Of a stretch of DNA of 64,000 bases, positions 1-64,000 are shown one piece after another. Positions within the stretch are counted from its first letter, which is position 1. Each line of letters starts with the position of its first letter. Source of the stretch: Candidatus Omnitrophota bacterium (lineage in GTDB: Bacteria; Omnitrophota; Gorgyraeia; Gorgyraeales; Gorgyraeaceae); NCBI GenBank assembly GCA_003485765.1, contig DNHS01000011.1, forward strand, positions 9,929-73,928, read 5' to 3'. Below the pieces are notes generated by a model. It ran no database searches. It was given only the letters and a program-made list of their open reading frames with translations, and was not told the DNA's origin. The translations under genes were made by a program, and so were the position numbers.

Positions 1-768
1 CGCAAAGGTGAAGAATTTATTCTTGATAAGAAAAAAGAAAACCTAACAAATCATTTGATTTTTCCATTGCCTTCCAAAATATCAAAAGGCGTCTTGATTA
101 TAAAGACTGCTGATGGAAATCCTATGATAGGGCCTACGGCTGAGGATATTGAAGATAAGGAAGATCTTTCTACTTCTGACTCAGGGTTTAGCAAGGTTTT
201 ATTATCTGCCAGGCGCCTGATTCCATCAATAAATGATAAAGATATAATCGCTTATTTTGCAGGCCTTAGGCCTGTGGCAGGAGATGATTTTATTATAAGG
301 CATGAAGGTAAAGCCCATGGATTTATAAATGTCGCAGGCATACAATCTCCTGGTTTAACAGCTAGCCCTGCGATAGCGCTTTTAGTCGCAGATATTCTAA
401 AAAATAACGGCCTGGCTCTTAAAAAGAAATTAATATTCCACGCTCATCGAAAAAAAACAGCGCATATATTTGCGAGCCCATTCTCAAAAACAAAAAAGCT
501 TATTAAAAAAGATGCTTCTTACGGAGATATTGTCTGCAGGTGCGAAATGGTTTCTGCTAAAGAAATCAAGGATGCAATAAAGCGCGGGGCAAAGACAATG
601 GATGGCGTAAAATTCAGGACTCGCGCGCAGTCCGGCAGATGCCATGGAAGTTTCTGCGCCACAAGGATTATGAAAATTATGGCTGAAGAAACCCGAATGC
701 CTTTAACAGGGATAACGAAAAGAGGCAGAGGTTCAGAGATAGTAAAAAGAGACCGGGCCACCATGTAG
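1..768 (+). CDS. FAD-dependent oxidoreductase, anaerobic glycerol-3-phosphate dehydrogenase (GlpA)-like, C-terminal part with BFD-like [2Fe-2S]-binding domain. 5' end truncated by the window; the frame is open from position 1.
   Basis: The frame is open from nt 1 with no stop upstream of the listed TTG at 55. The C-terminal Cys cluster CRCEMVSAKEIKD...RTRAQSGRCHGSFC is typical of the BFD-like domain. Genomic context is FAD oxidoreductase plus DUF1667, the usual three-gene GlpA-like cassette. Confidence 0.6.
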   Translation, partial: RKGEEFILDKKKENLTNHLIFPLPSKISKGVLIIKTADGNPMIGPTAEDIEDKEDLSTSDSGFSKVLLSARRLIPSINDKDIIAYFAGLRPVAGDDFIIRHEGKAHGFINVAGIQSPGLTASPAIALLVADILKNNGLALKKKLIFHAHRKKTAHIFASPFSKTKKLIKKDASYGDIVCRCEMVSAKEIKDAIKRGAKTMDGVKFRTRAQSGRCHGSFCATRIMKIMAEETRMPLTGITKRGRGSEIVKRDRATM

Positions 769-786
769 GTGGCAGAGGTTTGATAA

Positions 787-1734
787 ATGATTAAAAGAGA
801 TTTAGTGATAGTCGGAGGCGGGCCCGCAGGAATGGCAGCAGCTGTTTCAGCATACGAAAACGGCGTAAAGGATATTTTGCTTATCGAAAGAGACCAATAT
901 CTGGGCGGGATTTTAAATCAGTGTATACACACAGGCTTTGGCATTAATTATTTCAAAGAGATTTTAACAGGGCCTGAATATGCTGACAGGTTTATTAAAA
1001 AGATTAAAGATATACAGGATATAGAAGTTAGTTTAAAATCGCTTGTGGTCAAATTGACGAATGATAAAACTGTTACATTTTTAAAACCAGGCAGATTGGA
1101 AACAGTTAAGGCAAAGGCAGTTATCATGGCTACAGGATGCAGGGAAAAGACAAGAGAGATGATTCATATACAAGGCACAAGGCCTGCTGGGATTTTTTCA
1201 GCCGGGTTAGCTCAGAAATTGATCAATATAGAAGGTCTTTTGCCTGGCAAGGAAGTTGTAATTATTGGCTCAGGGGATATCGGCCTTATTATGGCGAGGA
1301 GATTTGCGCTGGAAGGCGCAAAGGTAAAAGCTATTATTGAAATCCAGAAAGAAACAAGAGGGCTTTTGCGTAACGTGGTGCAATGCGTAGAGGATTTTGA
1401 TATACCTTTTTATTTTAACCATAAAATTTCAAGGATTTACGGAAAAGATAGAGTAGAAAAGGTAAGCGTGATGAAAGTAGACGATAATTTTAATGAAATC
1501 CCGGGCTCTTTATTTGAAATTAAATGCGACACTATATTGATATCAGTGGGCCTTATTTCCGAGAACGAGCTTATAGAGATGGCAGGGGTTAAGATAGAAG
1601 AGAATAAAACATCTGTGCCAGGAATTTTTGTATGCGGAAATTCTTTTAAAATATACGATATGGTGGATTCCGTTACAGAAGATAGCATACTTACAGGTAA
1701 ACTCGCTGCGGAATATATAATGAGTTGTAAATAA
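787..1734 (+). CDS. FAD/NAD(P)-binding pyridine nucleotide-disulfide oxidoreductase, second subunit of the GlpA-like cassette.
   Basis: N-terminal dinucleotide-binding motif VIVGGGPAGMAAA and a second GSGDIGL Rossmann motif. RBS GGAGG-like sequence lies upstream. Confidence 0.6.
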   Translation: MIKRDLVIVGGGPAGMAAAVSAYENGVKDILLIERDQYLGGILNQCIHTGFGINYFKEILTGPEYADRFIKKIKDIQDIEVSLKSLVVKLTNDKTVTFLKPGRLETVKAKAVIMATGCREKTREMIHIQGTRPAGIFSAGLAQKLINIEGLLPGKEVVIIGSGDIGLIMARRFALEGAKVKAIIEIQKETRGLLRNVVQCVEDFDIPFYFNHKISRIYGKDRVEKVSVMKVDDNFNEIPGSLFEIKCDTILISVGLISENELIEMAGVKIEENKTSVPGIFVCGNSFKIYDMVDSVTEDSILTGKLAAEYIMSCK

Positions 1735-1738
1735 ACCC

Positions 1739-1781
1739 AAACAACTTTACAAATCGACAATGTCATTTTGTAAAGTTGTTT
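1739..1781. repeat. Palindromic intergenic element, copy 1 (arms AAACAACTTTACAAA / TTTGTAAAGTTGTTT, core TCGACAATGTCAT).
   Basis: Perfect 15-bp inverted arms are read directly from the sequence. A near-identical copy lies at 22227-22269. Confidence 0.8.
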
Positions 1782-1793
1782 AGAGGGGCATAT

Positions 1794-2153
1794 ATGACAA
1801 TAAAAAAGTTAACGTGTATAGAATGTCCGGAAGGGTGCAGGTTGACAGTTGATATAGAAAATTCCAGAATAATCAAGGTCGCTGGCAATAAATGCCCTAA
1901 GGGAGAAGAATATGCAATATCTGAGATTGAAAATCCGGTCAGGATCCTGACCTCTAGTGTTTTAAGCCAGGGCCTGGGATTAAAAATGATCCCTGTCAGG
2001 ACTGATAAGCCGATACCGAAATCCAGGATTTTTGAGGCAATGGAAGAGATTAAAAAAGTCAGGGTTAGCAGGCCTTTAAGTACAGGCGATATTGTTGTAA
2101 AAAATTTTTCAGGATTAGGTGTAAATCTTATTGCGACGAGAAGAGTAAAATGA
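1794..2153 (+). CDS. DUF1667-domain protein, third gene of the GlpA-like oxidoreductase cassette.
   Basis: ATG at 1794 is preceded by GAGGGG; the track ORF begins at an upstream TTG at 1776 inside the palindrome. Cys-rich N-terminus CIECPEGC...NKCPKGEE is typical of DUF1667. Confidence 0.55.
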   Translation: MTIKKLTCIECPEGCRLTVDIENSRIIKVAGNKCPKGEEYAISEIENPVRILTSSVLSQGLGLKMIPVRTDKPIPKSRIFEAMEEIKKVRVSRPLSTGDIVVKNFSGLGVNLIATRRVK

Positions 2154-2587
2154 ATAAAGAATTTTCAGCAGGCGCAGTTATTTTTAAAAAAGAAAGCGCT
2201 AATATATTTTTTCTTATCATATACAGCAGTAGAAATAAAATATGGGGTTTTCCAAAAGGGCATCTGGAACAAGGCGAGACTGCAAAGGAAGCTGCAATTA
2301 GAGAGATAAAAGAAGAAGTGGGCTTTGAAAATTTACATTTTATTGATGGGTTTAAAGAAAAAGTTATGTATGAAACGACAAGTAAAAGGCCGCCTTTTAA
2401 AGGTGAGAAAATAGAAAAATATGTGACATATTTTTTGTGCGAAATAAAAAATCAGGATATAATAGTGGATGGCAGGGAAATAACAGATTATAAATTTTTG
2501 CCTTTAGATAAGGCAGAACGAATGATCAGATTCCGCAATTTAGCTATTTTACTTAGGAGAGCTTATGATTTTTTACAAGGCATGTAA
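2150..2587 (+). CDS. NUDIX hydrolase
   Basis: Nudix box GHLEQGETAKEAAIREIKEEVGF matches GX5EX7REUXEEXGU. Its start overlaps the upstream stop by 4 nt. Confidence 0.75.
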   Translation: MNKEFSAGAVIFKKESANIFFLIIYSSRNKIWGFPKGHLEQGETAKEAAIREIKEEVGFENLHFIDGFKEKVMYETTSKRPPFKGEKIEKYVTYFLCEIKNQDIIVDGREITDYKFLPLDKAERMIRFRNLAILLRRAYDFLQGM

Positions 2588-3179
2588 ATTTTACGCAATT
2601 ATCGCCGGGCTTATGTTTTTAAGTGGTTGTTCTGTTCTGAAAGTCGCTGGCACTGCTGTCGGGACCACATGCAAGGTAGTCTATACAACAGTCAAGGTTA
2701 CAGGAAAAGTTGTGGGAACAACTGCTAAGGTTGTAGGCAAAACCGCTGTGGTGACAGGCAAGGGAGTCAGGACAGTAGTTAACATGGCGACAGGAAAGCA
2801 TACCGTGAAACTTACAAAATGTGGCAACAGCCTTACTACAGGCGTACTTTTGAATAGAAAAATAAACGCAGATTTGATTGTTGATACAGGGGCTAGCGAT
2901 ACTGTTATATCTACTAATCTCGCTAAAAAATTAGGCATACCTCTTAATAAAAGCCAGAATGTTTTGTGCCAGGTGGCTGATGGCCGCACAGTGAAAGGCA
3001 AGCAGGTAAATATAAAAGAAGTCAGGGTAGGCGGGGCAAAGGTCTATAATGTGCAGGCAGTGGTGCTTGATTCAGGGGAAATGGGAAATAGCCCAGGCTT
3101 ATTAGGCATGTCTTTTCTGAATAATTTTGTTTTTAAGGTAGATACTGAAAAAGAATTATTAGTATTGCAAAAAAGGTAA
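2565..3179 (+). CDS. Lipoprotein with a Val/Thr/Gly/Lys-rich repeat region and a C-terminal retropepsin-like (clan AA) aspartic protease domain.
   Basis: Lipobox LMFLSGC. Repeats KVVGTTAKVVGKTAVVTGKGV. The DTGASDTVIS catalytic motif and a G-rich flap are typical of bacterial retropepsin-like proteases (TIGR02281-like). Confidence 0.5.
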   Translation: MIFYKACKFYAIIAGLMFLSGCSVLKVAGTAVGTTCKVVYTTVKVTGKVVGTTAKVVGKTAVVTGKGVRTVVNMATGKHTVKLTKCGNSLTTGVLLNRKINADLIVDTGASDTVISTNLAKKLGIPLNKSQNVLCQVADGRTVKGKQVNIKEVRVGGAKVYNVQAVVLDSGEMGNSPGLLGMSFLNNFVFKVDTEKELLVLQKR

Positions 3180-3245
3180 CAAACCACCCTTTCTAATATT
3201 ACAAAACAAGTCATACTCATTTTGTAACATTCAATCCTTTTGGTA

Positions 3246-3311
3246 TTGACAGTGCTTAAGAGATATGATATATTTAATGTAGTTGATAGTTAACTATATT
3301 TACTATCAAGG
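3246..3311 (+). promoter_or_regulatory. Sigma-70-like promoter (TTGACA, 17 bp spacer, TATATT) followed by a perfect 12-bp palindrome ATAGTTAACTAT and a flanking ACTATCAA half-site; putative MarR operator.
   Basis: -35 at 3246-3251, -10 at 3269-3274. Palindrome at 3287-3298 lies between the -10 and the RBS GGAG of the marR-family gene. Confidence 0.5.
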
Positions 3312-3320
3312 AGATTAAAT

Positions 3321-3770
3321 ATGTCTATCACTATTACGGAGTTTGCTGATAAGATTAACGATGTGGTGCCTGTTATGATAAAGGAATTTTCAAGGCGTAA
3401 CGTCGCTGAACTTTATAAGGGCAAGATCACTCTTCCGCAGTTTCTTATCCTGGGATTTCTGCATAATAACGGCGATTCAAAGATGTGCGGCATTGCCAAA
3501 TTTATGTCAGTGACAACAGCTGCCATGACAGGCATGGTGGACAGGCTTGAAAAATACGGGTACGTAAAAAGAAAATCTGAGCCTCAAGATAGAAGAATCA
3601 TCAATGTGAGCCTTACCAAAAAGGGCATGGAGCTTGTCAAAAAGATAAACGAGAAGAGGCGGCGCATGATAATAGACGTATTCGGCAGAGTTTCTGAACA
3701 AGACCGCTCTGATTATCTGAGGGTTTTGATGAAGATAAAAGAAATATTGACAGATAAAAAGGCAGAGTGA
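3321..3770 (+). CDS. MarR family transcriptional regulator
   Basis: 149 aa with a winged-HTH core (LTLPQFLILGFL...MTGMVDRLEKYGYVKR). First gene of the efflux operon. Confidence 0.8.
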   Translation: MSITITEFADKINDVVPVMIKEFSRRNVAELYKGKITLPQFLILGFLHNNGDSKMCGIAKFMSVTTAAMTGMVDRLEKYGYVKRKSEPQDRRIINVSLTKKGMELVKKINEKRRRMIIDVFGRVSEQDRSDYLRVLMKIKEILTDKKAE

Positions 3771-3771
3771 T

Positions 3772-5325
3772 ATGAAAAGGATTATTTGTACTTTATTAAT
3801 ATGGATGGTCTTATTCACATTTGGCGGCATTTCCTTTGCAGCAGATATAAAAATCGATGAGGAAATGTCAAGAGTAATAGACAGGCTTCTTTTTATAGCA
3901 GCCGGTACTCAGAATAGAGTTTTAAAGATTAGCTTGGTAGATGTGATTTCTTATGCCCTGAAAAGCAACTCCGAGATACTTATAAAGCAGATCGACCCGA
4001 AGTTAAAAGAAGATGATGTGAGGATAGCCAGGGCAGATTTTGAGCCAATCTTTAGCGCTGATTATACGCTGCATAGTAATACGAAGGCTTCCTCATCTAG
4101 TTTAAGCGGGGCAAATATCTCTTATACAAGAGATATTGATTTTAACGCAGGTATGTCAGGAAAATTAATTACAGGGACAGAGTATGCGGTAGATTTTATA
4201 AATGAGAGATATAAAAGTAATTCTAGTTTCCAGTCTATGAACCCTTATTATACTACAGAGCCGAAGATAACTATTACACAGCCTGTTTTTAGAGACTCTG
4301 GTATTTTAGTTAATACTGCCGATATTGTCATAGCGCAGAATAATAAAAAGGTGTCCGAGGAAGATTTTAAAGAAACTGTTATGGATATCATTACCAAAAC
4401 TAAGGTTAGGTATTATAATCTCATGTATTTTTTAGAGAATTATTCCATCGCCGGCTCTTCATTGGAACGCGCAAAGGACTTGTTAGAGATAAATAAAGCC
4501 CGGTATAAAAAAGGTTTGGTAAGTTCATTAGATTTATTAGAAATAGAAACAACCGTTGCTGATAGGGAAAAGGCGCTAATCAGCGCAGAAGCAAATTTAA
4601 AAAAGGCAGAGGATGATTTAAAACTAATTACTAATTTAGTAGACGACCCGGAATTATGGAATGCAAAACTGGAATTGATTGATGATAAGCCAGAATTTAA
4701 TGAACAAAATTTGGATTTACTTGAGTGTCTGAAAAATTCCTTTCAATATCGGCCTGATTATAATTCAAACAAGGTGGATTTAAAAAATAAAGATATAAAG
4801 ATATTAACTGCCCAGGATGCGCTTTTTCCTACGGTGGACTTAGCTGGCAGTTTTGGCCTAAATGGATTGGGCAAGGATTATCAGGATGCATTAGACAATA
4901 CAAAAGGCGATTACAAGGATTGGAGTGTTGGTTTTAAGGTAAGTGTTCCATGGGGAGGGAGCGAACGCGCAAAACTTGACCAACGCAAACTTGAATTAGC
5001 CCAGGCCATCATAGCTTTTAAAAGATTAGAACAAAATATTATATTAGATGTTAGGGATAAGATAAGGGCTGTTAATATCGCGATGCGGCAGATTAAGGCA
5101 TCCCGGCTTTCTAAGGAGAAAGAAATTCGAAATTATCAAGCACAAAAAGAAAGATATGCCACAGGCCATGTATCAACGCATGATATTTTAGATTATCAGG
5201 AAAATTTAGCCCGCGCAGAACTTGATTATATAAAAAGCCTTATTGATTATAATATAGCCATTGTCAATTTAGATAAAAGCCAGGGATTGGCCCTAATAAA
5301 AAATAATATAATGGTGGAGGGATGA
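3772..5325 (+). CDS. TolC family outer membrane efflux protein
   Basis: Signal peptide, about 517 aa, two repeated alpha-helical/beta-barrel halves typical of OEP (PF02321-like). Its start is 1 nt after the marR stop. Confidence 0.8.
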   Translation: MKRIICTLLIWMVLFTFGGISFAADIKIDEEMSRVIDRLLFIAAGTQNRVLKISLVDVISYALKSNSEILIKQIDPKLKEDDVRIARADFEPIFSADYTLHSNTKASSSSLSGANISYTRDIDFNAGMSGKLITGTEYAVDFINERYKSNSSFQSMNPYYTTEPKITITQPVFRDSGILVNTADIVIAQNNKKVSEEDFKETVMDIITKTKVRYYNLMYFLENYSIAGSSLERAKDLLEINKARYKKGLVSSLDLLEIETTVADREKALISAEANLKKAEDDLKLITNLVDDPELWNAKLELIDDKPEFNEQNLDLLECLKNSFQYRPDYNSNKVDLKNKDIKILTAQDALFPTVDLAGSFGLNGLGKDYQDALDNTKGDYKDWSVGFKVSVPWGGSERAKLDQRKLELAQAIIAFKRLEQNIILDVRDKIRAVNIAMRQIKASRLSKEKEIRNYQAQKERYATGHVSTHDILDYQENLARAELDYIKSLIDYNIAIVNLDKSQGLALIKNNIMVEG

Positions 5326-6200
5326 TGAAGAAAACAAAGATTATTTTGGTATTTGTATTCTGCATTTTGAATTTTCTATCTGGCTGTACAAAAAAGCAAG
5401 AAGTAACTAAACAGGACGAGCTGATTCCCGTAAAAGTAATGAGGGTTGGGCTTAAAGATATTTACAAGACATTGGAATATGTGGGAGATATAAAGGCGCT
5501 GGAAGAGGCAGTTATATATCCAAAGGTCAGCGGTAAGATTATAGAAAAGGTAAAGCAGGATGGAAGCGAGATTGAAAAAGGCGGCGCAATTTTTTATATA
5601 GACAGAGACGAAGTGGGGTTAAAGTTTGAAAAAGCGCCTGTTGAAAGCCCTATAGATGGTATTGTGGGCAGGATATATGTAGATATAGGCGCTAATGTTA
5701 CAACTCAAAGCCCTGTCGCGCTTGTAGTCTCTATGGATAAGGTAAAGATAGGCCTTAGCATACCCGAAAAGCATCTTGCCAGTATTTCGCTCGAGCAGAA
5801 AGCGAGTGTCCGCGTAGATAGTTATCCTGACAAGGAATTTACAGGCGTTGTAACAAAGATAAGCCCTGTCTTGGATATGGAAACGCGTTCAATGCCTATT
5901 GAGATAACAATAGATAACAAAGGCCATTTTCTTAAATCAGGGATGTTTGCCAGAGTGTCTTTAATAATAGACAAGGAAAAAGCCGCGCCTTTAATTTTAA
6001 AGGAATCTATTATGGGTAAAGGCGAAGATACGTATGTATATATTGTAGAAAATAATAAAGCTGTTTTGAGAAAGGTTAAACTTGGCATAAGACAAAATGA
6101 GTATTTTCAGGCAAAAGAAGGCGTTAGGGAAGGATATCTTGTTGTCATAATGGGGCAGCAGAGGTTAAGAGACGGTGTTAGCGTGAAAGTAGAACAATAA
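5322..6200 (+). CDS. Efflux RND transporter periplasmic adaptor (membrane fusion protein, HlyD/AcrA family).
   Basis: Lipobox LSGC. Biotinyl-lipoyl-like and beta-barrel MFP segments. Overlaps the TolC stop by 4 nt. Confidence 0.8.
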   Translation: MMKKTKIILVFVFCILNFLSGCTKKQEVTKQDELIPVKVMRVGLKDIYKTLEYVGDIKALEEAVIYPKVSGKIIEKVKQDGSEIEKGGAIFYIDRDEVGLKFEKAPVESPIDGIVGRIYVDIGANVTTQSPVALVVSMDKVKIGLSIPEKHLASISLEQKASVRVDSYPDKEFTGVVTKISPVLDMETRSMPIEITIDNKGHFLKSGMFARVSLIIDKEKAAPLILKESIMGKGEDTYVYIVENNKAVLRKVKLGIRQNEYFQAKEGVREGYLVVIMGQQRLRDGVSVKVEQ

Positions 6201-6215
6201 TAAGGGTGGTGCGGG

Positions 6216-9200
6216 GTGAATCTTCCTGAATTTGGAGTTAGAAGGCCTGTAACAAATCTCATGATATTCTGCGTAATACTTGTCATTGCGCTTTATAGCA
6301 TTACAAAGCTCGGGATCGACATGTTTCCTAAAATAGAGCCGCCGTCCATATCTGTAATTGCGGCTTATCCAGGAGCGAACCCGCTTGACGTAGAAGCAAA
6401 AGTCACAGAGCCTCTTGAAAACCAGCTTGGCACTACCCCCGGCCTTGAAAAGATTACATCGCGCTCAACAGAGGGCATGTCCAGCCTTTCCCTTAAATTC
6501 AAATGGGGGACAAATTTAGATGAGGCCTCAAATGACATACGCGACAGGATTGATTTAGCAAAAAGATTTCTTCCGGATATACCAGATGAAATGGACAACC
6601 CTTTTATATTTAAATTTAATACGGCAAATATACCTATCGTATTCCTTGGCATAACAGCGAAAGAAACATATTCGGAACTCTATGATCTTGTTGATAAAAG
6701 GATTGGGGACGCGCTCCGCCAGCTTCCCGGCGTAGGCGCTGTTCAGATTCAAGGAGGCGGGCTTCAAAGGCAAATAAATGTCTGGATGGACAGAGATGTT
6801 TTAGAAGGTTATGACCTTTCAATATTGGACATACAGGCTATATTAAAGCAGGAAAATATAACTCAGCCAGTGGGCAGCATTAAAGCAGGGCTTACAGATT
6901 ATCTATTGAGGCTGCCAGGCGAATTCGCAAGCCCTGACGAGATAAATTCCGTTATTATAGGAAAGAAAGACAATAAATTTGTTTATTTAAAAGATGTCGC
7001 GCGGGTAGAAGACGGATTTAAAGAGGTTGATTCTATTGTAAGAGTAAATAGAAATCCCGGCATCATGATGATGGTCCAAAAACAGTCTGGCACAAATACT
7101 GTTGAGGTGGCAGAGACAGTTAAGAAAAAATTGGACGATATTAAAAAGACACTGCCGGCCGATGTAAATATTATTGTAATCTTTGATACTTCAAAAGATA
7201 TTATAAATTCTTTAGAGTCTTTAAAATCTAATGTGTGGGCCGCGGTGTTTCTTGTTGTCGGGGTAGTGTGGTTTTTTCTCAGGCAATTTGCTCCGAGCGC
7301 AATAATTGCGCTTACAATACCTTTTTCGCTTCTTATAAGTTTTATATATTTATTTCTTTCTGGAAAGACAATAAATATCATAAGCCTTTCAAGCCTCGCT
7401 ATAGCGAGCGGCATGGTTGTTGATAACGCTATTGTAGTTGTTGATAATGTTTACCGCCATATGGAAAAAGGCCAGAGGCCTAGCGAGGCATCGATATACG
7501 GCGCATCAGAAATGTTTTTATCAATAGCAGCTTCCACGCTTACAACAGTGGTTGTATTTGTGCCTATGCTTTTTATTACAGGGGTGACTGGCATAATGTT
7601 TAAAGAATTAGCTGTCATAATAATAGTTACCTTAATAGCGTCTCTTTTTACAGCAGCTACTTTTTCTCCTATGCTATGTTCCAGGTGGCTCAGGGTCAGG
7701 AAAGAAAGAAAAGGGTTTTTTGAAAAATTTTATAAGGTATTCGAAAATATGTTTAAATCATGGGAAAATATTTACGCTGCTTCGCTTAGATGGTGCCTGA
7801 GGCATAAAAAGATAGTTTTAATAGGGTTTTCAGCTATATTTATTTCCAGTTTATTTTTAACCCGTTTTATAGGAAATGAATTTTCTCCTGAAGAGGATTC
7901 AGGAGACATAAGGATCAGTATAGACCTTCCACTTGGCACGCGAGTCGAAGAGACTGATAAGGCGGCTAATGTAATAGAAGGGATTTTTAAAGAAGAAGCG
8001 CCTGAGGCATTGTATATGTATGTCAGGAGCGGCCAGGTTTCAGGCATTGGCAGAAGCCTTGGGCAATCTTCAGGCACGCATATTGTTGCAGCAGGCGTAA
8101 AACTTGTGCCTAAAACGCAAAGAAAAAGGCCTGTTACAGAGGTTGCGCAGGCCTTGAGGAAAAGGATTATTGCTATCCCCGGGGTTACAAAAACAGATGT
8201 AACAACTGGTAATCCTATAGGAAGGCTTGTAAGCGGAATGGGCGGAAAGGCAGTGCAGGTAGAGATTATAGGCAATTCATTTGAAGACACAGATAGACTT
8301 GCAGCTAAGGTAAAACAGATGATGGAGAAAGTGCCGGGCGCTGTTGATATTACTATATCCAGGGAATCAAGAAGGCCTGAGCTTGAGATCCAGATTGACA
8401 GGCAAAAGGCTGTAAATCTTGGTTTAAATATGAACGTAATAGCCTTAAGCCTTAAAAGTTATATAGAAGGCTCCACTGCCACAAAATACAGGGAGAAAGG
8501 AGAAACATATGATATATATGTCAGGCTTGAGGAAAGCTCCCGTTCAAAAATAGAAGATATTGAAAATCTTTCTATAGTATCCCCATATACAAAAAAACAG
8601 GTGAAGTTTGCGAATTTTGCAAGCGTGAAAGAAGCTCTTGGCCCTGTCAGGATAGACCGCATGAACAGAGAGAGGGTTGTAAAAGTGGAGTGCAATACTT
8701 ATGGCCGCTCCACTGGAAAGGTAGTAGAGGATATTAAAAAAGAATTGCAAAACATAGTGATGCCGTATGGTATTATGGTAAATTTCGGAGGGGATGCTGA
8801 AGAACAGCGAAAAGCATTTAAGGATATGTGGCTCCTACTCGTATTGGGGATAATACTTGTTTACATGGTAATGGCAGCGCAATTTGAATCGCTTCTGGAC
8901 CCTTTTATTGTCATGTTCAGCGTGCCTTTTACGTTTACCGGAGTTTTTGCTGCGTTTGCATTGACGAATACAACCTTGAGCTTGATAAGTTTTTTAGGAA
9001 TGGTCATGCTTATGGGTATAGTGGTAAACAATGCGATTGTCCTTATAAGTTATATTAATATATTGAGAGCAAGGGGCCTTAATATTGTGGAAGCGGTTAC
9101 GCAGAGCGGAAAAGAAAGGCTCAGACCTGTTCTTATGACTACAATTACTACTCTTGTAGGGCTTCTGCCGCTGGCATTGTCAAGAGGCGAGGGGTCAGAA

Positions 9201-9341
9201 ACATGGAATCCGCTTGGAATCACCATGATAGGCGGACTGACAGTGTCTACATTTATTACAATGCTGTTTGTCCCGACTCTTTACGCGGTTTTCGAATCAA
9301 AACTGAAAAAGAAAGGCAAGACAGCAAGTTTACACTTCTGA
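6216..9341 (+). CDS. Efflux RND transporter permease (AcrB/CzcA superfamily), GTG start.
   Basis: 1041 aa. Shows the 12-TM architecture with two large periplasmic loops and the conserved TM4/TM10 motifs (AIASGMVVDNAIVVVDN; GMVMLMGIVVNNAIVLI). RBS AAGGGTGG. Confidence 0.85.
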   Translation: MNLPEFGVRRPVTNLMIFCVILVIALYSITKLGIDMFPKIEPPSISVIAAYPGANPLDVEAKVTEPLENQLGTTPGLEKITSRSTEGMSSLSLKFKWGTNLDEASNDIRDRIDLAKRFLPDIPDEMDNPFIFKFNTANIPIVFLGITAKETYSELYDLVDKRIGDALRQLPGVGAVQIQGGGLQRQINVWMDRDVLEGYDLSILDIQAILKQENITQPVGSIKAGLTDYLLRLPGEFASPDEINSVIIGKKDNKFVYLKDVARVEDGFKEVDSIVRVNRNPGIMMMVQKQSGTNTVEVAETVKKKLDDIKKTLPADVNIIVIFDTSKDIINSLESLKSNVWAAVFLVVGVVWFFLRQFAPSAIIALTIPFSLLISFIYLFLSGKTINIISLSSLAIASGMVVDNAIVVVDNVYRHMEKGQRPSEASIYGASEMFLSIAASTLTTVVVFVPMLFITGVTGIMFKELAVIIIVTLIASLFTAATFSPMLCSRWLRVRKERKGFFEKFYKVFENMFKSWENIYAASLRWCLRHKKIVLIGFSAIFISSLFLTRFIGNEFSPEEDSGDIRISIDLPLGTRVEETDKAANVIEGIFKEEAPEALYMYVRSGQVSGIGRSLGQSSGTHIVAAGVKLVPKTQRKRPVTEVAQALRKRIIAIPGVTKTDVTTGNPIGRLVSGMGGKAVQVEIIGNSFEDTDRLAAKVKQMMEKVPGAVDITISRESRRPELEIQIDRQKAVNLGLNMNVIALSLKSYIEGSTATKYREKGETYDIYVRLEESSRSKIEDIENLSIVSPYTKKQVKFANFASVKEALGPVRIDRMNRERVVKVECNTYGRSTGKVVEDIKKELQNIVMPYGIMVNFGGDAEEQRKAFKDMWLLLVLGIILVYMVMAAQFESLLDPFIVMFSVPFTFTGVFAAFALTNTTLSLISFLGMVMLMGIVVNNAIVLISYINILRARGLNIVEAVTQSGKERLRPVLMTTITTLVGLLPLALSRGEGSETWNPLGITMIGGLTVSTFITMLFVPTLYAVFESKLKKKGKTASLHF

Positions 9342-9363
9342 CATTGTCGCAAGTGTAAACTTG
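9325..9363. repeat. Palindromic intergenic element, copy 4 (arms CAAGTTTACACTT / AAGTGTAAACTTG, core CTGACATTGTCGC).
   Basis: Perfect 13-bp inverted arms overlapping the RND stop codon. Confidence 0.75.
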
Positions 9364-9381
9364 CCTGGTGCGGGGGATGAT

Positions 9382-9672
9382 ATGAAAATGGTGATGATAG
9401 TTTATAATGAGGCAATGGATATGGAGGTGATGGAGGTATTACATGGGTGCGTGCTGAAGAATTACACAAAGATCCCAGGTGTATTCGGTAAAGGGAATAC
9501 TTCAGGCACGCATATGGGAGATGATATATGGCCTGGAAAGAATAATATTTTATATGTAGCCTGCAGAGAGGATGATACAAAACAACTGCTTACCTGCGTT
9601 GAAAACCTGCGTAAAAAACTTGGCCGCGAAGGCATCAAGGCATTCACCTGGAATTTGGAAGAAATAACCTGA
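9382..9672 (+). CDS. Small P-II-like (GlnB-fold, DUF3240-like) protein encoded directly downstream of the RND pump.
   Basis: Beta-alpha-beta pattern with the G-rich T-loop-like segment GVFGKGNTSG aligns to P-II. SD GGGGGA lies 7 nt upstream of the ATG at 9382; the track ORF starts at an upstream ATG at 9361. Confidence 0.45.
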   Translation: MKMVMIVYNEAMDMEVMEVLHGCVLKNYTKIPGVFGKGNTSGTHMGDDIWPGKNNILYVACREDDTKQLLTCVENLRKKLGREGIKAFTWNLEEIT

Positions 9673-9719
9673 TAATTTTCCTCGCCTTATATTATTTTTT
9701 ATGATATAACAATAACACT

Positions 9720-10253
9720 ATGAATATTCAAGATGGTTGGGAAAAAGCTTTAAAACATACTAAAATAATAAGGCCGAGGCCTAAGGATCTCCTGACCTTT
9801 GAGGCTACAGAGGTGCCGTATATATTTTTATCTGAATCTCTGGTCAATCTGGGAGATACTGTGGTTAGGAAAGGCCAGGTAATGGTTGAAAAGCCCGCTA
9901 TAATACTTCCCTCTAACCTGCCTCAATTCGAAGGGTTTGATTTTGAAAAGGAATTTCATTCAGGACAGGATATGATTTTGAATTTTCTCCTTGTCCGAGG
10001 GGTTACTTTTCCATCCTTAAAATATAATAATAAAACCTATTCGCTTGATATTTATGAAGGCCACCTCGAAAAGGCGATCGGATATTATTCCGATAAATTA
10101 CAGCGGGGAGAAGATGTTACTAACGGCCTGGTGGTAGGGCCTGAAGACTCCTGGCAGTTTTCCGTCCTGATTTTTATAGCTACCCAGATTATGCGATCAG
10201 CAGACGGTGATATAAGAAGGCTACTAGAACGGTTCAGAAAAGAACAAGGTTAA
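9720..10253 (+). CDS. Hypothetical protein (177 aa); no recognisable motif.
   Basis: Clean ORF with coding-like composition; no domain recognised by eye. Confidence 0.4.
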   Translation: MNIQDGWEKALKHTKIIRPRPKDLLTFEATEVPYIFLSESLVNLGDTVVRKGQVMVEKPAIILPSNLPQFEGFDFEKEFHSGQDMILNFLLVRGVTFPSLKYNNKTYSLDIYEGHLEKAIGYYSDKLQRGEDVTNGLVVGPEDSWQFSVLIFIATQIMRSADGDIRRLLERFRKEQG

Positions 10254-10284
10254 TCTGCCATGAATTCCTTGACGACTATACATC

Positions 10285-11313
10285 TTGGATAAAAAAGATA
10301 TAAAGAATCTTGCTTTGGAAGAATTTAAGCAAGAATTGGAAAAGATTTCAGAGCCTTCATACAGGGCTGAGCAGATATTTTCCTGGATTTATAAAAAGGG
10401 CATAGAAGATTTTGATGCCATGGATAATCTGCCGAAATCATTCAGGAATAAATTAGCCCAATCCTTTTATATAGGCGCAATAAAACCCTTGAAGCGCCTC
10501 AAGTCTATTGACGGAACTGAAAAAGTTTTGTTTGAGCTTAGCGATGGTAATCTGATAGAAACAGTGCTGATATGTTCAGGTAAAAGAAAAACAGCGTGCC
10601 TTTCAACTCAGGCAGGCTGTAAGTATGCTTGCGCATTTTGCGCAAGCGGCATGAATGGTTTTAAAAGAAATCTGAGCGTATCAGAGATATTAAGCCAGAT
10701 ATTATACCTTGCGTATAGTCTGAAACATGGGATGACAAATTTTGTGTTTATGGGCATGGGTGAGCCCTTTGATAATTATGAAAATGTATCCAGGGCTGTA
10801 AGAATGATGAATTCTCCTAAGGCAATGGGTATAGCAGCCAGAAGAATTACTGTTTCAACATCCGGTATCATACCAGGCATAGAGAAATTTAAAGAATTGG
10901 GCTTACAGGTTAATTTGTCAATATCGCTTCATGCTGCAAATAGCGGCCTGAGGGATAAATTAATGAGTGTTAATAAAAAATATTCTCTTGAGGAGCTTTT
11001 AAAGGCTTGCGAAAATTACATAAGTAATGACGGTAGGATGCTCACGCTTGAATATATGGTGCTTAAGGATATAAATGATTCGCAAAAAGATATAGATGAT
11101 CTGGCAAAAATAGCAAGGAGGTTAAAAGCAAAAGTCAATATTATACCTTATAGCAATATACCTGGTTTAGAATTTAAATCTCCTTTGAAAAAAGATATAG
11201 AAATTTTCAAGAGCAATCTTCTTAAAAAAGGCATCAATGTAATAGTAAGAGAATCTAAAGGTAAAGATATTATGGCTGCCTGCGGCCAGCTCGCAGGAAC
11301 CTTAACAAGTTGA
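10285..11313 (+). CDS. rlmN: 23S rRNA (A2503-C2) / tRNA (A37-C2) methyltransferase RlmN, radical SAM; TTG start.
   Basis: Radical SAM CxxxCxxC reads CKYACAFCASG. The N-terminal helical domain and the C-terminal conserved Cys (MAACGQL) are present. The only in-frame start after the upstream stop is the TTG at 10285. Confidence 0.8.
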   Translation: MDKKDIKNLALEEFKQELEKISEPSYRAEQIFSWIYKKGIEDFDAMDNLPKSFRNKLAQSFYIGAIKPLKRLKSIDGTEKVLFELSDGNLIETVLICSGKRKTACLSTQAGCKYACAFCASGMNGFKRNLSVSEILSQILYLAYSLKHGMTNFVFMGMGEPFDNYENVSRAVRMMNSPKAMGIAARRITVSTSGIIPGIEKFKELGLQVNLSISLHAANSGLRDKLMSVNKKYSLEELLKACENYISNDGRMLTLEYMVLKDINDSQKDIDDLAKIARRLKAKVNIIPYSNIPGLEFKSPLKKDIEIFKSNLLKKGINVIVRESKGKDIMAACGQLAGTLTS

Positions 11314-11341
11314 CACTTTTGTCATTGTCAAAAGTGTCAAC
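11309..11341. repeat. Palindromic intergenic element, copy 3 (arms GTTGACACTTTTG / CAAAAGTGTCAAC, core TCATTGT).
   Basis: Perfect 13-bp inverted arms overlapping the rlmN stop. Confidence 0.75.
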
Positions 11342-11359
11342 TTTGATGAGAGTGAGTGT

Positions 11360-12058
11360 ATGAAGGATTCGTGTATGGCGAAACAAGGTATTAAAAAATG
11401 GCCCAAGGACGAAAGGCCCAGGGAAAAGCTTTTTAAATATGGCGAGCATACGCTTACAAATGCAGAGCTTTTGGCAATAGTATTCCGCACAGGCGTGAAA
11501 GGCATAAGCGCAGTAGATCTAGGCAGGCAGGTGGTAGAGCATTTTAAGACTTTTAGAAATATGAGCCACACTAATATTTCTGAGATGAGAAGTTTTAAAG
11601 GTTTAGGGGATGCAAAGATCTCGCAGTTAAGAGCTAGTTTTGAAATAGCAAGGAGGTTTCTGTCTGAACCTAAAGACATATCCAAGGCAATAAAGTCTCC
11701 AAAAGACGCAGTTAAACTTTTTATGCCAAGGTTAAGAGATATTAAAAAAGAGATATTTCAGATATTGCTGTTAAATAGTAAAAATAATATAATAGATATT
11801 ATTGAAATAGAAGAAGGGACTGTTGACCAGGCCAGCCCGCAGATCAGGGAGATAGCTTTAAAAACGCTTCAGAATTTTGCAACAGGCATAATCGCGGTGC
11901 ATAACCACCCTTCAGGAGATCCTGAACCCAGTAAAGAAGATATAATGTTTACTAAAAGTCTTACAACAGCCTGCAGGGTCCTTGAGATAAATGTTATGGA
12001 CCATATAATAATAGGAGATAATAAGCATTATAGCTTTGCAGAGCATAAGCAGCTTTAG
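11360..12058 (+). CDS. radC: RadC-like JAB-domain protein (UPF0758 family).
   Basis: N-terminal helix-hairpin-helix-like DERPREKL...LTNAELLAIV and JAMM motif HNHPSGDPEPSKEDI. The true start may be the ATG at 11375. Confidence 0.75.
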   Translation: MKDSCMAKQGIKKWPKDERPREKLFKYGEHTLTNAELLAIVFRTGVKGISAVDLGRQVVEHFKTFRNMSHTNISEMRSFKGLGDAKISQLRASFEIARRFLSEPKDISKAIKSPKDAVKLFMPRLRDIKKEIFQILLLNSKNNIIDIIEIEEGTVDQASPQIREIALKTLQNFATGIIAVHNHPSGDPEPSKEDIMFTKSLTTACRVLEINVMDHIIIGDNKHYSFAEHKQL

Positions 12059-12070
12059 AACGAAACAGAT

Positions 12071-12147
12071 GCGCCCGTAGCTCAGATGGATAGAGCGACT
12101 GGCTTCGAACCAGTAGGCTGGGTGTTCGATCCACCCCGGGCGCGCCA
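12071..12147 (+). tRNA. tRNA-Arg (anticodon TCG)
   Basis: Cloverleaf folded by hand: acceptor GCGCCCG/CGGGCGC, anticodon loop CTTCGAA, T-loop TTCGATC, encoded CCA. Confidence 0.85.
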
Positions 12148-12174
12148 AATTCGCTTCGCAAATTTTGAAAATTA

Positions 12175-12203
12175 TTGACGAATTTTTTAACCTGTGATAT
12201 CAT
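12175..12203 (+). promoter_or_regulatory. Sigma-70-like promoter (TTGACG, 17 bp spacer, TATCAT) driving the downstream tRNA array.
   Basis: -35 at 12175-12180 and -10 at 12198-12203, about 26 nt upstream of tRNA-Lys. Confidence 0.5.
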
Positions 12204-12229
12204 CTAGACTTAACGTCTGGATTAATTAC

Positions 12230-12305
12230 GCCCCCATAGCTCAGCTGGTAGAGCACCTGACTCTTAATCAGGGCGTCACAGGTTCGAACCCTGTTGGGGG
12301 TACCA
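12230..12305 (+). tRNA. tRNA-Lys (anticodon CTT)
   Basis: Acceptor GCCCCCA/TGGGGGT, anticodon loop CTCTTAA, T-loop TTCGAAC, CCA encoded. Confidence 0.85.
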
Positions 12306-12360
12306 TGAACCGGAGCGGAAAAAGGTAGCAGTAAAACGGATAGCTTAGCGACTGGTACAA

Positions 12361-12445
12361 GGGCGGATGGCGGAACTGGCAAACGCGTACGGCTTAGGAC
12401 CGTATGGAGCAATCCTTGGAGGTTCAACTCCTCTTCCGCCTACCA
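12361..12445 (+). tRNA. tRNA-Leu (anticodon TAG), class II with long variable arm.
   Basis: Acceptor GGGCGGA/TCCGCCT (G1-U72), D-arm GCG-GAACTGGCAAA-CGC, anticodon loop CTTAGGA, 13-nt variable arm, T-arm GGAGG-TTCAACT-CCTCT, CCA encoded. Confidence 0.8.
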
Positions 12446-12451
12446 TGAATT

Positions 12452-12961
12452 ATGATAAATGTTATAGATAAAATCGCAATAATGAATAAAGCTCGTGCAA
12501 AATATAGAATTGAACATGATATAGAAATTAAAGAGCAAGCAGAAAAATCTTTTGAACAGTATAAAAATGATCCACTTTTTATTGCGGGTATAATGCTTTA
12601 TTGGGCGGAGGGAAAAACTGCAGAGAAAAAAGCTTATTGTCTGGAATTGAATAATTCTGATCCTGAATTGTTAAAATTGTACTGCCGATTCCTACACAAA
12701 TATCTCAATATAGCAGAGGGTAGAATTAGAGCTAGACTGTTTCTATATCCGGATTTAAATGAGAATAATATTAAATTATATTGGTCGGAGTTATTGAATA
12801 TTCCATTAAATCAGTTTATTAAGTCCTATATAGCAGATAGCCGTAGTTCTGTTACAAAGAATAAATTGCAGTATGGGACATGCAGTGTATATATTACAAG
12901 TAAAGATTTGCGTTCTATAATGGCGGTTTGGATAGAGAAGTTCGCCAGTCTCTATTCTTAA
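12452..12961 (+). CDS. Hypothetical 169-aa protein encoded inside the tRNA array between tRNA-Leu and tRNA-Gly; strongly AT-rich.
   Basis: Clean ORF starting 6 nt after the tRNA-Leu CCA and ending 19 nt before tRNA-Gly. Its GC is clearly below that of its neighbours. No recognised motif. Confidence 0.4.
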   Translation: MINVIDKIAIMNKARAKYRIEHDIEIKEQAEKSFEQYKNDPLFIAGIMLYWAEGKTAEKKAYCLELNNSDPELLKLYCRFLHKYLNIAEGRIRARLFLYPDLNENNIKLYWSELLNIPLNQFIKSYIADSRSSVTKNKLQYGTCSVYITSKDLRSIMAVWIEKFASLYS

Positions 12962-12980
12962 AGATTAGCGTTTGAATTTC

Positions 12981-13056
<76 letters not shown>

Positions 13057-13095
13057 AATTTCATCAGTTAAACCTTTTAAAGGAGGAAATGGTGT

Positions 13096-13566
13096 ATGCG
13101 TATTCTAGATTTTTTGAATGAAAAGGCAGTATCATCGGATTTAAAGTCCAAGGATAAAAATAGCGTCATAAAAGAGCTTGCGGATCTATTGATCAAGTCG
13201 GGCCAATTGAAGCCCAAAGACAGAGACCCTGTTGTAAAAGTTCTTTTAAACAGAGAAGCGCTTGGTTCAACCGGCATTGGCCAAGGCATTGCTATACCTC
13301 ATGGAAAATGCGAATATGTGAGTGAACTCATAGGCGCTTTTGGAGTGTCTAAAAGCGGCATAAAGTTTGACTCACTGGATGGAGAGCCAGCCTATATATT
13401 TTTCTTGTTGTTGGCTCCTATAGAATCTTCAGGGCCGCACCTCAAAGCGCTGGCGCGCATCTCAAAATTATTAAAAGATAAATATTTCAGGGATTCGTTA
13501 AAAAGCGCAGATAGCGAAAAAACCCTGGTTAAGATTATAAAAGAGGAAGATATTAGAAGGGTATAG
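13096..13566 (+). CDS. ptsN: PTS EIIA-type-2 protein, nitrogen-regulatory PtsN (EIIA-Ntr)-like.
   Basis: Mannitol/fructose EIIA fold with phosphorylatable His in GIAIPHGK. RBS AAGGAGG. Followed by yvcK, ptsH and ptsI. Confidence 0.6.
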   Translation: MRILDFLNEKAVSSDLKSKDKNSVIKELADLLIKSGQLKPKDRDPVVKVLLNREALGSTGIGQGIAIPHGKCEYVSELIGAFGVSKSGIKFDSLDGEPAYIFFLLLAPIESSGPHLKALARISKLLKDKYFRDSLKSADSEKTLVKIIKEEDIRRV

Positions 13567-13573
13567 GTTAGAT

Positions 13574-14818
13574 ATGAAAAGATTGAAATGGTTGTATCCA
13601 GGAATGAAAATAAAACGCTGGATATTTATTTCCTCTACAGGTGTTTTATTGGTTGCGATAGGATCTATTATACTCATACTCAAAAGATTTCCTGGTTCAA
13701 AGATTATTGGCAGCGCTGTTGTAATCCTGGGCGCATTGATAGTTATATATGGCATGAAGAGGATGATAAAATCATTCATTGCAGTTTTTCTTCCTAAGAG
13801 AGAAAGAGAACTTGTAGATATTATGTATCATTACCGCCAGCTTGAAAAAGGGCCAAAGGTAGTGGTTATAGGAGGAGGGACAGGCCTTTCAACCATTCTT
13901 CATGGTTTAAAAGAGCAGACAAGCAATATTACAGCGATAGTGACTGTTGCAGATGATGGCGGGTCTTCCGGAAGACTGAGAGAGCAGTTTGGCATACTTC
14001 CGCCAGGAGATATAAGAAACTGCCTTGTTGCGCTTGCGGATGCAGAACCTTTGATGCGCGAGTTGTTTCAGTTCAGGTTTGGGAGCGAGTCAGAACTAAG
14101 CGGGCATAGCTTCGGAAATCTATTTATAACCGCGATGTGCAAGGTTACAGGAGATTTCGAAAAAGCAATAAAAGAATCCTCTAAAGTCCTTGCAATAAGA
14201 GGCAGGGTTATCCCTTCTACATTTGACAAGGTTAAGCTTGTGGCAGAATACCGTAACGGGCAGAAGACAGTAGGCGAGACAAAGATAGCAAAACAGAATT
14301 CTCCTATACAAAAAATATATTTAGACCCTGAGCATTGCAAAGCTAGCTCAGAATCATTTGAGGCAATAGCTGAGGCAGACATAATAGTCCTTGGGCCCGG
14401 CAGTTTATACACAAGCGTTATACCAAACCTCCTGGTGGATGGCATAGCTGAGAAGATTGCTCAGTCCAAGGCGCCTAAGGTCTATATCTGCAATGTGATG
14501 ACGCAGTCCGGCGAAACAGATAATTATACAGCATTTGACCACTTGAACGCTCTTATAACTCATACGCGGCCTGATATACTTAGTTATTGTATTGTAAACA
14601 TAGGGAAGGTGCCTAAAGAACTTCTTAAGAAATACGAAGAAGAAGGCGCTTATCCTGTTTTAGCTGACTCAGATAAAATTATAGAGAACGGTTATAACGT
14701 AATAGAAGGCGATGTGGTAAATGCTCAAAATCATGTAAGGCATGATGCCAAAAAACTCTCAAAGGTTATTATAGACCTTACTCTTAAGACAAAAGGCAAA
14801 AAGATATCCATTGATTAG
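13574..14818 (+). CDS. YvcK/UPF0052 (CofD-like, gluconeogenesis factor) family protein with an N-terminal roughly 80-aa two-TM extension.
   Basis: VVVIGGGTGLSTILHGLK...AIVTVADDGGSSGRLR motifs. The N-terminal hydrophobic segments may mark a later true start near 13790. Confidence 0.7.
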   Translation: MKRLKWLYPGMKIKRWIFISSTGVLLVAIGSIILILKRFPGSKIIGSAVVILGALIVIYGMKRMIKSFIAVFLPKRERELVDIMYHYRQLEKGPKVVVIGGGTGLSTILHGLKEQTSNITAIVTVADDGGSSGRLREQFGILPPGDIRNCLVALADAEPLMRELFQFRFGSESELSGHSFGNLFITAMCKVTGDFEKAIKESSKVLAIRGRVIPSTFDKVKLVAEYRNGQKTVGETKIAKQNSPIQKIYLDPEHCKASSESFEAIAEADIIVLGPGSLYTSVIPNLLVDGIAEKIAQSKAPKVYICNVMTQSGETDNYTAFDHLNALITHTRPDILSYCIVNIGKVPKELLKKYEEEGAYPVLADSDKIIENGYNVIEGDVVNAQNHVRHDAKKLSKVIIDLTLKTKGKKISID

Positions 14819-14829
14819 GTGAATCCGAC

Positions 14830-15093
14830 ATGTTAATAGAAAAAAAAATAACCATTAAGAATGAACAGGGGCTTCATGCCAGGCCTGCGGCAATATTTGT
14901 GCAGATAGCCAATAAATACGAAAGCGATATTGCTGTAAAAAAAGGCAGGCAGGAAGTGAACGGAAAATCCATAATGGGGCTATTGACTCTTGCGGCAGAA
15001 AAAGGCGCTAAGCTTCATATCAAAGTAAATGGCCCTGATGCAAAAGAGGCAATCGAGGAACTTGAAAAGATAATACTGGGAGAAATGTCATAA
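14830..15093 (+). CDS. ptsH: Phosphocarrier protein HPr
   Basis: 87 aa, active-site His in GLHARPAA, regulatory Ser region GKSIMGL. Confidence 0.85.
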   Translation: MLIEKKITIKNEQGLHARPAAIFVQIANKYESDIAVKKGRQEVNGKSIMGLLTLAAEKGAKLHIKVNGPDAKEAIEELEKIILGEMS

Positions 15094-16844
15094 TGTTATT
15101 AAAAGGCATACCGGCTTCGCCTGGAATAGCCGCAGGCAAAGCATTTTTATTTGATACAAGGCAGCTTATAGTAACTGAAAGGGATATCAAACAGGATACT
15201 GTCCCTTCCGAAATTATCCGCTTTGAAGAAGCTCTTATAAAGACGCGTTCCGAGATACTCGCTATACAGAAAAAGATTTCACGCGAAATGGGCGCCCAAC
15301 ACGCAGAGATATTTAACGCTCATTTGCTGGTCATGGAAGACAGGATGTTGATAGAGGAGGTTATAGAAGGCCTTAAAAAAGAACGTAAATGCGTGGAATA
15401 TATATTTTCAAAGGTTATAAGTAAATATATAAACGTCTTTTCAAAAATGAATGATGAATATCTGAAAGAAAGGACCAGCGACATAGAAGATGTAGGCAAA
15501 AGGATTTTAAAAAATCTTATAGGAGTTCAGGAAAAGACCCTTAGCGACCTGAAGGAGCAGGTAATAGTGGTTGCGTATGATATTTCTCCGTCTGACACCG
15601 CTAATATGCATAAAAAGAATGTCATGGGATTTGTCACTGATATAGGCGGCAGGACCTCGCATACTGCAATTATGGCAAAGTCTTTGGAAATCCCTGCTGT
15701 AGTGGGCCTTGAAAATGCGACAACTAAAATAAGGCCAGGGGATATCCTGATTGTGGATGGGACAGATGGGATGGTGATAGTAAATCCGGATAAGGTAACC
15801 CTTAAAAAATATGAGGCAAAACAGCAGAAATTTGTAAAGTTTGAAAAAACGCTTTTAGATTTTAAAGATACGCCTGCTGTCACTATTGATGGCCACAAAG
15901 TGGAGGTTTCGGCAAATATCGAATTGCCGGATGACGTCAGCTCTGTTATTGCGCATGGAGCAGAAGGTATAGGGCTATACCGCACGGAATTTCTTTATAT
16001 GAATAGAAATGATTCTCCTGACGAGGAAGAGCAATTTGAGGCATATAAAAAAGTAGCTGTCAAGCTTGCTGAAAGCCCTGTTATTATACGCACGCTGGAT
16101 ATTGGAGGAGATAAATTTTTATCCCAGCTCAAGGTCCCGCACGAGATGAATCCATTCATGGGATGGAGGGCTATAAGATTCTGCCTTGCAAGGCCGGAGG
16201 TGTTTAAGGTGCAGTTAAGGGCGATACTGCGCGCAAGCGTATTCGGAAATATCAAGATTATGTTTCCCATGATATCTGGCCTTGGAGAGCTCAGGCAGGC
16301 GATAAAAGTTTTAGAAGAAGCAAAAGAGGATCTGAGAAATAAGTCGATTAATTTTAACCAGGATATAGAAGTAGGGGCAATGATAGAGATACCATCAGCT
16401 GCTTTAACCTGCGATCTTCTTGCCAAAGAAGTGGATTTTTTTAGCATAGGGACCAATGACCTTATACAATATTCTCTGGCAGTAGATAGGGCTAATGAAA
16501 AGATAGCTTATTTATATAAGCCTACTCACCCGGCTGTATTAAGGCTTATAAAAAATATTATAGATTCAGGTCATAAAGAAAATATATGGGTAGGCATGTG
16601 CGGAGAAATGGCAGCAGAGCCTGGGTTTGTCCTTATACTCCTGGGGATGGGGCTGGACGAATTTAGCATGAGCCCTGTGGTAATTCCTGAGGTGAAATAC
16701 GTTATCAGCAATGTGAGATTTGAAGACGCCAGAAAAGTCGCAGAAAAGGCATTAAGTTTGTCTACGGGCGAAGAGATAGAGGCCTTTACAAATAAACGAC
16801 TGAACGAGCTTATTCCATGGCTCAAGAAGACTAAAAAACAATAA
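15093..16844 (+). CDS. ptsI: Phosphoenolpyruvate-protein phosphotransferase (PTS Enzyme I)
   Basis: 583 aa with the phosphohistidine domain (GGRTSHTAIMAK) and the PEP-utilising TIM-barrel (MCGEMA...). Overlaps the ptsH stop. Confidence 0.85.
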   Translation: MLLKGIPASPGIAAGKAFLFDTRQLIVTERDIKQDTVPSEIIRFEEALIKTRSEILAIQKKISREMGAQHAEIFNAHLLVMEDRMLIEEVIEGLKKERKCVEYIFSKVISKYINVFSKMNDEYLKERTSDIEDVGKRILKNLIGVQEKTLSDLKEQVIVVAYDISPSDTANMHKKNVMGFVTDIGGRTSHTAIMAKSLEIPAVVGLENATTKIRPGDILIVDGTDGMVIVNPDKVTLKKYEAKQQKFVKFEKTLLDFKDTPAVTIDGHKVEVSANIELPDDVSSVIAHGAEGIGLYRTEFLYMNRNDSPDEEEQFEAYKKVAVKLAESPVIIRTLDIGGDKFLSQLKVPHEMNPFMGWRAIRFCLARPEVFKVQLRAILRASVFGNIKIMFPMISGLGELRQAIKVLEEAKEDLRNKSINFNQDIEVGAMIEIPSAALTCDLLAKEVDFFSIGTNDLIQYSLAVDRANEKIAYLYKPTHPAVLRLIKNIIDSGHKENIWVGMCGEMAAEPGFVLILLGMGLDEFSMSPVVIPEVKYVISNVRFEDARKVAEKALSLSTGEEIEAFTNKRLNELIPWLKKTKKQ

Positions 16845-16856
16845 AAAATCTTTAGT

Positions 16857-17918
16857 ATGAATAAACTGGACAATTTGGAATTCATAAAAAAACTGGACTG
16901 TTCGAATATGCTGAAATTTATTTCAGACTTGCCTGAACAATGCCGCGATGCATACGCAATTGGAAAATCCATCAATATAAATAAACCCGCAGTGAATAAT
17001 ATAGTATTTGCAGGCGTGGGAGGGTCTGGCATAGGGCCTGACATGGTAAGGGTTTACCTGGGTGATGAGCTCAAGATACCTGTATCAATATGCCGCAATT
17101 ATACCTTGCCTGATTTTGTGGGAGAGAGAACGATTTTATTCTGTTCAAGCTATTCTGGCAATACTGAAGAGACACTTTCTTGTTTTAAACAGGGCCTTAA
17201 AAGAAATGCTTTTATAATTACAATGGGTTCAGGCGGCAGATTAAAAGAGCTGTCTTCAAAAAACAGCAGTACTCATATATCAATTCCTCCGGGATACCCT
17301 CCCAGGACAGCTATTGGCTACATGTCTATAACAGTGCTTGGTGTTTTAGTAAAGCTTGGGCTCATAAAAGATAAAGAAAATGATGTAAAAGAACTTTTTT
17401 CTATACTTACCGATGTCAGAGATAAAGAAATAGGTTTTAGCGTCTCTATGGAAAAAAATATTTCCAAACAAATAGCTGTTAAACTCTATAAAAAGTATCC
17501 CATAATATATGGCACGGCTGATACCACAGAAGCTGTAAGCAATAGATGGAGAGAGCAGATCGCAGAAAACGGAAAGGCGCTTTCATCCAGCAATACGCTG
17601 CCTGAAATGAATCACAACGAGATAGTCGGCTGGAGGTTTCCAGAAAACCTTCTTAAAGATTTCAAGGCCATAATACTTTACGATAAAGATGATCATGAAA
17701 GAACAAAGGAACGCGTAAGAATTACCAGCGAGATTATAAAAAAATCAGGTGTAGAGGTTATGGTATTGAAAAAAGATAATGGCGGAAGGCTTGCGAGGAT
17801 ATACTCTCTTTTATATATAGGAGATTTTGTGAGTTTTTATCTGGCCATTCTTAATAATATTGACCCAACCCCGGTAGAGACAATAGATTATCTGAAAAAA
17901 GAACTAGGAAAGATATGA
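16857..17918 (+). CDS. Bifunctional phosphoglucose/phosphomannose isomerase (SIS-domain, archaeal-type PGI/PMI).
   Basis: SIS motif VFAGVGGSGIGPD and overall PGI/PMI-family pattern. Confidence 0.6.
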   Translation: MNKLDNLEFIKKLDCSNMLKFISDLPEQCRDAYAIGKSININKPAVNNIVFAGVGGSGIGPDMVRVYLGDELKIPVSICRNYTLPDFVGERTILFCSSYSGNTEETLSCFKQGLKRNAFIITMGSGGRLKELSSKNSSTHISIPPGYPPRTAIGYMSITVLGVLVKLGLIKDKENDVKELFSILTDVRDKEIGFSVSMEKNISKQIAVKLYKKYPIIYGTADTTEAVSNRWREQIAENGKALSSSNTLPEMNHNEIVGWRFPENLLKDFKAIILYDKDDHERTKERVRITSEIIKKSGVEVMVLKKDNGGRLARIYSLLYIGDFVSFYLAILNNIDPTPVETIDYLKKELGKI

Positions 17919-18664
17919 AGGTTTTATTATTAGCCGCAGGGTATGCTACAAGGCTGTATCCATTGACATTAAATACTCCAAAGCCGCTTCTTGAAGTAGC
18001 TGGCAAAACTGTCATGGGATATATATTTGATCTCATTGAGCCTTTGAAAGAAGTGGATGAGGTTTTTATTGCAACAAATAAGAAATTCTACCAGAATTTT
18101 GAGGACTGGAAACAAAATTTTTCAAGTTCAAAGAAAATAACAGTTATAGATGACGGCACAACCTCTAATGAGACCAGGCTCGGGGCCACTGGGGACATAG
18201 AGTTTGTCATAGAAAAAGAAAATATATCGGATGATTTGCTGGTTCTTGCAGGAGATAATCTTTTCAAGGCAGACCTTTCTATATTTACAAATTTTTGCAT
18301 ATCGAAAAAGCCTTCTATTACAATAGGCCTTTATGATATAAAAGACTTGATTCTTGCGGCCAGTTACGGTATAGTATCCATTGATAAAAATAATAAGATC
18401 ATTGATTTTAAGGAAAAGCCTGCCAATCCAGCCTCTACTCTTGCGGCAATGTGTCTTTATTTTTTCCCAAAGGAAAGATTGGGCATAATGACGAGATACA
18501 TGGGAATGGATAATGCGAAAGATGCGCCAGGTTATTTTCTGGAATGGCTTTATAAAAGAGAATCGGTATTTGGTTACGTGTTTAAAGATAAAAAGTGGTT
18601 TGACATAGGAGATAAAAAATCATTAGAAGAAGCTGATAAGGAACTCAGAAAGGAGAAGGAGTAA
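17915..18664 (+). CDS. Sugar-phosphate nucleotidyltransferase (NTP_transferase family, likely mannose-1-phosphate guanylyl/thymidylyl-type).
   Basis: N-terminal [15 protein letters not shown]...PKPLL signature. Overlaps the PGI/PMI stop by 4 nt. Confidence 0.6.
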
Positions 18665-18666
18665 AA

Positions 18667-19833
18667 ATGCCTAAAGGAAAATATTACGTTACTTCGGAAT
18701 CAGTTGGAGAGGGTCATCCTGATAAGTTGTGCGATCAGATTTCAGATTCAATACTGGATGAGGTTTTGCGTCAGGATTCAAGGGGCCGCGTTGCGTGCGA
18801 GACATTTGTAACAATGGGCCTTATTATAGTAGGAGGAGAAATCACCACCACTGCTTATGTAGATGTAATAAATACCGCGCGAAGAGTGGTTAAGGAAATA
18901 GGCTACACAGACCCTAAATATGGAATGGATTATAAGACGTGCGCTGTTGTAAATACGATACATGCCCAGTCTCCTGACATTGCGCAGGGCGTTGATAAAG
19001 GCGGCGCGGGCGACCAGGGTTTTATGGTTGGATACGCGTGCGATGAGACCAAAGAACTAATGCCTTTACCGATTATGCTGGCGCATAAACTTGTCAGGAA
19101 AATGGCTGAGTTGAGAAAAAATAAAACGCTGAAATATCTTGGGCCTGATTCTAAAAGCCAGGTAACAGTTGAGTATAAAGATGGCAAGGCAGTCAGGGTA
19201 AACTCAGTGGTTCTGGCGTGCCAGCACACGGAGGAGATACTGGATAAAGGCGGTGAACACATAACAGAAAAGGCAAGAAAAGAGATTATAGAAAAAATAG
19301 CAAAACCTATATTGGGTAAACTAGTTGACGATAAAACAGGATATTATGTAAATCAGACAGGCAAGTTTTTAATAGGCGGGCCGCAGTCTGATACTGGTAT
19401 GACAGGAAGAAAAATAGTAGTGGATACGTACGGCGGAATCGTATCCCATGGAGGCGGGGCTTTTTCAGGCAAGGATCCTACAAAAGTTGACCGCTCAGCT
19501 GCGTATATGGCAAGATATGTTGCAAAAAATGTAGTAGCCGCAGGCCTTGCCAAGAAATGCTGCATTCAGCTTGCGTATGTAATAGGGAAGGCAGAGCCAT
19601 TGGCAGTAATGGTTGAAACCTTTGGGACAGGAAAGATTTCAGAAGAAAAGATTTCAGCGCTTATACGGGAACATTTTGACCTTACACCAAGAGGCATAAT
19701 AACAGAGCTGGATCTTCTTAAGCCTATCTATAGAAAGACAGCTAGCTATGGGCATTTTGGCCGCGAGGAAGAGGGTTTTACATGGGAAGAAACTGACAAG
19801 GTTTGTCTATTAAAAAAGAGCTGCGCGATATGA
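18667..19833 (+). CDS. metK: S-adenosylmethionine synthetase
   Basis: [21 protein letters not shown]-terminus, [19 protein letters not shown] motif, 388 aa. Confidence 0.9.
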
Positions 19834-21086
19834 AATATGACATAACCAATATAAAATTAGCTCCTACCGGAAAATTAAGAATAGAATGGGCAGATGAAAA
19901 TATGCCTGTTCTGAAACTTATAAGAGAGAGGTTTTCTAAAGAAAAACCATTAAAGGGGGTAAGGGTAAGCTCGTGCCTTCATGTAACTACAGAGACAGCG
20001 GTTTTAATGAATACCTTGAAATCAGGAGGAGCAGAGGTAAATCTATGCGCTTCTAATCCTCTCAGCACTCAGGACGATGTGGCTGCGTCCCTGGTAAAGG
20101 ATTCTAATATCCCTGTTTTTGCAATAAGAGGAGAGGACAATAAATCCTATTATTCTCATATAGAAAGCTCTCTAGGGCTAAAACCGAACGTAACAATGGA
20201 TGACGGCGCAGACCTTGTGTCCACTATCCATAAATCCAGGCTAGATCTTGTGCCGAATATATTAGGCAGCACAGAGGAAACTACCACCGGGATAATAAGG
20301 TTAAGGAGCTTGGAGCAGAATAAAAAGCTTCTTTTTCCTGTAATTGCTGTAAATGACGCAGACACAAAACATCTTTTTGATAATCGTTATGGCACAGGCC
20401 AGTCAACAGTGGATGGGGTTATAAGGGCTACAAATATTCTAATAGCAGGTAAAATTGTGGTTGTGCTTGGTTACGGTTGGTGCGGCAGGGGATTTGCCAT
20501 GCGCGCAAGAGGTATGGGAGCCAATGTCATAATTACAGAAGTGGACTCTACTAAAGCGCTCGAAGCAGTAATGGACGGTTATTCAGTAATGCCGATGAAG
20601 GAAGCTGCTAAAAAAGGAGATTTATTTGTAAGCCTGACAGGCAATACTACGGTTATTGCAGGAGAACATTTTAAAGTGATGAAAGACGGGGCAATAGTAG
20701 CTAACTCAGGCCATTTTAATGTTGAGATAGAGATACCTGCTCTTGAAAAAATGAGCTCAAAGAAACGAGTTATCCGTAACGGAGTTGAAGAATATCTTTT
20801 GAAAGACGGCAGGCGCATTAATCTTTTAGGAGAGGGCAGGCTTGTGAATCTTGCCTGCGCAGAAGGCCATCCTGCGATAGTAATGGATATGAGCTTTGCA
20901 AACCAGGCGCTTGCTGCTGAATATCTTGTAAAGAGCCATAAAAAGCTTGATAAGAAGGTTTACAGGATGCCTGAAGCAATAGATAAAGAAATAGCCAGGC
21001 TTAAACTCAAGAGCATGGGCATTCAAATAGACATACTTACCGCGTTCCAGAAGAAATATCTTTCCAGCTGGGAATTAGGAACGTAA
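19830..21086 (+). CDS. ahcY: Adenosylhomocysteinase (S-adenosyl-L-homocysteine hydrolase)
   Basis: NAD-binding GYGWCGRG motif and catalytic-domain signatures. ATG at 19830 overlaps the metK TGA by ATGA; the track start at 19803 lies inside metK. Confidence 0.85.
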
Positions 21087-21094
21087 ATAATTCT

Positions 21095-21122
21095 GTAGGG
21101 GACAGGCATGCCTGTCCCCTAC
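21095..21122. terminator. Perfect 28-nt palindrome GTAGGGGACAGGCATGCCTGTCCCCTAC between convergent ahcY (+) and lptF/G-family (-) genes; putative bidirectional terminator.
   Basis: GC-rich 13-bp stem read directly from the sequence, placed between convergent stop codons and flanked by A/T-rich sequence. Confidence 0.6.
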
Positions 21123-22216
21123 TAATTTCTTATCATTATTACCCCGATTAATCCAAATAATATATTTGCCAGGTGAGCTGAGAGGAATGCTGGAAGAGTT
21201 CCGCTTTTACCGAGGGCCATGCAGCTTGCCATAAAGGCATAATATATGAATCCTATCGCGATACTCATACCTATGCCTAATAGAGCAGTGGCTTTGCCTC
21301 TTTGCCTTACCCTCAATGCAAAACCAGCTCCTATTAATATCACCACAAGGTTTATAAAAGGAAGGCTTATTTTTTGATGCAAATCCACGCGGAGCCTTGT
21401 TATCAGCTTGGGAGATGTTTTGGAAAAATTCTTTGTATAATTTAATAGATCGCGAAAACTCATGTATTCATAGTTAGTGCCTTTTGATATAAGGTCTTTA
21501 GGTTTTTCCATATAAATTATCTTTTCCTGAAAAAATTCAGGCGAGCCGATAACTGTTCCTTTATTGTCCAATTTATACGTTAATATATTTGAAAAAACCC
21601 ATTTCCCATCCAGCCATTTCGCTTCATGAGCGCTTATCTTTAATGACACATTGTCTTTTTTGTCTTGCTCCAGTATGGTAATACCCATTGCGGTTTTAGA
21701 GGTTGGATCGAAATTGTCTATGAATATGAGGCGGTTATCTTTGCCGTAAAGCGCGATATTGGATATCATTATTTTGTTAACAGGCTTACTTTTATCAATA
21801 TTTTCTATAGAATTTGCTTTTATAGATTCTGCTTTTCTCATGCTCTGAGGCAGGATTTTTTCAGATATGCTAAACACTAATATTGTTATAGCAAACCCGA
21901 TATATATAAAAGGCATTAGTATTCTATATATGCTTATCCCAGCTGAGCGCATGGCTGTTATCTCTCCGTATTTATTGAGCGCGCCTAGGACATATATGGC
22001 GGAGATTAGGCTTGCCACCGGCGCGGTCTGTATGACAATCAAAGGTATTATTGATAGGTAATATTCCCACAGTATTCCAATGTTAATATTTTGTTTCAGA
22101 ATCTCATCCATGCGCCCAAAAAGATCTATAATAATGTAGAGCACGATGAATACCATAAGGCAATATAAAAAAGGCAGTATAAAATATTTAGTTATGTATT
22201 TATCTAATATTCGCAT
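21122..22216 (-). CDS. LptF/LptG family LPS export permease (YjgP/YjgQ)
   Basis: 364 aa with N-terminal TM helices, a central periplasmic beta-jellyroll region and C-terminal TMs; paired with a paralog upstream. Confidence 0.75.
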   Translation of the reverse strand: MRILDKYITKYFILPFLYCLMVFIVLYIIIDLFGRMDEILKQNINIGILWEYYLSIIPLIVIQTAPVASLISAIYVLGALNKYGEITAMRSAGISIYRILMPFIYIGFAITILVFSISEKILPQSMRKAESIKANSIENIDKSKPVNKIMISNIALYGKDNRLIFIDNFDPTSKTAMGITILEQDKKDNVSLKISAHEAKWLDGKWVFSNILTYKLDNKGTVIGSPEFFQEKIIYMEKPKDLISKGTNYEYMSFRDLLNYTKNFSKTSPKLITRLRVDLHQKISLPFINLVVILIGAGFALRVRQRGKATALLGIGMSIAIGFIYYAFMASCMALGKSGTLPAFLSAHLANILFGLIGVIMIRN

Positions 22217-22226
22217 ATATTAACCT

Positions 22227-22269
22227 AAACAACTTTACATTTTGACAATGTCAATTTGTAAAGTTGTTT
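22227..22269. repeat. Palindromic intergenic element, copy 2 (arms AAACAACTTTACA / TGTAAAGTTGTTT, core TTGACAATGTCAA).
   Basis: Near-identical to copy 1 at 1739-1781. Lies between the two lptF/G-family genes. Confidence 0.8.
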
Positions 22270-22271
22270 GT

Positions 22272-23369
22272 TCAAGATTCTATGGTTTTGCGTAGCAGTA
22301 CTATACCTACAGCTCCGATTATTATATTCGGCATGTACATCCAGAAGCCCGGGTTCCAAATGCCTTTTAAAGATAAAGCTATGCTCGCAGCCATTAATAT
22401 ATAATATACCACAATTACCCCTAGAGCTATGGCAAACTGTATGGTTTTTTCTCCGCGCCTGGTGAATATGCCGAGAGGTATGCCTATAATTATAAATACT
22501 ATACTCGCAAAGGATATTGAAATCTTCCTATGGAATTCCGTGATAAGCGATGGGGTGTCTACATGGTACTTGCCAAGACGATCGATCTCGTTTTTTATTT
22601 CCTGAAAATTCATTTCCTTGGATTTTTTATCTGTATAACCGCTAGGCGCCATTGATTCGTCTATGTTTAGAGTAAGGTAATACGTTTTGAAGTTCAGTTT
22701 ATAGAAATTTATCGGATTTTTAGGATTTGGCTCGTCGCTTGTGCCATTGATAAGCTTTAACTTGATCGCATTCTGATTATCAAGCGTTATGAATTCTCCT
22801 CTTTCAGCTATTATAGTTCTCGTGGAATGTTCATCCTGCGGCTGATAAATGCGGACGCCTTTGAGTTTATTTTTATCTATTCCATGTATGAATATTATAT
22901 AGCCCTTGAAACTTTTTATAAATACGCCTGGCTCAAGATATGCGGCTGGAGTTTTTATGCCTATATTTTTTATAATTTTTCTGGATTCAAAATGCATCCT
23001 GGGTATTAGATCGTTATTTAATACTATTGAAAGAAGGCTGAATAAAAGGCCTATTACAAGCAGGGGAAAGCTTAACCTGTAGATATTTATGCCGCTTGAG
23101 CGGATAGCTACGATTTCATTATCTCCTGAAAGCCTGCCGAATACAAGCAGCGCAGAGGCCAATATAGACATGGGTATGGTGTAGCTCAATAAAAACGGTA
23201 TTAGATAAAGAAAAAGTTTACCCACGAGCCTTATATCCACACCTTTATTTATTACGAGCTCTGCGAGCTTTATAATATTTCCCACCACAAGAGTAAATGT
23301 GAATATGATGAGGGAAAATACAAACATAACAATAATTTCTTTTATTATATAATTACGCAGTATTTTCAT
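22272..23369 (-). CDS. LptF/LptG family LPS export permease (YjgP/YjgQ), paralog
   Basis: 365 aa with the same architecture as the downstream paralog. Confidence 0.75.
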   Translation of the reverse strand: MKILRNYIIKEIIVMFVFSLIIFTFTLVVGNIIKLAELVINKGVDIRLVGKLFLYLIPFLLSYTIPMSILASALLVFGRLSGDNEIVAIRSSGINIYRLSFPLLVIGLLFSLLSIVLNNDLIPRMHFESRKIIKNIGIKTPAAYLEPGVFIKSFKGYIIFIHGIDKNKLKGVRIYQPQDEHSTRTIIAERGEFITLDNQNAIKLKLINGTSDEPNPKNPINFYKLNFKTYYLTLNIDESMAPSGYTDKKSKEMNFQEIKNEIDRLGKYHVDTPSLITEFHRKISISFASIVFIIIGIPLGIFTRRGEKTIQFAIALGVIVVYYILMAASIALSLKGIWNPGFWMYMPNIIIGAVGIVLLRKTIES

Positions 23370-24082
23370 GCGCTATCTCCCCTCGCCAGGGTTATAACCT
23401 CTACGTGTCTTGCGCCTGCATCCTTGAGGACTCTTGAGCATTCGTTTACAGTAGAGCCTGTTGTAAAGAGGTCATCTACCAGCATTATATTTTTATTGCG
23501 GACAATTAAACTGTCTTTTAAAAAGAAGCTCGAGTATAAGTTTTTTATTCTAGCTTCTCTTTTAAGTTTGCTTTGAAGCGGTGTATCTTTTGTTTTCTTT
23601 AAAGTGTTTCTGGAATAAGAAATACCAAGTTTTTTTCCTAAAGCTCTGGCCAGGATATCGGCGTGATTAATTTCTCTTCTGAATAATCTATCAGGATGCA
23701 TTGGTATGGGTAGAATCATCTGAGCGTCTTTTCCGATATTATATTTTTTCATGAAACTAATAATTAAAGTTGTGAAATCTGTTGAAAGAGAGGTTATTTT
23801 TTTATATTTGAAATCATGAATCAAGTCTTTTAGCAGCCCGTCGTAACAGCAGGCTGACCAGGCCCTGTCAAAATATAGCTTATATTTTTTACAGTCTGGA
23901 CATGTGGCTATTAATTCAGAACTTCCTTTAAGCTGCCTGCCGCATTTTACGCAGAAAGGAGGGAGTCTTTCTTTTATCTTCTTAGCGCAATCATCGCAGA
24001 TGTTGCGGTCAAATTCATTTATCTTTTTAGAGCAGGCCCTGCACAGGGCAGGATAGAATAGATTTATTATTGCCCCTAACAT
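23366..24082 (-). CDS. ComF family protein (double zinc-ribbon plus phosphoribosyltransferase domain)
   Basis: N-terminal CxxC...CxxC pairs and a C-terminal PRTase motif VMLVDDLFTTGST. Confidence 0.7.
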   Translation of the reverse strand: MLGAIINLFYPALCRACSKKINEFDRNICDDCAKKIKERLPPFCVKCGRQLKGSSELIATCPDCKKYKLYFDRAWSACCYDGLLKDLIHDFKYKKITSLSTDFTTLIISFMKKYNIGKDAQMILPIPMHPDRLFRREINHADILARALGKKLGISYSRNTLKKTKDTPLQSKLKREARIKNLYSSFFLKDSLIVRNKNIMLVDDLFTTGSTVNECSRVLKDAGARHVEVITLARGDSA

Positions 24083-24177
24083 ATGATAAATATAACATAA
24101 TGAACGAATAAAATCAACCTACAGTTAATCGTCCTCCTCGCGCAATGTTACAAATTTCTTAACATTGTTGCATTTTT

Positions 24178-24927
24178 ATGCTATATTGTCCAGATATGGA
24201 AGATAATAATATTGATAATATAGAGCAAAAGATAAAGAATCTTGAAGAATGGAACAATGAGCGCGCAAATATCAAGCCTATTCTAGAAACGGCTGTTGAC
24301 TGCCATAATAGGGCGCGGCGTGAATCGTATTGGAAGAACTACGAAAAGGCATCGGAGTTTTTCAAACAGGCTATTGAAAACTATAAAAGCGCGCTAAAAC
24401 TCAATCCAAAATATTATCTTCAGGATATTATCGAAAGGGTGGATTCTGTTATAGGGGAGTATATGAATAATATTTTCAACCTCAAAATTTCTGGCGATAG
24501 GTTGAAGACCGAACAAGGCGTAATAGAATATATGGAATTTATAGAAAACCTTAACTCTGAAGAAAAAAAATACATAGACCAGTATGAGATAGCCCTAAGC
24601 TATTTTAAGATAGGAGCTATATATTTTGAGGATGGTAATTTTGACAGGGCATATGAATTTTTTAACAAAACGGCAAGCCTAGAGTGCAACAGGCCTTTTC
24701 TAAATAGAGACACTTATTTTAAGATAGGGCAAATACTTTTTAATAAAAAAAGATTCAAAGAAGCCCTTGTGAATTTTATCTCCGTGCTTTCTTTTGACAG
24801 GGACAATATAAATGCAGTTAACCATCTTGATAAATGCTTAAAGGAATTAAAAATATCCGAACACAGGTTTAAATTCTTGTCTGCAACGCCTAATGAGGCA
24901 AAGAAACTTATAATGGAGGTGTTATGA
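24178..24927 (+). CDS. Tetratricopeptide-repeat-like hypothetical protein
   Basis: Helical repeats with TPR-like W/Y/F periodicity. Confidence 0.4.
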   Translation: MLYCPDMEDNNIDNIEQKIKNLEEWNNERANIKPILETAVDCHNRARRESYWKNYEKASEFFKQAIENYKSALKLNPKYYLQDIIERVDSVIGEYMNNIFNLKISGDRLKTEQGVIEYMEFIENLNSEEKKYIDQYEIALSYFKIGAIYFEDGNFDRAYEFFNKTASLECNRPFLNRDTYFKIGQILFNKKRFKEALVNFISVLSFDRDNINAVNHLDKCLKELKISEHRFKFLSATPNEAKKLIMEVL

Positions 24928-25307
24928 TAAACGATATCTTCAAGGAAAAAAGAAAGTATCCCAGAGTTGAATTAAAGCTGAGCGCCAAGTATAAAGTGCT
25001 TGATTACGAACAGGTATTTCAGTTTACGAGGACGGAGAATATTTCTGCGGAAGGCGCGTCCTTTGAGTCCAGGGAACTCTTAAAGCCGGGGGTTTATGTG
25101 CAGCTTGAAGTAGATCTTGAAGATGCACTTCCGCCTATATCCATGGTGGCTGAGATAAGATGGATAGGAGATATAAAATCTGATAGAGATAAGAAATATA
25201 TCAATGGCGTCAAGATTATAAGCATGCCTGTGAAAGATGAAGCCAGATTTTTAAGATATTACTGCGACAAAATAGTTGAGAAGTTATCAGCTTATCTTAG
25301 AAAATAG
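24924..25307 (+). CDS. PilZ domain protein
   Basis: RxxxR (RKYPRVE) and D/NxSxxG (ENISAEGAS) c-di-GMP-binding motifs. Confidence 0.6.
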   Translation: MINDIFKEKRKYPRVELKLSAKYKVLDYEQVFQFTRTENISAEGASFESRELLKPGVYVQLEVDLEDALPPISMVAEIRWIGDIKSDRDKKYINGVKIISMPVKDEARFLRYYCDKIVEKLSAYLRK

Positions 25308-25329
25308 TATAAACGAAAGGGGGATTAGT

Positions 25330-25716
25330 ATGGTAATGCGTTTAATTATGATTTTTGTGTTACTGACGGGTTTGACCGGCTGCCTCAAAAAGGCTGTAGA
25401 TGAAAATGCGTCCATGGAGTCTGCTGTTACAGAAGAGGCGGTGGTAGATGTTGCTCAAGAGCCGCAGGCTAGCCAAGGGAAAAGCGTTTCTGTGGAACCT
25501 GCTGTTAGTCAGGCGGCAACGGTTGAAAAACCAAGTGTCCAGGATATACAGCAGGCTTTGAAAAATGCCGATCTTTATGAAGGCAAGATAGATGGCATCC
25601 TTGGCCCAAATACCAGAAAGGCTATAGAAGCTTTCCAGTCTCAGAATGGTTTAAAAGTAGATGCTAAGGCCGGCCCAAAGACATGGCAGAAACTAAAAGA
25701 ATATCTTGTTAAATGA
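25330..25716 (+). CDS. Lipoprotein with a C-terminal peptidoglycan-binding (PG_binding_1) domain
   Basis: Strong SD AAGGGGGA before the ATG at 25330, lipobox LTGC, and the PG-binding motif LYEGKIDGILGPNTRKAIEAFQSQNGL. Confidence 0.55.
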   Translation: MVMRLIMIFVLLTGLTGCLKKAVDENASMESAVTEEAVVDVAQEPQASQGKSVSVEPAVSQAATVEKPSVQDIQQALKNADLYEGKIDGILGPNTRKAIEAFQSQNGLKVDAKAGPKTWQKLKEYLVK

Positions 25717-26369
25717 ACCCAGATAATCAAAAGAGATATGATATAATTTATGAAGATGAGCATATTTTTATAATCAATAAACCTTCCGGGATATTAGTGG
25801 TGCCTACCCCAAAAGGAGAAACAAATACCCTTACGGATCTTTTGAATCAGGAGTTGGATAGGCGTGGCGCTTTGGCCAACGCCTATCCATGCCACAGGAT
25901 TGACAGGGAGACATCAGGCCTTATAATTTACGCAAAAGGCAAATCTATCCAAGATGCCATGATGGAGCAGTTTAAAAAACATCTTGTAAAAAAGACGTAT
26001 ATCGCTTTTGTTCACGGCGCTGTGCGGAAAAACTCTGACACCTTACAAGGCAATGTTTACAATAAAAAGAAAAGAAAACGAGAGTTCATGATCACGAAAT
26101 TCAAAGTCCTTGAAAGAAGAAAGGATTTTACGATAGTCGAGGTGAAGCCTGTTACCGGAAGGACAAATCAGATCAGGATACATTTTAAAGGACTTGGCCA
26201 TCCCTTGGTTGGAGAGAGCGTATATGCCTTCAGGAAGGATTTTAAACTGAGATTTAAAAGGGTTGCGCTTCACGCAAAGGCATTAGAATTCAATCATCCT
26301 GTAACAGGAAAAAGAATGAATTTTAATTTGCCGTTGCCGGATGATATGGTAAACTTTATACAAAAATGA
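25713..26369 (+). CDS. RluA family pseudouridine synthase
   Basis: Catalytic motif HRIDRETSGLIIYAK. Confidence 0.8.
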   Translation: MNPDNQKRYDIIYEDEHIFIINKPSGILVVPTPKGETNTLTDLLNQELDRRGALANAYPCHRIDRETSGLIIYAKGKSIQDAMMEQFKKHLVKKTYIAFVHGAVRKNSDTLQGNVYNKKKRKREFMITKFKVLERRKDFTIVEVKPVTGRTNQIRIHFKGLGHPLVGESVYAFRKDFKLRFKRVALHAKALEFNHPVTGKRMNFNLPLPDDMVNFIQK

Positions 26370-27379
26370 AAATAACCATAGAGCTTTTATTGCTGGTAAT
26401 TTTACTTTTGATAGGCGCTTTGACAGCTGCGTCAGAGACGTCTATTATTGCGGCTAGTATTATAAAATTGAGGCGGCTTGCAGCTGACGGGTCAAAGAGC
26501 GCCAGGATGATATTAAAGATTCTAGAAGCCCCGGAAAGATTTTTCGGGACAATAGTTGTTGCCAATAATATAGTAAACTCATTCATAGCTTCTATTATTA
26601 CGGTTATAGTGATTTCTTTTATCGGCGAAAACTCCAAAAGCATACTCCTGGCGACTTTGATAGCGTCTTTTCTTATAATAGTCTTAGAGGTGGCTGCTAA
26701 GACGCTTTCAGCAGGAAATCCTATAAGGATATCGCTGGCTCTTGTGAGAATGGTAAAGGTTCTGGTATTTATACTATCTCCTGCGGTCAAGGGCCTTTCA
26801 GTGATTACAAATTTTATAGTAAATCTTCTTGGTGGAAAGACAAAAGGCAAACCCTCTCTTGTAGTGGAGGACGAGATAAAAGCGCTCATCAGGATAGGTG
26901 AGGAGGAAAGCCCCCGCCATAAAGATAAATACAAAATGCTTTCTAAGGTATTCGAATTCAGCAATACTGTCGTCAGGACTGTAATGATACCAAAAGATAG
27001 AATGATTTTGATCGATATAGGTTCAAATATAGGAGATATACTGGATAAGGTCCTTGAGTCAGGCCATTCCAGGCTGCCTGTCTATAAAGATAATCCGGAC
27101 AATATAATCGGAGTTATAAACATGAAAGATTTATTGAATCTTTCCGTCAATAGAGACCTTGTGATCTTGCAGGATATAATATATCCGCCTATATTTGTGC
27201 CTGATTCCAAGAATGTGGCAGAGCTACTAAAGGAATTCCAGAAAGGCCACACCCACCTGGCTATTATAATTGATTCGTACGGCAAGATTCAGGGACTGGT
27301 GACTATGGAGGATCTGCTTGAGGAAATAGTGGGCGAGATCGAGGATGAGCACGATATCAGGAAAAAAGTAAGGAAATGA
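26366..27379 (+). CDS. CNNM/CorC-HlyC family membrane protein (DUF21 TM domain plus CBS pair)
   Basis: Four N-terminal TM helices followed by two CBS motifs. Confidence 0.7.
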   Translation: MKITIELLLLVILLLIGALTAASETSIIAASIIKLRRLAADGSKSARMILKILEAPERFFGTIVVANNIVNSFIASIITVIVISFIGENSKSILLATLIASFLIIVLEVAAKTLSAGNPIRISLALVRMVKVLVFILSPAVKGLSVITNFIVNLLGGKTKGKPSLVVEDEIKALIRIGEEESPRHKDKYKMLSKVFEFSNTVVRTVMIPKDRMILIDIGSNIGDILDKVLESGHSRLPVYKDNPDNIIGVINMKDLLNLSVNRDLVILQDIIYPPIFVPDSKNVAELLKEFQKGHTHLAIIIDSYGKIQGLVTMEDLLEEIVGEIEDEHDIRKKVRK

Positions 27380-27472
27380 AGCCCGCATGGGCTTAAGTTC
27401 AGTATTCCTTGGGCGGAATACTGAGCGGCCAATCGCTATTTCGTACCCTGAAGGTCGCGGTTTTGTGGCCGC
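27379..27472 (+). other. Structured intergenic leader with three consecutive hairpins (AAGCCC-GCAT-GGGCTT; TCAGTATTCC-TTGGGC-GGAATACTGA; GCGGCCA...TGGCCGC).
   Basis: Inverted repeats read directly from the sequence, between the CNNM-family stop and the next start codon. Confidence 0.35.
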
Positions 27473-27482
27473 GAATGTATAA

Positions 27483-28670
27483 ATGCAAAAATTTGATATT
27501 GCTATTCTAGGAGGCGGAGCGGCAGGTATAATTGCGGCTATTAGTGCCGGCCGAAAAGGTAAAAAAGTAGTTATTTGCGAAAAGATGCCGCAGCTAGGAA
27601 AAAAGATTCTTATTTCAGGAGCTGGAAGATGTAATATTTCCAACCATGATCTAAGCGAGGCGCATTATAATCCTGAAGCAAGGGGAATTGTAAAAAGCGT
27701 ATTTTCCAGGTTCGGCAGAGAAAGAATAGAAAAATTTTTTAATGAACTCGGGTTAAAGCTCTATTCTGATGGAAAAAGAATCTTTCCTGTCACAAATCAA
27801 GCTGCGAGCGTCTTAAAAGTTTTAGAAGAAGAGCTTAAAAATCTAAAGATATCTATAGAATTTGATTTTGAAGTGAATCATATTGCTGGCTCAGCCAATG
27901 GATTTATAGTGAAATCTAAAAGCGGCAAAACCATCTCATGCGATTCTATTGTAATAACTGGAGGCGGAAAAACCTATCCGAGCCTTGGTTCTGATGGAAG
28001 CTGTTACGGTTTAGCCAAAGCGTTTGGCCATAAAATAATAGAACCTGTCCCAAGCGCTGTGCCGCTTTTAGCAAAAGACAGATTTTGCCATTTGCTTCAA
28101 GGCCAGAAAATACAATGCATTGCAAAAAGCATAATAGATGGTAAGATACAAAAAGAAATAGAAGGGGAATTACTTTTTACAAAATATGGGTTATCAGGCA
28201 CTGCTATACTGGATATAAGCGAGGATATTTCAATAGCGATAAATAGGCTTGGAAAGATTGGCGTGCAGGTTTCGATTGATATGGCGCCTTTTATTGATAA
28301 ACCCAGCCTTAAGAAAGAGATTGAAACGAGAATTTCCAGGCATTTTGCAATTGAAAATCTAATGATAGGCATTCTGCCTAATAAATTCAGCCTTGTTTTC
28401 AGGGATTTATTCAAAGGCGCAAGCGTTGAAAAAATAGTAGATATGTTAAAAGACAAAAGATTTGATATAATAGGCGCAAAAGGCTGGAACGAGGCGGAGT
28501 TTACAGCAGGCGGCTTGGATATTAAAGATATAAAAGAAGGCACCTTGGAATCAAAATTAAAAAAGAGAGTTTATTTTGCAGGAGAAATCCTGAATGTAAA
28601 TGGCGAACGAGGCGGGTACAATCTTGCCTGGGCATGGGCATCAGGCTTTGTAGCCGGACTAACAGAATAA
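27483..28670 (+). CDS. HI0933-family NAD(P)/FAD-dependent flavoprotein (aminoacetone-oxidase-like)
   Basis: N-terminal FDIAILGGGAAGIIAAISA dinucleotide-binding motif and C-terminal YFAGEILNVNGERGGYNLAWAWASG, typical of the family. Confidence 0.7.
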   Translation: MQKFDIAILGGGAAGIIAAISAGRKGKKVVICEKMPQLGKKILISGAGRCNISNHDLSEAHYNPEARGIVKSVFSRFGRERIEKFFNELGLKLYSDGKRIFPVTNQAASVLKVLEEELKNLKISIEFDFEVNHIAGSANGFIVKSKSGKTISCDSIVITGGGKTYPSLGSDGSCYGLAKAFGHKIIEPVPSAVPLLAKDRFCHLLQGQKIQCIAKSIIDGKIQKEIEGELLFTKYGLSGTAILDISEDISIAINRLGKIGVQVSIDMAPFIDKPSLKKEIETRISRHFAIENLMIGILPNKFSLVFRDLFKGASVEKIVDMLKDKRFDIIGAKGWNEAEFTAGGLDIKDIKEGTLESKLKKRVYFAGEILNVNGERGGYNLAWAWASGFVAGLTE

Positions 28671-28686
28671 AAAAAGGGGGTAGCGT

Positions 28687-28920
28687 ATGCCGTACGATGC
28701 AAGTCTTGATAAGGAAGTATTTGCTAAATCTAATGAAAATGATGATGGGAAAATCACAGTGAGTGTCCATTCTTACAATAATGGCCCTAAGAAATTGCAG
28801 ATAGTAAGGGAAAATAGAGACCAGGAAGGCGGCTTTAGATTTGCAAAGCTCGGGAGAATGACCAAGGATGAAGCCCAAGCAATCCTGCCTTTTATCCAGG
28901 AAGCCCTGTCCAGTATGTAA
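28687..28920 (+). CDS. Small 77-aa protein, possibly PC4/YdbC-like ssDNA-binding fold
   Basis: The pattern ...SYNNGPKKLQI.REN....GFRFAKLGRMTKDEAQAI resembles YdbC-family proteins. This is a weak assignment by eye. Confidence 0.3.
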   Translation: MPYDASLDKEVFAKSNENDDGKITVSVHSYNNGPKKLQIVRENRDQEGGFRFAKLGRMTKDEAQAILPFIQEALSSM

Positions 28921-29085
28921 TGCAGACAATATAAAAGTTTTCATTCAGAGTTTTGGATGTCAGATGGCTGCGCTATAGGGGGACTATGGAGAAGATAGCG
29001 CAAACGCTAATTAAGCTGGAGTAAGGCAGGAAAAGCGGATTTGAGTGATAAATTGGTATGAAGATGTCAGGTGCATACATTTTTC

Positions 29086-29170
29086 TTGACTCCGGTTTGG
29101 TTCATGGTAAAATGTCCACTAATAGGAAATGTCCACTATTAAGTGGACATTTATAGGAAATGGACATTTA
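29086..29170 (+). promoter_or_regulatory. Promoter with extended -10 (TTGACT, 16 bp spacer, TGgTAAAAT) overlapped by four copies of an AAATGTCCACT / AGTGGACATTT half-site; putative autoregulatory operator.
   Basis: -35 at 29086-29091 and -10 at 29108-29113. Half-sites are at 29110-29120 and 29127-29137 (direct), 29142-29152 (inverted), and a degenerate copy at 29157-29168. Confidence 0.55.
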
Positions 29171-29188
29171 GAAGAGGGAGTAACTACA

Positions 29189-29863
29189 ATGAAAATACTC
29201 TTGGGTGATAAGGCCAACATAATCATACGCGTCATGATGTCTCAGCCCGACAGGAAGTGGGTTGCGAGAGACTTTGAGAAAGAGTTTGGCGTAGGTCGCG
29301 CGCGCGCGGCCGCGGTATTATCCGCATTACGCGTGAAGGGGTTTGTCGGCGGAATTCGTTCCGGCAGGCTTGCTCATAGCGTATTGCAAAACAAAGAGGA
29401 GCTACTCGAGGAATGGCTCAAGGTTTATAAGTTTGAGCTTAATGAAGCACATCTTTATTACTCAGCTCGTGAAGATATTTTAAGTCGCTTAAAAGAATAT
29501 TTCGCGGCCAAGAATGAATCCAAGAAGTACGCCTTAACGCTTCATACCGGCGCGAATTTTATTACGCATTACGTAAATACACCAACGATATATTGCTATT
29601 TGTCGGCTGAAAAATTCAAGAATGCTTCGCTGGACTTAAGACAGTCTCTTGACCTTAAAGAATTGAAGAAAGGCGGTAATATTTATTTAATAAAACCGTA
29701 CTATAAAAATACTGTATTTTTCAATACCCAAACGATAAAAGACTACAACGTTGTTTCGGATCTCCAGCTTTACTTGGATCTGTACCACTTTCCGCAGAGA
29801 GGCAGAGATCATGCGGAATATTTGCTAAAAACCTTAAAAGAGGAAGGAAAGAACATTGTCTAA
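29189..29863 (+). CDS. Putative winged-HTH regulator / AbiEi-like antitoxin
   Basis: ATG at 29189 follows the RBS GAGGGAG; the track start at 29129 lies within the operator. N-terminal wHTH-like segment, about 224 aa. The stop overlaps the next gene by 8 nt. Confidence 0.4.
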   Translation: MKILLGDKANIIIRVMMSQPDRKWVARDFEKEFGVGRARAAAVLSALRVKGFVGGIRSGRLAHSVLQNKEELLEEWLKVYKFELNEAHLYYSAREDILSRLKEYFAAKNESKKYALTLHTGANFITHYVNTPTIYCYLSAEKFKNASLDLRQSLDLKELKKGGNIYLIKPYYKNTVFFNTQTIKDYNVVSDLQLYLDLYHFPQRGRDHAEYLLKTLKEEGKNIV

Positions 29864-30647
29864 AGAATTTTCCGGAGAAAAACTCCTCATCAAAGTCATA
29901 GACGATCTTGCAGATTTCTTGCCGTATTTGGTCCTTGTCGGAGGTTGGGTGCCATATATCTACGCCAGATATATTTGGAAGAATGTCCCCAATATGGCAG
30001 TAACAACTGGAGACATAGACTTTGGTGTTGGCGCACAGGATTACAACGGCAAGGATACTGTCGCTTCCTGTGTGCAAAGACTGGGTTACGGAGAGCGCCA
30101 TGTTTCTATGGATAGGTCATTTCCATTCGTTCCTATTGTTAAAGACGCCTCTGGAGACGTGAAAGCCGAAGTTGAATTTATTACTGATCCCAAGGTCTCG
30201 AGAAAGCTTGTAAATAAAATCGTAGGCCAAGAGATCAAGATCAATGAGATTCAGCATTTCAGTTTACTGCTTGGTTCCGTTTTAACGGCGCAAATGGACC
30301 TAAAGAGTATTCAGATACCGACCGAATCGATGTTTACTTTCCACAAATTACTTACATTTGTCGATCGGGAGAATAAGGAGAAATTAAGGAAGGATCTGTA
30401 TTACGTTTACTATATGCTGAGATTCTGCCCTAAAAGGGAACAACTTGCTGATGATGTGGTTGCTCTTATTAAAAAACGAAAAGAAGGAAAACAGGTAAAC
30501 GAAAATCTCAAAGAGTATTTCAGTAGCGTGGATTCAAAAGGACCTCTTTTTGTAGAGCAGGAAAACGGCCCAGATGCTTATATTGATAATGTGAGACAGG
30601 ATGCCTTTGATAAGTTTAGCGGAATCAGGGGAAGGGTTGAGGAGTGA
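29856..30647 (+). CDS. Nucleotidyltransferase, AbiEii/AbiGii-toxin-like
   Basis: Polymerase-beta-type NTase motif LVGGW...TTGDIDFGV near the N-terminus; 263 aa. Translationally coupled to its neighbours. Confidence 0.45.
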   Translation: MSKEFSGEKLLIKVIDDLADFLPYLVLVGGWVPYIYARYIWKNVPNMAVTTGDIDFGVGAQDYNGKDTVASCVQRLGYGERHVSMDRSFPFVPIVKDASGDVKAEVEFITDPKVSRKLVNKIVGQEIKINEIQHFSLLLGSVLTAQMDLKSIQIPTESMFTFHKLLTFVDRENKEKLRKDLYYVYYMLRFCPKREQLADDVVALIKKRKEGKQVNENLKEYFSSVDSKGPLFVEQENGPDAYIDNVRQDAFDKFSGIRGRVEE

Positions 30648-31336
30648 AGACCTACGCTATCGGGGACATCCATGGCGCTTACAAGGCGTTGATGCAGTGT
30701 TTTAAGCGCGCGAAATTCGATTATATAAAAGACCGTCTGATTGTGATGGGCGATGTTTGTGATGGGTATCCGGACGTTAAGCAGTGCATTGATGAGCTTT
30801 TGAAAATTAAGCACTGCGATCTGGTCATTGGCAATCATGATATGTGGGCTCTGGACTGGGCTTTGCGCGGCGATAAGCCGGAGATATGGACGAGTCAGGG
30901 CGGTGACCGGACAATGGCGTCTTATAACGGCGGTCCCATGCCGCAGGCGCACATCGATTTCTTGAAGGGCGGACAACTCTGGATCGAGCGAGACGAACAG
31001 GTTTTTGTGCATGGCGGGTTTAATCCGGATATATCGCTTTCAAGTCATAGCGCGCAGGCATTGGTCTGGGATAGAAGGCTCCTTGACTTGGCATGGAAGA
31101 AGCAGGTAGACGGGCATAAATGTCAATTAGGCAAGTACAAGGACATATTCGTCGGCCACACGACCACCGAGCTTTACAACACGTTACAGCCGATCCATGT
31201 GTGTAATGTTTGGAATATCGATACCGGAGCTGGATGGTCAGGGAAGCTAACTATAATGGATGTTGATACAAAGGAATATTGGCAGGCAGATTTGACGCCG
31301 GATTTATACGGCGGAACGCCTGATAGGATAAAATAA
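30644..31336 (+). CDS. Calcineurin-like metallophosphoesterase (PPP-family phosphatase)
   Basis: GDIHG, GDVCDGY and GNHD motifs. Overlaps the previous stop by 4 nt. Local GC is clearly higher than elsewhere in the window. Confidence 0.7.
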   Translation: MKTYAIGDIHGAYKALMQCFKRAKFDYIKDRLIVMGDVCDGYPDVKQCIDELLKIKHCDLVIGNHDMWALDWALRGDKPEIWTSQGGDRTMASYNGGPMPQAHIDFLKGGQLWIERDEQVFVHGGFNPDISLSSHSAQALVWDRRLLDLAWKKQVDGHKCQLGKYKDIFVGHTTTELYNTLQPIHVCNVWNIDTGAGWSGKLTIMDVDTKEYWQADLTPDLYGGTPDRIK

Positions 31337-31339
31337 CGC

Positions 31340-31894
31340 ATGAATAGCAGAAAGACCATTCCTATTATCCACATTATCGGCTTGCCGGGTGCTGGGAAAA
31401 CGACATTATCTCGAAGATTAAGTAAGGTATTAAAAGTGCCGGTGATTCATATCGGTTACCATAGGGCGCGATTTCTACAGACGCCTATGGGTGAGGCCGA
31501 CGCGTGGATTGCGTTGTTTCGGGAGCTATCGCGGCGCCGATGGAAGAATTGTATACTCGAAACCACAGGGTTGAATCGTAGAGAAGAATTCCTAAGAACA
31601 GCATTGCCTTTTGAGCAGGTCTTTACGATCAAGTTGGACGCGTCTCGTAAGACCCTTGCCGCGCGTATTCGTAAAAAGAAGAAACGAGATCGAGGGGGCA
31701 GGTGGTTTTACGGTGCGGAATACCGGAATAAATATGAATTTGTCCGAAAGCTCTTCAAACACTTTCGTAAAATTCCCGCAAATTGTCGTATTAACACCAA
31801 CCGACTAACCAGTGCAGCGGTGTATCAGCTGGCACTCAAAGAAATCAATTTTATGGGATCAATTATGACGGTAAATCATAATCATTCATCTTAA
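31340..31894 (+). CDS. P-loop NTPase / small-molecule or polynucleotide kinase-like protein
   Basis: Walker A GLPGAGKTT at the N-terminus; 184 aa, basic C-terminal half; 3 nt after the phosphoesterase stop. Confidence 0.5.
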   Translation: MNSRKTIPIIHIIGLPGAGKTTLSRRLSKVLKVPVIHIGYHRARFLQTPMGEADAWIALFRELSRRRWKNCILETTGLNRREEFLRTALPFEQVFTIKLDASRKTLAARIRKKKKRDRGGRWFYGAEYRNKYEFVRKLFKHFRKIPANCRINTNRLTSAAVYQLALKEINFMGSIMTVNHNHSS

Positions 31895-31909
31895 AAATAT
31901 AGGCGATGA

Positions 31910-33130
31910 ATGAGAGCGACTTTACATAATATGTTTAAAAACAATGAGTTACAAAAAACAGTCTACATCCGTACCTTCGGTTGCCAGATGAATGAGCATG
32001 ATTCCGGCAGGTTAAAGGACTTGCTATTAGAGCGGGGTTATACCTTTTGCGATAGTCTGGAATTTGCGGATGTGGTTATTTTTAATACCTGCAGCGTCAG
32101 GAAACATGCTGAGGATAGGGTATATGGTAAGGTAGGGGAGCTCCAAAAATTAAAGGCCAAGAAACCAGGCCTTATAGTAGGCATTATCGGGTGTATGGCA
32201 GAGGCGCAGAAAGACGAGATTTTTAGAAGGCTTCCTATTGTAAATTTTTTATGCGGGCCAGCTGATTTAGATAATGTTCCCGGCATTATTGATAGAATTA
32301 AAAACGGCGCAGGCCGTATTATGTATCTGGAAGGCTATAAATCAAAAATAATCCCAGCCTTTTCCAGAAACAGAAAAACCGGCGAAACTGCGTATGTAAA
32401 AATAATGGAAGGCTGCGATAAATTTTGTTCATATTGCATAGTTCCTTATGTTCGGGGCATGGAAAGAAGCAGGCCATCAAAGGAGATTTTAGAAGAAATA
32501 GAGTCATTGATAAAAAAAGGCGCTAAAAATATTACACTATTAGGCCAGAATGTTAATTCATATGGCAAAGGCCTTCAGGAAAAAATCAATTTTGTCGCTC
32601 TCCTTACAAAAATAGATAAATTAACCTCTATCCATCCCAGGGGCGCCATCCCAGGGGCGCCATCCCAGGGGCGCGAAGGTGATATTAAAATAAGTTTTTT
32701 TACCAGCCATCCGAAGGATGCAAGCTTGGAATTATTCAGAGCAATAAGGGATCTAAAATCTATAGTAAAAATCTTGCATTTACCTATCCAGTCCGGCTCG
32801 GATAAAATACTAAAGAGAATGAATCGAAAATATACAGTAGCGAAATATAAAAAGCTCGCAGGTGATTACAAAAAAATTGTTAAAAGCGGCAATATCAGCG
32901 GAGATATTATTGTGGGTTTTCCGGGCGAGACAGAGAAAGATTTTAATGATACCTTTAATATAGTCAAAAAACTTCAATTTGACGCAGCTTATATCTTTAA
33001 ATATTCTCCCAGGCCTTTTACAAAAGCAGCTGGATTTAAAGATGACGTGAGCCTTGAAGAAAAAGAAAGGCGCCACACTTTGCTTCTAGATTTACAAAGA
33101 AGCATATTATTAAATAAAAAATGCCAGTAA
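31910..33130 (+). CDS. miaB: tRNA-i6A37 methylthiotransferase MiaB
   Basis: MTTase N-terminal Cys triad (FGCQMNEHDS...NTCSVR...GCMA), radical SAM CDKFCSYC and a TRAM-like C-terminus. Contains an in-frame 3 x 14-nt tandem repeat. Confidence 0.8.
   Translation: MRATLHNMFKNNELQKTVYIRTFGCQMNEHDSGRLKDLLLERGYTFCDSLEFADVVIFNTCSVRKHAEDRVYGKVGELQKLKAKKPGLIVGIIGCMAEAQKDEIFRRLPIVNFLCGPADLDNVPGIIDRIKNGAGRIMYLEGYKSKIIPAFSRNRKTGETAYVKIMEGCDKFCSYCIVPYVRGMERSRPSKEILEEIESLIKKGAKNITLLGQNVNSYGKGLQEKINFVALLTKIDKLTSIHPRGAIPGAPSQGREGDIKISFFTSHPKDASLELFRAIRDLKSIVKILHLPIQSGSDKILKRMNRKYTVAKYKKLAGDYKKIVKSGNISGDIIVGFPGETEKDFNDTFNIVKKLQFDAAYIFKYSPRPFTKAAGFKDDVSLEEKERRHTLLLDLQRSILLNKKCQ
32632..32673 (+). repeat. Perfect tandem repeat, 3 copies of CCATCCCAGGGGCG, inside miaB
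   Basis: Read directly from the sequence. It encodes the inserted peptide HPRGAIPGAPSQGR in a loop of MiaB. It is GC-rich within an AT-rich gene. Confidence 0.9.
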
Positions 33131-33999
33131 TATTTTTAATAGGCCCTACAGCCTCAGGGAAAACCAGCCTGTCTTTAAAACTTGCGCGAAAGTTAAATGC
33201 CGAGATTATCTCCTGCGATTCAATGTGTGTCTATAAAGGCATGAATATACTTACCTCTAAACCTTCTGCGGACGACATGGAAAAAGTAAAACATCATCTT
33301 ATAGACATAATTCAGCCCACTAGAGAATTTAGCGTTGCTGAATACCGCTCTATGGCGCTTGAAAAAATAGAAGAGATTCTGAAGCGCAAAAAAAACCCTT
33401 TATTTGTTGGCGGCAGCGGCTTGTATATCAAAGCTGTTATAGATGGCCTTTTCCCATCAGCTGAAAAAGATCTAAGGTTTAGAAAAAAACAGGAGGCCCT
33501 TGCCGAGAAATACGGCAAAAGCTATTTATATAAAAAATTGTGGAAAATAGATTCTGATCGAGCTAAAAAAATACATCCAAATGACTTAAGGCGCGTTATA
33601 AGAGCGCTTGAAATTTACCATACGGAAAAAAAGCGGCCTTCTGAATTAGCGATAGATACAAAGCCGTTGAAATATGACTTTAAAATCTTTGGCCTCAAGC
33701 TTGATAGAGATGAACTTTACAAAAATATAGATGATAGAGTATATCAGATGTTTAAAAAGGGCATTGTTGAAGAGGTAAGAAAGCTTTCCAAGAAAAAACT
33801 TAGCATGACCAGCCAGAAGGCATTGGGGTATGGTGAAGTTTTGGGCTATTTAAAAGGCGAATATTCTCTGGAAGATGCCAAAGAGCTTCTTAAGAAAAAC
33901 ACCCGTCATTTTGCCAAAAAACAGCTGACCTGGTTCCGTCCCGACCGCCGCATAATCTGGGCCTCTAACTTTACAACTGGTGCCTGGCACCATTTGTAA
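33121..33999 (+). CDS. miaA: tRNA dimethylallyltransferase
   Basis: P-loop GPTASGKT and the overall IPT-family pattern; 292 aa. Confidence 0.85.
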   Translation: MPVIFLIGPTASGKTSLSLKLARKLNAEIISCDSMCVYKGMNILTSKPSADDMEKVKHHLIDIIQPTREFSVAEYRSMALEKIEEILKRKKNPLFVGGSGLYIKAVIDGLFPSAEKDLRFRKKQEALAEKYGKSYLYKKLWKIDSDRAKKIHPNDLRRVIRALEIYHTEKKRPSELAIDTKPLKYDFKIFGLKLDRDELYKNIDDRVYQMFKKGIVEEVRKLSKKKLSMTSQKALGYGEVLGYLKGEYSLEDAKELLKKNTRHFAKKQLTWFRPDRRIIWASNFTTGAWHHL

Positions 34000-34027
34000 A
34001 GTTAGGGATGGGTAAGGGGTTATTGGT

Positions 34028-35257
34028 ATGGAAAAAGCGGTATTAGTGACAGTTGATATGAATGAAAGGTTCGAGTGGCCGCTGGAGGCAAGGGCTGCGG
34101 AGCTCAAAGAACTCGCGTGTTCTAGCGGCGCATCTGTAGTGGCCGAGATATTGTGCCACAAGGAAAAACCTTCCCCTGATTTATTTATAGGTAAAGGTAA
34201 GTTTGAAGAATTATGCCAGCTTGTTTACCAGAAAAAGGCAAATCTAGTGATATTTAATAATGACCTTACGCCTACTCAGCTTAGGAATATAGAAAAAGGC
34301 ATGGCTGATATCAGGACTATTGACAGGACCCAGCTTATACTGGATATTTTTGCTAAGAATGCCAGGAGCGTAGAGGGCAAAGTCCAGATAGAACTGGCGC
34401 AGTTAGAATATTTACTGCCGCGGCTTACAGGAAAAGGCATTCATCTGTCCAGGCTTGGAGGCGGCATAGGCACCAGGGGCCCTGGAGAAAAGTTATTGGA
34501 ATATGACCGCCGTAAGATCAAGCGCAGTATCTTAAAATTGAAAGAAAAATTGGGAGACATAGAGAAAAGGCGGACAGCTTTACGCAAAAGACGCAGTGAA
34601 GCAATGCTTACAACAGTAGCGATCATAGGCTATACAAACGCAGGCAAAACAACTCTTTTAAATCAATTGACCAATTCTAAAAATCTGGTCGCGAACCGGC
34701 TTTTCAGCACTCTTGACCCGGTTGCAAGGAGTTATACGCTTCCGAATAATCAGAAGGTTCTGTTTTTGGATACGGTCGGGTTTTTGCATAACCTGCCGCA
34801 TCATCTTGTAGAGGCGTTTAAGTCAACGCTTGAAGAAGTAAAGATGGCTGATATACTTTTGCACGTATTGGATGCCTCAAGTGAAAAAATCCACGAGCAG
34901 GATGAGGCTGTATATAAGGTATTAAAAGAATTAGAGGCGGAAAATAAAATTGTTATAGAAGTGCTGAATAAAATAGATCTTGTGGACAGCCCGGATCGCA
35001 TAAACCGCCTGAAAAAAGATTTTGAAAAATCTACGCTCGTGTCCAGTTTGACAGGCCTAGGCATGCCCATGCTCATAGAAGAGATATCTCAACTGCTTTC
35101 AGGCCTTGTCACTGATATCAAAATAGACGTACCCAACAACAGAATGGATTTGGTAAACTTAATTTATGAGAATGGCAAGGTGAATTACAGAGAAGACAGA
35201 CTAGAATCAGTTTACCTGGAAGCAACTATCCCAGTTCGCCTAAAGCATTTAATATAA
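34028..35257 (+). CDS. hflX: GTPase HflX
   Basis: HflX N-terminal domain followed by a GTPase domain with G1 GYTNAGKTTL, G3 DTVGF and G4 NKID. Confidence 0.85.
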   Translation: MEKAVLVTVDMNERFEWPLEARAAELKELACSSGASVVAEILCHKEKPSPDLFIGKGKFEELCQLVYQKKANLVIFNNDLTPTQLRNIEKGMADIRTIDRTQLILDIFAKNARSVEGKVQIELAQLEYLLPRLTGKGIHLSRLGGGIGTRGPGEKLLEYDRRKIKRSILKLKEKLGDIEKRRTALRKRRSEAMLTTVAIIGYTNAGKTTLLNQLTNSKNLVANRLFSTLDPVARSYTLPNNQKVLFLDTVGFLHNLPHHLVEAFKSTLEEVKMADILLHVLDASSEKIHEQDEAVYKVLKELEAENKIVIEVLNKIDLVDSPDRINRLKKDFEKSTLVSSLTGLGMPMLIEEISQLLSGLVTDIKIDVPNNRMDLVNLIYENGKVNYREDRLESVYLEATIPVRLKHLI

Positions 35258-35270
35258 CCCCCCCCTGCTA

Positions 35271-35299
35271 TTGACAACATTGATAATATAGTGTATAAT
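35271..35299 (+). promoter_or_regulatory. Consensus sigma-70 promoter (TTGACA, 17 bp spacer, TATAAT) upstream of the giant ORF
   Basis: -35 at 35271-35276 and -10 at 35294-35299, about 95 nt upstream of the ATG at 35394, in an AT-rich leader. Confidence 0.6.
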
Positions 35300-35393
35300 A
35301 TTACAATAGTAGTTGTTTATTTCTAAAATAAATGTATTTAAAAAGTATTTAAAATAAGTTTATTTATGCAATAATAAAAAACCATGAGTAATT

Positions 35394-38300
35394 ATGTTAG
35401 ACTGGCAGAATAAAACCTGGATTAAGATAATATCAACAGTTCTTATAGTGGCTTTTCTTACATATGACATAGCCTGGGCAACGGACTTTACCCCTCTCCA
35501 GAAAAAACAATACACTTCAAGAAGCCTATTTAAGAATAAAAAAGTCGATCAGACTACCATAAGCTCCCAGAATGAACAAAGCCTAGAAACAATAAAAGAC
35601 GCTCTATCTCATAAAAAGAATAATAATACAAAAGATTCTATATATCACAAAGACTCTACTCTTAGCTTAAAAGCTTCTTATATTAATGATATAGCTAATA
35701 TATATATCAATGATACTCTTGGTAAAGTAATAGATTCTTACACTTCTCCTAATTCAAAAGGAACAGTAATCCATATCCAGGATCTCCACACTAACCCAGA
35801 AGCATCTCTTAACTTAGCAAATATCTTAGAGATTCTGATCAAAGATTATGATCTTAACTTAGTCTGTTCAGAAGGAGCAAGTGGAATAGTAGACACATCT
35901 AGTGTATCAAACTTCCCAGATAAAGATGTAAGGGAAAAAGTCGCTCGAGTCTTTATTAACTCAGGAGAGCTTACAGGAGAAGAGTATCTATCTATAACTA
36001 AATATCCCAATCTACCTATCTGGGGCATAGAAGATAAGGATACATACTTCCAGCATATCATAGAATTCAATAAGATAATAAAGTTCTCCAAAGATGCCCT
36101 GAATCTTATAAATCAAATAAAAGATGAGTTAAATAACCTAAAGCCAAAGATATATTCAAAAGCTCTACTAGACCTAGATTCCAAAGAAATTGAATACCAA
36201 GAATCTAAATTAGATACTACTAAATACCTGGAGTATCTATTAAACTTAGCTAAAGAGATTACTTCGGAAGCCACCTCTAAAAGTTCTCCTCGCAATGACA
36301 TAAGCCTATCTAACTATAAGAATATAACTATCTTTAAAGAAACCCTGAACCTTGAAAAGACAATAGACCAATCTAAGATTATAAAAGAGTCTCAAGAGAT
36401 CCTATCAAGCCTCCAATCTATCTTAAAAGATAAGGACAATAAAAATGAATTAAAGTCATTATCAATAAAAGCATCTCTATTCAAAGATAAGAAAATCTCC
36501 CCATTCTCATTCTATAGCTACTTGGATGAATTAGCCCGCCGACACATAAAAGACTTAGATAGCTATACTAACTTAATTAACTTCGTATCATATTTAAAGA
36601 AAATAAACTCCCTTGATTCCAATAAGCTCTTTAATGAAATAGAAGAACTCACCTTTGATATAAAAGACCTTATCTCAGACAACCCTAACCAGAAACTCCT
36701 CACTAAAGCCTTAAGGAACATACATTTCTTAGAAAGCTTCTTTAATCTCAAAGTCTCGAATGAAGAATTAGAATATTATCTTAAAGATAAGGATAGCTTC
36801 AAAGTAACATTCTTTGAAAGCTACTTAAAAGAAAACCTTCAAAAATACAATATAGATTCTTTCATAAATTATAACCCAGACCTAATAGATAAAAACCTAC
36901 CAGATCTCGAGAACTTCTACGGACTTGCCCATAAAAGAGACCTGGCAATGTTTAATAACACAACAAGCGAGATAGAAACTCGTAAACCTAAATTAACAGC
37001 CCTGATAGCAGGCGGATTCCACACCCAAGGCATAACAAAGCTCTTAAAAGACAATAACTATTCTTATGTAGTTATCTCGCCATATTCAAAGACAACTATA
37101 GATGAAGAGAACTATAGAAACTTATTGGCAGGGAAAAGAAAACCACTTAAAGAACTGATAAAAGGGCTTAATGAGAAATTAAGGCCTCTTATGGGGTTTG
37201 TTAATAGAGGGGTTAGAAAGGATTATAATAATCAAGTACCCCCTACTCTTAGGGTATTAGGCATAATTATTGCTGAAGCGCAGCCTCTTGCAGAAAGAGT
37301 TACGATGCTGCTAGCTGTAGCAGGAGGGCAAACAACAGAGCCCGTTACTACTTTAGCAGCTATAGCTCCTGATCTACACACAGTTGTTACTTCTACAGAA
37401 TCTGTTCTACCTGATGTAAGAATAGAAGGCATTAAACCAGAGGTTACAGCCACAGTACCTCTTGCATACAGTAGCGCTGATCTCACAATGACAGATCCTC
37501 TTGAAGCAGTTTTACCTTCAGCAACGTCTACTTCAAGGGTAGAGGCTGCGGTTGTTTCTTTAACTGATGAAACTTCTGCGTCGTATACTACTACCACGCA
37601 AGTTTTTGCTCCACCAGGAGCTGTTACAACAACAATGCAAGAACAATTAGCTATACTGCCACCAGAAGAAGTTGTAACATTTACAGGCCCAACCATTGGC
37701 CGTACCAGCATATCTACTGTGACCAGCGCAGCTGCTTTACCTAAAGCGAAAACGGTTGTTTCAACAGTGACTACCGCGGTTGCAGGCGCTAGTGTCATGT
37801 TTTTCCAGCAGCAAGGAACTAATGAGCCATTTTCAACTGCATTTTTATTATCAGCAATAGCAGTTGGGATTATTTCGATTGCCTTGTTAGTATTTGTGTT
37901 GTGGCATTCGAAACGCGCCCAGGAGATAGACGAAGTAGAACATTTCTTTAACGAAGAAGCCTATGATAGCGACTCTATTATCGTACCTCTAGATAGGGGC
38001 GAAATAGTTAAAAAGGCGCCTTTTATTATCATGACTATTTTGGCTTGGATTTATTTTGCAGCACACTTAGAGATGTCCCATAAATTTGTATGGTTATTAT
38101 TGATTGTTTCGTTAGGATTCTATGGAGGAGGAGTTTTATCTAATATTATTGAACCTTTGTTGTCAGAGCATATGGAATCGCGCGATTTTAAATCGTTACG
38201 TGGCGCTAATCCTGCTGATCTATTTCAGCTTGCCAATGCTATAGTATCCTATGGGATTATAGGTTACTTCATGGGCCCGGTAATGAATTTAGATACATTT

Positions 38301-41300
38301 CCAGCCATTGTCTTAGGTATCGCTGTTGGTTTACTTTTTTATAGATTTCATATTTATCATCATTTTATTGAGAGATATTTCAAAGCCTATACAAAATTTA
38401 AAAATGACCCATATAGCATTGCGATAACAAATGGCCAACCTATGCCGTTATGGCTGAGCCCATTGTATAAAATCTATGATGTTGCATTTTATATATTGGG
38501 GATTTTTGAAGTTTTGCTGCCTATACTGGCTGTGAAAACCCTTATATCTCCAGCTATGGAAGGAGCTATATTACCATTGGATTCAGGCTCTCCACAACTG
38601 GCGCTTTTTGCTGGGACTATATTGGCGTCTTTCAAGTCAGCAGGGACGCGTATATCGCACTGGAAATCTGATTTGTCCGCAGTTTTAAGAACTCATGTAA
38701 AGTTACTCCCAATCGTTTTAATTATTCTGGCTTCCGGGCTTAATCTTGTATTCGGGGTTGCTATGCAAAGCCAGGGAGGGGGATTGCAGTTTGAGTTGTT
38801 GTTTCCGATACTCGCATTTATCTCAGCAGTGTCGGTATTTATCTGGCTCTCATGGAAACTCCCTGACGGTCTGCCTAAACCCATGATTATGTTTTTTGCA
38901 GCTGCTGCGGCGTATATAGTTGTGGGCTATGGCCTGCCATTGCTCATTTACAATGCGCATGTTTTTGCTTATGGCCTTGGAGTGCCTGGGTTACCTACGC
39001 CATGGCCAACAGGCACGCCAATACCTACATTAACACCTGTACCGACATGGACGCCTACTATGACACCAACCGCGACTTCTACGCCCCTACCTACTTTTAC
39101 ACCAGTTCCATCGTCTACTCCTTTTGCACCAGGGTCGACATTACAACCGCCTTTGATTGACCAAAGCCAAGGCGATTTTATGGGTCCTGTGTGGAGCGCA
39201 TTAGCTATAGCAGGGTTCTATATGTTTATGTGTGTTACAGCTCTCATTGAATTTGGCAAGAGCCTGTCTATACGGGCCAAGGCAGGTATCGTGGTTATTC
39301 CAGTATTACTGATGTGGCTCGCAGTATATTATCTGGATCCTGCGCTTGCTCTGGCGCTAAATCAGCTCTGGTCAGACCTCTGGCTTTCATTAACTACTGG
39401 TTTAACAGGCAGTCTGCTGGAACCAGGCACTTCACAACTAGCGCTTTCTGCGGGAACTACATTGGCAGTTTCTGCGGCATTATTAGGCAAAACTCATAAA
39501 AGCATTGATGAAATTGAAAAAGTCGTGTTATCCGGCGCACTTGAGCCTGGTCAGCGCGTGGAACTTATGCTGGAGATGGCTGGGCTGCTCAAAGCAGCTG
39601 ATAATGAAGCAGGGGGCGCTTCAGATACAGGTGAACAACTCCCATTGTTTGAAGCTGAAACATTGACATCGCCAGCGCGCCTTGTTATCGAAACACAAGA
39701 AGGAAAAAGTTTGTATGACACAGCCAGAGAAAAAATAGTTGCGCCTTTTCTTGATGCGCTCTCTGGATGGATTCAAGTTATACAGCAGGGGCCAACTAAC
39801 ATGCCTAAAGGATTAGGTAGATTAGTCGGAGATGCCAGGAATATTTTTGGGCTAAGTGAAGTAATCGGCCATCGCAGCCGCCAAGATTTAGATACAATGT
39901 GGCAGAAAGATAAGCCTGATCCATTTTTGTTATGGACAAATTGGGAGCAGTATAAAGATACTTCTGATAGTAAAGACATTTTACTGCGCGATGCAATAGC
40001 AATGAGGCTTTGGGAAATGCTTATAGGCTTGATAAATACAAGGCTCGTTAAGCTTGAGAAAGATTTTCTTAATGAAGAAGCTGAACATAATCTTAAGGAT
40101 GCAGAACTTAAGCTAATGGATCCTAATGCAAAAACAATAGCTCATTTTCCTCAGATGTCTAGTATCAGAGCTCAAATAAATGGCCTGGCTGCAGCTCGTA
40201 AGGCCATTGTGTTATCCGGGCCAGCTGAATTATACAAGATGTTAACAGCGATAAAATTAGGAAAAAGTTCTGAATGGACTTTAACTCAAAGAAATCATGT
40301 TAAAGAGTTTTTGAACCAACATATTGACGGAGGAGTATATCAGATTAAGCTAATAAGAATATTAGAAGTTCTTAATGAATGGCAAGAAGAACATTTTGTT
40401 GTTATATCTGCGCCCAGCGAAATGCAGCCTATAGCTTTAATCAACCAGCGCCTGGCCGCGTTGTTTGATCCTGCGACGTTTGCTGAAGGGCTGCGGCTGG
40501 TTGCTGCGACAGTTACAGATGCTCAAGGCTTTACCAAGCGCCTTGCAATTGTAATTCAGGCTGTAGTAGGGGATGGAGCAGGTGAAAAGGCTCAGATGAA
40601 CCGTAAAGCTATAGCTATTGCCTTGGTTGGATTGTTAGAGCAATCTAATCCTCAAACTGCTATTGTTCTCGTTGCACAGACCATAAGAGCGCTTGTCGAG
40701 GACAAGCCAGGTCTGGCCTATGATTTGGCAGGCGATTTAGCTGGACTTTCTCCAGAGCGTTTTAATCAGGTGGTAGATGGGAATATTGAAGTGCTTGGCA
40801 ATATTATGAATGCGCTGGGATGGGGGCAACTTCCTGCTTTAAATCAGTCAGAGGCAGTAATTAATAAGATGGAGCAGGTGGAGTTGAATGCTGATCCAAT
40901 CGATGCGCTTACAAGCGGGCCATTGGATGATGTTTTTTTTCAACAGCTCAATGCAGAACTCAGTCCGGAGACGCGCAAGACAATCAGGCGGATTCCTAGC
41001 CTGGCAGCTTTCCTGCTTGGCTTGAAACCTATTTTCTACAATTCCCGCAATAATCCAAACATCCACCGCGTGGTGTTGAACATGATAGAGGCGCCCAGTG
41101 TGCAGAAGAGGCTGGCTGCCGGACAGTGGTCTATGTCCCAATCACCATGGCGTGGTATTATACTGGCTTCCAGGGATTGGATCAGTCAGATTGACGACGT
41201 GCTGAAGATAGCGTTGGCTGATGCCAACCGTGAGGCTCTAGCCAAACAGGTGTTTGATGCGGCGGGTGAATTCTTTGCCAGAACGCATGGCAACCCGCTT

Positions 41301-44300
41301 ACGCTAGAAGAACAAACACAAGTGCTAGATACGGTGAATAGTCAACTTGCAACTCTTCCTTACGATGAGGTACTGGAAGGAGTGGTTTGCGGCATACCGC
41401 TACTCGATGCCGTGCTGTTCGGGGTCTTTCGAGGCTTACCCGAGACATTTCATCTCCCGTTTGGCGGCCTTCCCTCTGAATTCTCTATTCCTAATTTGCG
41501 CTATTTTAATCAGAGATTCCCGGCAGCCCCAGATTACGTAGTTTTCACGCAATTTTTTGCCGAGCGCCTTAAGAAATGGGACTCCAAGATTGCGCAAGCC
41601 TATGGTCGAATGGAACACAATGGGTATTCTAACAGCGGTTCAGTCTATATAGATATGGTAAATCCTGAAATAGGAATGCTTAGAAATCAAGTTGAGGTTA
41701 TTTTGGAAGCGGCTCGCAAAGTTGGCAAGTCAATAAAGATTTGGCTGCGAGTTAAGCATCGGGTGTCTATTGATACTAACAAGTTGCCTGAGGAGCGTAG
41801 ATGGTTAGGCGATATTGTGAATCGGGCTGATGGCGATTCAATCGAGGGTATTCTTAGCGCTTTGGAAAAGGCAGGAGTAGATACTTCTATTTTGCCGGAT
41901 GATTACAACTCGCGGCTTAATACATATATTACAACGCTTGCTCAACTTGGCAAAGCGCTCGTTATTGATCCAACTCAAGAAGTCAGTCCACAGCAAGGTG
42001 CAGATTTTAATGAGGCCTTTGAACAATGCAGGATGGCTCTTGAATCAGCAGGTTTTAACGGGCCGCCTGAATCAGAAGATTTGCTTATACCAAGCGATAT
42101 GACAGACTCCTACCTTATTTTTGAGCGAATTTCTGCTAGATGGAATAATTTAATTACCTCTCTTGCTTCTGAAGTCTATAACCAAACACTTAAAGCCACC
42201 AATAACCCAGATGCTGCTTGGGTGGCGGCTAACCTTATTTTAACTACAAATGGGGCAGAGGGAGTAAGTTTAACTACCTCACCGCTTATAATAAAAGATG
42301 ACACATTCAATAATGCCAGTAAATTGTTATCTCCACTTGCTCACCTTGGTTTAGTTACTGCTTCTAGTATTTTGAATTTAGGCGCAGGTGATACGCTTGA
42401 TATTTCTATAGTTGCTGCTGAGGCAGAACCTGCGCCAAAACTAGCATATGATGCAAATAGAAAAACAGGCGCGGCTTTGGTAATGGGAGCGCGTGATGGG
42501 CTGCCTGCTGAAGCGCTTGAGGTATTTGCCAGTGATACACGTGATAACAGTCTATGGGCCACAGCAGCAGTGGAACCAGTAGCTGTGTCAAAGATGCATG
42601 CTGATGTTGCTGATGATATTACTGTTGTTTCAATCGACCAAAATCTACCTACTGCGGATCTAGTTCACGATGTACTCGAAGCGCTAAAGCTAACTCTAAT
42701 GGTAGAGGGTGACGCAGATGAATCTGCAGCCACATTACAGCAACACGAGGCGCACCTTTTAGTCGAAGCGAAGCGGGTCAAAGATGTCAGAGAGATAGCT
42801 AAAAAAGGCGCTAAGGACTATGTTGCAGAACATCTGAATACAGAGGTAGTGATTGAAGAGCATACTCCAAGCTATGTACCGCTTTCAACAGAAGATATTG
42901 AAAACAAGAGCCTGCGTAAGGCAATTGGCCGGATTAATAGAGAGCTGATTGCCAGACACCCCATCACGGCTGGGGTACTTGCTGAGCTCTATGATATCGC
43001 GCTTGGCCGCAAGAAAGATGGAGTCGATGAAGCTGACTCGTTTAGAAAGTTAGTTACGGTGATTGCGGAGGCGATGAGACAAGAGGCTGAAAAGCAGCCT
43101 TCTCCAGGCACAAGCCCGATTGAAGACTTTCCAGTCCGACTGCTCTTGCGTGATGGAGAGTGCTATTTTGTGACTCGGCGAACTATGCTTACACTACCTG
43201 AGTTTGTCAGTGGCGTTACTCAAGCGCATGGCGTATTACTGCCGCAAGCCGTTGACTGGAGCATCTTCGCGCAGCACGTGTGGGATAGTATGATCCTTCG
43301 CGGAGAGGCGCTTCAAGCAGTGGTTGAGCGTGCCATGGTTTTACAGGAGGCATTTCTCAAAGAAACGGCCAGGAGTTATACAAAGACCTACGGACAATCG
43401 TTTCAGACAGTACGCACAATTCAGGGCTTGGTAGAGGTTCCGCCTGACACATATCGCTTCACAGATTTGTACCCAGATCTCCTCCAAACGGGAGACACGT
43501 TGCGCCAGCAACTTCCATCGATTGACCCTGTCAGACGGATTATTGCCGGTGCCAAACAGCCACTTGAGACTGAAGCTGATATAGAGCGGTTGGTTGAGCA
43601 ACCAGCTCGCGAGGTAGTTCGCCATCTCAAGAGATTGGGTGTGCAAACGGACACTGCCAACGCCTATGGATCAGGTCTGAAACGTGTAAGCTGGGAAGGC
43701 CCAGATGGGAATTTCTACATTACACTGCTTCAGCGTGAATCTTATAATATCGAGGCGTTGTCGACCGAACCTCTTCAGCCCAAGGCTCCAACTGACATGG
43801 TCTTAGAGGAACTTTCCGAATGGATTGGGGATAGGCCTCAGCAACTCGCTAAGCAGTATGAGGCGAAGCTTGAAGCGCTGCAAGAGCAACATGCCGATAA
43901 TCCAGAAGCATTAGCCAATGCCCTTGAAGCTTTTCATGCAGAGCGTCAAGCTGCGCTGCAAAAGTTTGCGGAGGAAATTTTTTCTAAAACTATTGAATCG
44001 CTTGCTGCGATGTCTGTTGATGACCAGATTGCTCACACTCTCGCTAATTTTATCACCCAGTGGGCCTTGGCGATTACCGGGGCATATTCTGTATCTGCAA
44101 CTGAATCGCATCCTCAGGGTAGATTTCTATACCCAGCCGGATGTTTAGCCAGAGGCATAGAAGGACTTACAAGAAAAATGTATCAAGATATCAGGAGAGA
44201 GGGGTTATCTTGTTCATTTAACAGAGATAAGACAAGACGCACTTCCGTATATCCTGAGGCAGTTTCTTTTGCGCTTTGTCCGGATGAAATGTTTGCTTCG

Positions 44301-47300
44301 GGTAGAACGACTGCGATTGACAAATTTGGGCCATCAAAAAGCAAAGATAATGTTACCTTTGTTTTAGACCCTGAATGGGTAAAAGCCAATAAAGGCAAAT
44401 TTAAATTAGTCGGGTCAGTTTTTGATCCAAGTGGCCCCTCTAGAATTCGTTACTCGGAAGGCCTTGAGTTGTTAGGTCTCGAAAAACATGAGTACGAGGT
44501 TGAAGTTAGAGTTATAGGCACTGATTTGTTTGTAGGAAATCGGGACGAAATCCATTTTATATCTATTTCGCAGGAGCAGTTTGAGGATATCCCACCTGAA
44601 GCGATACTCGGCATTATTGCCCGTCCGGAGAAAATTATAGAGATGCTGCAATGGGATAGAGAGTTAGGGCTCGGTTCTCTTCCTATGTTTGCATGGAAGC
44701 GGGAACCTTATGTCAGGAAATTGAGTTTATTCGATCCTGACGTAGAGGAGACAAACGCGCAACTTGCCTTAAAAGTAATAACTGAGGCAAAAAATCGGAT
44801 TGCTCAAGCAGGCGATTTAGAAACCATTCGGGCTATGAATGATATATTTGAATTTGCCAGAAAATTGGGAGCGGTTGAAATCGAAGGAGAAGAGGCAGGT
44901 TCATGTTTTACTTCTGAAATGGGAATTCTTGCGCTGGATGAGAATGGATGGGGTATCATTGAAGAAATGCGAAAGGATGCGTCTGCCTTTAATCATTTGC
45001 GTGAGAGCGATGGATATATCCAACTATTGGCCAGGCTTGGAGAATATGATAAAGTTAACGGACCCGGGATTTATTTTAACAGGGAAGCAGTATTGCAAAG
45101 GGAGAGAGAACAAAGATATAAAGTTACGAAATCGTATTTTGTCATTAAACTTTACGAGCTGCTTGTAAGTGAATTTAATCTAATAGACATAGATTTTTAT
45201 CAAACGACTTTTTATAAGCACCCTATAGTGCTGGAAGGAGGTTTTAGATTTGCCAGTCTCATGGGTCCTGATGAATTACAGGTAATCCTTACCCTTATAA
45301 AAAAATATATGGATTCAAGATTTTTAAGCAGGGAGGGGATACGCGAATACATAGTTAAATTAATGGAGGATTCCGGGACGCAAGAATTCCATGAGGAATC
45401 ATTAGAGATGTTTACTTCTGGGGTGGATAGGGATATGCTGCGTGCGCTGAGGAGCCAACCAGCAGTTGTTCCAGCGCCAGCAGGCAACGATTCTGAAACT
45501 GCAGGGACGGGTTACTTCTCTGGCGAGAAGTGGGCAGATATTTTTAGCGGCCGGAGCAGTCAGATTAAAGACAATGACCTTACTGCGCATTATCAGGAGC
45601 GGATTCTCAGGGTAGTTGAAGATGCTTTAAGAAAAAATTCTCTTGATGATACTGATAGAGCTATATTTCAAGCTGTAGCTAATGGTTTGCGTCAAGGCGC
45701 TTATTATATATATGGGTTTAAGGGGATTGTTGTTGGCAGTAATGATTATTGTTTGGGTTTACATAGCTTTAATCCAGGTTTTTCCAGGCTTTTTCTGGCT
45801 ACTGATGTGATGGCTGAATTGGAAACAGTGGGAGGACCGGAGCTGGTAGACGCATATTTTTTAAGGCTTCTACAGTCTTCTTCCAGCCAGCGTTACAATA
45901 TGAGCTTAGAAAATGCTATGTTGCGCGGTTTTATTGATGGGGAAAGGCATTTTATAGAGTTAAGAGGTTTTAAGACGCCTGAGACTGAGCGTCTTGCAGA
46001 AGAAACAGCAAGAGAATTTTTAGAATATACAGTAGTGAGAGAATACTTACGGGCTTCAGGTGTTTATCAAGGTTTTGATTTGCAGAAATTGTGTGGTTTT
46101 ATCTTAGACGAAACAACCGGCGCATGGCAGCCACCTGAGATAGAAGGAGGCAGGCGTTTAAAACTATATGTTTCAGCTTCTGAGGATATAGAACAATTGC
46201 GCAGAGAGATACGTAATGGCCTCTGGCATGTTTTACGGGTTACTCCTCGGTCAATAGAAGGCCGCTTAACTAGTGAAGCAAAAAAGATTTTACCTCCTGA
46301 GGTAATTGAGCAGATTGAACGTATCGGAAGCTGGGATCTTGCTAAATGGACAGAGGATGATTTTAATGCAATAACTCTGTCTGGACGCGCCATTTATCTT
46401 AAATTACTTAACCCAATTCGTATAGGCAATGAGACATTTGAAGCAGTAAGATTAATAGGTTCAGTTGCTCTTGAGCTACTACCTCCTCTTTTAATACCTC
46501 ATCGCAGGGGAAGAGGGTTGAATATCGATTCAAAAGGGGCTATAGAGCGGGGAGGATTTGATCCACTTGGCGGACTAATATTAGAAGGCGCTTTGACCGA
46601 AACCGAAACTTTATTACTGCTGCGGCAAGCTGGTTATGATGTAAGTTATCCTTGCGGTCATTATCGTTATCCAGGACAAGTCTTTGAAGGAGATGAGACT
46701 GGTTTTAGCGTAATGCTTATGCATGAGGGGCAGGAGAAAAGGATGTTTGACCAGTGGGGCGAAATCATGAATACATCAGGGTTTTCTCGAGGCCGCCATG
46801 TTTTAGGGCCTATTTATAAAATGGGTAGGTTCTCAAGGTGGATCCAAGAAAATCTAGGCCGGACATGGCCAGGACAACATTATACCAATGTTTCTTTGAC
46901 AGGTGCTGAATTAAGGAGCGTCCGCTTCCATGATTTTAAAGAAAGCAAGGTATTGCCAGACAATATAGCCCAGGCAGTCGGGCTTCGTTTTTTAGACATA
47001 GCTGAATTTGTTATGCATAACGAATATTCTATAAAGATGGGCGCGGATTCGGAACAGGCAATAGAGCGCGTAGCCACAGAGTTAAAACTGGCTAAAGCAT
47101 ATCTTGAAGGATATTTTGCCGATCTCCTTAATAAGCCTGATCCGAGAATTGTTAATTTCTTAACAGAAGAAGAATTTCCTAATACCATAGAATTTATTAA
47201 ATCAGTAATGAGGAACTCTATACCTTCAGGTGAATATTATTCGGTGCCAATCTACCAAATCAAGCATCCTTTAATAGCCTTATTAATAGAATTAGAAGAG

Positions 47301-50300
47301 AAGCGTCAGAGCAGAAGAGAGAGATTGGCCTCGCCCGGAGGGCTCGGCACTTCCTCGGACATTTCGTCCTCGGTCGCTTCGTCCCTTATGGGGGTTCGCA
47401 ATGACAGTTTAAGGGTTATTCCGTTAGCCGAGATGACGCTCCGTAAGGTTCCAAAGAAACCAGTAGAGCAGGGCGAACCGGTTAGTGAGGAAATCAATAC
47501 AGCAGTAACAGCTGAGGCTGAAAATGCTGCTGCAGCAGCCAAAGCGCAGAAAGTTGATACTGTTCAGGCTGAAGCTGTTGTAGGTAATGCTATCCAGTCA
47601 CTCATTCATTTAACCAACCAGGTTACCAATCTAATCAATAATATGGGCGAAGGTAAATACGCGTCTCAACCTAATGCTTTAGAAGGCATTCAAAGGCAGC
47701 TTAAAGCTGTTGTTGAGAGGGTGGTTGATGTTGATAAAATTCCTGCCTCAACTTCCGGCATAGATGTTGTCAAAGGCCAAATCAGGACTCTTGAGATATT
47801 GTTAGGATTTCTTGAGGCATTGGAGCCTGGTAAAAGCGCGACAGGCATGGCTCCGGAACAGGCGGACAGCCCTGATTCTTTAGCTAATATTATCAGCCAG
47901 CTGCAGATTATCCTGGCGCAATTTCAGGCAGAGAGAGTTAAATTAGGCAATAAAATAGAAGAATGGCGTTTTCAGCGTTCGCTGACTGGCCTGTCAGGTT
48001 TGGAGAAATTTCTTGGAGCTGTGATAGCGTTAACAGCTATTATTATTGCTCCTTTTGGTATCGGGTATCTGGCTGGAGGGATATCAGGGGTAGTGGCAGT
48101 ATGGTTTGCGCTCTTTTTACTGACTGTTTCATGGGCGCCGCTTGACTGGTTTATGAAAGAAGATTGGAAAGCAGGGACTGTAAGCCTGGGCATTGCGACA
48201 TTAGCGCTCTTATTTCTGCCTAAGTTTGGAGTGAGCGCCGCAGACTATTTGATTTATCCCTGGACGGCGTGGATGGCCATAGGAATGTTTAGAATGATTC
48301 TTGGCGGAATTAGAGGAAATAGAAACGATTTTTCTGCAGTAGAAGCTGACGCATACCAAGGTATTGATTTTAGTCAAATAGCAGTTAACTTGCGGAATTC
48401 ATGGCCTGTCCGCTTATTAAACTGGCTTACATTTAGTGTAATTTTCCCTGCTATTCAATTGGTTTCTGAACAGATTCGGCAGGCGCTTAGCGATGATGAG
48501 TTTAAAAAGCAGATTGCGGCATTGGGCGATACCATTGTACAGTCGTATCAAGAGGCAGTAACCGCAGGCAATGCCTTGCAGGAAACAGTGAAAGATGTCC
48601 AAGGCGAGATGGAAGCTATTCAGGGAGAGATGGGCCGCCTGTCAATAAATGTAGAGACAGCAGGAAATGAAATAACAGGACTCTTTTCGCAGTTTAAAGA
48701 GCTGGAAAAATTATCTCAGAAGCTTGAAGATGAGATTGGCCAGGCAAGGCAGGAGGTTGAAAAACGTTGGGCTGATGCATTGCCTGCGGCAAGGGCAAAG
48801 GCTGAACAAGTTAAGGCATTACATAGCCAGATGTCTGCGTTAGCAGATGACAGCCAGGTTCATATAGATAGAATTCATACTTTTGACCACGAACGCAAAC
48901 AAGCGCTTCTGGCGCGTTTTTCAGCCTTACGCGAATCCATTGAAAAGCTAAATAGCGGGGTCGCTAAAACAAAAGAGGTATTAGATGCGTTAGAGCTCCA
49001 AGTGCAAAAGAGCAGGAATTCTCTTAAGCAAAGAAATTTGGCTGTTGCCCAGCAGCACGTGAACACGGGTAAACAGCTTGTTGCGCTTGCAGAGCAGTTG
49101 TTGGAACAAGTAGATAAAGGTGTTAGAGATGCGGAGCTTGAATGGGAGCCTGCGATTACAGATGACGCGGTTAGTCAGGGGCAATTCGAAGTTAATCTGG
49201 AACAGGAAAAAGAAGCGCTCCGCGTAGATAAACAGCGCATGGCTGATTTGCTTTTAAAAGCCGCGAGCCTTGTTGAAGAGATGGTTATTGAAAAGCAAGT
49301 TATTAGAGCTGAGACAGCCCATGTAATTACAAATGCCAGAGCAGCTGGCGGGCAGCTACGGCGTGCCACTATGACAATGGAAGAAAGTCTCGAAGCTATA
49401 AGACTGCGCTCAGGAGGATTGAGCGGAGAGGTTGACACGGCAGGACAAAAGCTTCAAGAAGCATTGGATAAATTAGGCAAATCGCGAAGCGCTGCTGATA
49501 AGGAGATTGGTAATATAATACAAGCCAGGGCTAAAGGCGATACTGCTCTTAAGGAAATTGGGCGTTTTCGCGATGACTTGATAGGCAAACGAGTAGATAG
49601 TAAGAGTGTTCAAACGAAATTGCTGGAGCTTAGCCTGCAGGTTGAACAAGCGCAGGATGCCATTAACACAGCAGGAGAAACTGCCAAAGCATTACTGCCT
49701 AATCAAAAGATATGGAATGAAGCTTTGCAAGCTATGATGTTAGTAGCGCGAACAGCCCATGATGTTTTAAGCCGTCAATATGAAAGAACGCGTTTAGCAG
49801 AAGAAAGGCTTACCGAAGCTGAAGCAGTCAATATGTCCGGCTCAGAAGAATATCAAGCGCTTATTGCTTCAGGCCAGGCTGAAAAGCTGGCTATGGCTAG
49901 CCTTAATGCTGATATTGAGACAATGATTAGTCGCGGCCTCGCAGATATTGCAGAAAGCCTGCTTGCAACACGGGCGCAGAGAGCGCTCCTGATAAAGACT
50001 TATACGGACTGGATTGCGTCAGTTAAAGCCGCGAGAGAAAACATGGGGCAGCAGCTTGCGTTGTTTGGAGAAGCGCTGGAACGCATTGATTATCTGATTG
50101 AAGAGCGCAAGAGCCAAAAAGCGCTGCAGCTTTCGCTGCAAGCAAAGTTCCGACAATTAGAAGAGGAATTGCGGCCAGGAGAAGTAACTTTGGAAATTAG
50201 AGGGGAAGACTGGATAAGAATGATTGGCGATGAAAATTTATTGAGAGTATTGATTGAAAAAAATCCTTTTCTTAGAGTAGATAATATTGCTTATGTATTG

Positions 50301-53300
50301 AGCAACAATGGCGCGCCAGTTATTTTATATATAAGAATTCAGGTACTCTCTCCGGATGAACGTATTTTTAGACCTATAGAGGTTGGTTTTGGGTTTGAAG
50401 CCAGACAAGAAACATTAAGGATAGCTAAAGAGCGTATGCAGGAATTGAGGGCTATTTCTGATCCTCTGCTAAAGTTATTGGAGGATATGCGAGAACAATT
50501 CGGTATTCCAGAGACAGCTATTAAGTGGGAAGATAGCCGCAGTTCAGTTAAAGGACGGATGCTGGTACGCCGCTTGCCTCCTGCTGAAGAAGATAAAGGT
50601 ATTCCAATACAAGATGTATTTGGCTATGGGATTCTAGGAGCAATCGAAAAGAGTCGACAGCCTGAGTGGGTAGACCAACTTATAAAAGCGCAAGAAACAG
50701 AACCTGGTTCTTTGCTTGAAGAGTTCGTGAGGTTTATGGAAAGTGGCAGGACTACTACTGATCCCAGGAGCAGGCCTGGATGGGCAAGTAGTGGAGGGTG
50801 GGGTAGCGCAATGCCGGCTGAACGAAAATTGCAGGAAGTAAGCCTTGTTACTGCAGATAGCGCTGTCATGCATCGGCCTAATGTAGGGTGGCATAACGAT
50901 GCGGGAAGATTATGGCGCAGACAAGGAATAGGCGGGCTTTTGCCAATATTTACCCGTATGTTCAAGGCAGTTGGCATTGATGGCCTGAAGCGTATTTTAT
51001 TTTTTCAGCCTTTACTGGAATGGTTATGCTTTACAGTTTTACCAAGTTCCATTGCTATATATATAACAGGCCAGCCTATTACCAGCCCTGAAGGGTTACT
51101 GATATTCGGGGTAGTCGGCGTATTTATGCAGATTCCTTTCTTGCTGGGGCATATAAGCGATAAAAGATTATTATTACCAGCTGCGCTTGTCGCAATAGGC
51201 GCTAGCTTACCAGGCGCATTGTTAGTTTTAGGATTTAGCCTGCCTTTGGCTGTGGTGGCGCTTGGGCCGCTAATTGCGCATATAGCAATAAACTCAGTTT
51301 TTAGAATATATTTATTATCAATAGATACGCTGCCTTCCAATAGTGATGCTTTTAGTGAGATAAGCGCAAGGGCGCCGCCTTTTGTACTGCGCGCGATTTG
51401 GCTACGACTTGTTATTAATAATGTTTTAAAGGTTATATCAGAAGATAAAAAAGTAATTTTAACCGGACATAATAATTATGAAGCAATAAAAGAAGTTTAT
51501 TATGAAATTGCCCGCAGGAAACCGGAAGCCCTTGATAAAATCTATATACGCCCCAAATATATTACCAAAAATATAACTCCAAGGGTTAAAGCAAAATTAG
51601 ACAAACTAAAATCAAAATATCCAGATACATTGCCACTTAATATATTAATCAATGTTACCATTATTGAAGGGAAAGACGGGATTCGTATTTATAGAGCTCC
51701 GCTTTTAAGAGAACTTAAAAATAATGAGGTTTATAGGCTTAATCTTGAAAGCTCAGTCCAGAATGGAGTTGGCGAGTTTGCGCTAAGAAAAGAGAATTTC
51801 CCTGCAGATGACCCTGAAAGAGTTATAGTCTGCGAATTAGCTGGCAGGCTTGTGAGCGGAGTTATAACCTATATTAAAGAAGGAGATATCCCTAATACGT
51901 ACAACATGCTTAGAGATGAATTTGAAAATAAGGAGGTGTTGTTAAAGGGCGAGGTTACTCTCTGGTGTTACTGGATTTTCTCAAGAAGCATAACACTTTG
52001 GCCCAAGGCATTGATTTATTTTATAGGAGAATGGATTAAATTTATATCAAGCGGCCGCAGAACGCCTAAACCAAGCTGGAAGAAAATAAAATTAAGAGGT
52101 TTGGGTTCACAGACTGTAGATGCAGTTATAGAATATGTAAAACATCTTAAAACTATCTTTGGAGATGATGTTCAAATAGTGATAGCAGCTTATAGCAGGG
52201 CAAGTGAATATTACAAATTTCATGCAAAGGTTATGATAGAAAATGAAAATGACTATATAAATAAGTTCTTTAAGCAATTTAATGTGATTTGGGGTGGACA
52301 TTCTGGCATAAATTATTACCCATACGCAGTTGTTAAAAAAGAAACAGAAGATAAATACAATAAAGCAGGTTTTGACGAGTTGTTTGCGTATCTATTATGG
52401 CTTAAAGACAAGAAATATAAACTTGCTGAGGCGCATAAATATTTTGGCCTGTTTTTAATTGAACATCAGGAATATAGAGTTTTTGATGATACAATCTGGT
52501 TTCATTGCAGAAATGCCTTAGCAAAAGGCATGGTTCCTGTAGTTGGGCCTGTCCAACTCAACAGCAGGCCAGAGGATATCGAAGGTGGTTATGCAAATGT
52601 GCCGGTATTCTATAGAGGAGAGCAGAGACGTCAGATTATAACAAACTCTATTTTGAATAATGAGGCCATAAAAAACAGATTGGGAGATGCTGAGGGAGCT
52701 GAATTAAGAACGATATACGATAATATTATTGACCTGGCTGTTCAGGCTATTATTGATGGAGAAGTAAATAAGGAAAAATTAGATAAGCTATGTGGTGATT
52801 TAAGAGGCCGCGCTCCGTCGAACCCGGAAAAGATAGGCGAATTTCTTTTAGATTTATATTATTTATTAAGAAATGAAAATTATTTTAATTTAGAGAAACA
52901 AACCCTCCTTAAAATCTTTACAAGATTATTTGCGGAATTAATAGCTCCGTTTAGAATGACGAGGCCCGCAGATGTTCGATATCCTGCTAAAATGGCTGAT
53001 AATATTTCGAAGGCGTTAGATAATTCAATAAGCAGAGCAGAAACCCTGATAGCTAAAATTGGAGGAGAATTTAGAGTAAAAGAAACTAAATTATCGGATA
53101 TAGAAACTACTATTGAATTTGTTAATGAAACAGATAAACCATTTATATCCTGCCAAAAAATAAGAGTTTCTTCTGAAGTTGAGATTACCCAGATAAGATT
53201 TGAAGATGGCGCAAATGTTGAGATAATTGCAAAAGGAGATGCTGAAAATAGAAGTTATATTATGGTAGATGGGTCAATGAGCGTAACCTACCCTGCGCTA

Positions 53301-56300
53301 AAGAAGGTTTTAGAGGCGCTTGGTATTGAGATTTCAAAGATAGAAAAAATTATCATTACCCACGCAGATATGGACCACGCTGGTGGAGCGCTTAACCTTG
53401 CAAGAGAATCTGAAAAACCTGTATATGTTCACAGAGATTTTCAAAAAATCCTAAAGAGCAGATTTCATTACAAAGCTAATAATCAAGATGAACATTTATT
53501 AGATTATCTTTGCACAATGGTATTTAAGATAATGAGCGATTTTAGAGAGCCAGATGGAATTAAAAATATCTTTTATTATAAAGAAAGCTCAGTATCAAGA
53601 GAATTTGGAGGTTTAGGATTTAATATGCTGGCCGAAGAAGGATTTGGAGATACTAAGATTCTGGTTTTAGAGGCAGGGGGCCATACGCAGGATGGCATAA
53701 TTATTATGCTTACTGATAATAAATATAACCCGCTGGGGATAATAAGCGGAGATGTGTGTATACCCAAAACGATTAAACCTGAACAGGCGCGGTTTGTATT
53801 TACTTTACAAAGATTATCAGGACAGCTTAATTTGGATGAAGGTACACTAAAGAAAACAGAAGAAGCGCTTTTAAGCGTAGAAGGTATCCGCATCTGGCCT
53901 GGCCACGGGAAAAGTTATATGACAGGAAAAAGAATCGACAGGGATTTATCTGATGCTGCACGGATGCCATTGTTGCAACCGTTTTATGATAGATTTGGCT
54001 CAGGATGGGTCGGACAGGCGTTAATGCCGACTCTTATAGAATCTGTATTAGGAGGAATACTTTTTACAACAATCATTAATTTGCTTGGGACATTTATCTT
54101 TGGCATACCGTTTTCTTTCGGCCCGCCGTCTCAAGAGATACTATTTGGTTTTTTCCTGCTATTTCATTTGCTTCATCTGCCGGGAGCGCTCGCAGAAGTG
54201 CCTGGCGCTACAAACCTCCAACAGCTCAAATTCGCATTCTCCGGTGGAAAACTCCTCACAACATTACCTGCCTTTATCCTGGTCGCATTAGGTCTGCTTG
54301 ATCCGATGAGCGGGCTTATCCTTCATACCATACTTCATTTTGTTGAGAATATTTTTTGGAGGGATATAAATAAGCATTACAGAATTGTATCCAGGGATTT
54401 AAATTCTTCCTGGGGACGGAATTTGATAGAAAAACAGTATGAATCAATGGAGATAAATTCGAGTCTATATCAGCTATTCTTTATATTAATTTTGCCGTTT
54501 TACGCGCTTAAAAAACTATTACAGCATGTATCTGTCGCAACTATAGAAGGGATTAAAGAGGCGTGTGGTCAGTTAAGTAAAGGTTACAGCGAAGCTGGAA
54601 AAAAGCTGCCACAGGGTTTTAGTTATCTTGATGAGCTGGAAAAAGACGATATAATTGCTACCATAAAACTGGTAAATCCGGAGGTGATTACGCCGCACGA
54701 AAAGGCCGCTGACGCAAGCGAATTATATAAAGTTATTGCAGCTACAGGCATATTCTCATGGCCAAGGGTTCTTATATTTTCCCAGATAAAATATGATAAA
54801 AAAGAAGACAGGTTTGTGAAATTAGACGACAGTTTATTGCTTGATTTTATTATGGATACGCCGGTCCCTAAATTTATTATAGCAGAATTTTTTATACGAA
54901 ATTTTATAACACCATTTCTTTTATTTGCGTTAAATTCCCGCTTTAGCGCAGTTTTTGTAAGAAGGTCTATTCTACATTCAGGTTTCTTCTCGTGGCCCAT
55001 AATAGTTGCCAAGGCGCCCACGGGCAGTCTGTATGAATATGTGATAGTAGATGGGACCAATCGCTGGAATGTGGCAAGGATATTGGGATTAGAATTGGTG
55101 CCTGTGCAGGTTGTTGATTATGAGGCAGAAGAACCGGCTACAGGAAAAAAATTAATCAAGATTGGGCGATGGGACATGCTTGCAAGGATTAAACCGTCGG
55201 ACTGGGAAGAATTTAAGGTTTTTTGTAAAAGCGAAAGAATTGGTTTATTTGAGATGACGGACCTTAATCAGAGTATTGGAGAATTTAATGGAGCGCCATT
55301 TGCAAGGTTCTGCTATGTGGATGAAAATGACAAGATCGCTTGGTATGCATTAGGAGACCCGGGGGATAGAAGTATAATTAATAGCGGTTCCCATGGTTTT
55401 AAAAAGGCGTTTAATTTGGTGTACGATTATATGCTGGCTAAATGGATTCATGAGGGCATTGCCAGAGACAAAATACCCAATGCTCACGAACTTGACATTT
55501 CAAAAATGCAAAAAGGAGATCTCCTAATCTTGCGGCCTATGTTGACAAAAGAGGAGATACTTGCTTCCGCAAATACAGGAGCGTGGATAGGAGTTAAGAC
55601 AGAGCGTCATGTATTGGATGGGCTTATCGGCAGGGTAGTTGGAGGGGTTGCAGTGCCGCTAACCACCCTTATGGGATTAGATGGAAGTCCAGATGAGGTT
55701 AATATGAAATTACATAATGACCTTGCCAATGCAAGATGGGTAAGATTTCATAAAGATTCATGGCTGGATAGATTTTACGGCGAAAGTACCCTTGCTCCAG
55801 AATTTCCTTTTGGTATAAAGACCAGTCTGATATTTAAGGATGTTTCCAATGGCTTTGTTCTTCAGTTTAAAGGGTATAGGGATATAGGCAGGCTTATTTT
55901 CAATCTCCGGAATTTCTTTAAACTACCATGGTTAGCTGCAGCGCTAAGCTCTTTTGCTATAGTGCCGTTTGATAATCTTAACCCTTCAATTTTACTTGAT
56001 AGTTCTACAATAGAAAGTTTATTCAGTATAAATATTATCTTTGTATTTTTAGGCATATTCGCATTAATTATTTTAACCCTCACCCCTCTTAACCCTATTG
56101 CCGGGATAGGGCTTTACAGGCTCCTTCAGGCGCCTTACAAAATTGCTCCACAAAAGTTTACCACAACATTAAGCAGAAAACAGTGGGAAGATTTTCGCAA
56201 TCCCCACTGGATTTATTCTATTTCTAACATCTTTCCTTCTGGAGTGAAAATGCTGGCAGAGAGATTTCTTTGGACTACCTTTGTTCAACAACAGGTGATA

Positions 56301-59300
56301 AGGCTTATACTGGATGAATTTAGGCCAGAAGCAACCGCTCAATCCCATTTTTTTGGCAGGCTATACAGCAATCTTATAATAAATTCGATTAAACTATTAC
56401 GCCCGAAACTTTTAGCTCTGAACATGATTTCTATTTTAGCAGTAATGCTTTTTTCGCCTTCCGGGGCTCTATTTATTCTTAGTATAACTGTGACAGTTAT
56501 TGCAAGTATTATTATGTTTGTCTATGGAGAGCATTTGCGGGCAAGAATTGTAAGGCGCGGTTTTGAGGTAGGCCAATACGCCCATCTTAAAGAGAATTTA
56601 CCCTCTGACAGAGAAATGCCTTTATTTCATAAGGCTTTTGATTTTCTCATTGAGAAGTCTAATGTCTCTATACAAAAACCAGGATTTTTCCGCGACAGCG
56701 GAGACCTTGCTATTTTTCATGTAATGAATGTAGCTGAAAGATTTGCAGGCAGGGTTAAATCTATGAAGCAAAGATATCCTGATCTAAACTGGATATTACC
56801 CGGAAACCTTTCTGGTAAAGATAAAGGTTCTAATTTTGAAGATGAACTTTTTGCCGCAAGCATGTTGCATGACATAATTGAATCTAAACAGGCCACCTTA
56901 GATGAAATTGAGCAGAGATTTGGCAGAAGAGTCCGTTATTATGTACAATTACTGACCAAAGATGATGTGGATGAAAGCCTTCCTCCTGAAGAATTGGAGC
57001 GCGAGGAGGCAAAACGCGATAGAAAATATCTTGAAGGCTTGTATAGCGGAATACATAAGACTCCCCAAAAAGATAAACCCTGGGGATTACCCTGTCTGCT
57101 GATAAAACTTGAAGATAGAATGAGCAATATTGAGACGATAGACGCTTTTAAAGATGAACAAGGAAAGTCCAGCATAGAACGTCAGATAGAATATCTTAAT
57201 GAAACAGTTTCTCTAATGCTTTTTGGCCATTTTGCATATTTATCTATATGTAAAGATGACGGGAGTTTGGAAAAAGCTCTTTTAGATGATGTTTTAAATA
57301 ATCTTAAAGAAAAATTATATGAGAATTATAGGCGTCTTGAGACCTGCGGATTGTCCCAGGAAGAGCTTAAGAAGTTAGCTTTTATAAAAGAAAGACTGGA
57401 AGCAATCGAAAGACTTGCGGAGTTTCACGGGGATATTTTTAAAATAGGTTCTATTTCTATTCCGCTGACATTGGATTATGTTTTATTGGCTGAAGCAAAT
57501 TTTCGTTATTTAAATAAAGAGGACGCTAATAAGAGAAGGCAAAAAGAATTAGCAGTAGGAAATATATTAGAAGCATACAGATTAGCTGGTGTATCTATTT
57601 TGCATGAAGCAAGAGCAAACTGGCCATTACTTGAGGCAGTCGCTATCTTTGATGAGGCTATTACCTGTCAGGCGCAATTAGGTAAAGAAGATTTAAATAA
57701 TGCTCAGGAAATCTTTGCTAAGATAGCTATGCTTATGGAGCCAAGTGGATTTGAAACCCAGTATAAGAATATATTTATAAATAAACGCCCGCAGGAAGAA
57801 GGCCTGAGGTATTTTGTTTTAATAAATCAGCCCTTTGGAAGAGAAAGAGCAATTCTTGCAGTATCTACTCTGCTTCCTGTTGAGGATAGAGACGTTAAGA
57901 AAGCGCTTAGAAGAAATTTAAGAGCTTCTGCAGGATTAAGAGATGTGGAAACGCCTAAAGCAAAAGTTGACAAGATAAGGTCTTATTTAAAGAAGGTATT
58001 AAATTTATTAGAGATATGTGACGAGAATATAGAAAAAACTGTTGATAATGTTTTTAATCATATGAGTTCATTTACTGCAGAAAGAAGACAAGCTTCTCTT
58101 ATGAAATTGTCATGGCTATGCAAGGCATGGGGTGAAATGTCTGATTTAAGAATAGCTAAGCTGCAGGCAGCTATTCTTTTAGGCAATCCACTTCTACATA
58201 GCGCAATATTTTCTAAACAGCAATTACCTGAAGAAGATTTAGAAATAGTAAAAGAGATAGAAGAATATGCCGCTTCCTATTATCGAGGCGGATTTAAAGA
58301 ACTTATGCGGCAAGTATTCCGCAGGTATTTTAGCAGGACTTTAGTAAATGATGAACTAAAAAGCCAGTATAATGAGCTTCTGGCTTTGGCAGGAGATGAT
58401 AAATTCTGGGATTTATTATGGGAGTGTTCTGAGAAAGAAGATTTAACGCCTCCTGACCTTAACCTTCTTTCTGTATGTATTAATGACTGTTTTTCAAATC
58501 TACCCATTGCTACATCAGCGCAAAGAAAAGAGGTTTTTGAAATTATCTCCTGGGCGAAGATGGAGGGATTTTTAAATGAAGCAGTAGGGTTGCTTAGCGA
58601 GAAAGGGATTCCTCGCAAGGGAGATATCCGTCATCCCTTGCTTGTTTTACTCCTTTCTTATTTACAAAATCCAACAGAAGAAAGAAAAGCATTGTTAATT
58701 GGAGTATTAAAAGAACTGGCGCAGCCTGAAACGCATATTAAAGTATCAGAGGTTGAAACAATGTTTAAGACCGATTTAGCTCCACTAATTTCTCTGGCTG
58801 AAGAAAATGAGACTATTGGCAAAGCTTTAAAAATTGCCCATAAGGCTTATAATGGTCGTTTCTTCTTAGGTGGCGCACAAAGATATATTGACCATGCTAT
58901 GCTTTATGCTGCACATGTCCTAAAACTAGCTAAAGAACTTGATTTACCATTATCTATTCAGGAGAACCTTATCTGCGCTGCTCTACTGCATGGTTTAGAG
59001 CAGGATATAGATGGCATAAAAACATATTTGATTAGTGAAGGAGAACTTGATAAAACCGCGGCAGAACATATTGCCAAACTTGCAACAAAGGTAAGAGACG
59101 TTACAAAGATACCTTATTTTCCACCGGAATCAGGGACCTATTTTATCTATAACCATATGAATCTTATAATACAAGAGGCAGCTTCGCCAGAGGTTATGCT
59201 TCTGGCATTCTGCGACCGCTTAGCCAGTATCTCAGTCGTAGGAAATATTCCTTCCAATCTCAAACAATATGCTGACTATGTGATTAGAGAAGCAAAACAA

Positions 59301-62300
59301 ATCTATATTCCCCTTGCTGAAAGGTTAGGATTATCCAGCGTGGCAGGTGAACTAAGAGAGAGGATATTTTTCTTGGAACAAAGAGATGTATATTTAGCTA
59401 CAAGAGAGCGGCTATTAAAATATGAAATGTTTGGCAGGGGAATGGATTATGAGGAAGCTAAGAGAAGATGGGAGGAAGATGAAAGATTGCAACTTGAAAA
59501 TGAGTTGAAAAATTTAGAAACCAGAGTTCCTGGGCTTATAATCGAGACGCTCAGCCTAAGAACAAAAAATATTTATTCTATCAGGGAGAAAACACAGCGA
59601 AAACCAGACGAATATCCTGGCCCAGAGTCTGAAAGGGATATATTTGGAATAAAGATTTTGATTAATTCGAGAGATTATCTTGCTAGGGTATTAGAATTTC
59701 TCTCAAACCGCTATGGTGTAAAGACAGTGGGAGCAGAGGAAAAGCATAGACTATATAAAGTTTATCATCTTAATCTTCAGGATGAGCAGGGTAGATATAT
59801 AGAAATCCAGATATTCTGGGATAAAGCTGAGTATTTGAAAGAAAGAACAGGTGAGTACGCTCACTGGGTAAAGAAAGCAAGTGAAGAAACCGGGGAAAAA
59901 TTTTCTCCTGACAAAGTTGAAAATGATATGGGAAAACTTGTCCCTATTGAACTGACAGGAGATTTCTTTGAAGATTTTAACGCTATCCATGGTTCCCCGG
60001 TTATAAGAAACTGGGTTTACGTAGTTTACCATCCGGATGGCAGAGCCTTAAGGCTAAAGAGAGGCGCTACAAGCGCTGATTTTGCTTCTCTGCCCCGCAT
60101 CGATCGTTTTGATGCCAATTTTAGCGGAATAACTATCGCAAAAACCAGCTTGGATTTAATATCTCCACGTGAAATACAGGATGAAGAGGAACAGGCACTT
60201 CTTATTTATCATGATATGATAAGCGTCGCTATACGTGAGCATCTTGAGAGAGGTTTAAATAATGAAATATCTCCTGGAGCTGAAATTTTGTCTTTTAAGA
60301 AGAAAAATGAATATCTTTTAGGTAGCGAAGGTGAAAAACGTAAAGCAGAAATCGAAAGAACAGCAAAACATCTTCGCACAATTCTTTTGCTTAGGCTACT
60401 TTCATTGAGCAAACCTGCAGAATTTCGGGCTGAAAAAATAGAAAGAGGCAAGAAAGCGCTGGCGCGGACTTTAGGTATTGATATTAAAAGAGATTTTCAG
60501 ATGCGTACTTTTCTAAGGCCGCTTGTTTATCAATATGACTTGGCTGATGCGGATGAATTATATATTTGCCTTGCCTTGGCAGAAGAAGGAGATAGGGCAA
60601 TAAAAGAAAGATTATTTGATTTATCAGATATCAGGGAGATGGCAAAAAATATCGGGCAGGAAATATTAGAGAAGGAAAAGATTCAATTAATGGATAAGGA
60701 TTTAACCAACTTTAATTTTGAATCAAAAGAGCAACTCTATATTGCCCTGGCTACAGGGCAGATTGAGACATCTGAAATCATCAAGCGTAGAACTTCTAAT
60801 AAGGATCTTTTTGTTAAGAATATGTTTGAGAAACAAATTTCATTCGATTGGGCTGCTTTTCGTAGAGGTGAAGATACGTCATTAAAGATCTTAGCCGGAG
60901 CATTTATAGATACAGAACAATATGTCCTTTTATATGATTTAAAGATAATCAAAGGCAAGCATATTATTATCAAGAATGCAAATATTTCTAATCCGCGCGA
61001 TTTTGTTTTATTGGAGTTAGTTATAGGGATGCTTAAAGACCATGGCGCTAAGGTTACAGTATCAGGGCTGCAACTTGCATATTTAGATACTCCAGAAGGT
61101 AGGCTTCATACTGTTATTCTTAAAGGCATTATAGAAAGATTAAGCAAAGGCACGCATGATTTTAAAAAGGCATCTAAAACGCGGCGTATTACACCTAAAC
61201 CAGATCAGATATTATGTCTTGGCGCGCAAAAACAGGGTTTGGCGCAGACACTTGCAGAAAAGTTTAATATAGGATATGCAGAAGTATCAGTAACCCCATC
61301 TGCTGATGAATGGCCACTCGTAACACTCCCTGAGTTACAAAAAAATCTAAAGCATGTTATGCTTGTGGCTGATAGCGCTACTGATGAAGATGTTTTGAAG
61401 ATTCAGTTGACAGTTGCGCTGCTTAAAGCTAAAGGGGTAAAAGAGGTTATTATAGTAGATCCATATATCAGGTATTCCCGCCAGCATCATTTTGAGGTAA
61501 ATAAAATAGGCCAGGCAGGCAGTAATAGTTTCAAGACATTCTTGGATATTCTTGATGGTTTTTCTGGTGGAGATTTTAGAGTCAGCGCGCTCTTTGGCGC
61601 AAATATCCATGCAGTGAAATATGATGATAAGACTGGGGATAGAATATTGGCAGTAGGAGGATATACTGGGGGCATTGATGTTATAGATATAGATGTTTTA
61701 CCTGAAGTTGCCAAATATTTTGTCCAGAAATTTAACTTAGGGCCTAAAAAACTATTTGTGATGGCAACAGATAAAGGTTCTAATTTCTATGCGCAGAATG
61801 TTGTTAACTTTTTGAGAACATTAGGATTAGATGTGGAATTTGTATATGTGAAAAAAATACGTATAAGCGAGACAAAAGTTATATTTGAAAAGCAGATATT
61901 TAGAAAAATCCAAGGAGAAGAAGCAGAAATTGATTTGGATGAATTGAAAGAAGCTGATGTTTTAGTCACAGATGATGAGCTTCGCACTGGAGGCACGCTG
62001 CGTGAATTATGCGATTTGTTAATGAAAGATTTAGAAATTGGCAGGGTCTTTGTGGGCTTTACGCATGCTATATTCTCAAAAGGCCCTGAAGCTTCCAGAG
62101 ATATGTTTAACGATCTCTTGGAACAAGGCAGAATGGCAGCTTCGAATTCTGTCATCTCTGTTACTGAGCGTAATGAAGTCTTGCCTGAAAAGATAAATGT
62201 TGATAGATATATTGTAGACAGTATTTATAGTCATATAGGATCGAATAGCTCTGCAAACAATTTAAAGCAATTAACCCATCACATTATCCCATCCGAACTT

Positions 62301-64000
62301 TTCAGTATTTCAGTCCTTGCGCTAGTATCAGGCATTGTCCCAGTTATCTTAAAGGTTTTGTTTAGGATAGATATACCTGATTGGCTGCCATACCTTAATA
62401 TAGTGACTGTGCCACTAGCTGCATTCTTATTTGGATTAGCTATTTCTATACAGCATACGCTTGACTTGTTAAAAGATACGCTTCAAATCAGAGATGGGCC
62501 ATCAGCAATAAGATGGATTGATTCTCTCTTTAAAAAGAAAACTCCGTCACTTATTGCTGAATTTACAGAATCTGATCAAATTAAGCACGATTCCACCAGT
62601 TACATTGCCTATTATTCTCAAAAAGATAAATTGATCCATATAAGGCGCGAAGCTGTCGAGCAATACCAAGACTATATCCAGCGTCTTATCTACATTAAGG
62701 AAAAAACTCAGCAAGCTCTTAACCAGCCCAAGCTTCCTAATGAAATCATATCCTATGCAGTAATGATTTTAGCAATTGCGCCTGTAATGAGCTTGGAGTG
62801 GAATAGAGGAATTAGATATGCCAGCCTTGGAGCTATGTACTGGCGTCTTTATCAGCATAGCAGTATGCCAAAACATCTGACTGCCGCAATAATCTATTAT
62901 GAAGAGGCAATTAAAGAGGGTGTCTGGAAGAAAATTATCCCCCTGAAGATTCGGCAGGCTATAGAAACGAGAAATACCCCTTATGATAGCGATATGGGAG
63001 ATACTTCATGGCAGGATATAGAAGTATTTGCTGAAAGAGGCCGTGAGGCTATAAAAAATATACTTGGGCAATTAAAATCTGAGATTGAGGCATTTCAAGA
63101 AGCTATCTTCGATGGGCACATAAAATTAAAGTCAGTTGAGCAGTTTCGGCATATAAATAACTGGGTGCATAAGCTCTTTCTGATAGAGGTTGAGCTTCAG
63201 GATAATAAATCCCTTTCATTCTATCTTGTCTATCCAAAAAAAGGAGAAATGCGTGTTATTTTGAAGGGCCCAAAACGCATAATGGCTGATACAGGAAAGA
63301 CCCACCAGGAGCCAGATATTGAGATTAGTTCTCTTCAGAGATATTATGAGGAAATAGAGGATATTGTAGGATTTCTACAGAAGGAATTCAGAAATCCTAA
63401 TGTTTTTCTGGGAGAAGTTAGGTATCTTCGAAAAAAAAGAAGCGCGCAGGTTTTCTTTTCTATAAACTCAGAACATATACAACTTGCGCGAGCAGCTAAT
63501 CCGCTTATCAGTTTTTTGGCAGGGCAATTACCCGATACCTCGTTTGCCTTTCATTCTGCCATTTGCTGGGTAGATACTGAATCTATGGAAAGATATGACG
63601 GAATCGCAGGGGTGCGCTTTGTATACCTGCCTCGCAGCTGGCTTAGACAGCTTACGCCTAAAAAAATCGCAGATATAGGGCACGAATGGTTTCATATCAT
63701 ATGGACAGCATGGCTGAAAAAGGAAATAAAGATTAAAGAACGGCAAACAGGTGGGGCTATACTGCGAGAAGAGGAAATTAGCCATCTCTCAAGGATGGAT
63801 AGGCTGAGGGGATTTGCGTTAAAAGAAGAAGCGCTCTTATCTCTGAGAAAGTGGCTTGCATCAAGCTCTATTTACCGCTTTATTTTTGAGGAAGAAGAAA
63901 AAAATCCCGAAGAGTTCCGAAATGACTTAGCCGAGGAAATTATTGCGCAACTTATAGAGGCTATATTTAAAGGCGATGCTGCCATAGTCAAACCAGAGGA
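35394..64000 (+). CDS. Giant multidomain membrane-anchored protein, 3' partial. It reaches at least 9,535 codons without a stop and runs off the window.
   Basis: Frame 0 (positions divisible by 3) was translated manually from the ATG at 35394; an in-frame TGA lies at 35385-35387. No stop was encountered through nt 64000. The ORF track lists no + strand frame-0 ORF over this 28.6 kb, which is consistent with a single unterminated frame. Spot checks at 45000, 49980, 56100, 63480 and 63960 all read as sensible protein. Signal peptide MLDWQNKTWIKIISTVLIVAFLTYDIAWA. Neighbouring genes use TAA, TAG and TGA as stops. Confidence 0.7.
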   Translation, partial: MLDWQNKTWIKIISTVLIVAFLTYDIAWATDFTPLQKKQYTSRSLFKNKKVDQTTISSQNEQSLETIKDALSHKKNNNTKDSIYHKDSTLSLKASYINDIANIYINDTLGKVIDSYTSPNSKGTVIHIQDLHTNPEASLNLANILEILIKDYDLNLVCSEGASGIVDTSSVSNFPDKDVREKVARVFINSGELTGEEYLSITKYPNLPIWGIEDKDTYFQHIIEFNKIIKFSKDALNLINQIKDELNNLKPKIYSKALLDLDSKEIEYQESKLDTTKYLEYLLNLAKEITSEATSKSSPRNDISLSNYKNITIFKETLNLEKTIDQSKIIKESQEILSSLQSILKDKDNKNELKSLSIKASLFKDKKISPFSFYSYLDELARRHIKDLDSYTNLINFVSYLKKINSLDSNKLFNEIEELTFDIKDLISDNPNQKLLTKALRNIHFLESFFNLKVSNEELEYYLKDKDSFKVTFFESYLKENLQKYNIDSFINYNPDLIDKNLPDLENFYGLAHKRDLAMFNNTTSEIETRKPKLTALIAGGFHTQGITKLLKDNNYSYVVISPYSKTTIDEENYRNLLAGKRKPLKELIKGLNEKLRPLMGFVNRGVRKDYNNQVPPTLRVLGIIIAEAQPLAERVTMLLAVAGGQTTEPVTTLAAIAPDLHTVVTSTESVLPDVRIEGIKPEVTATVPLAYSSADLTMTDPLEAVLPSATSTSRVEAAVVSLTDETSASYTTTTQVFAPPGAVTTTMQEQLAILPPEEVVTFTGPTIGRTSISTVTSAAALPKAKTVVSTVTTAVAGASVMFFQQQGTNEPFSTAFLLSAIAVGIISIALLVFVLWHSKRAQEIDEVEHFFNEEAYDSDSIIVPLDRGEIVKKAPFIIMTILAWIYFAAHLEMSHKFVWLLLIVSLGFYGGGVLSNIIEPLLSEHMESRDFKSLRGANPADLFQLANAIVSYGIIGYFMGPVMNLDTFPAIVLGIAVGLLFYRFHIYHHFIERYFKAYTKFKNDPYSIAITNGQPMPLWLSPLYKIYDVAFYILGIFEVLLPILAVKTLISPAMEGAILPLDSGSPQLALFAGTILASFKSAGTRISHWKSDLSAVLRTHVKLLPIVLIILASGLNLVFGVAMQSQGGGLQFELLFPILAFISAVSVFIWLSWKLPDGLPKPMIMFFAAAAAYIVVGYGLPLLIYNAHVFAYGLGVPGLPTPWPTGTPIPTLTPVPTWTPTMTPTATSTPLPTFTPVPSSTPFAPGSTLQPPLIDQSQGDFMGPVWSALAIAGFYMFMCVTALIEFGKSLSIRAKAGIVVIPVLLMWLAVYYLDPALALALNQLWSDLWLSLTTGLTGSLLEPGTSQLALSAGTTLAVSAALLGKTHKSIDEIEKVVLSGALEPGQRVELMLEMAGLLKAADNEAGGASDTGEQLPLFEAETLTSPARLVIETQEGKSLYDTAREKIVAPFLDALSGWIQVIQQGPTNMPKGLGRLVGDARNIFGLSEVIGHRSRQDLDTMWQKDKPDPFLLWTNWEQYKDTSDSKDILLRDAIAMRLWEMLIGLINTRLVKLEKDFLNEEAEHNLKDAELKLMDPNAKTIAHFPQMSSIRAQINGLAAARKAIVLSGPAELYKMLTAIKLGKSSEWTLTQRNHVKEFLNQHIDGGVYQIKLIRILEVLNEWQEEHFVVISAPSEMQPIALINQRLAALFDPATFAEGLRLVAATVTDAQGFTKRLAIVIQAVVGDGAGEKAQMNRKAIAIALVGLLEQSNPQTAIVLVAQTIRALVEDKPGLAYDLAGDLAGLSPERFNQVVDGNIEVLGNIMNALGWGQLPALNQSEAVINKMEQVELNADPIDALTSGPLDDVFFQQLNAELSPETRKTIRRIPSLAAFLLGLKPIFYNSRNNPNIHRVVLNMIEAPSVQKRLAAGQWSMSQSPWRGIILASRDWISQIDDVLKIALADANREALAKQVFDAAGEFFARTHGNPLTLEEQTQVLDTVNSQLATLPYDEVLEGVVCGIPLLDAVLFGVFRGLPETFHLPFGGLPSEFSIPNLRYFNQRFPAAPDYVVFTQFFAERLKKWDSKIAQAYGRMEHNGYSNSGSVYIDMVNPEIGMLRNQVEVILEAARKVGKSIKIWLRVKHRVSIDTNKLPEERRWLGDIVNRADGDSIEGILSALEKAGVDTSILPDDYNSRLNTYITTLAQLGKALVIDPTQEVSPQQGADFNEAFEQCRMALESAGFNGPPESEDLLIPSDMTDSYLIFERISARWNNLITSLASEVYNQTLKATNNPDAAWVAANLILTTNGAEGVSLTTSPLIIKDDTFNNASKLLSPLAHLGLVTASSILNLGAGDTLDISIVAAEAEPAPKLAYDANRKTGAALVMGARDGLPAEALEVFASDTRDNSLWATAAVEPVAVSKMHADVADDITVVSIDQNLPTADLVHDVLEALKLTLMVEGDADESAATLQQHEAHLLVEAKRVKDVREIAKKGAKDYVAEHLNTEVVIEEHTPSYVPLSTEDIENKSLRKAIGRINRELIARHPITAGVLAELYDIALGRKKDGVDEADSFRKLVTVIAEAMRQEAEKQPSPGTSPIEDFPVRLLLRDGECYFVTRRTMLTLPEFVSGVTQAHGVLLPQAVDWSIFAQHVWDSMILRGEALQAVVERAMVLQEAFLKETARSYTKTYGQSFQTVRTIQGLVEVPPDTYRFTDLYPDLLQTGDTLRQQLPSIDPVRRIIAGAKQPLETEADIERLVEQPAREVVRHLKRLGVQTDTANAYGSGLKRVSWEGPDGNFYITLLQRESYNIEALSTEPLQPKAPTDMVLEELSEWIGDRPQQLAKQYEAKLEALQEQHADNPEALANALEAFHAERQAALQKFAEEIFSKTIESLAAMSVDDQIAHTLANFITQWALAITGAYSVSATESHPQGRFLYPAGCLARGIEGLTRKMYQDIRREGLSCSFNRDKTRRTSVYPEAVSFALCPDEMFASGRTTAIDKFGPSKSKDNVTFVLDPEWVKANKGKFKLVGSVFDPSGPSRIRYSEGLELLGLEKHEYEVEVRVIGTDLFVGNRDEIHFISISQEQFEDIPPEAILGIIARPEKIIEMLQWDRELGLGSLPMFAWKREPYVRKLSLFDPDVEETNAQLALKVITEAKNRIAQAGDLETIRAMNDIFEFARKLGAVEIEGEEAGSCFTSEMGILALDENGWGIIEEMRKDASAFNHLRESDGYIQLLARLGEYDKVNGPGIYFNREAVLQREREQRYKVTKSYFVIKLYELLVSEFNLIDIDFYQTTFYKHPIVLEGGFRFASLMGPDELQVILTLIKKYMDSRFLSREGIREYIVKLMEDSGTQEFHEESLEMFTSGVDRDMLRALRSQPAVVPAPAGNDSETAGTGYFSGEKWADIFSGRSSQIKDNDLTAHYQERILRVVEDALRKNSLDDTDRAIFQAVANGLRQGAYYIYGFKGIVVGSNDYCLGLHSFNPGFSRLFLATDVMAELETVGGPELVDAYFLRLLQSSSSQRYNMSLENAMLRGFIDGERHFIELRGFKTPETERLAEETAREFLEYTVVREYLRASGVYQGFDLQKLCGFILDETTGAWQPPEIEGGRRLKLYVSASEDIEQLRREIRNGLWHVLRVTPRSIEGRLTSEAKKILPPEVIEQIERIGSWDLAKWTEDDFNAITLSGRAIYLKLLNPIRIGNETFEAVRLIGSVALELLPPLLIPHRRGRGLNIDSKGAIERGGFDPLGGLILEGALTETETLLLLRQAGYDVSYPCGHYRYPGQVFEGDETGFSVMLMHEGQEKRMFDQWGEIMNTSGFSRGRHVLGPIYKMGRFSRWIQENLGRTWPGQHYTNVSLTGAELRSVRFHDFKESKVLPDNIAQAVGLRFLDIAEFVMHNEYSIKMGADSEQAIERVATELKLAKAYLEGYFADLLNKPDPRIVNFLTEEEFPNTIEFIKSVMRNSIPSGEYYSVPIYQIKHPLIALLIELEEKRQSRRERLASPGGLGTSSDISSSVASSLMGVRNDSLRVIPLAEMTLRKVPKKPVEQGEPVSEEINTAVTAEAENAAAAAKAQKVDTVQAEAVVGNAIQSLIHLTNQVTNLINNMGEGKYASQPNALEGIQRQLKAVVERVVDVDKIPASTSGIDVVKGQIRTLEILLGFLEALEPGKSATGMAPEQADSPDSLANIISQLQIILAQFQAERVKLGNKIEEWRFQRSLTGLSGLEKFLGAVIALTAIIIAPFGIGYLAGGISGVVAVWFALFLLTVSWAPLDWFMKEDWKAGTVSLGIATLALLFLPKFGVSAADYLIYPWTAWMAIGMFRMILGGIRGNRNDFSAVEADAYQGIDFSQIAVNLRNSWPVRLLNWLTFSVIFPAIQLVSEQIRQALSDDEFKKQIAALGDTIVQSYQEAVTAGNALQETVKDVQGEMEAIQGEMGRLSINVETAGNEITGLFSQFKELEKLSQKLEDEIGQARQEVEKRWADALPAARAKAEQVKALHSQMSALADDSQVHIDRIHTFDHERKQALLARFSALRESIEKLNSGVAKTKEVLDALELQVQKSRNSLKQRNLAVAQQHVNTGKQLVALAEQLLEQVDKGVRDAELEWEPAITDDAVSQGQFEVNLEQEKEALRVDKQRMADLLLKAASLVEEMVIEKQVIRAETAHVITNARAAGGQLRRATMTMEESLEAIRLRSGGLSGEVDTAGQKLQEALDKLGKSRSAADKEIGNIIQARAKGDTALKEIGRFRDDLIGKRVDSKSVQTKLLELSLQVEQAQDAINTAGETAKALLPNQKIWNEALQAMMLVARTAHDVLSRQYERTRLAEERLTEAEAVNMSGSEEYQALIASGQAEKLAMASLNADIETMISRGLADIAESLLATRAQRALLIKTYTDWIASVKAARENMGQQLALFGEALERIDYLIEERKSQKALQLSLQAKFRQLEEELRPGEVTLEIRGEDWIRMIGDENLLRVLIEKNPFLRVDNIAYVLSNNGAPVILYIRIQVLSPDERIFRPIEVGFGFEARQETLRIAKERMQELRAISDPLLKLLEDMREQFGIPETAIKWEDSRSSVKGRMLVRRLPPAEEDKGIPIQDVFGYGILGAIEKSRQPEWVDQLIKAQETEPGSLLEEFVRFMESGRTTTDPRSRPGWASSGGWGSAMPAERKLQEVSLVTADSAVMHRPNVGWHNDAGRLWRRQGIGGLLPIFTRMFKAVGIDGLKRILFFQPLLEWLCFTVLPSSIAIYITGQPITSPEGLLIFGVVGVFMQIPFLLGHISDKRLLLPAALVAIGASLPGALLVLGFSLPLAVVALGPLIAHIAINSVFRIYLLSIDTLPSNSDAFSEISARAPPFVLRAIWLRLVINNVLKVISEDKKVILTGHNNYEAIKEVYYEIARRKPEALDKIYIRPKYITKNITPRVKAKLDKLKSKYPDTLPLNILINVTIIEGKDGIRIYRAPLLRELKNNEVYRLNLESSVQNGVGEFALRKENFPADDPERVIVCELAGRLVSGVITYIKEGDIPNTYNMLRDEFENKEVLLKGEVTLWCYWIFSRSITLWPKALIYFIGEWIKFISSGRRTPKPSWKKIKLRGLGSQTVDAVIEYVKHLKTIFGDDVQIVIAAYSRASEYYKFHAKVMIENENDYINKFFKQFNVIWGGHSGINYYPYAVVKKETEDKYNKAGFDELFAYLLWLKDKKYKLAEAHKYFGLFLIEHQEYRVFDDTIWFHCRNALAKGMVPVVGPVQLNSRPEDIEGGYANVPVFYRGEQRRQIITNSILNNEAIKNRLGDAEGAELRTIYDNIIDLAVQAIIDGEVNKEKLDKLCGDLRGRAPSNPEKIGEFLLDLYYLLRNENYFNLEKQTLLKIFTRLFAELIAPFRMTRPADVRYPAKMADNISKALDNSISRAETLIAKIGGEFRVKETKLSDIETTIEFVNETDKPFISCQKIRVSSEVEITQIRFEDGANVEIIAKGDAENRSYIMVDGSMSVTYPALKKVLEALGIEISKIEKIIITHADMDHAGGALNLARESEKPVYVHRDFQKILKSRFHYKANNQDEHLLDYLCTMVFKIMSDFREPDGIKNIFYYKESSVSREFGGLGFNMLAEEGFGDTKILVLEAGGHTQDGIIIMLTDNKYNPLGIISGDVCIPKTIKPEQARFVFTLQRLSGQLNLDEGTLKKTEEALLSVEGIRIWPGHGKSYMTGKRIDRDLSDAARMPLLQPFYDRFGSGWVGQALMPTLIESVLGGILFTTIINLLGTFIFGIPFSFGPPSQEILFGFFLLFHLLHLPGALAEVPGATNLQQLKFAFSGGKLLTTLPAFILVALGLLDPMSGLILHTILHFVENIFWRDINKHYRIVSRDLNSSWGRNLIEKQYESMEINSSLYQLFFILILPFYALKKLLQHVSVATIEGIKEACGQLSKGYSEAGKKLPQGFSYLDELEKDDIIATIKLVNPEVITPHEKAADASELYKVIAATGIFSWPRVLIFSQIKYDKKEDRFVKLDDSLLLDFIMDTPVPKFIIAEFFIRNFITPFLLFALNSRFSAVFVRRSILHSGFFSWPIIVAKAPTGSLYEYVIVDGTNRWNVARILGLELVPVQVVDYEAEEPATGKKLIKIGRWDMLARIKPSDWEEFKVFCKSERIGLFEMTDLNQSIGEFNGAPFARFCYVDENDKIAWYALGDPGDRSIINSGSHGFKKAFNLVYDYMLAKWIHEGIARDKIPNAHELDISKMQKGDLLILRPMLTKEEILASANTGAWIGVKTERHVLDGLIGRVVGGVAVPLTTLMGLDGSPDEVNMKLHNDLANARWVRFHKDSWLDRFYGESTLAPEFPFGIKTSLIFKDVSNGFVLQFKGYRDIGRLIFNLRNFFKLPWLAAALSSFAIVPFDNLNPSILLDSSTIESLFSINIIFVFLGIFALIILTLTPLNPIAGIGLYRLLQAPYKIAPQKFTTTLSRKQWEDFRNPHWIYSISNIFPSGVKMLAERFLWTTFVQQQVIRLILDEFRPEATAQSHFFGRLYSNLIINSIKLLRPKLLALNMISILAVMLFSPSGALFILSITVTVIASIIMFVYGEHLRARIVRRGFEVGQYAHLKENLPSDREMPLFHKAFDFLIEKSNVSIQKPGFFRDSGDLAIFHVMNVAERFAGRVKSMKQRYPDLNWILPGNLSGKDKGSNFEDELFAASMLHDIIESKQATLDEIEQRFGRRVRYYVQLLTKDDVDESLPPEELEREEAKRDRKYLEGLYSGIHKTPQKDKPWGLPCLLIKLEDRMSNIETIDAFKDEQGKSSIERQIEYLNETVSLMLFGHFAYLSICKDDGSLEKALLDDVLNNLKEKLYENYRRLETCGLSQEELKKLAFIKERLEAIERLAEFHGDIFKIGSISIPLTLDYVLLAEANFRYLNKEDANKRRQKELAVGNILEAYRLAGVSILHEARANWPLLEAVAIFDEAITCQAQLGKEDLNNAQEIFAKIAMLMEPSGFETQYKNIFINKRPQEEGLRYFVLINQPFGRERAILAVSTLLPVEDRDVKKALRRNLRASAGLRDVETPKAKVDKIRSYLKKVLNLLEICDENIEKTVDNVFNHMSSFTAERRQASLMKLSWLCKAWGEMSDLRIAKLQAAILLGNPLLHSAIFSKQQLPEEDLEIVKEIEEYAASYYRGGFKELMRQVFRRYFSRTLVNDELKSQYNELLALAGDDKFWDLLWECSEKEDLTPPDLNLLSVCINDCFSNLPIATSAQRKEVFEIISWAKMEGFLNEAVGLLSEKGIPRKGDIRHPLLVLLLSYLQNPTEERKALLIGVLKELAQPETHIKVSEVETMFKTDLAPLISLAEENETIGKALKIAHKAYNGRFFLGGAQRYIDHAMLYAAHVLKLAKELDLPLSIQENLICAALLHGLEQDIDGIKTYLISEGELDKTAAEHIAKLATKVRDVTKIPYFPPESGTYFIYNHMNLIIQEAASPEVMLLAFCDRLASISVVGNIPSNLKQYADYVIREAKQIYIPLAERLGLSSVAGELRERIFFLEQRDVYLATRERLLKYEMFGRGMDYEEAKRRWEEDERLQLENELKNLETRVPGLIIETLSLRTKNIYSIREKTQRKPDEYPGPESERDIFGIKILINSRDYLARVLEFLSNRYGVKTVGAEEKHRLYKVYHLNLQDEQGRYIEIQIFWDKAEYLKERTGEYAHWVKKASEETGEKFSPDKVENDMGKLVPIELTGDFFEDFNAIHGSPVIRNWVYVVYHPDGRALRLKRGATSADFASLPRIDRFDANFSGITIAKTSLDLISPREIQDEEEQALLIYHDMISVAIREHLERGLNNEISPGAEILSFKKKNEYLLGSEGEKRKAEIERTAKHLRTILLLRLLSLSKPAEFRAEKIERGKKALARTLGIDIKRDFQMRTFLRPLVYQYDLADADELYICLALAEEGDRAIKERLFDLSDIREMAKNIGQEILEKEKIQLMDKDLTNFNFESKEQLYIALATGQIETSEIIKRRTSNKDLFVKNMFEKQISFDWAAFRRGEDTSLKILAGAFIDTEQYVLLYDLKIIKGKHIIIKNANISNPRDFVLLELVIGMLKDHGAKVTVSGLQLAYLDTPEGRLHTVILKGIIERLSKGTHDFKKASKTRRITPKPDQILCLGAQKQGLAQTLAEKFNIGYAEVSVTPSADEWPLVTLPELQKNLKHVMLVADSATDEDVLKIQLTVALLKAKGVKEVIIVDPYIRYSRQHHFEVNKIGQAGSNSFKTFLDILDGFSGGDFRVSALFGANIHAVKYDDKTGDRILAVGGYTGGIDVIDIDVLPEVAKYFVQKFNLGPKKLFVMATDKGSNFYAQNVVNFLRTLGLDVEFVYVKKIRISETKVIFEKQIFRKIQGEEAEIDLDELKEADVLVTDDELRTGGTLRELCDLLMKDLEIGRVFVGFTHAIFSKGPEASRDMFNDLLEQGRMAASNSVISVTERNEVLPEKINVDRYIVDSIYSHIGSNSSANNLKQLTHHIIPSELFSISVLALVSGIVPVILKVLFRIDIPDWLPYLNIVTVPLAAFLFGLAISIQHTLDLLKDTLQIRDGPSAIRWIDSLFKKKTPSLIAEFTESDQIKHDSTSYIAYYSQKDKLIHIRREAVEQYQDYIQRLIYIKEKTQQALNQPKLPNEIISYAVMILAIAPVMSLEWNRGIRYASLGAMYWRLYQHSSMPKHLTAAIIYYEEAIKEGVWKKIIPLKIRQAIETRNTPYDSDMGDTSWQDIEVFAERGREAIKNILGQLKSEIEAFQEAIFDGHIKLKSVEQFRHINNWVHKLFLIEVELQDNKSLSFYLVYPKKGEMRVILKGPKRIMADTGKTHQEPDIEISSLQRYYEEIEDIVGFLQKEFRNPNVFLGEVRYLRKKRSAQVFFSINSEHIQLARAANPLISFLAGQLPDTSFAFHSAICWVDTESMERYDGIAGVRFVYLPRSWLRQLTPKKIADIGHEWFHIIWTAWLKKEIKIKERQTGGAILREEEISHLSRMDRLRGFALKEEALLSLRKWLASSSIYRFIFEEEEKNPEEFRNDLAEEIIAQLIEAIFKGDAAIVKPE
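37830..39490 (+). other. Giant protein: first polytopic transmembrane region (about a dozen hydrophobic helices) containing a Pro/Thr-rich linker at 38979-39150
   Basis: Runs of 20-25 hydrophobic residues (e.g. FLLSAIAVGIISIALLVFVLW; IIMTILAWIYFAAHL) and the linker GLPTPWPTGTPIPTLTPVPTWTPTMTPTATSTPLPTFTPVPSSTP. Confidence 0.5.
47990..50200 (+). other. Giant protein: second TM cluster (47990-48450) followed by a roughly 570-residue coiled-coil-like region rich in A/E/Q/L/K/R heptads
   Basis: Hydrophobic helices (VIALTAIIIAPFGIGYLAGGISGVVAVWFALFLLTVSW...) are followed by heptad-like sequence such as LQETVKDVQGEMEAIQGEMGRLS...LEQEKEALRVDKQRMADLLL. Confidence 0.45.
53260..53930 (+). other. Giant protein: metallo-beta-lactamase-fold domain with a variant metal-binding motif (TH-A-D-M-DH-AGG instead of HxHxDH)
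   Basis: IIITHADMDHAGGALNL at 53352-53386, then downstream LEAGGHTQDG, ...GDVCIP... and IWPGHGK, matching MBL motifs 2-5. It resembles the glyoxalase II THxHxDHAGG signature with a His-to-Asp substitution. Confidence 0.5.
55030..55115 (+). other. Giant protein: ParB/sulfiredoxin-like (DGxxR) nuclease-fold motif
   Basis: YVIVDGTNRWNVARILGLELVPVQVV resembles the ParB N-terminal domain core. Short match identified by eye. Confidence 0.3.
56640..57260 (+). other. Giant protein: SpoT/RelA-type HD (p)ppGpp-hydrolase-like domain with intact catalytic residues
   Basis: AIFHVMNVA (His), AASMLHDIIESKQAT (HD plus ED..T) and LLIKLEDRMSNIETI (Asp) align with SpoT YITHPLAVA / AALLHDVIEDT / LIKLADRTHNMRTL. 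Confidence 0.6.
58821..60180 (+). other. Giant protein: complete long-RSH N-terminal module. It has a degenerate HD (HG instead of HD), a RelA/SpoT nucleotidyltransferase ((p)ppGpp synthetase)-like domain and a TGS domain.
   Basis: KIAHKAYNGRFFLGGAQRYIDHAMLYAAHVLKL...AALLHGLEQD aligns with the SpoT HD domain. The synthetase motifs are DIFGIKILINSRDYLARVL, YKVYHLNL, RYIEIQIFW and EYAHWVKK (compare D.xGIR, GYQSLH, EIQIRT and AHWxYK). The TGS-like segment is VYVVYHPDGRALRLKRGATSADFA. Confidence 0.65.
61200..62190 (+). other. Giant protein: full-length ribose-phosphate pyrophosphokinase (PRPP synthetase, Prs)-like domain
   Basis: ILCLGAQKQGLAQTLAEKFNIGYAEVSVTPSADEWPLV aligns with the Prs N-terminus ([35 protein letters not shown]). 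VIIVDPYIRYSRQHH aligns with AVIPYFGYARQDRK. VLVTDDELRTGGTL aligns with the PRPP-binding loop ILVDDMIDTAGTL. The whole domain is about 330 residues. Confidence 0.6.

Follow-up and report, generated by a model that had tools for sequence, protein, structure and literature searches.

Four same-strand genes at positions 29189-31894 of the 64,000-nt stretch of DNA analysed here (the window), which we call g1 to g4, very probably form a horizontally transferred operon of the AbiE/MenT class of toxin-antitoxin or abortive-infection systems. All four are annotated as "hypothetical" (Omnitrophica bacterium GWA2_41_15). The analysis covers gene order, coupling, family assignments, an operator, co-occurrence and horizontal transfer; toxicity, the tRNA target and every enzymatic activity of g3 and g4 are predictions. 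The cassette lies immediately upstream of miaB (Table 1). The junction sequences bear out the coupling of the four genes proposed in the initial annotation: g1 and g2 overlap by 8 nt (TTGTCTAA), g2 and g3 overlap by 4 nt (GTGA), and a 3-nt spacer separates g3 from g4 (TAA-CGC-ATG). The sole terminator-like site in the region falls within g3 and does not reach chance expectation. Near the cassette there are no Rfam families or tRNA genes, and g1-g4 have no paralogues elsewhere in the window. Relative to the window (mean GC content 0.401, sd 0.038), g3 is clearly GC-rich (0.492; GC3 0.58; 98th percentile of 700-nt windows), g4 shows a modest shift (0.447), and g1 and g2, at about 0.415, are unshifted. 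The last two genes had both been described as clearly GC-richer, which holds for g3 but not for g4.

Table 1. Coordinates of the genes and regulatory elements of the cassette
Feature	Coordinates	ORF coordinates	Strand	Evidence or elements
Sigma-70-like promoter	29086..29113		+	-35 TTGACT, 16-nt spacer, TG-extended -10 TAAAAT
Predicted operator	29110..29169		+	Four 11-nt half-sites, 17-nt spacing
g1, AbiEi_2-family predicted antitoxin/autorepressor, 224 aa	29189..29863	29129/29189-29863	+	Pfam PF09952
g2, NTP_transf_8 nucleotidyltransferase (NTase), presumed toxin, 263 aa, TTG start	29856..30647	29856-30647	+	Pfam PF12281
g3, NinI/lambda-phosphatase-type binuclear metallophosphoesterase, 230 aa, GTG start	30644..31336	30644-31336	+	PHROG, PDB, Pfam
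g4, orphan small P-loop kinase, 184 aa	31340..31894	31340-31894	+	Walker A GLPGAGKT, AAA_18, AAA_33

The promoter fits the consensus at 10 of 12 positions, and its TTGAC(T)...TAAAAT layout is kept upstream of g1 homologues. The -10 box is overlapped by the first half-site of the predicted operator, which comprises two direct half-sites (AAATGTCCACT, at 29110 and 29127) and two inverted ones (AGTGGACATTT / ATGGACATTT, complement of AAATGTCCACT, at 29142 and 29159). Only one further copy of the exact AATGTCCAC occurs in the 64 kb. The promoter and the four half-sites together confirm that the region is operator-rich, as first noted. The same operator layout is found upstream of about 20 homologues, and in a clade with g1 proteins only 44-50% identical the half-site becomes AATGTTCA[CG]T. 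The operator thereby appears to covary with the regulator clade, which we count in favour of the toxin-antitoxin core. An upstream ATG, at 29129, falls within the operator, and g1 probably does not start there; we place the start at 29189 because a ribosome-binding site (GAGGGAG) and all the homologues, which are 224 residues long, support that ATG. Both the ribosome-binding site and the start are conserved in the homologues.

The C-terminal 147 residues of g1 match AbiEi_2 with 41.4 bits (cut-off 21), and the assignment of g1 to an AbiEi-like family of regulators therefore holds. A wHTH at the N-terminus was inferred by eye only and was detected by none of the models; the PADLOC models, AbiE included, gave no match for g1. 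The presumed toxin, g2 (NCBI name hypothetical protein A2047_03340), matches NTP_transf_8 with 30.1 bits (cut-off 26.3). NTP_transf_8 is a sister family of AbiEii in which the [ST]xDxD active site is kept. g2 carries the motifs GGW, T51-G-D53-I-D55-F, E107-F and H163-K...R171...K176..K179-D180, and T51, D53, D55, E107, H163, R171, K176, K179 and D180 are invariant in the family alignment. Pfam AbiEii (DUF1814, PF08843) reaches 15.3 bits, below its cut-off of 22.5 and through the C-terminal motif only, and in hhalign the GG...TxDIDF block aligns weakly with AbiEii (E 0.012, probability 3.6%). With the PADLOC models, those for AbiE among them, g2 gave a chance-level match only (E up to 1), and it was without a match in the plasmid collection. 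Thus, g2 is AbiEii-like at the level of the superfamily, as had been claimed, but is not a member of the Pfam AbiEii family itself. No experimentally studied close relative of g2 was found, which we count against the mechanism favoured below.

NTase toxin-antitoxin systems of the AbiE and MenAT kind are of type IV, and are now argued to be of type VII. The cassette resembles them in that an antitoxin gene, of an AbiEi Pfam family, precedes the toxin gene and overlaps with it; in the repeated and inverted operator sites in the promoter, as described for AbiEi autoregulation; and in the GG, [ST]xDxD and C-terminal K/R...KD motifs of the NTase, with the phospho-acceptor position kept. It differs in that the toxin is of the NTP_transf_8 and not the AbiEii/DUF1814 family, in that the antitoxin is of the AbiEi_2 family whereas the studied type is AbiEi_4/COG5340, and in that two additional enzyme genes follow, coupled to the module. 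A literature search gave no description of two such coupled genes for AbiE or MenAT, and we did not find the arrangement of an AbiE/MenT-type operon with a phosphoesterase and an optional kinase described. Probably, g1 represses its own promoter via the four half-sites and prevents g2 from acting; once released, g2 would add nucleotides to tRNA 3' ends, so that translation stops. In such modules g3 is a conserved third gene, and g4 an optional fourth.

The neighbourhood of the genes in other genomes, proposed from the outset as a check, revealed a conserved though uneven co-occurrence. More than 20 independent contigs share the order g1-g2-g3, and g4 directly follows g3 in 8 of 63 readable loci. 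The full four-gene order was found again in L014, in L060 (at a contig edge) and in L066, where one extra ORF lies between g3 and g4. g4 is, then, a facultative fourth gene of the cassette. Of the 60 loci readable on the upstream side, 31 have an NTase gene immediately before g3 (19 of the g2 type, 10 AbiEii and 2 of the C24 NTP_transf_8 type), and a further 9 have an antitoxin gene alone in that place. Genes of the g3 type follow such toxins in dozens of genomes of uncultured organisms. The 8-nt overlap of g1 and g2 is conserved in the homologues.

It is improbable that g3 and g4 are independent defence or housekeeping genes that share variable or defence hotspots, here upstream of miaB, and are biochemically unrelated to g1-g2. 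Such a reading would accommodate the remaining 20 of the 60 loci, in which g3 follows purE-purC or stands in other contexts, and the many unrelated contexts of g4, which include CRISPR-cas I-B loci, AAA_14/DUF4143, a GHKL ATPase and an IS200-type transposase. It would also fit the common truncated or frameshifted copies of g4 (L044, L047, L092 and L104) and the shuffling of modules, in which g3 copies of the same type that share about 90% identity follow unrelated NTases. From this last observation we infer that the substrate of g3 would be generic. Against independence, both g2 clades keep the 4-nt overlap between the stop of g2 and the start of g3, NTase-g3 adjacency recurs across three NTase families and with at least 10 distinct contexts downstream, and g4 pairs with metallophosphoesterases of three families (C1, C10 and C31). 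The overlap, the recurrent adjacency and the pairing of g4 are patterns that chance co-location does not predict. The flanking MiaB and MiaA are 40-55% identical between genomes, whereas between the same genomes g3 is 76-90% and g4 61-79% identical; the cassette is therefore a transferred island, as the initial annotation had it. We rejected the view of g3-g4 as housekeeping genes beside an insertion hotspot, since both flanks of g3 vary and the cassette is much more similar than its flanks. A pair made of a kinase toxin and a phosphatase antitoxin was also rejected, as 31 of 40 kinase-centred loci have no phosphoesterase within three genes.

The Pfam Metallophos match of g3 (45.5 bits) agrees with its earlier description as a calcineurin-like phosphoesterase. 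Its best PHROG match is PHROG 246, "NinI-like serine-threonine phosphatase" (1.9e-43), and with the family profile the best PDB match is lambda phosphatase (1g5b; 3.4e-16, full length). A far weaker match (6e-4) was found to 4j6o, which we take to be the phosphatase domain of CthPnkp; by these profile comparisons, g3 is placed in the same lambda-phosphatase clade as that domain. The metal ligands are intact (motifs GDIHG, GD, GNHD, VHGG and GHT). Motif II, however, reads GDVCDGY, with an aromatic residue in place of the Arg of GDxxDRG. In lambda phosphatase and PP1 this Arg binds phosphate, and its replacement by an aromatic residue would suit a nucleotide substrate. g3 is thus like lambda NinI and E. 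coli PrpA/PrpB in its size, in aligning over the full length and in having all the metal ligands, but it differs in motif II (GDLVDRG in those proteins), is only 22-30% identical to them and forms its own subfamily with phage members, which carry GD[VI][CT]DG[YW]. The NCBIfam PrpA model gives 60.6 for g3 against a cut-off of 326, and matches in the plasmid collection are at most 30% identical.

The matches of g4 to AAA_18 (39.4 bits) and AAA_33 (32.2 bits) uphold its description as a P-loop kinase. It also has an ILETTGLN strand and a basic lid, R109xxxK113. The family, of about 520 clusters with none below 46% identity, is isolated and has its own invariant residues. A model from a shallow alignment had a pLDDT of 58, and its fold matches were distrusted; the AlphaFold model from a deeper alignment (pLDDT 87) matched generic NMP, sugar and RNA kinases, which is undiagnostic. 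When the Pnk active site (a P-loop and an Asp-x-x-Arg after strand 2) was looked for in g4, the catalytic Asp was absent, and no Pnk-specific similarity was found. Pfam SKI is a nominal pass (25.6 against a cut-off of 22.1), but g4 as a shikimate kinase was rejected, with an NCBIfam score of 20.8 against 180 and a context that is never that of aromatic biosynthesis. The PADLOC "VakA" assignment was likewise discarded: the match is to the P-loop only, and the literature on VakA gave nothing relevant.

Some of these matches bear on a small-molecule chemistry, in which g3 would hydrolyse a nucleotide such as Np4N, as ApaH does, or a signal that the NTase makes or uses, and g4 would be an NMP or nucleoside kinase tuning the NTP pool. 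The N-terminal half of g3 does match ApaH (NCBIfam NF001204, 1.3e-19; PDB 9t9n), the fold matches of g4 include UMP, CMP and adenylate kinases and gluconokinase, and source annotations of g4 homologues read cytidylate, thymidylate or shikimate kinase. Yet NF001204 scores only 70.6, far short of its cut-off of 176, and covers residues 1-148 only, with the C-terminal part of the chain of about 280 residues missing, so that g3 as ApaH was rejected. No NMP-kinase equivalog model came near its cut-off for the isolated g4 family, and we know of no signalling role for AbiEii/MenT enzymes. We consider this chemistry very unlikely.

For the accessory genes we tentatively favour, short of an even chance, a role in which g3 would act on RNA 3' ends and g4 would be a kinase for the same RNA or nucleotide substrates. 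g3 would be a 2',3'-cyclic/3'-phosphoesterase or a phosphodiesterase at the RNA 3' end, the end attacked by the toxin, and would either make 3'-OH substrates or trim or restore ends during recovery. Lambda phosphatase has 2',3'-cyclic phosphodiesterase activity (PMC2190708). We also count in favour of an RNA-directed role the pairing of g4 with three metallophosphoesterase families, the aromatic residue in motif II of g3 and the presence of near-identical g3 copies behind different NTases. Together, g3 and g4 would resemble the phosphoesterase and kinase logic of end-healing enzymes, albeit with g4 outside the Pnk family. As in Clostridium thermocellum Pnkp (with Hen1) and the split Pnkp1-Rnl-Hen1, a P-loop kinase is paired with a binuclear metallophosphoesterase that belongs to the lambda-phosphatase clade, and an RNA ligase is added in related loci and in phage homologues of the cassette. 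Unlike Pnkp, the cassette has separate genes, phosphoesterase first and kinase second; g4 has neither the Asp-x-x-Arg nor a sequence similarity specific to Pnk; Hen1 and a ligase/adenylyltransferase domain are both missing from the window; and g3, which lacks the motif II Arg, is attached with g4 to a toxin-antitoxin module.

Among 55 viral loci, 8 have an RNA ligase beside the g3-type enzyme, and three of these also have a Pnk-type AAA_33 kinase. In the phage loci L147-L149 the g3-type phosphoesterase stands side by side with a PF09414 RNA ligase and an AAA_33 kinase that has an RDD motif, an arrangement like that of T4-type phage RNA repair (Pnk and RNA ligase); for L148, Pfam also confirmed a HAD_PNKP domain. 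These neighbours lend partial support to an RNA-end-processing role of g3. The genes concerned are, however, those of phages, with homologues 33-48% identical to g3 that may differ from it in function, and the g4 kinase family was not found in viral contigs. Hence, the suggestion of a Pnkp-like end-healing pair gains from the clade of g3 and from the phage and RNA-ligase neighbours, but g4 has no demonstrable likeness to Pnk. Further points count against RNA-end processing as the accessory role. It is not obvious how end healing would relate to a toxin whose action is to extend a 3'-OH with nucleotides; g4 is missing from most g3 loci as well as from the viral contigs; of 135 bacterial loci, only 5 (L108, L029, L131, L127 and L027) have a PF09414 RNA ligase close to g3 or g4; and g3 is also found after purE-purC or with an antitoxin alone. 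In a variant that we hold to be unlikely, g3 would act on tRNA 3' ends as an "eraser" or a repair enzyme, kept by bacteria within the toxin operon as a recovery function, and would remove the nucleotides added by the toxin or a blocking phosphate left by trimming, with g4 as its kinase partner. Its phage relatives would then serve in counter-defence, the phages carrying a g3-family enzyme beside an RNA ligase and Pnk against tRNA-directed immunity.

A different target, the toxin itself, is somewhat less probable but to be taken seriously. Here, g3 would be a lambda-type protein phosphatase that strips an inhibitory phosphate from the toxin, and g4 a counter-kinase or a regulator of g3. A stock of inactive toxin could then be re-armed fast upon loss of the antitoxin, and g4 would be an antitoxin-independent kinase. 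There are precedents in work on autophosphorylation from 2024-2026: AbiEi neutralises AbiEii by inducing its autophosphorylation at T65, and a Ser/Thr phosphatase reactivates the toxin in vitro, the in vivo phosphatase being unidentified according to the authors (bioRxiv 10.64898/2026.01.19.700257); in MenT1 the phospho-acceptor is T39 and the catalytic residue D41 (PMC11375011). The equivalents in g2 are T51 and D53, so that the type VII acceptor position, a Ser/Thr two residues before the catalytic Asp, is present. T51-x-D53 is invariant in the g2 family, and the AbiEii, C24 and C6 neighbours carry [ST]xDxD; this Thr is, however, generally conserved in NTases and hence undiagnostic. The full-length alignment of g3 with lambda Ser/Thr phosphatase and its NinI-like match, its coupling to the toxin gene in 31 of the 60 loci, and the presence of g4 beside pairs of a MenT1-like toxin and a Rv0078B-type antitoxin without a phosphoesterase are also in line with a protein substrate. 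The absence of the phosphate-binding Arg from motif II of g3 is not, nor is the persistence of g3 in loci from which the toxin gene is deleted (L069-L072). Moreover, phages would gain nothing from arming a host toxin, yet homologues sit beside their RNA-repair genes. To our knowledge, small P-loop kinases of the g4 fold are not known as protein kinases.

AbiE/MenT NTase toxins are widespread, also in M. tuberculosis. With a lambda-type phosphoesterase gene translationally coupled to toxins of this kind in dozens of independent loci, and a kinase often nearby, g3 is a concrete candidate for a part in their re-activation or in recovery from them. Whether its substrate is a phospho-toxin or the ends of tRNA or other RNA, either would add a new layer to this class of toxin-antitoxin systems, and the link to phage RNA repair would tie the g3 family to a tRNA-centred arms race between phage and host.

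The cassette consists of four same-strand genes, here g1 to g4, coding for an AbiEi_2 regulator, a nucleotidyltransferase (NTase; the presumed toxin), a metallophosphoesterase and a small P-loop kinase. The last three are identical to proteins annotated as hypothetical in Omnitrophica bacterium GWA2_41_15 (A2047_03340, _03335 and _03330, in that order). The gene geometry described in the initial annotation was correct: the TTG start of g2 lies 8 nt ahead of the g1 stop (TTGTCTAA), g2 and g3 overlap by 4 nt (GTGA), and a 3-nt spacer separates g3 from g4 (TAA-CGC-ATG). Only 15 nt lie between the g4 stop and the start of the housekeeping gene miaB, and no terminator-like site was found in this gap. 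The GC shift ascribed to the last two genes was clear for g3 (GC 0.492, GC3 0.58, the 98th percentile of 700-nt windows; window mean, 0.401) but mild for g4 (0.447), and g1 and g2 show none (about 0.415). Directly upstream of the promoter region is a 77-aa ORF that matches no family and lacks homologues in the related loci. Elsewhere in the window are four clustered tRNA genes, distant from the cassette, and one stop-free frame that continues past the window end, presumably a giant gene of the kind known in Omnitrophota; its first 2 kb show an unusually low GC (0.31-0.33) and a negative GC skew, so that the true start of the gene may be further in.

Positions of the cassette, related clusters and neighbouring features (L numbers, related loci from metagenome and viral scans)
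Feature	Contig and positions	Strand	Remarks
Promoter TTGACT-16-TAAAAT, TG extension	window 29086-29113	+	
Operator, two direct AAATGTCCACT copies and two complement copies	window 29110, 29127 (direct); 29142, 29159 (complement)		17-nt spacing
g1	window 29129/29189-29863	+	ORF call
g2	window 29856-30647	+	ORF call; TTG start
g3	window 30644-31336	+	ORF call
g4	window 31340-31894	+	ORF call
77-aa ORF	window 28687-28920
tRNA cluster	window 12071-13056		Arg-TCG, Lys-CTT, Leu-TAG, Gly-GCC
Stop-free frame	window 35388-64000	+	28.6 kb
Cassette-miaB junctions	window 31894-31910; L014 3381-3384; L106 6950-6953; L020 7216; L049 3822
AbiEi_3 + AbiEii in place of g3	L001 3594-5983
C4 family, upstream of g4	L006 5227-5994; L015 4114-5004
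C4 family, downstream of g3	L069 4829-5611
N15 family, downstream of g3	L121 3308-3688; L067 2583-2948
GHKL ATPase after g4	L008 6091-7884; L009 874-2700; L011 2134-3969; L020 3427-5265; L100 1306-3111
Phage cluster	L147 4995-7924		g3-type phosphoesterase, RNA ligase, AAA_33 Pnk-type kinase, second phosphoesterase-like ORF not recognized by Pfam
Phage cluster	L148 5001-8967		phosphoesterase, RNA ligase, kinase; HAD_PNKP domain two genes on

The operator array begins within the -10 box, and just one other exact copy of AATGTCCAC occurs in the 64 kb. The first ATG of the g1 ORF (29129) falls within the second half-site; the ATG at 29189 is preceded by an RBS (GAGGGAG) and gives a product of 224 aa, the length of the homologues. 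The regions upstream of about 20 homologues follow one plan: TTGAC(T) and a -10 box, then half-sites in direct (two) and inverted (two) orientation, then an RBS and an ATG. In a clade whose regulator is just 44-50% identical, the half-site reads AATGTTCA[CG]T, as compared with AATGTCCACT. We regard this joint change of regulator and half-site as good in-silico evidence for autoregulation of the operon by g1, which would bind the half-sites. Pfam AbiEi_2 matched the C-terminal 147 residues of g1 (41.4 bits) and, by eye alone, the first 65 residues resemble a winged helix.

The second gene had been described as AbiEii-like. Pfam assigned g2 to NTP_transf_8 (30.1 bits; cut-off, 26.3) and scored it below threshold against AbiEii (15.3 bits), and PADLOC, whose models include AbiE, did not match either g1 or g2 to that system. 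With weak statistics, hhalign aligned the GG...TxDIDF block of g2 with the KGG...TxDID block of AbiEii proteins, and T51, D53, D55, F56, E107, F108, H163, R171, K176, K179 and D180 are invariant in an 18-member alignment of the g2 family. We therefore place the family as a sister of AbiEii, outside Pfam AbiEii, with an active-site plan common to both.

The product of g3 is a binuclear metallophosphoesterase with its metal ligands present. It matched PHROG 246, 'NinI-like serine-threonine phosphatase' (1.9e-43), and its alignment with lambda phosphatase (1g5b) spans the whole protein (2.5e-9 on its own, 3.4e-16 when the family profile was used). A match with ApaH was confined to the N-terminal half, and that with 4j6o, which we take to be the phosphatase domain of CthPnkp, was weak. 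Motif II, GDVCDGY as against the usual GDxxDRG, is invariant in the family.

Members of the g4 family matched only generic P-loop kinase models of Pfam (AAA_18 in 70 of 70 members, AAA_33 in 66, SKI in 53), and none of the curated equivalog models came near its cut-off. The family comprises about 520 clusters, each at least 46% identical, and no distant relatives were detected. The suggestion of a Pnkp-like kinase was borne out as far as the P-loop kinase is concerned, but not in similarity to Pnk: hhalign alignment with T4 Pnk was limited to the P-loop, alignments of the g4 profile with phage Pnk-type kinases were P-loop only or spurious, and G-x-[YH]-R stands at the site of the Pnk Asp-x-x-Arg. 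Two resemblances noted by eye are no more than leads: that of ILETTGLN to the Pnk SDTN strand, and that of R109xxxK113 to the RxxxR lid found in the Pnk/PSTK group. The g4 kinase is compatible with an RNA-directed enzyme but cannot be called one.

A metagenome scan with the g3 profile gave 80 loci, in which ORFs were called and clustered and the clusters named by Pfam; the upstream side was readable in 60. The same-strand gene directly upstream of g3 was an NTase in 31 of these 60 loci, which are not 60 independent events because some are near-duplicates. Nineteen of the 31 NTases are g2-type, in two clades (g2-high, about 80-90% identical to g2, and g2-low, about 40-50%); 10 are AbiEii (137-142 bits) that follow AbiEi_4-type genes, and the other 2 belong to a different NTP_transf_8 family (85 bits) and follow a 105-aa protein. 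The antitoxin gene alone remains upstream of g3 in 9 of the 60, and another gene, e.g., purE-purC or RhuM, is found in 20. NTase-g3 pairs occur in at least 10 different downstream contexts, and the 4-nt g2/g3 overlap is conserved in both g2 clades. Copies of g3 about 90% identical to that of the window follow g2-high, g2-low and AbiEii toxins, so that g3 is a module recombining among toxin pairs. In L001 and L013, a second toxin-antitoxin (TA) pair has replaced g3 between g2 and g4, leaving the first 22 g3 codons, which is direct evidence of module swapping in the cassette. All four genes occur in exactly this order in L014 and, at a contig edge, in L060; in L066 the order is kept with one additional ORF separating g3 and g4. 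Conserved co-occurrence thus holds for the NTase and g3 but much less for g4, which immediately follows g3 in only 8 of 63 readable loci, with truncated remnants in several others.

In L069-L072, L058, L073, L089 and L126, g2 is deleted or degraded and g1 and g3 are retained; several of these loci carry extra short g1-like genes (about 180 aa) downstream. Two families with no Pfam match, C4 (255-296 aa; directly upstream of g4 or, in L069-L072, directly downstream of g3) and N15 (about 125 aa; directly downstream of g3), may be alternative accessory genes. A 600-aa GHKL ATPase (HATPase_c_3) recurs after g4, and in L001 its position is occupied by a protein longer than 3500 aa that matches HATPase_c_3 faintly.

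Among 40 g4-centred loci, a metallophosphoesterase of one of three Metallophos families (g3-type, C10 and C31) lies within three genes of g4 in 9, and an NTase in 11, some MenT1-like with Rv0078B-type antitoxins. Further neighbours are GHKL ATPases, AAA_14/DUF4143, RhuM and an IS200-type transposase. In 9 of the 40, g4 lies within type I-B CRISPR-cas loci of other phyla. Family members 52-61% identical are found between cas3/cas6b and cas1 in L021, L026, L033, L036-L039 and L042; the hosts are Brocadiae, Thermodesulfobacteriota, Nitrospirota and other MAGs, and a MenT1-like NTase with an Rv0078B-type antitoxin often adjoins.

We compared the window with three Omnitrophota contigs in which the cassette is directly upstream of miaB. 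Identities for g1, g2, g3, g4, MiaB and MiaA were 50%, 43%, 90%, 79%, 44% and 54% in L014; L106, where g4 is absent, gave 84%, 83%, 77%, 40% and 46% for the others; and L020, with a different g1-g2 pair, gave 76%, 61%, 46% and 45% for g3, g4, MiaB and MiaA. Because the cassette genes (61-90%, the L014 g1-g2 pair excepted) are far more similar than the flanking MiaB and MiaA (40-54%), we conclude that the cassette has been exchanged horizontally. With the window and L049, it abuts miaB upstream in five Omnitrophota contigs, by a 4-nt overlap of g4 with miaB in L014, and MiaB of the other four is just 40-47% identical to the window's. This recurrent position may mean that the site is a hotspot for insertion, or that the cassette is tied functionally to tRNA modification. 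The core is very probably a self-regulating TA or abortive-infection operon of the AbiE/MenT class, carried on a transferred island and accompanied by a conserved accessory gene, g3, and a facultative one, g4; for its products we infer enzyme activities, toxicity and a tRNA target.

Viral contigs yielded 55 loci with a g3-type enzyme (33-48% identity) having motif II GD[VI][CT]DG[YW] in common, and no member of the g4 family. An RNA ligase (PF09414 with a PHA02142 OB domain) adjoins the enzyme in 8 of the 55; in L147-L149 the two are joined by an AAA_33 kinase bearing the RDD motif of Pnk, and the HAD_PNKP domain of L148 is Pfam-confirmed. Taken together, the L147 and L148 clusters make up a split RNA-repair set. 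Cellulophaga phage Calle_1 has an RtcB gene six genes away from the g3-type enzyme. The PF09414 ligase family is also found close to g3 or g4 in bacteria, at five loci (L108, L029, L131, L127 and L027).

MenT toxins attach nucleotides to tRNA acceptor ends (PMC7450476, PMC10435456, PMC11541572), and 2',3'-cyclic phosphodiesterase activity is reported for both lambda phosphatase and the phosphatase domain of CthPnkp (PMC2190708). Our literature searches did not turn up an AbiE/MenT module to which a phosphoesterase or kinase is coupled. Of two coherent mechanisms for the accessory genes, we tentatively rank first RNA-3'-end chemistry, in which g3 would act at the same RNA end as the toxin. Only this mechanism would explain why the phage enzymes have RNA-repair genes as neighbours and bacterial loci contain RNA ligase genes, why g4 pairs with phosphoesterases of three families, why g3 has an aromatic residue in place of the phosphate-binding Arg, and why near-identical g3 copies are exchanged freely among toxins that are unrelated. 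The second, a phospho-switch on the toxin, is possible but more doubtful. Its experimental precedent is the strongest: MenT1, induced by MenA1, autophosphorylates at T39, beside the catalytic D41, and its NTase activity is thereby blocked (PMC11375011); AbiEii is phosphorylated at T65 when AbiEi is present, and the Ser/Thr phosphatase SaSTP can reactivate it in vitro, the in vivo role of cellular phosphatases being left by the authors for exploration (bioRxiv 10.64898/2026.01.19.700257). The tight toxin-g3 coupling and the invariant T51 of g2 also fit. However, a phospho-switch accounts poorly for the phage data and needs g4 to be a protein kinase, a role that, to our knowledge, is not known for its fold. 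Set against RNA-3'-end chemistry and the phospho-switch, mere co-location of g3 and g4 with a TA module is improbable, and small-molecule roles for the two are more improbable still.

The initial annotation, which joined a TA or abortive-infection NTase pair to a split Pnkp-like end-healing pair, is supported in part; the observation itself is confirmed. It matters because the cassette supplies a testable candidate for re-arming these toxins or undoing their damage.

Follow-up and report, generated by a model that had tools for sequence, protein, structure and literature searches.

Does the last part of the window (the whole stretch of 64,000 nt analysed here) hold one bacterial gene of more than 28 kb, and, if so, from which parts was it built and what may its product do? 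An earlier note on this DNA had described a frame without stop codon from an ATG at 35394 to the end of the window, preceded by an in-frame TGA at 35385, and both were found again. The stop-free frame comprises positions 35388–64000 (28,613 nt). From the ATG on, 0 of 9,535 codons are stops, while the runner-up stop-free stretch in the window measures 3,135 nt and the remaining five frames of the same region contain 298–948 stops each. With a stop probability per codon of 0.0675, calculated from base composition, the probability of meeting no stop is approximately 1e-289. The consensus promoter claimed in the same note was confirmed as well (Table 1).

Throughout the ORF, GC3 stays at 0.28–0.44 and resembles that of the upstream housekeeping genes; a GC bulge at 38–51 kb results from codon positions 1 and 2. 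Internal repeats were not found in the ORF. Correlation of its RSCU values with those of the upstream genes was dropped as evidence, since an off-frame control reached r = 0.58 and this measure is therefore non-discriminating. We conclude that the stop-free frame is real and is the start of a giant membrane-protein gene of Candidatus Omnitrophota.

Table 1. Features of the giant ORF and its modules. Positions refer to the window; aa, residues of the predicted protein; a slash marks the predicted cleavage site.
Feature	Position	Strand	Remarks
Sigma-70-type promoter TTGACA-17-TATAAT	35271..35299	+	12/12 consensus matches; about 95 nt 5' of the ATG
Giant ORF	35394..64000	+	9,535 codons or more; frame still open at the window end
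Signal-peptide-like segment MLDWQNKTWIKIISTVLIVAFLTYDIAWA/TDF	35394..35480	+	n-h-c layout, common to all family members
Head module (aa ~100-596)	35691..37181	+	candidate EreA/ChaN/TraB/TIKI-like fold with large helical insert
Insert A (aa ~775-5329)	37716..51380	+	boundaries from alignment to compact relatives
Module Y (aa 5330-5849)	51381..52940	+	conserved family core, unannotated; 36-41% identical to P0055, P0056, L023
Insert B (aa 5850-8481)	52941..60836	+	MBL, ParB-like, HD and RSH domains and two TM clusters
Metallo-beta-lactamase-fold (MBL) domain (aa 5953-6104)	53250..53705	+	Lactamase_B 52-53 bits, cut-off 22.7
ParB/Srx-fold segment (aa 6524-6580)	54963..55133	+	weak; closest to ADP-dependent serine kinase SerK and SbnI
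MESH1/SpoT-type HD hydrolase domain (aa ~7107-7260)	56712..57173	+	metal ligands H...HD...D present
Complete long-RSH module (aa 7792-8470)	58767..60803	+	pseudo-hydrolase, synthetase, TGS, C-terminal region
Prs block (aa 8482-8950)	60837..62243	+	conserved family core, Prs-like double PRT domain
Module X (aa 8962-9134)	62277..62795	+	three TM segments; 61% identical to P0055 residues 910-1095
Unmatched tail (aa 9135-9535)	62796..63998	+	sole HExxH of the ORF at 63678-63704 (aa 9430)

Host and genomic location

The gene is located directly 3' of hflX. HflX is 79–96% identical to homologs from Omnitrophota MAGs only, with the next best phyla at 44% or less, and all relatives of the giant's modules come from Omnitrophota, too. 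The upstream genes are of diderm type (LptF/G, TolC-HlyD-AcrB); the 35 kb upstream comprise housekeeping genes, an RND efflux system and an AbiE-like toxin-antitoxin pair, and no genes for T2SS/T4P, other secretion systems or glycoside hydrolases were found there. At the five closest hflX loci all downstream genes are ordinary and such a giant gene is missing; its position is therefore lineage-specific. Indeed, the neighbors of the family vary: the gene follows hflX here and DeoC in contig L019, and lies between Wzi and PilZ in contig L020.

Independent assemblies of the locus

A mis-join of the contig was a concern raised in the earlier note. Parts of the gene, namely its 5' junction with hflX and 3.8 kb of internal sequence, recur in three independent assemblies at 99.6–100% identity. 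The first (L001; ENA ERZ27254745, 99.8%) extends from hflX across the intergenic region to codon 89 of the giant gene, the second (L002; Logan SRR6482978, 100%) likewise from hflX to codon 10; the intergenic region including the promoter is 100% identical in both. The third (L021; ENA ERZ28564412) reproduces 56808–60729 of insert B without indels, matching window positions 56808–58772 at 100% and 58879–60729 at 99.2%, and all its mismatches adjoin its N-gap. Beyond window position 60729 its last ~100 nt diverge and run into a stop after 11 codons. At this point the window sequence matches the conserved RSH C-terminus and thus carries the natural version. Two short-read assemblies of the same organism end 30–270 nt from the ORF start. 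These breaks, together with the divergent tail of L021, point to structural variation or faulty assembly in this region. The concern is thus removed for the 5' junction and the 3.8 kb of the interior, but not for the block junctions (~37.7, 51.38, 52.94, 60.84 and 62.24 kb), which are crossed by no independent contig; L021 falls 108 nt short of the junction between insert B and the Prs block.

A chimera of loci or paralogues, or indels that fused neighboring genes, could give rise to such breaks and to the diverging tail, and would find further room in the facts that the head module is a multi-copy family (paralogues P0006 and P0012 occur in one MAG), that the order of blocks differs from that in the relative P0055 and that the junctions are uncovered. 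However, random joins cannot yield 28.6 kb with 0 stops, and indel errors normally break giant ORFs and do not create them. The lack of internal repeats, the uniform, host-like GC3, the reproduced junction and interior and the natural RSH C-terminus just where L021 diverges are equally at odds with an artefact. In addition, the head module runs on into the linker also in P0055, there in three independent assemblies. We therefore regard an assembly artefact as very improbable.

Membrane segments, linkers and unmatched sequence

A signal-like hydrophobic segment at aa 12–30 is followed by six hydrophobic clusters (aa 812–1314, 4206–4358, 5234–5303, 6217–6372, 6875–7045 and 8969–9134), which agrees with the about six TM bundles proposed before; judged by hydropathy only, these contain ~25–30 segments. 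The N-terminal segment is kept in P0055, P0056, L023 and P0045. Its n-h-c layout with AWA/TD, conserved across the family, makes a signal peptide plausible, with cleavage predicted. The low-complexity linkers described in the note were recovered as a T/V/A/P-rich region at aa 600–815 and a P/T-rich one at aa 1195–1262 (26% Pro, 24% Thr; the P/T repeat itself spans aa 1201–1243). For the ~570-aa coiled coil the outcome is mixed: a proline-poor, A/L/E/Q/R-rich helical stretch does exist at aa ~4356–4930, but it matches the SMC, TMF and JetC coiled-coil profiles only weakly, so a coiled coil is no more than plausible.

For some 60% of the protein neither a domain nor a relative could be detected. 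Profile searches of the visible 9,535 aa found no peptidase domain, and SecA_DEAD, glycosyl transferases or hydrolases, C39/S8 peptidases and dockerin or TSP3 repeats were likewise missing from this part. Searches of aa 1–5900 with PADLOC and PHROGs added nothing, and a PDB sequence search with the first 5,000 aa gave no match.

A modular family with compact and expanded members

Judged by its alignments, the giant is an expanded member of a modular family with one shared signal peptide and two core blocks, Y and the Prs-like block. Compact forms have the order SP-Y-Prs (1,126 aa) or SP-head-X-Y-Prs (2,102 aa). The 2,102-aa protein P0055 is a complete gene in contig L020, and its cluster includes OIO34682.1 of CG1_02_40_15; this MAG, to which L004 belongs, has an HflX with 91% identity. 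P0055 matches the giant at aa 1–774, 8962–9134, 5330–5792 and 8478–8947; P0056 and L023 match it at aa 1–34, 5330–5849 and 8482–8947. Compared to these forms, the giant has two in-frame inserts of ~4.6 kaa (A) and ~2.6 kaa (B), the boundaries of which are clean in the alignment. At insert B, for instance, the relatives read ...YAELKKGIP/ISLDWTAFRKGE, and the giant reads ...FAEL/IAPFRMT, 2,630 aa, /ISFDWAAFRRGE (the slash here marks the junction). As to the direction of change, we infer insertion here rather than deletion in the relatives.

Insert A opens with the end of the T/V/A/P linker and a bundle of ~10 helices, the first TM cluster, which encloses the P/T linker (38994–39122). It continues with ~2,900 soluble residues (aa ~1320–4200), for which no family or PDB match was found, and then with the second TM cluster, the helical coiled-coil-like stretch and the third TM cluster. 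Module Y gave no match in a word-indexed protein database. This search also missed P0055 and P0056, although both are in its collection, so that its negatives are weak. An AF2 model of module Y from a 3-sequence alignment (pLDDT 46.5) was unusable and was not interpreted. Module X follows Prs in the giant and is located between head and Y in the 2.1-kaa relative; therefore, the history was not one of simple nested insertion.

The compact relatives end after Prs, whereas the giant reads on beyond that point and past the end of the window. For its C-terminal 561 aa the word-indexed database contained no match, and for the last 1,000 aa no relative was found in collections of genome and metagenome contigs. 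Self-processing via a HELISH unit was considered and rejected, as the repeated 'HELISH' unit of the Omnitrophota giant P0058 scores -4.3 bits against the present protein.

This architecture raises the question whether the locus specifies several products, with translation of the whole frame or from internal starts being followed by cleavage into proteins of ordinary size. Several modules are stand-alone genes elsewhere, low-complexity linkers and TM clusters lie between them, processing by C39/S8 peptidases has been proposed for other Omnitrophota giants in part of the literature, and there is one HExxH at the C-terminal side. On the other hand, a peptidase domain is lacking in the visible 9.5 kaa, the single HExxH and its surroundings have no detectable relatives, no sign of cleavage sites was seen and the P0058 unit is absent. 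A polyprotein thus seems rather unlikely to us.

The head module

Most Omnitrophota encode the head as a separate secreted protein of ~565 aa: of 53 homologs, most have 558–600 aa and end at the point equal to aa ~595 of the giant. H132, E160 and E213 are invariant among 41 head homologs and H543 is conserved in at least 90% of them. Its candidate fold is that of the EreA/ChaN/TraB(GumN)/TIKI superfamily (EreC 6xcq, ChaN 2g5g, HopBA1 5t09, RRSP 5w6l); unlike a typical member, the head has no Pfam match and its fold would be split by a helical insertion of ~300 aa. A Foldseek search of the head model against the PDB returned nothing significant. The candidate fold also occurs in the effectors HopBA1 and RRSP. 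An origin by operon fusion was examined separately and rejected, because the genes 3' of stand-alone head homologs (L016, L017) show no relation to the other parts of the giant.

Enzyme-like domains of insert B

All domain types named before (MBL, ParB-like, HD, RSH and Prs-like) were recovered by HMMs, the ParB-like one weakly. The MBL domain carries the variant metal motif HADMDH and not HxHxDH. At the GxxR nucleotide motif of this fold the ParB/Srx segment reads DGTNR, and its matches of 17–25 bits (ParB_N 17 bits; SerK model E = 1.1e-5; PDB 5x0e and 1vk1 at E ~0.004–0.008) all lie under the family cut-offs.

HD_4 matched twice in the giant. The first of the two regions in question resembles the small alarmone hydrolases of MESH1/SpoT type (PDB 5vxa, 3nr1) in keeping the H...HD...D pattern (motifs IFHVM, MLHDII and LEDRMSN) and the 'K.xDRxxN' helix. 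It differs from them in that only a short stretch matches (E ~6e-4 to 2e-3), in a score that, taken for this domain alone, stays under the Pfam HD_4 cut-off, in having ES instead of ED after HD, and in being fused into a giant.

The RSH module aligns to the Rel structures 7oiw and 6yxa from the HD domain to TGS, and stand-alone RSHs of 680–830 aa align with it end to end. RelA_SpoT matched with 37 bits, above its cut-off; the curated long-RSH model TIGR00691 gave 104.8 bits, which does not reach its cut-off of 499. The hydrolase motifs HD, ED and DRLHN are not kept (LHGLEQD, DRLAS). Its motifs thus assign the module to the RelA-like pseudo-hydrolases, with a degenerate hydrolase site. In the synthetase part RTKNIYSIREK is kept, DIFGIK has an R to K exchange, and EIQIFW keeps E and Q without the R and T of ExQxRT; P0054 and P0057 show the same pattern. 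The module therefore shares with long RSHs (Rel/RelA/SpoT; PDB 7oiw, 6yxa, 1vj7) the alignment along the whole protein and the elements RxKxxxSxxxK, DxxG and ExQ, together with a hydrolase site that is degenerate as in RelA. In contrast to these, it is embedded in a membrane giant and not free and ribosome-associated, is just 28–33% identical to the nearest stand-alone RSHs, has FW in place of the RT of ExQxRT and is followed by a Prs-like domain, as in other Omnitrophota giant fragments.

The Prs block and its association with RSH

The Prs block is 70–74% identical to P0055 and P0056. It matched Pribosyltran with 28 bits (cut-off 26.3), Pribosyltran_N with 20.5 bits (cut-off 25) and PRK00934 with 62 bits. 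Like ribose-phosphate pyrophosphokinase, of which the archaeal enzyme (PDB 1u9y) is closest, it has two PRT-type domains, the DDELRTGGT loop (PRPP/ribose-5-phosphate) and 'PY.RYSRQ', here within PYIRYSRQHH. However, RQHH stands for RQD(R/K), the N-terminus is extended by ~130 aa, and scores for the curated Prs families are 61.5–62.4 bits against cut-offs of 113 and 296, so that neither the scores nor the motif place it in those families. The block is, moreover, the conserved C-terminal core of a secreted/membrane protein family, and therefore its substrate may not be ribose-5-phosphate. Given the variant motifs EIQIFW, RQHH and HADMDH and the low RSH and Prs scores, catalysis by the RSH, Prs and MBL domains is uncertain.

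The order RSH-then-Prs recurs in the giant fragments P0057 (RelA_SpoT 1–83, Pribosyltran_N 674–772) and in P0058 (RSH 2469–3075, Prs 3461–3728); thus this adjacency is conserved in distant Omnitrophota giants at 28–44% identity. The main text of neither survey of Omnitrophota giant proteins (see below) mentions the arrangement, and a literature search for 'Omnitrophota' plus 'ppGpp' returned no paper.

One might see in all this a mobile or hypervariable passenger gene, which gathered fragments by selectively neutral accretion and has no integrated function. A position that is different in each relative, degenerate catalytic motifs and the orphan state of most of the protein would fit, and giants have been tied to mobile or hypervariable loci in part of the literature. 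Yet 28.6 kb without stops require purifying selection on translation, the identity of the core blocks and the conserved RSH-Prs adjacency speak for constraint, and no transposase or integrase adjoins the gene on the visible (upstream) side. We give this explanation hardly any credit.

A possible membrane-tethered nucleotide hub or exported effector

Frame, promoter, TM clusters, linkers and the five domain calls agree with the earlier picture of a giant membrane-anchored multidomain protein with enzyme domains of nucleotide/pyrophosphokinase type. The interpretation that we favor, and hold to be probable though by no means certain, is that of a genuine single gene with accreted modules which encodes a membrane-tethered nucleotide hub. 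The gene would be transcribed from its own consensus promoter just 3' of hflX, and its product, of 9,535 aa or more, would be a multi-enzyme protein threaded through the inner membrane. It may have grown by in-frame accretion of modules, the head and the long RSH existing elsewhere as stand-alone genes. The head module, a predicted hydrolase fold, would be exported and face the periplasm or the cell surface, while the ATP-dependent modules on the cytoplasmic face would form the hub: a RelA-like alarmone synthetase with dead hydrolase, an intact HD pyrophosphohydrolase and a Prs-like pyrophosphokinase. The separate HD pyrophosphohydrolase could reverse the synthetase reaction. Alarmone and PRPP chemistry might thereby be coupled to whatever the protein senses or touches with its membrane and exported parts.

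The same domains can also be read as an array of exported effectors, most soluble modules after the signal peptide being located outside the cytoplasm or delivered into the cells of a host or prey. The RSH- and Prs-like pyrophosphokinases would then consume the ATP of the target, and head and MBL would act as hydrolases. Tas1 is a (p)ppApp-synthetase toxin that consumes target-cell ATP. However, the RSH keeps TGS and the C-terminal region typical of housekeeping long RSHs and has a companion hydrolase, the ~25–30 TM segments favor a membrane-embedded over a delivered protein, and the 35 kb upstream are devoid of secretion-system and glycoside-hydrolase genes. We consider such a role unlikely, if less so than the processing into several products discussed above.

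Comparison with known Omnitrophota giants

In one respect the earlier note is outdated: it called domain content and function of such proteins essentially unexplored, whereas two surveys (West-Roberts et al. 2023, bioRxiv 10.1101/2023.11.21.568195; Nielsen & Lui 2026, bioRxiv 10.64898/2026.06.07.730766) have recorded thousands of proteins of 10 kaa and more from Omnitrophota. According to these surveys, 94% of them have TM helices or a signal peptide and a 'multi-enzyme' class is included, sequence singletons account for ~80%, and the contigs of MAGs usually end within such genes.

The length of the giant, 9,535 visible codons with the frame open at the window end, comes near to the lower limit of 10,000 aa set for these proteins. 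It resembles the multi-enzyme SP+TM class of both surveys in phylum, in its signal-like N-terminus, in roughly one TM helix per 350 aa, in varied enzyme domains of which none dominates, in a large unannotated fraction, in being a near-singleton and in the short-read contigs that break there. It differs in its content of RSH, MESH1-like HD and Prs-like domains, which do not appear in the main text of either survey, and in the absence of SecA_DEAD, C39/S8 peptidase, glycosyl-transferase/hydrolase and dockerin domains from its visible part. T2SS/T4P or GH genes, frequent but not obligatory flanks of this class, were not seen upstream. Unlike the class, it has identifiable homologs that share its signal peptide, measure 1.1 and 2.1 kaa and define the inserted blocks. 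The marker domains of the Archaeovorin- and Dockerin-type giants (West-Roberts 2023) are missing from the visible 9,535 aa as well. Giant TM-studded multi-enzyme genes are thus already known in this phylum and the present gene is a further example. New are the compact homologs that define the insert boundaries, the full long RSH and separate HD in insert B, the return of RSH-then-Prs in further Omnitrophota giant fragments, and the identification of the head as a usually stand-alone protein.

Most giant genes of Omnitrophota are singletons that cannot be compared. Here, compact homologs with the same signal peptide and core blocks occur in close relatives, and therefore the insert boundaries can be read directly. 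Since, furthermore, several blocks equal stand-alone genes, growth by in-frame module capture becomes testable. We tentatively suggest, as a possibility that we would not yet call probable, that Omnitrophota giants arise when a small 'seed' gene for a secreted or membrane protein takes up whole pre-existing genes in frame. The present locus would show this process between close relatives, from 1.1 via 2.1 to more than 9.5 kaa (the 2.1-kaa form belongs to the MAG whose HflX is 91% identical). RSH and Prs, once captured, would form a functional unit conserved in such giants, either a membrane-tethered alarmone/PRPP module or, alternatively, an exported ATP-consuming weapon. A complete RelA-like enzyme, a separate domain of alarmone-hydrolase type and a Prs-like pyrophosphokinase come together in one membrane giant. 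If the suggestion is true, the membrane-tethered module would link the stringent response or nucleotide supply to the surface machinery of an episymbiotic or predatory lifestyle.

A giant open frame downstream of hflX

The earlier note had described one uninterrupted ORF of more than 28.6 kb, and this observation is confirmed: the frame of the ATG at 35394, just behind an in-frame TGA at 35385, is still open where the window ends, with 28,613 nt free of stops and 9,535 codons counted from the ATG. The second-longest stop-free run in the whole window measures 3,135 nt, the five remaining frames of the region hold 298–948 stops each, and from base composition such an open frame would occur by chance with a probability of about 1e-289. 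The promoter claimed for this gene is found as an exact consensus (Table). At 38–51 kb the GC content is raised against the rest (0.42–0.47), owing to codon positions 1 and 2; GC3 is 0.28–0.44 throughout the ORF, a range equal to that of the upstream housekeeping genes. No internal repeats were found in the whole visible protein.

The 35 kb upstream are an ordinary diderm chromosome segment with genes for RND efflux (TolC, HlyD, AcrB), RlmN, four tRNAs, CofD, PtsI, MetK, AhcY, LptF/G, an AbiEi/nucleotidyltransferase pair, a MiaB-like enzyme, MiaA and HflX. HflX matches at 79–96% identity come from Candidatus Omnitrophota MAGs only, those of other phyla reaching at most 44%. Among the five nearest relatives, synteny with the window at the nucleotide level ends exactly at the hflX stop codon, with ordinary genes beyond. 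Therefore, the location of the giant gene is lineage-specific.

The same segment holds a variable island: the closest relative, L003, aligns with the window as far as 29002 and resumes at 31960, with about 7.3 kb of different DNA in between. The MiaB-like gene is broken into 245-aa and 134-aa products in contig L001 (7918–9103), whose alignment to the window has a single gap, a 14-nt indel. A near-perfect palindrome (TAACTTTACAA...GTGCCNGGCAC...TTGTAAAGTTA) at the miaA/hflX junction overlaps the end of miaA and recurs in L001 and L002 and, about 90% identical, on an unrelated metagenome contig (L022) directly upstream of the P0056 gene; these Omnitrophota may use it as a conserved terminator, or it may be REP-like.

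Support from independent assemblies

Pieces of the locus are held by three independent assemblies (L001, L002, L021), which speaks against an assembly artefact. L001 and L002 each back hflX and the promoter region together with the opening codons of the giant (89 and 10, respectively), and both break off no more than 270 nt into the ORF, as short-read assemblies are reported to do at Omnitrophota giant genes in two surveys (bioRxiv 10.1101/2023.11.21.568195; 10.64898/2026.06.07.730766). All 15 mismatches of L021 lie within 70 nt of its N-gap. Its final ~100 nt (3888–3989) depart from the window after 60729, inside the C-terminal region of the RelA/SpoT homologue (RSH) module, and meet a stop 11 codons on; the end of a convergent gene follows. 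Here the giant reads EQLYIALATGQIE, a match to the C-terminal sequence conserved among stand-alone RSHs (counterparts: DELFIAIGSGRID in P0059, KQLFIALATGQIT in P0057). Thus, the window carries the natural sequence at this point, and the L021 tail either is chimeric, at the scaffold's end, or shows that a truncated or rearranged form of the gene really exists in that population. Some doubt persists since none of the independent contigs crosses a block junction of the giant; altogether we consider an artefact very improbable.

Domain organization

Domains were assigned by HMM and PDB sequence searches over two tilings of the protein. Every enzyme-like domain that had been claimed was recovered, the ParB-like and HD matches being weak, and hydropathy yields some 25–30 hydrophobic segments in six clusters, in line with the proposed six membrane bundles, as well as an N-terminal signal-like segment of n-h-c layout (AWA/TD). 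The low-complexity linkers are present too. As to the proposed coiled coil of about 570 aa, a proline-poor helical stretch exists, with weak similarity to coiled-coil profiles. The structural interpretation of the earlier note is thereby supported. For aa 1–5900, Pfam, NCBIfam, PADLOC, PHROGs and PDB gave no match beyond coiled-coil noise.

The RSH module has a degenerate hydrolase site (LHGLEQD, DRLAS); its synthetase retains RxKxxxSxxxK, DxxG and ExQ but deviates in reading EIQIFW, and a TGS domain and a C-terminal region follow. Because catalytic motifs deviate and family scores are below threshold, we speak of RSH-like and Prs-like (ribose-phosphate pyrophosphokinase) modules instead of curated equivalogs. 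The nearest ordinary-sized RSH homologue, the stand-alone P0059 (680 aa), has an HD motif that is likewise degenerate (LLHKI); its residues 1–30 resemble a signal peptide (MGNFCKVLTHLLCTVLLTVSVPSYA), which one would not normally expect of a stringent-response enzyme.

Features of the window, the giant protein and its relatives
Feature	Position	Details
tRNA cluster	window 12071–13056	Arg-TCG, Lys-CTT, Leu-TAG, Gly-GCC
Variable island	window ~29000–31960	AbiEi-like/nucleotidyltransferase (AbiEii-like) pair, metallophosphoesterase, AAA-type kinase
MiaB-like radical-SAM gene	window 31910–33130	intact, 406 aa
Palindrome	window 33966–34004; L001 9939–9977; L002 3416–3454; L022 7–45	39 nt
Promoter	window 35271–35299	TTGACA-17 nt-TATAAT
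L001 (ENA ERZ27254745)	window 24014–35661	99.8%
L002 (Logan SRR6482978)	window 30551–35423	100%
L021 (ENA ERZ28564412)	window 56808–58772, N-gap, 58879–60729	100%; 99.2%, no indel
Linkers	aa 600–815; aa 1201–1243	T/V/A/P-rich; P/T-rich
Insert A	aa ~775–5329	in giant relative to compact forms
Helical stretch	aa ~4356–4930	few prolines
Insert B	aa 5850–8481	MBL, ParB-like, HD, RSH domains; relative to compact forms
Metallo-beta-lactamase fold (MBL)	aa 5953–6104	HADMDH; 53 bits, above cut-off
ParB/Srx-fold	aa 6524–6580	nearest SerK, SbnI; weak
MESH1/SpoT-type HD	aa ~7107–7260	H...HD...D ligands intact; weak (HD_4 20.5 bits, cut-off 27.2)
Complete long RSH	aa 7792–8470	end-to-end alignment to Rel structures and to stand-alone RSHs (680–830 aa)
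Prs-like double PRT domain	aa 8482–8950	PYIRYSRQHH, DDELRTGGT; Pribosyltran above cut-off
Block X		after Prs in giant, before Y (aa 5330–5849) in compact form
C-terminal continuation		at least 400 residues past end point of compact relatives
P0055	giant aa 1–774, 8962–9134, 5330–5792, 8478–8947	56%, 61%, 36%, 74%
P0056	giant aa 1–34, 5330–5849, 8482–8947	40% (5330–5849), 70% (8482–8947)
PilZ genes	L020 16381–16716; L022 3513–3866; L016 11735–12424	
Inteins	L017 450–4055; L020 2110–4869	
P0058 repeat unit	residues ~1–120, 2330–2490, 3100–3260, 4160–4320	

Compact relatives and in-frame blocks

Homologues of the N-terminal head module (query aa 31–620) number 53 and are 29–68% identical, most 47–57%; wherever the source names an organism, it is Omnitrophota. 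Most are complete stand-alone proteins (558–600 aa), each with a signal peptide of its own; they are encoded on contigs as long as 378 kb and terminate at '...MNEK', corresponding to giant aa ~595; the genes 3' of them bear no relation to the rest of the giant. The closest, P0045, shares the giant's N-terminus (70% identity over aa 1–311), and its gene lies at the edge of a contig, in yet another genomic context, the third.

An exhaustive HMMER search with aa 7790–8989 led to P0054 (the L021 fragment) and to two compact relatives, P0055 (2,102 aa) and P0056 (1,126 aa). Both open with the signal peptide of the giant ('MLDWQ.KTW.KIIS...AWATDF'), stop a few residues past the Prs block and are encoded by complete genes between ordinary neighbours (L020 and L022). 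Their architectures are seen again in other metagenomes (L023; L024 with L025). The P0055 cluster includes OIO34682.1 of MAG CG1_02_40_15, also the source of L004, whose HflX is 91% identical to that of the window. In the alignment the block boundaries are clean and in frame: where relatives read '...YAELKKGIP/ISLDWTAFRKGE', the giant has '...FAEL/IAPFRMT', 2,630 aa, and then '/ISFDWAAFRRGE'. Against the compact forms, the giant therefore shows two inserts, a shift of block X and a C-terminal continuation.

Both compact genes, and one stand-alone head gene, are immediately followed by a small gene with a PilZ domain; this may be coincidence, as PilZ genes abound in these genomes (L016, of 21.7 kb, has eight). 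Inteins occur in flanking genes of relatives, namely ribonucleotide reductase (intein and LAGLIDADG domain) and UDP-glucose dehydrogenase.

An RSH followed some 500–600 aa later by a Prs-like domain is also found in two Omnitrophota giant fragments, P0057 (44% identical to the giant in its RSH part) and P0058 (5,805 aa; 28% identical). This recurrence suggests that the two domains form a conserved unit instead of being neighbours by chance. The partial P0058 also carries four to five copies of a ~110–160-aa unit ('...APPELSSWNL.ITTDL.LTQGNVAAC.I.SKTVYLHPYFF...ILYHELISHI...') between PGK-like, RSH, Prs-like and other modules; also present in P0110 and unrelated to the giant ORF of the window, it could represent a linker or processing domain that recurs in another family of giant proteins.

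Proposed organization and relation to known giants

Judged by these sequence features, the most economical reading is that the giant may be one polypeptide threaded through the inner membrane. The hydrolase-fold head would be exported, and the ATP-dependent modules would form a tethered nucleotide hub on the cytoplasmic face, in which a RelA-like synthetase is joined by a distinct HD pyrophosphohydrolase and by a Prs-like pyrophosphokinase. That the giant is instead an array of effectors, exported or directed at a host, appears unlikely, processing into separate proteins quite improbable, and neutral accretion very improbable.

The rarity and novelty first claimed for the giant were overstated, because giant genes of Omnitrophota are already published: 46 genes longer than 90 kb are reported in an Omnitrophota survey, and 5,761 proteins that measure 10 kaa or more, up to 147 kaa, in 10.64898/2026.06.07.730766. 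Proteomics is reported to have detected a V. archaeovorus protein of 39,678 aa, and ORFs of at least 20 kb are reported as transcribed into single mRNAs (both cited within an Omnitrophota survey). In 10.64898/2026.06.07.730766, 916 proteins are catalogued, 94% of them with TM helices or a signal peptide; about 80% of giants are sequence singletons, and a 'multi-enzyme' class is defined, into which our ORF fits. In contrast to the published subtypes its visible part is without SecA_DEAD, C39, GT/GH and dockerin content, and the visible side of the locus is without a T2SS/GH neighbourhood. RelA/SpoT, (p)ppGpp, beta-lactamase-fold, ParB and phosphoribosyl domains go unmentioned in the main text of either survey, and a literature search joining 'Omnitrophota' with 'ppGpp' found nothing. 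What is new at this locus is the series of homologues from compact to giant, which exposes what is probably an accretion of blocks in frame, and the embedded RSH-HD-Prs unit.

Follow-up and report, generated by a model that had tools for sequence, protein, structure and literature searches.

A strongly diverged long-RSH-type module within a giant membrane protein of Omnitrophota

The giant open reading frame and its nucleotide-enzyme block

The stretch of DNA that was analysed, referred to here as the window, comprises 64,000 nucleotides from a Candidatus Omnitrophota bacterium. It contains a giant open reading frame (Table 1), and the closest named relatives of the encoded protein are all Omnitrophota MAG proteins. 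The neighbours in the 35 kb upstream are housekeeping genes, with no type II secretion genes among them, and a SecA_DEAD domain was not detected in the visible 9,535 residues. The N-terminus contains a signal-like helix, and a Kyte-Doolittle scan located at least seven clusters of hydrophobic helices (aa 818-1317, 4203-4250, 5234-5303, 6218-6267, 6876-6894, 7011-7043 and 8964-9019). Between the last two clusters lies a nucleotide-enzyme block of about 1,900 residues, consisting of a small-alarmone-hydrolase (SAH)-like HD domain, a RelA/SpoT-homologue (RSH) module at aa about 7,810-8,430, and a PRPP-synthetase-like diphosphokinase (Prs-like) domain. This agrees with the initial annotation in placing a long-RSH-type module, with pseudo-HD, synthetase (SYNTH) and TGS-like parts in that order, some 7,800 residues deep in a giant protein that crosses the membrane repeatedly.

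Table 1. Features of the giant open reading frame, in window coordinates.
Feature	Position	Strand	Basis or remark
Giant ORF, at least 9,535 aa	35394..63998	+	ATG at 35394; open frame without stop, runs off window end
Hydrophobic helix (aa 6876-6894) and helical hairpin (aa 7011-7043) before the block	56019..56522	+	Kyte-Doolittle scan
Upstream HD, Mesh1/SAH-like, about 26-aa insertion	56640..57260	+	Pfam sub-threshold; NCBIfam, PDB, Foldseek
Linker, about 520 aa, no database domain	57261..58820	+	No Pfam match; collinear in L001
Pseudo-hydrolase HD of RSH module	58824..59333	+	Pfam HD_4 E 8.8e-14; LHG for LHD, QD for ED, Ser for Asn
RSH synthetase (SYNTH) domain	59556..59880	+	Pfam RelA_SpoT E 2.7e-10, 41 bits; PDB and Foldseek Rel/RelA/SpoT, SAS1
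TGS-like domain, ~40-residue insertion, canonical His absent	60003..60302	+	hhalign; Pfam TGS only E 0.032
Helical domain (AKHLRTILLL ... ELY), aligns with post-TGS helical domain of long RSHs	60360..60650	+	Alignment with clade and canonical long RSHs
PRPP-synthetase-like (ribose-phosphate diphosphokinase-like) module	60825..62234	+	Pfam, NCBIfam, PDB, motif alignment
Hydrophobic helix pair (aa 8964-9019) at end of block	62283..62450	+	Kyte-Doolittle scan

The RSH module matched known long RSHs at levels far above chance. Both its HD_4 and its RelA_SpoT scores exceed the Pfam gathering scores, the latter match (nt 59559-59870) having E 5e-8 for the complete query and the tabulated value for a sub-fragment. 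The module also matched NCBIfam TIGR00691 (E 8e-28) and, by phmmer against PDB sequences, S. aureus Rel across HD and SYNTH (E 1e-12); SYNTH additionally matched SAS1. An AlphaFold model superposed on the catalytic halves of B. subtilis Rel, E. coli RelA, T. thermophilus Rel and SpoT at E about 1e-10 by Foldseek, the model having been built from a shallow alignment of 8 sequences with a moderate pLDDT of 60.7. These matches and models, together with the shared order of HD, SYNTH, TGS and helical domains, identify the module as a genuine, strongly diverged long-RSH derivative. It scores 97 bits against a TIGR00691 cut-off of 499, and it is embedded in a membrane protein with 9,535 residues or more, whereas long RSHs are normally free-standing.

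The module had been assigned to 58821-60180; its start is in agreement with our boundaries, but its end is not. The TGS-like part extends to about nt 60300 and is followed to about 60600 by a helical domain such as is described after the TGS in long RSHs (Atkinson 2011), so we place the module at roughly 58820-60650. No ZFD or ACT domain follows it in the window, a further difference from long RSHs. Nor can the TGS be called complete. Profile-profile comparison of the clade described below with canonical RSH TGS domains (hhalign, probability 96.1%, E 3.3e-9) supports a TGS-like fold, with an insertion of 25-45 residues, but Pfam TGS was not significant in the window (21 residues matched) or in any of 11 clade members, pLDDT falls below 50 in this region, and the TGS His, kept in 4/4 canonical long RSHs aligned, is absent from the window and from 20/20 clade members. 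From these comparisons the TGS is degenerate, a TGS-like fold with an insertion.

The upstream HD domain most closely resembles Mesh1 and SAH enzymes (human and Drosophila Mesh1, C. glutamicum RelH, P. aeruginosa SAH) in both sequence and fold. Its HD_4 match (E 5.9e-5, 23.3 bits) is below the gathering score of 27.2 bits. Its L001 orthologue (see below) matched HD_4 at E 1.1e-10, and the domain itself matched TIGR00691 (E 1e-8), MESH1 (PDB, E 3e-5) and RelSeq (PDB, E 8e-4). The top 15 Foldseek PDB matches of its AF2 model (moderate pLDDT of 66.7, shallow alignment of 5 sequences) were all Mesh1/SAH. Three motifs occur once each, AIFHVMNVAE (56709-56738), SMLHDIIESK (56859-56888) and IKLEDRMSNI (57102-57131). 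The metal ligands H 7109, HD 7159-7160 and D 7240 are present, as is N 7245, positions shared with Mesh1/SAH. The domain differs from these enzymes in its location within a giant protein, its insertion, and its Glu-Asp dyad, which is Glu-Ser. The Ser aligns with the site of the D66K substitution in human MESH1 structures 5VXA and 9CHY, and the L001 orthologue has Glu at this position. The domain had been described as catalytically intact, which holds for the metal ligands and Asn but not for the dyad; hydrolysis is consequently possible rather than secure.

Immediately downstream of the RSH module, the Prs-like domain matched Pfam Pribosyltran (E 9.7e-7, 28.7 bits) and Pribosyltran_N (E 1.5e-4), NCBIfam PRK00934 (E 1e-19) and TIGR01251 (E 8e-18), and the M. 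jannaschii enzyme 1U9Y (E 1e-6). It shares the two-lobe Pribosyltran_N plus Pribosyltran layout of the class III (archaeal-type) PRPP synthetases and keeps their RQ, His (ANIH), DxG (as DKG), K.R and DDxxxTGGT motifs. It differs from them in its score (71 bits against a PRK00934 cut-off of 296), in its insertions and in its fusion to an RSH module within a giant protein, and its activity is putative. It is 70-73% identical to P0008/P0009, and a Prs-like domain lies downstream of an RSH module in three different proteins. This domain was not part of the initial annotation, nor were the Omnitrophota-centred clade, the collinearity with L001 and the charge pattern favouring a cytoplasmic loop that are described below.

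Catalytic and acceptor residues of the RSH module

The motifs quoted previously, including D.FGIKI, EIQIFW, AHWVKK and KLEDR, each occur once at the places given for them. In the HD domain adjacent to SYNTH, the motif AALLHGLEQD (nt 58977-59006, single occurrence) contains HG in place of HD and QD in place of the ED dyad, and the Asn is replaced by Ser. The loss extends through the clade: the HD-motif Asp (D78 equivalent) is absent in 20/20 other aligned members, and the E81-D82 dyad and N148 are likewise not kept. This domain is therefore predicted to be inactive, as had been proposed. An inactive HD beside a presumably active SYNTH is also the condition of RelA, but its inactivation probably occurred independently here, because the module resembles Rel (E 1e-12) more closely than it does E. 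coli RelA (E 2e-3).

The SYNTH domain contains, once each, LRTKNIYSIREK (59556-59591), DIFGIKILI (59637-59663), EEKHRLYKVYHLNL (59736-59777), IEIQIFW (59799-59819) and YAHWVKK (59856-59876). It retains R8056, K8058, K8066, D8082, E8137, Q8139 and H8157-W8158, and the equivalents of R241, K243, K251, D264, E323, Q325 and AHW are each present in at least 18/20 other clade members (most in 19-20/20); where the GIR motif has Arg (R269 equivalent), the window has Lys. With the ATP/Mg catalytic residues of long RSHs kept, SYNTH looks active from its alignment.

The acceptor side had been called atypical on account of YKVYH. It is atypical, but this motif is not the main departure, since the stacking Tyr of YQSLH and its His are both still in place. 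The alignment instead locates the change at the equivalents of N306 and Q309, which are not kept across the clade, and of R327, which is Phe in the window and hydrophobic, never Arg, in the clade; the K304 position is mostly Glu, and the Y308 equivalent is kept in only 8/20 members. By this criterion the acceptor pocket is remodelled, unlike that of every characterised (p)ppGpp synthetase, long RSHs included. Given these changes, the product may be something other than an alarmone, or the domain may be inactive. We regard as unlikely a reading in which the acceptor is the tRNA 3' end (as for FaRel2/CapRel), a sugar phosphate or a PRPP-related metabolite of the Prs-like domain, or in which the module lacks catalysis and serves as a scaffold or a sensor of ligands. 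The clade-wide remodelling of the acceptor side while the ATP/Mg side is kept is consistent with a different acceptor, as is the recurrence of the Prs-like domain after RSH modules, and other acceptors are on record for divergent RSHs, in toxSAS enzymes that pyrophosphorylate tRNA CCA ends. However, the near-invariant catalytic Asp, Glu, Arg and Lys argue against a silent scaffold, and both the Tyr and His retained in the window and the co-conserved Mesh1/SAH-like hydrolase suit an alarmone-type product.

A clade of related modules and collinear giant proteins

Searches with the RSH module returned about 20 representatives at E 1e-15 to 1e-55, whereas ordinary long RSHs score about 1e-11. Nearly every named member is from Omnitrophota, and stand-alone, multidomain and giant-embedded forms all occur. 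These scores make the window module a member of a distinct, Omnitrophota-centred RSH clade. The module also occurs inside the long multidomain proteins P0002 (44%) and P0010 (28%). Stand-alone members begin with a hydrophobic helix followed by A-x-A|LRP, resembling a Sec signal peptide; this hints at export, contrary to a cytoplasmic reading.

A potential concern is that mis-assembly, or a frameshift introduced in sequencing, joined an ordinary stand-alone rel gene to its neighbours. Public short-read assemblies of the source organism break off where the giant gene starts, which marks the locus as difficult to assemble. Against this, the frame is uninterrupted for 28.6 kb, a 99% identical fragment is present in an independent ENA contig (P0001), and the module lacks the start, ACT domain and residues of a normal rel product. 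Furthermore, L001, an Omnitrophota contig from a different MAG, contains in one 12.9-kb open frame the same succession of transmembrane segment, SAH-like HD, linker and RSH module (36.7% identity over 1,634 columns). The collinearity with L001 and the occurrence in P0002 and P0010 indicate that the arrangement is under selection and not an artefact, an explanation we consider highly improbable.

Topology and possible function

The hydrophobic segment at aa 7011-7043 is Lys/Arg-rich on both flanks (3 and 4 positive residues per 20 aa), the C-terminal flank being YGEHLRARIVRRGFE. By the positive-inside rule, these flanks place the nucleotide-enzyme block probably in the cytoplasm. A helix count that starts at the signal-like N-terminus leads to the opposite parity; topology predictions for Omnitrophota giants are reported to be unreliable (West-Roberts et al. 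2023).

We favour, with moderate confidence, a nucleotide pyrophosphokinase/hydrolase hub in the giant protein that is tethered to the membrane, works independently of the ribosome and faces the cytoplasm, a location supported by the Arg/Lys-rich hairpin flanks and by the need of all three enzyme domains for ATP or nucleotides. SYNTH would pyrophosphorylate a purine nucleotide at its 3'-OH with the beta-gamma group taken from ATP, producing (p)ppGpp and/or (p)ppApp, the acceptor being uncertain because its pocket is remodelled. The role of the pseudo-HD would be confined to structure or allostery, as it is in RelA, and the separate SAH-like domain may degrade the product. With the TGS His, ZFD and ACT all absent in the window and the enzyme anchored to the membrane, activation would not involve deacylated tRNA on a stalled ribosome and more likely tracks the giant protein's own state.

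The main rival is that the RSH module, possibly with the Prs-like domain, is carried on the outside of the giant surface protein, or set free from it, and acts as an exported or injected anti-prey effector in the cytoplasm of prey or host. Its action there would drain ATP and fill the target with (p)ppApp or (p)ppGpp, like Tas1/Apk1 and the exported alarmone synthetases, and the in-cis SAH-like HD would shield the producer in the manner of an SAH antitoxin. Many Omnitrophota are believed to live as predators or parasites, and a part in attaching to prey and attacking it has been proposed for their giants (Omnitrophota giant-protein papers). Exported RSH synthetases are documented (Ahmad et al. 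2025, PMC12691689), toxSAS toxins are neutralised by SAHs (Jimmy et al. 2020, PMC7229694), and the signal-like N-terminus of the giant protein, the Sec-like signal peptides of stand-alone clade members and the N-terminal helix-count parity, which puts the block outside, are all compatible with export. Exported and toxic small alarmone synthetases (SAS; SaEAS, VpEAS/RelV, AaEAS, Tas1/Apk1, FaRel) are likewise carried on export signals or large secretion-associated proteins. However, those known to us are single SYNTH-domain proteins, whereas the window module has the pseudo-HD, TGS-like and helical domains of regulated long RSHs, is bracketed by hydrophobic hairpins whose positive flanks suggest a cytoplasmic loop, and has no separate immunity gene. 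There was no match to PADLOC or toxin-type models, Pfam searches of the surroundings showed neither a protease nor a release domain, and the stand-alone relative P0013 is found in a housekeeping pst-phoU / RF-1-domain setting rather than a toxin-immunity locus. On balance we find the effector reading doubtful and retain the cytoplasmic hub as the preferred one.

The arrangement had been called undescribed, and our text searches bear this out. Neither RelA/SpoT, ppGpp nor pyrophosphokinase is mentioned in the Omnitrophota giant-protein papers searched (including West-Roberts et al. 2023 and Seymour et al. 2023), and the combination of RSH, Mesh1-like HD and PRPP-synthetase-like domains in a giant protein is absent from these papers, from the RSH surveys searched and from the exported-synthetase paper (Ahmad et al. 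2025, PMC12691689). The last does not mention Omnitrophota, and its iterative search was halted to exclude large multidomain RSHs. For Omnitrophota giants, West-Roberts et al. 2023 and Seymour et al. 2023 list glycosyl transferases/hydrolases, methyltransferases, peptidases, NUDIX, SecA-DEAD and dockerins. With these giants ('Archaeovorins', Dockerin-type) the window protein shares its phylum, a very long ORF, a large number of predicted transmembrane helices, a scarcity of recognisable domains, a modular build, and known enzyme domains in strongly diverged form.

The RSH module and its residues

A Pfam scan of the whole giant protein identified few domains, namely HD_4, RelA_SpoT, Lactamase_B, and the pair Pribosyltran_N and Pribosyltran. 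The initial annotation had placed an HD and a synthetase (SYNTH) domain of the RelA/SpoT homologue (RSH) type inside this protein, and the scan bears this out: HD_4 and RelA_SpoT were both significant, the latter passing its gathering score (33.6–41 bits compared to 27), and each of the motifs quoted in that annotation was found once only, at the place assigned to it. The NCBIfam model TIGR00691 (RelA/SpoT) matched the module with an E-value of 8e-28, but the score of 97.2 bits falls below the curated whole-protein cut-off of 499.2. A sequence search of the PDB retrieved S. aureus Rel (7OIW; E 1e-12), the match spanning the hydrolase, the synthetase, and the start of the TGS domain. An AlphaFold2 model of the module had a mean pLDDT of 60.7, with values of 70–87 in the catalytic cores. 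Foldseek matched this model to B. subtilis Rel, ribosome-bound E. coli RelA, T. thermophilus Rel, RelSeq, and SpoT at E-values of approximately 1e-10, and to small alarmone synthetases at approximately 1e-4. Matches to the N-terminal halves of Rel, RelA, and SpoT show that the N-terminal HD_4-type fold is present.

Features of the giant gene and its enzyme block (window coordinates, nt)
Feature	Position	Strand	Evidence or remark
Giant ORF	35394 (ATG)–63998		frame 3; at least 9,535 codons, no stop, exits the window end
Mesh1/SAH-like HD (upstream HD)	56640–57260		
RSH module	~58820–60650		pseudo-HD, SYNTH, TGS-like, and helical parts
HD_4 (HD of the RSH module)	58824–59333	+	Pfam E 8.8e-14; 52 bits, gathering score 27.2
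RelA_SpoT (SYNTH)	59559–59870	+	Pfam E 5e-8 (whole protein), E 2.7e-10 (sub-fragment)
TGS-like domain	~60003–60302	+	hhalign
Helical segment (AKHLRTILLL...)	to ~60650	+	aligns with the post-TGS helical domain of long RSHs
PRPP-synthetase-like block, ~470 residues	60825–62234	+	directly after the RSH module; absent from the initial annotation
Pribosyltran_N and Pribosyltran	~61218–62022	+	Pfam

From these sequence and fold comparisons, the window module is predicted to descend from, and to work like, a long RSH. It differs from Rel, RelA, and SpoT in lacking the hydrolase residues, the canonical acceptor pocket, the ZFD and ACT domains, a score at the curated cut-off, and the free-standing form. 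RelA proper was rejected as an assignment on the grounds that the sequence is nearer to Rel than to RelA; in addition, RelA is not known outside the beta- and gammaproteobacteria, and this was also counted against membership. The toxic and exported alarmone synthetases (toxSAS and EAS, such as Tas1/Apk1, FaRel, and SaEAS) consist of a single SYNTH domain, whereas the window module adds pseudo-HD, TGS-like, and helical domains; because those enzymes are single-domain proteins, the module was assigned to neither group.

The module had been annotated as containing a complete TGS domain and as ending at 60180. The Pfam TGS model matched the window with an E-value of 0.032 over just 21 residues, and it matched none of the 11 members scanned from the clade, the RSH lineage that includes the window module. 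The AlphaFold2 model is unreliable over this region (pLDDT 30–50). We therefore turned to hhalign, aligning the post-synthetase regions of the clade and of canonical RSHs separately and comparing the two alignments. The clade matched the canonical TGS over its whole length with a probability of 96.1% (E 3.3e-9), the match taking in the VYVF strand, LRLPxGSxPxDFA, and LxxGDxVxI, and being interrupted by an insertion of 25–45 residues. By this profile comparison a TGS-like region follows the synthetase, but "complete" overstates it, given the marginal Pfam match, the insertion, and the absence of the His of DFAYxIH; the domain also continues to approximately 60302, past the annotated end. That His is kept in all four canonical long RSHs aligned and is missing in all clade members. 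The DFAYxIH motif reads the tRNA 3' end. Neither a ZFD nor an ACT domain was found by Pfam after the TGS-like and helical parts within the window; elsewhere in the clade, one of 11 members scanned matched the Pfam ACT models, and an ACT-like C-terminus is visible in the relative P0012.

We compared catalytic residues in an alignment of the window module with 20 relatives from an exhaustive search and four ordinary long RSHs, using RelSeq residue numbering after Hogg et al. 2004. On the hydrolase side, the window has LHG in place of LHD, QD in place of ED, and Ser in place of Asn. The hydrolase set of bifunctional Rel/SpoT (His, His-Asp, Glu-Asp, Asp, Asn) is incomplete, and the domain corresponds to the RelA-type [hS] state, in keeping with its earlier description as a pseudo-HD, predicted to be hydrolase-dead as in RelA. 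The Asp of the HD motif is missing in all 20 other clade members, which likewise do not keep the Glu-Asp dyad and the Asn, and the predicted pseudo-HD state is a property of the whole clade.

The acceptor side of the synthetase has been remodelled. In place of the Arg of EIQIRT, all 20 clade members have a hydrophobic residue (Phe in the window); neither the clade nor the window preserves the Asn and Gln of PKxNGYQSLH, and just 8 of the 20 retain the stacking Tyr. The guanine-nucleotide acceptor pocket characterized by PKxNGYQSLH and the Arg of EIQIRT is not found in the window module. The claim of an atypical substrate pocket is borne out to this extent, but the window sequence YKVYH does retain the Tyr and His of YQSLH. 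Such remodelling is what one would expect if the domain used a different acceptor or had a non-catalytic role, a reading that we consider unlikely. Equivalents of R241, K243, K251, D264, E323, Q325, and AHW are all present in the window, each being kept in at least 18 of the 20 other clade members and most in 19–20; such conservation of the ATP/Mg side is hard to explain unless ATP/Mg-dependent catalysis has been retained, as the alignment would indicate.

The upstream HD and the PRPP-synthetase-like domain

A separate HD domain lies upstream of the RSH module and had been described as catalytically intact. Pfam HD_4 matched it with an E-value of 5.9e-5 (23.3 bits, under the 27.2 gathering score), TIGR00691 matched the region at 1e-8, and the orthologous segment of locus L001, discussed below, gave an HD_4 match of 42 bits (E 1.1e-10). 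Among solved structures, human MESH1 (E 3e-5) and RelSeq are the closest. An AlphaFold2 model (pLDDT 66.7) had Mesh1 or small alarmone hydrolase (SAH) structures as its top 15 Foldseek matches, with the caveat that the 5-sequence alignment behind the model contained RSH HD domains. A homologue search with the upstream HD as query returned no matches. Residues were compared in an HD-only alignment, a global MAFFT alignment with full-length RSHs having been discarded when it stretched the HD over SYNTH. The metal ligands H7109, H7159-D7160, and D7240 are present, and the Asn position is also kept, but the Glu-Asp dyad reads Glu-Ser in the window (LHDIIES) and Glu-Glu in L001 (LHDTVEE). The Ser occupies the position of the D66K substitution in MESH1 entries 5VXA and 9CHY. 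"Catalytically intact" is consequently too strong, and based on its residues the domain is possibly active.

The RSH module is followed by a domain resembling PRPP synthetase (Prs). Pribosyltran scored 28.7 bits against a cut-off of 26.3, and Pribosyltran_N 22.1 against 25. The NCBIfam models PRK00934 (E 1e-19) and TIGR01251 (E 8e-18) both matched, their scores of 70.8 and 64.4 falling below the curated cut-offs of 296 and 113, and M. jannaschii Prs was matched in the PDB (E 1e-6). The two-lobe layout and the RQ, His, DxG, K.R, and DDxxxTGGT motifs are all kept, as judged by alignment to an E. coli Prs reference sequence. The same order of RSH module and Prs-like domain recurs in P0002, a Candidatus Omnitrophota protein of 44% identity named by NCBI as 'ribose-phosphate pyrophosphokinase-like domain-containing protein', and in the 5,805-aa fragment P0010. 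That the pairing recurs suggests that two enzymes transferring pyrophosphate from ATP are functionally linked, and we found no description of such a link in the literature examined.

The Prs-like block is also 70–73% identical in two proteins without an RSH, P0008 (OIO34682.1, Omnitrophica CG1_02_40_15; 2,102 aa) and P0009. P0008 shares 56% identity over approximately 800 aa with the N-terminal region of the giant protein (window 35394–37800), and P0009 shares only the first 34 aa of that region. Both carry three other segments of the giant protein, including aa 5332–5851 and 8480–9136, in a different order, which points to module shuffling among the members, very different in length, of a family of Omnitrophota membrane proteins. 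A metallo-beta-lactamase-fold domain is located within the giant protein at window ~53250–53705 (Pfam Lactamase_B E 5e-13), and the segment containing it (aa 5332–5851 and beyond) is conserved in P0008 and P0009 as well.

The clade, membrane topology, and possible function

The clade became visible only by exhaustive HMMER; a word-indexed homologue search gave only 5–7 matches, even with a profile. A search of 1.84 billion representatives returned 584 matches, approximately 20 of which score between 1e-15 and 1e-55, compared to approximately 1e-11 for ordinary long RSHs. Clade-specific motifs are LPYxPP...IQNxMNMIIQ, IYAPLAERLG, YEFQ(F/L)(M/V)T, and ETGQxFDxDE...GNFxxDF. Members with a named source come from Omnitrophota MAGs, including Candidatus Orphnella occulta, with one protein from Saganbacteria; the genome scan also gave a weaker match, at 27% identity, on a contig of Planctomycetia. 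Three forms were found: proteins of 680–780 aa with N-termini like Sec signal peptides (a basic stretch, a hydrophobic helix, A-x-A, and a conserved LRPxAYxLS), multidomain proteins of 1,000–2,000 aa, of which one or more carry an ACT domain, and modules within giant proteins. Stand-alone members with signal-like N-termini were noted in P0011, P0013, P0017, P0018, and P0020, and at locus L004 8001–10169, and most terminate in Cys-x-x-Ala-Ala.

A search for related loci with a 4-sequence alignment found three loci. One of these, L001 (JBFZAU010000129.1, Omnitrophota MAG PPR_0475), is a 12.9-kb contig with one open frame throughout, of which residues 346–1915 are collinear with window residues 6883–8473 at 36.7% identity. 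The shared stretch includes membrane helices, the SAH-like HD, a 520-aa linker, and the RSH module, and by this comparison the HD-linker-RSH block behaves as a single conserved unit. In addition, P0001 is a 99%-identical fragment in an ENA assembly. Mis-assembly was rejected on the evidence of L001, P0001, P0002, and P0010, and is excluded because L001 keeps the block collinear in one frame and P0001 is 99% identical; an artefact of any kind is very improbable.

P0010 (MFA6358535.1, Omnitrophota) contains a PGK-like domain, an RSH module, two or three Prs-like domains, and a NagB-like domain. These cytoplasmic-type enzymes are separated by a repeated module of ~100 aa that ends ...ILYHELISHI and has an HExxH zinc-protease-like motif, a repeat that suggests a self-processing polyprotein. 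The 'HELISH' repeat is not detectable in the window protein, for which a polyprotein with interspersed protease was dropped on this ground. The only HExxH in the visible giant protein is HEWFH (window 63681–63695), the context of which loosely resembles the P0010 repeat, with no significant similarity to it.

A hydropathy scan located hydrophobic helices at aa 6876–6894, 7011–7043, and 8964–9019, which bracket the three enzyme domains. The 7011–7043 segment has Lys/Arg-rich flanks on both sides (C-flank YGEHLRARIVRRGFE), and the positive-inside rule suggests that it forms a re-entrant hairpin, which would leave the enzyme block in the cytoplasm. This location also fits because the enzymes need ATP. 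Helix-count parity from the signal-like N-terminus gives the side opposite to that from the local charges, and topology predictions are reported to be unreliable for Omnitrophota giants (West-Roberts et al. 2023). A cytoplasmic location of the enzyme block is nonetheless likely on sequence grounds, with only light reliance placed on the local charges.

We propose that the block would form a membrane-tethered nucleotide pyrophosphokinase/hydrolase hub. SYNTH would make a 3'-pyrophosphorylated purine nucleotide from ATP, the pseudo-HD would assist it structurally or allosterically, as in RelA, and the separate Mesh1-like domain may degrade the SYNTH product. Because the TGS His, ZFD, and ACT are missing and the enzyme cannot diffuse, control would come from the giant protein and not from ribosomes. 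The neighbouring Prs-like domain is likewise of an ATP-pyrophosphate transferase type and may either provide or use up a linked metabolite. Tethering, the SYNTH product, its degradation by the Mesh1-like domain, and control by the giant protein together make up the reading toward which we lean, if only slightly.

Alternatively, the module could act against prey as an effector, in the manner of Tas1 or of the exported alarmone synthetases (Ahmad et al. 2025, PMC12691689). Consistent with this are the signal-like N-termini in the clade, found by sequence inspection in the giant protein as in its stand-alone relatives, and the proposal that many Omnitrophota live as predators or parasites. Against it stand the regulatory domains of a long RSH, the hairpins with positive flanks, and the stand-alone P0013, which has a housekeeping neighbourhood: its gene follows a pstSCAB-phoU operon and precedes an RF-1-domain gene. 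We hold an effector role to be improbable. The Pfam scan of the visible giant protein revealed no LXG, Rhs, PAAR, or MuF domain, and PADLOC defence models gave no match. It is rather doubtful that, in Omnitrophota, a long RSH has become a weapon for deployment or a device for manipulating the host. If it has, a lineage-specific RSH clade, its members either Sec-exported (~700 aa) or, along with an ATP-consuming domain resembling PRPP synthetase, borne by giant proteins that span the envelope, would act in the prey or host cytoplasm, draining ATP and causing alarmone-mediated growth arrest, with the in-cis Mesh1-like hydrolase providing self-protection. In a milder form, a divergent PVC long-RSH lineage would have been rewired from ribosome sensing to membrane or contact sensing.

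RSH enzymes are central stress-signalling enzymes of bacteria. They have so far been described either as soluble factors that associate with the ribosome, as small synthetases or hydrolases of one domain, or as toxins that likewise have a single domain. The window module would depart from these in three respects: it is built into a giant protein that crosses the membrane several times, both the hydrolase and the parts used for ribosome sensing have been lost, and it combines a catalytic synthetase core with a different acceptor pocket. The enzyme family itself is known; what would be new are its architecture, the clade, and the domain partnership. In such an arrangement, the least understood proteins of a phylum of predators or parasites would be linked to nucleotide signalling or to nucleotide warfare. 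For Omnitrophota giant proteins, whose functions are largely unknown, it provides a specific enzymatic starting point that can be assayed.

That an embedded RSH is not a described arrangement agrees with our text searches, which found none in the Omnitrophota giant-gene or RSH papers. Within the limited literature examined, RelA/SpoT, ppGpp, and pyrophosphokinase are not mentioned in the Omnitrophota giant-gene preprints or in Seymour et al. 2023; Omnitrophota are not mentioned in the RSH surveys of Atkinson 2011 and Jimmy 2020 (PMC7229694) or in the EAS paper (PMC12691689); and the text of Atkinson 2011 mentions neither transmembrane segments nor signal peptides. Atkinson et al. 2011 reported no long RSHs in the PVC superphylum genomes available at that time. 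Omnitrophota belong to the PVC group in NCBI taxonomy, and our data point to an uncharacterised RSH clade in a lineage of this superphylum, reported in 2011 to be without long RSHs.

The giant gene and its surroundings

The protein has the features of an Omnitrophota giant, namely a very long ORF, many TM helices, and an Omnitrophota genome (West-Roberts 2023). It differs from the giants of that study in that neither a SecA_DEAD domain (Pfam scan of the visible 9,535 aa) nor a type II/IV secretion-like gene cluster (35 kb upstream of the gene) was found in the visible part; these may be positioned past the window. Self-comparison revealed no internal repeats. G+C content is 0.43–0.47 in the 5' third of the gene (window 38000–50000) compared to 0.36–0.41 in the remaining window, and the modules there may have a different origin or composition.

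The 35 kb upstream contain ordinary chromosomal genes (AcrAB-TolC-like efflux, RlmN, PtsI, PGI, MetK, AhcY, LptF/G, MiaB, MiaA, and HflX) and no second RSH. Identical HflX proteins are encoded on NCBI contig MHEZ01000002.1 (GCA_001803975.1) and on groundwater metagenome contigs, all of which break off no more than ~400 bp from the giant gene's start. At loci L006–L008, of which MHEZ01000002.1 is an example, hflX is identical and the contigs stop ~330–400 bp downstream, at the very start of the giant gene, which is at best fragmented in these short-read assemblies. The module has probably gone unnoticed because public contigs end at this point.

Approximately 5 kb upstream of the giant gene (window 29129–30647), an AbiEi-type antitoxin gene is followed by an NTP_transf_8 nucleotidyltransferase gene, and the two look like a type IV toxin-antitoxin pair. 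A ComF-like protein with a double zinc ribbon and a phosphoribosyltransferase domain is encoded at window 23366–24082 (−), in an ordinary context adjoining lptF/lptG; the lptF/lptG context shows a diderm organism with an LPS export system.
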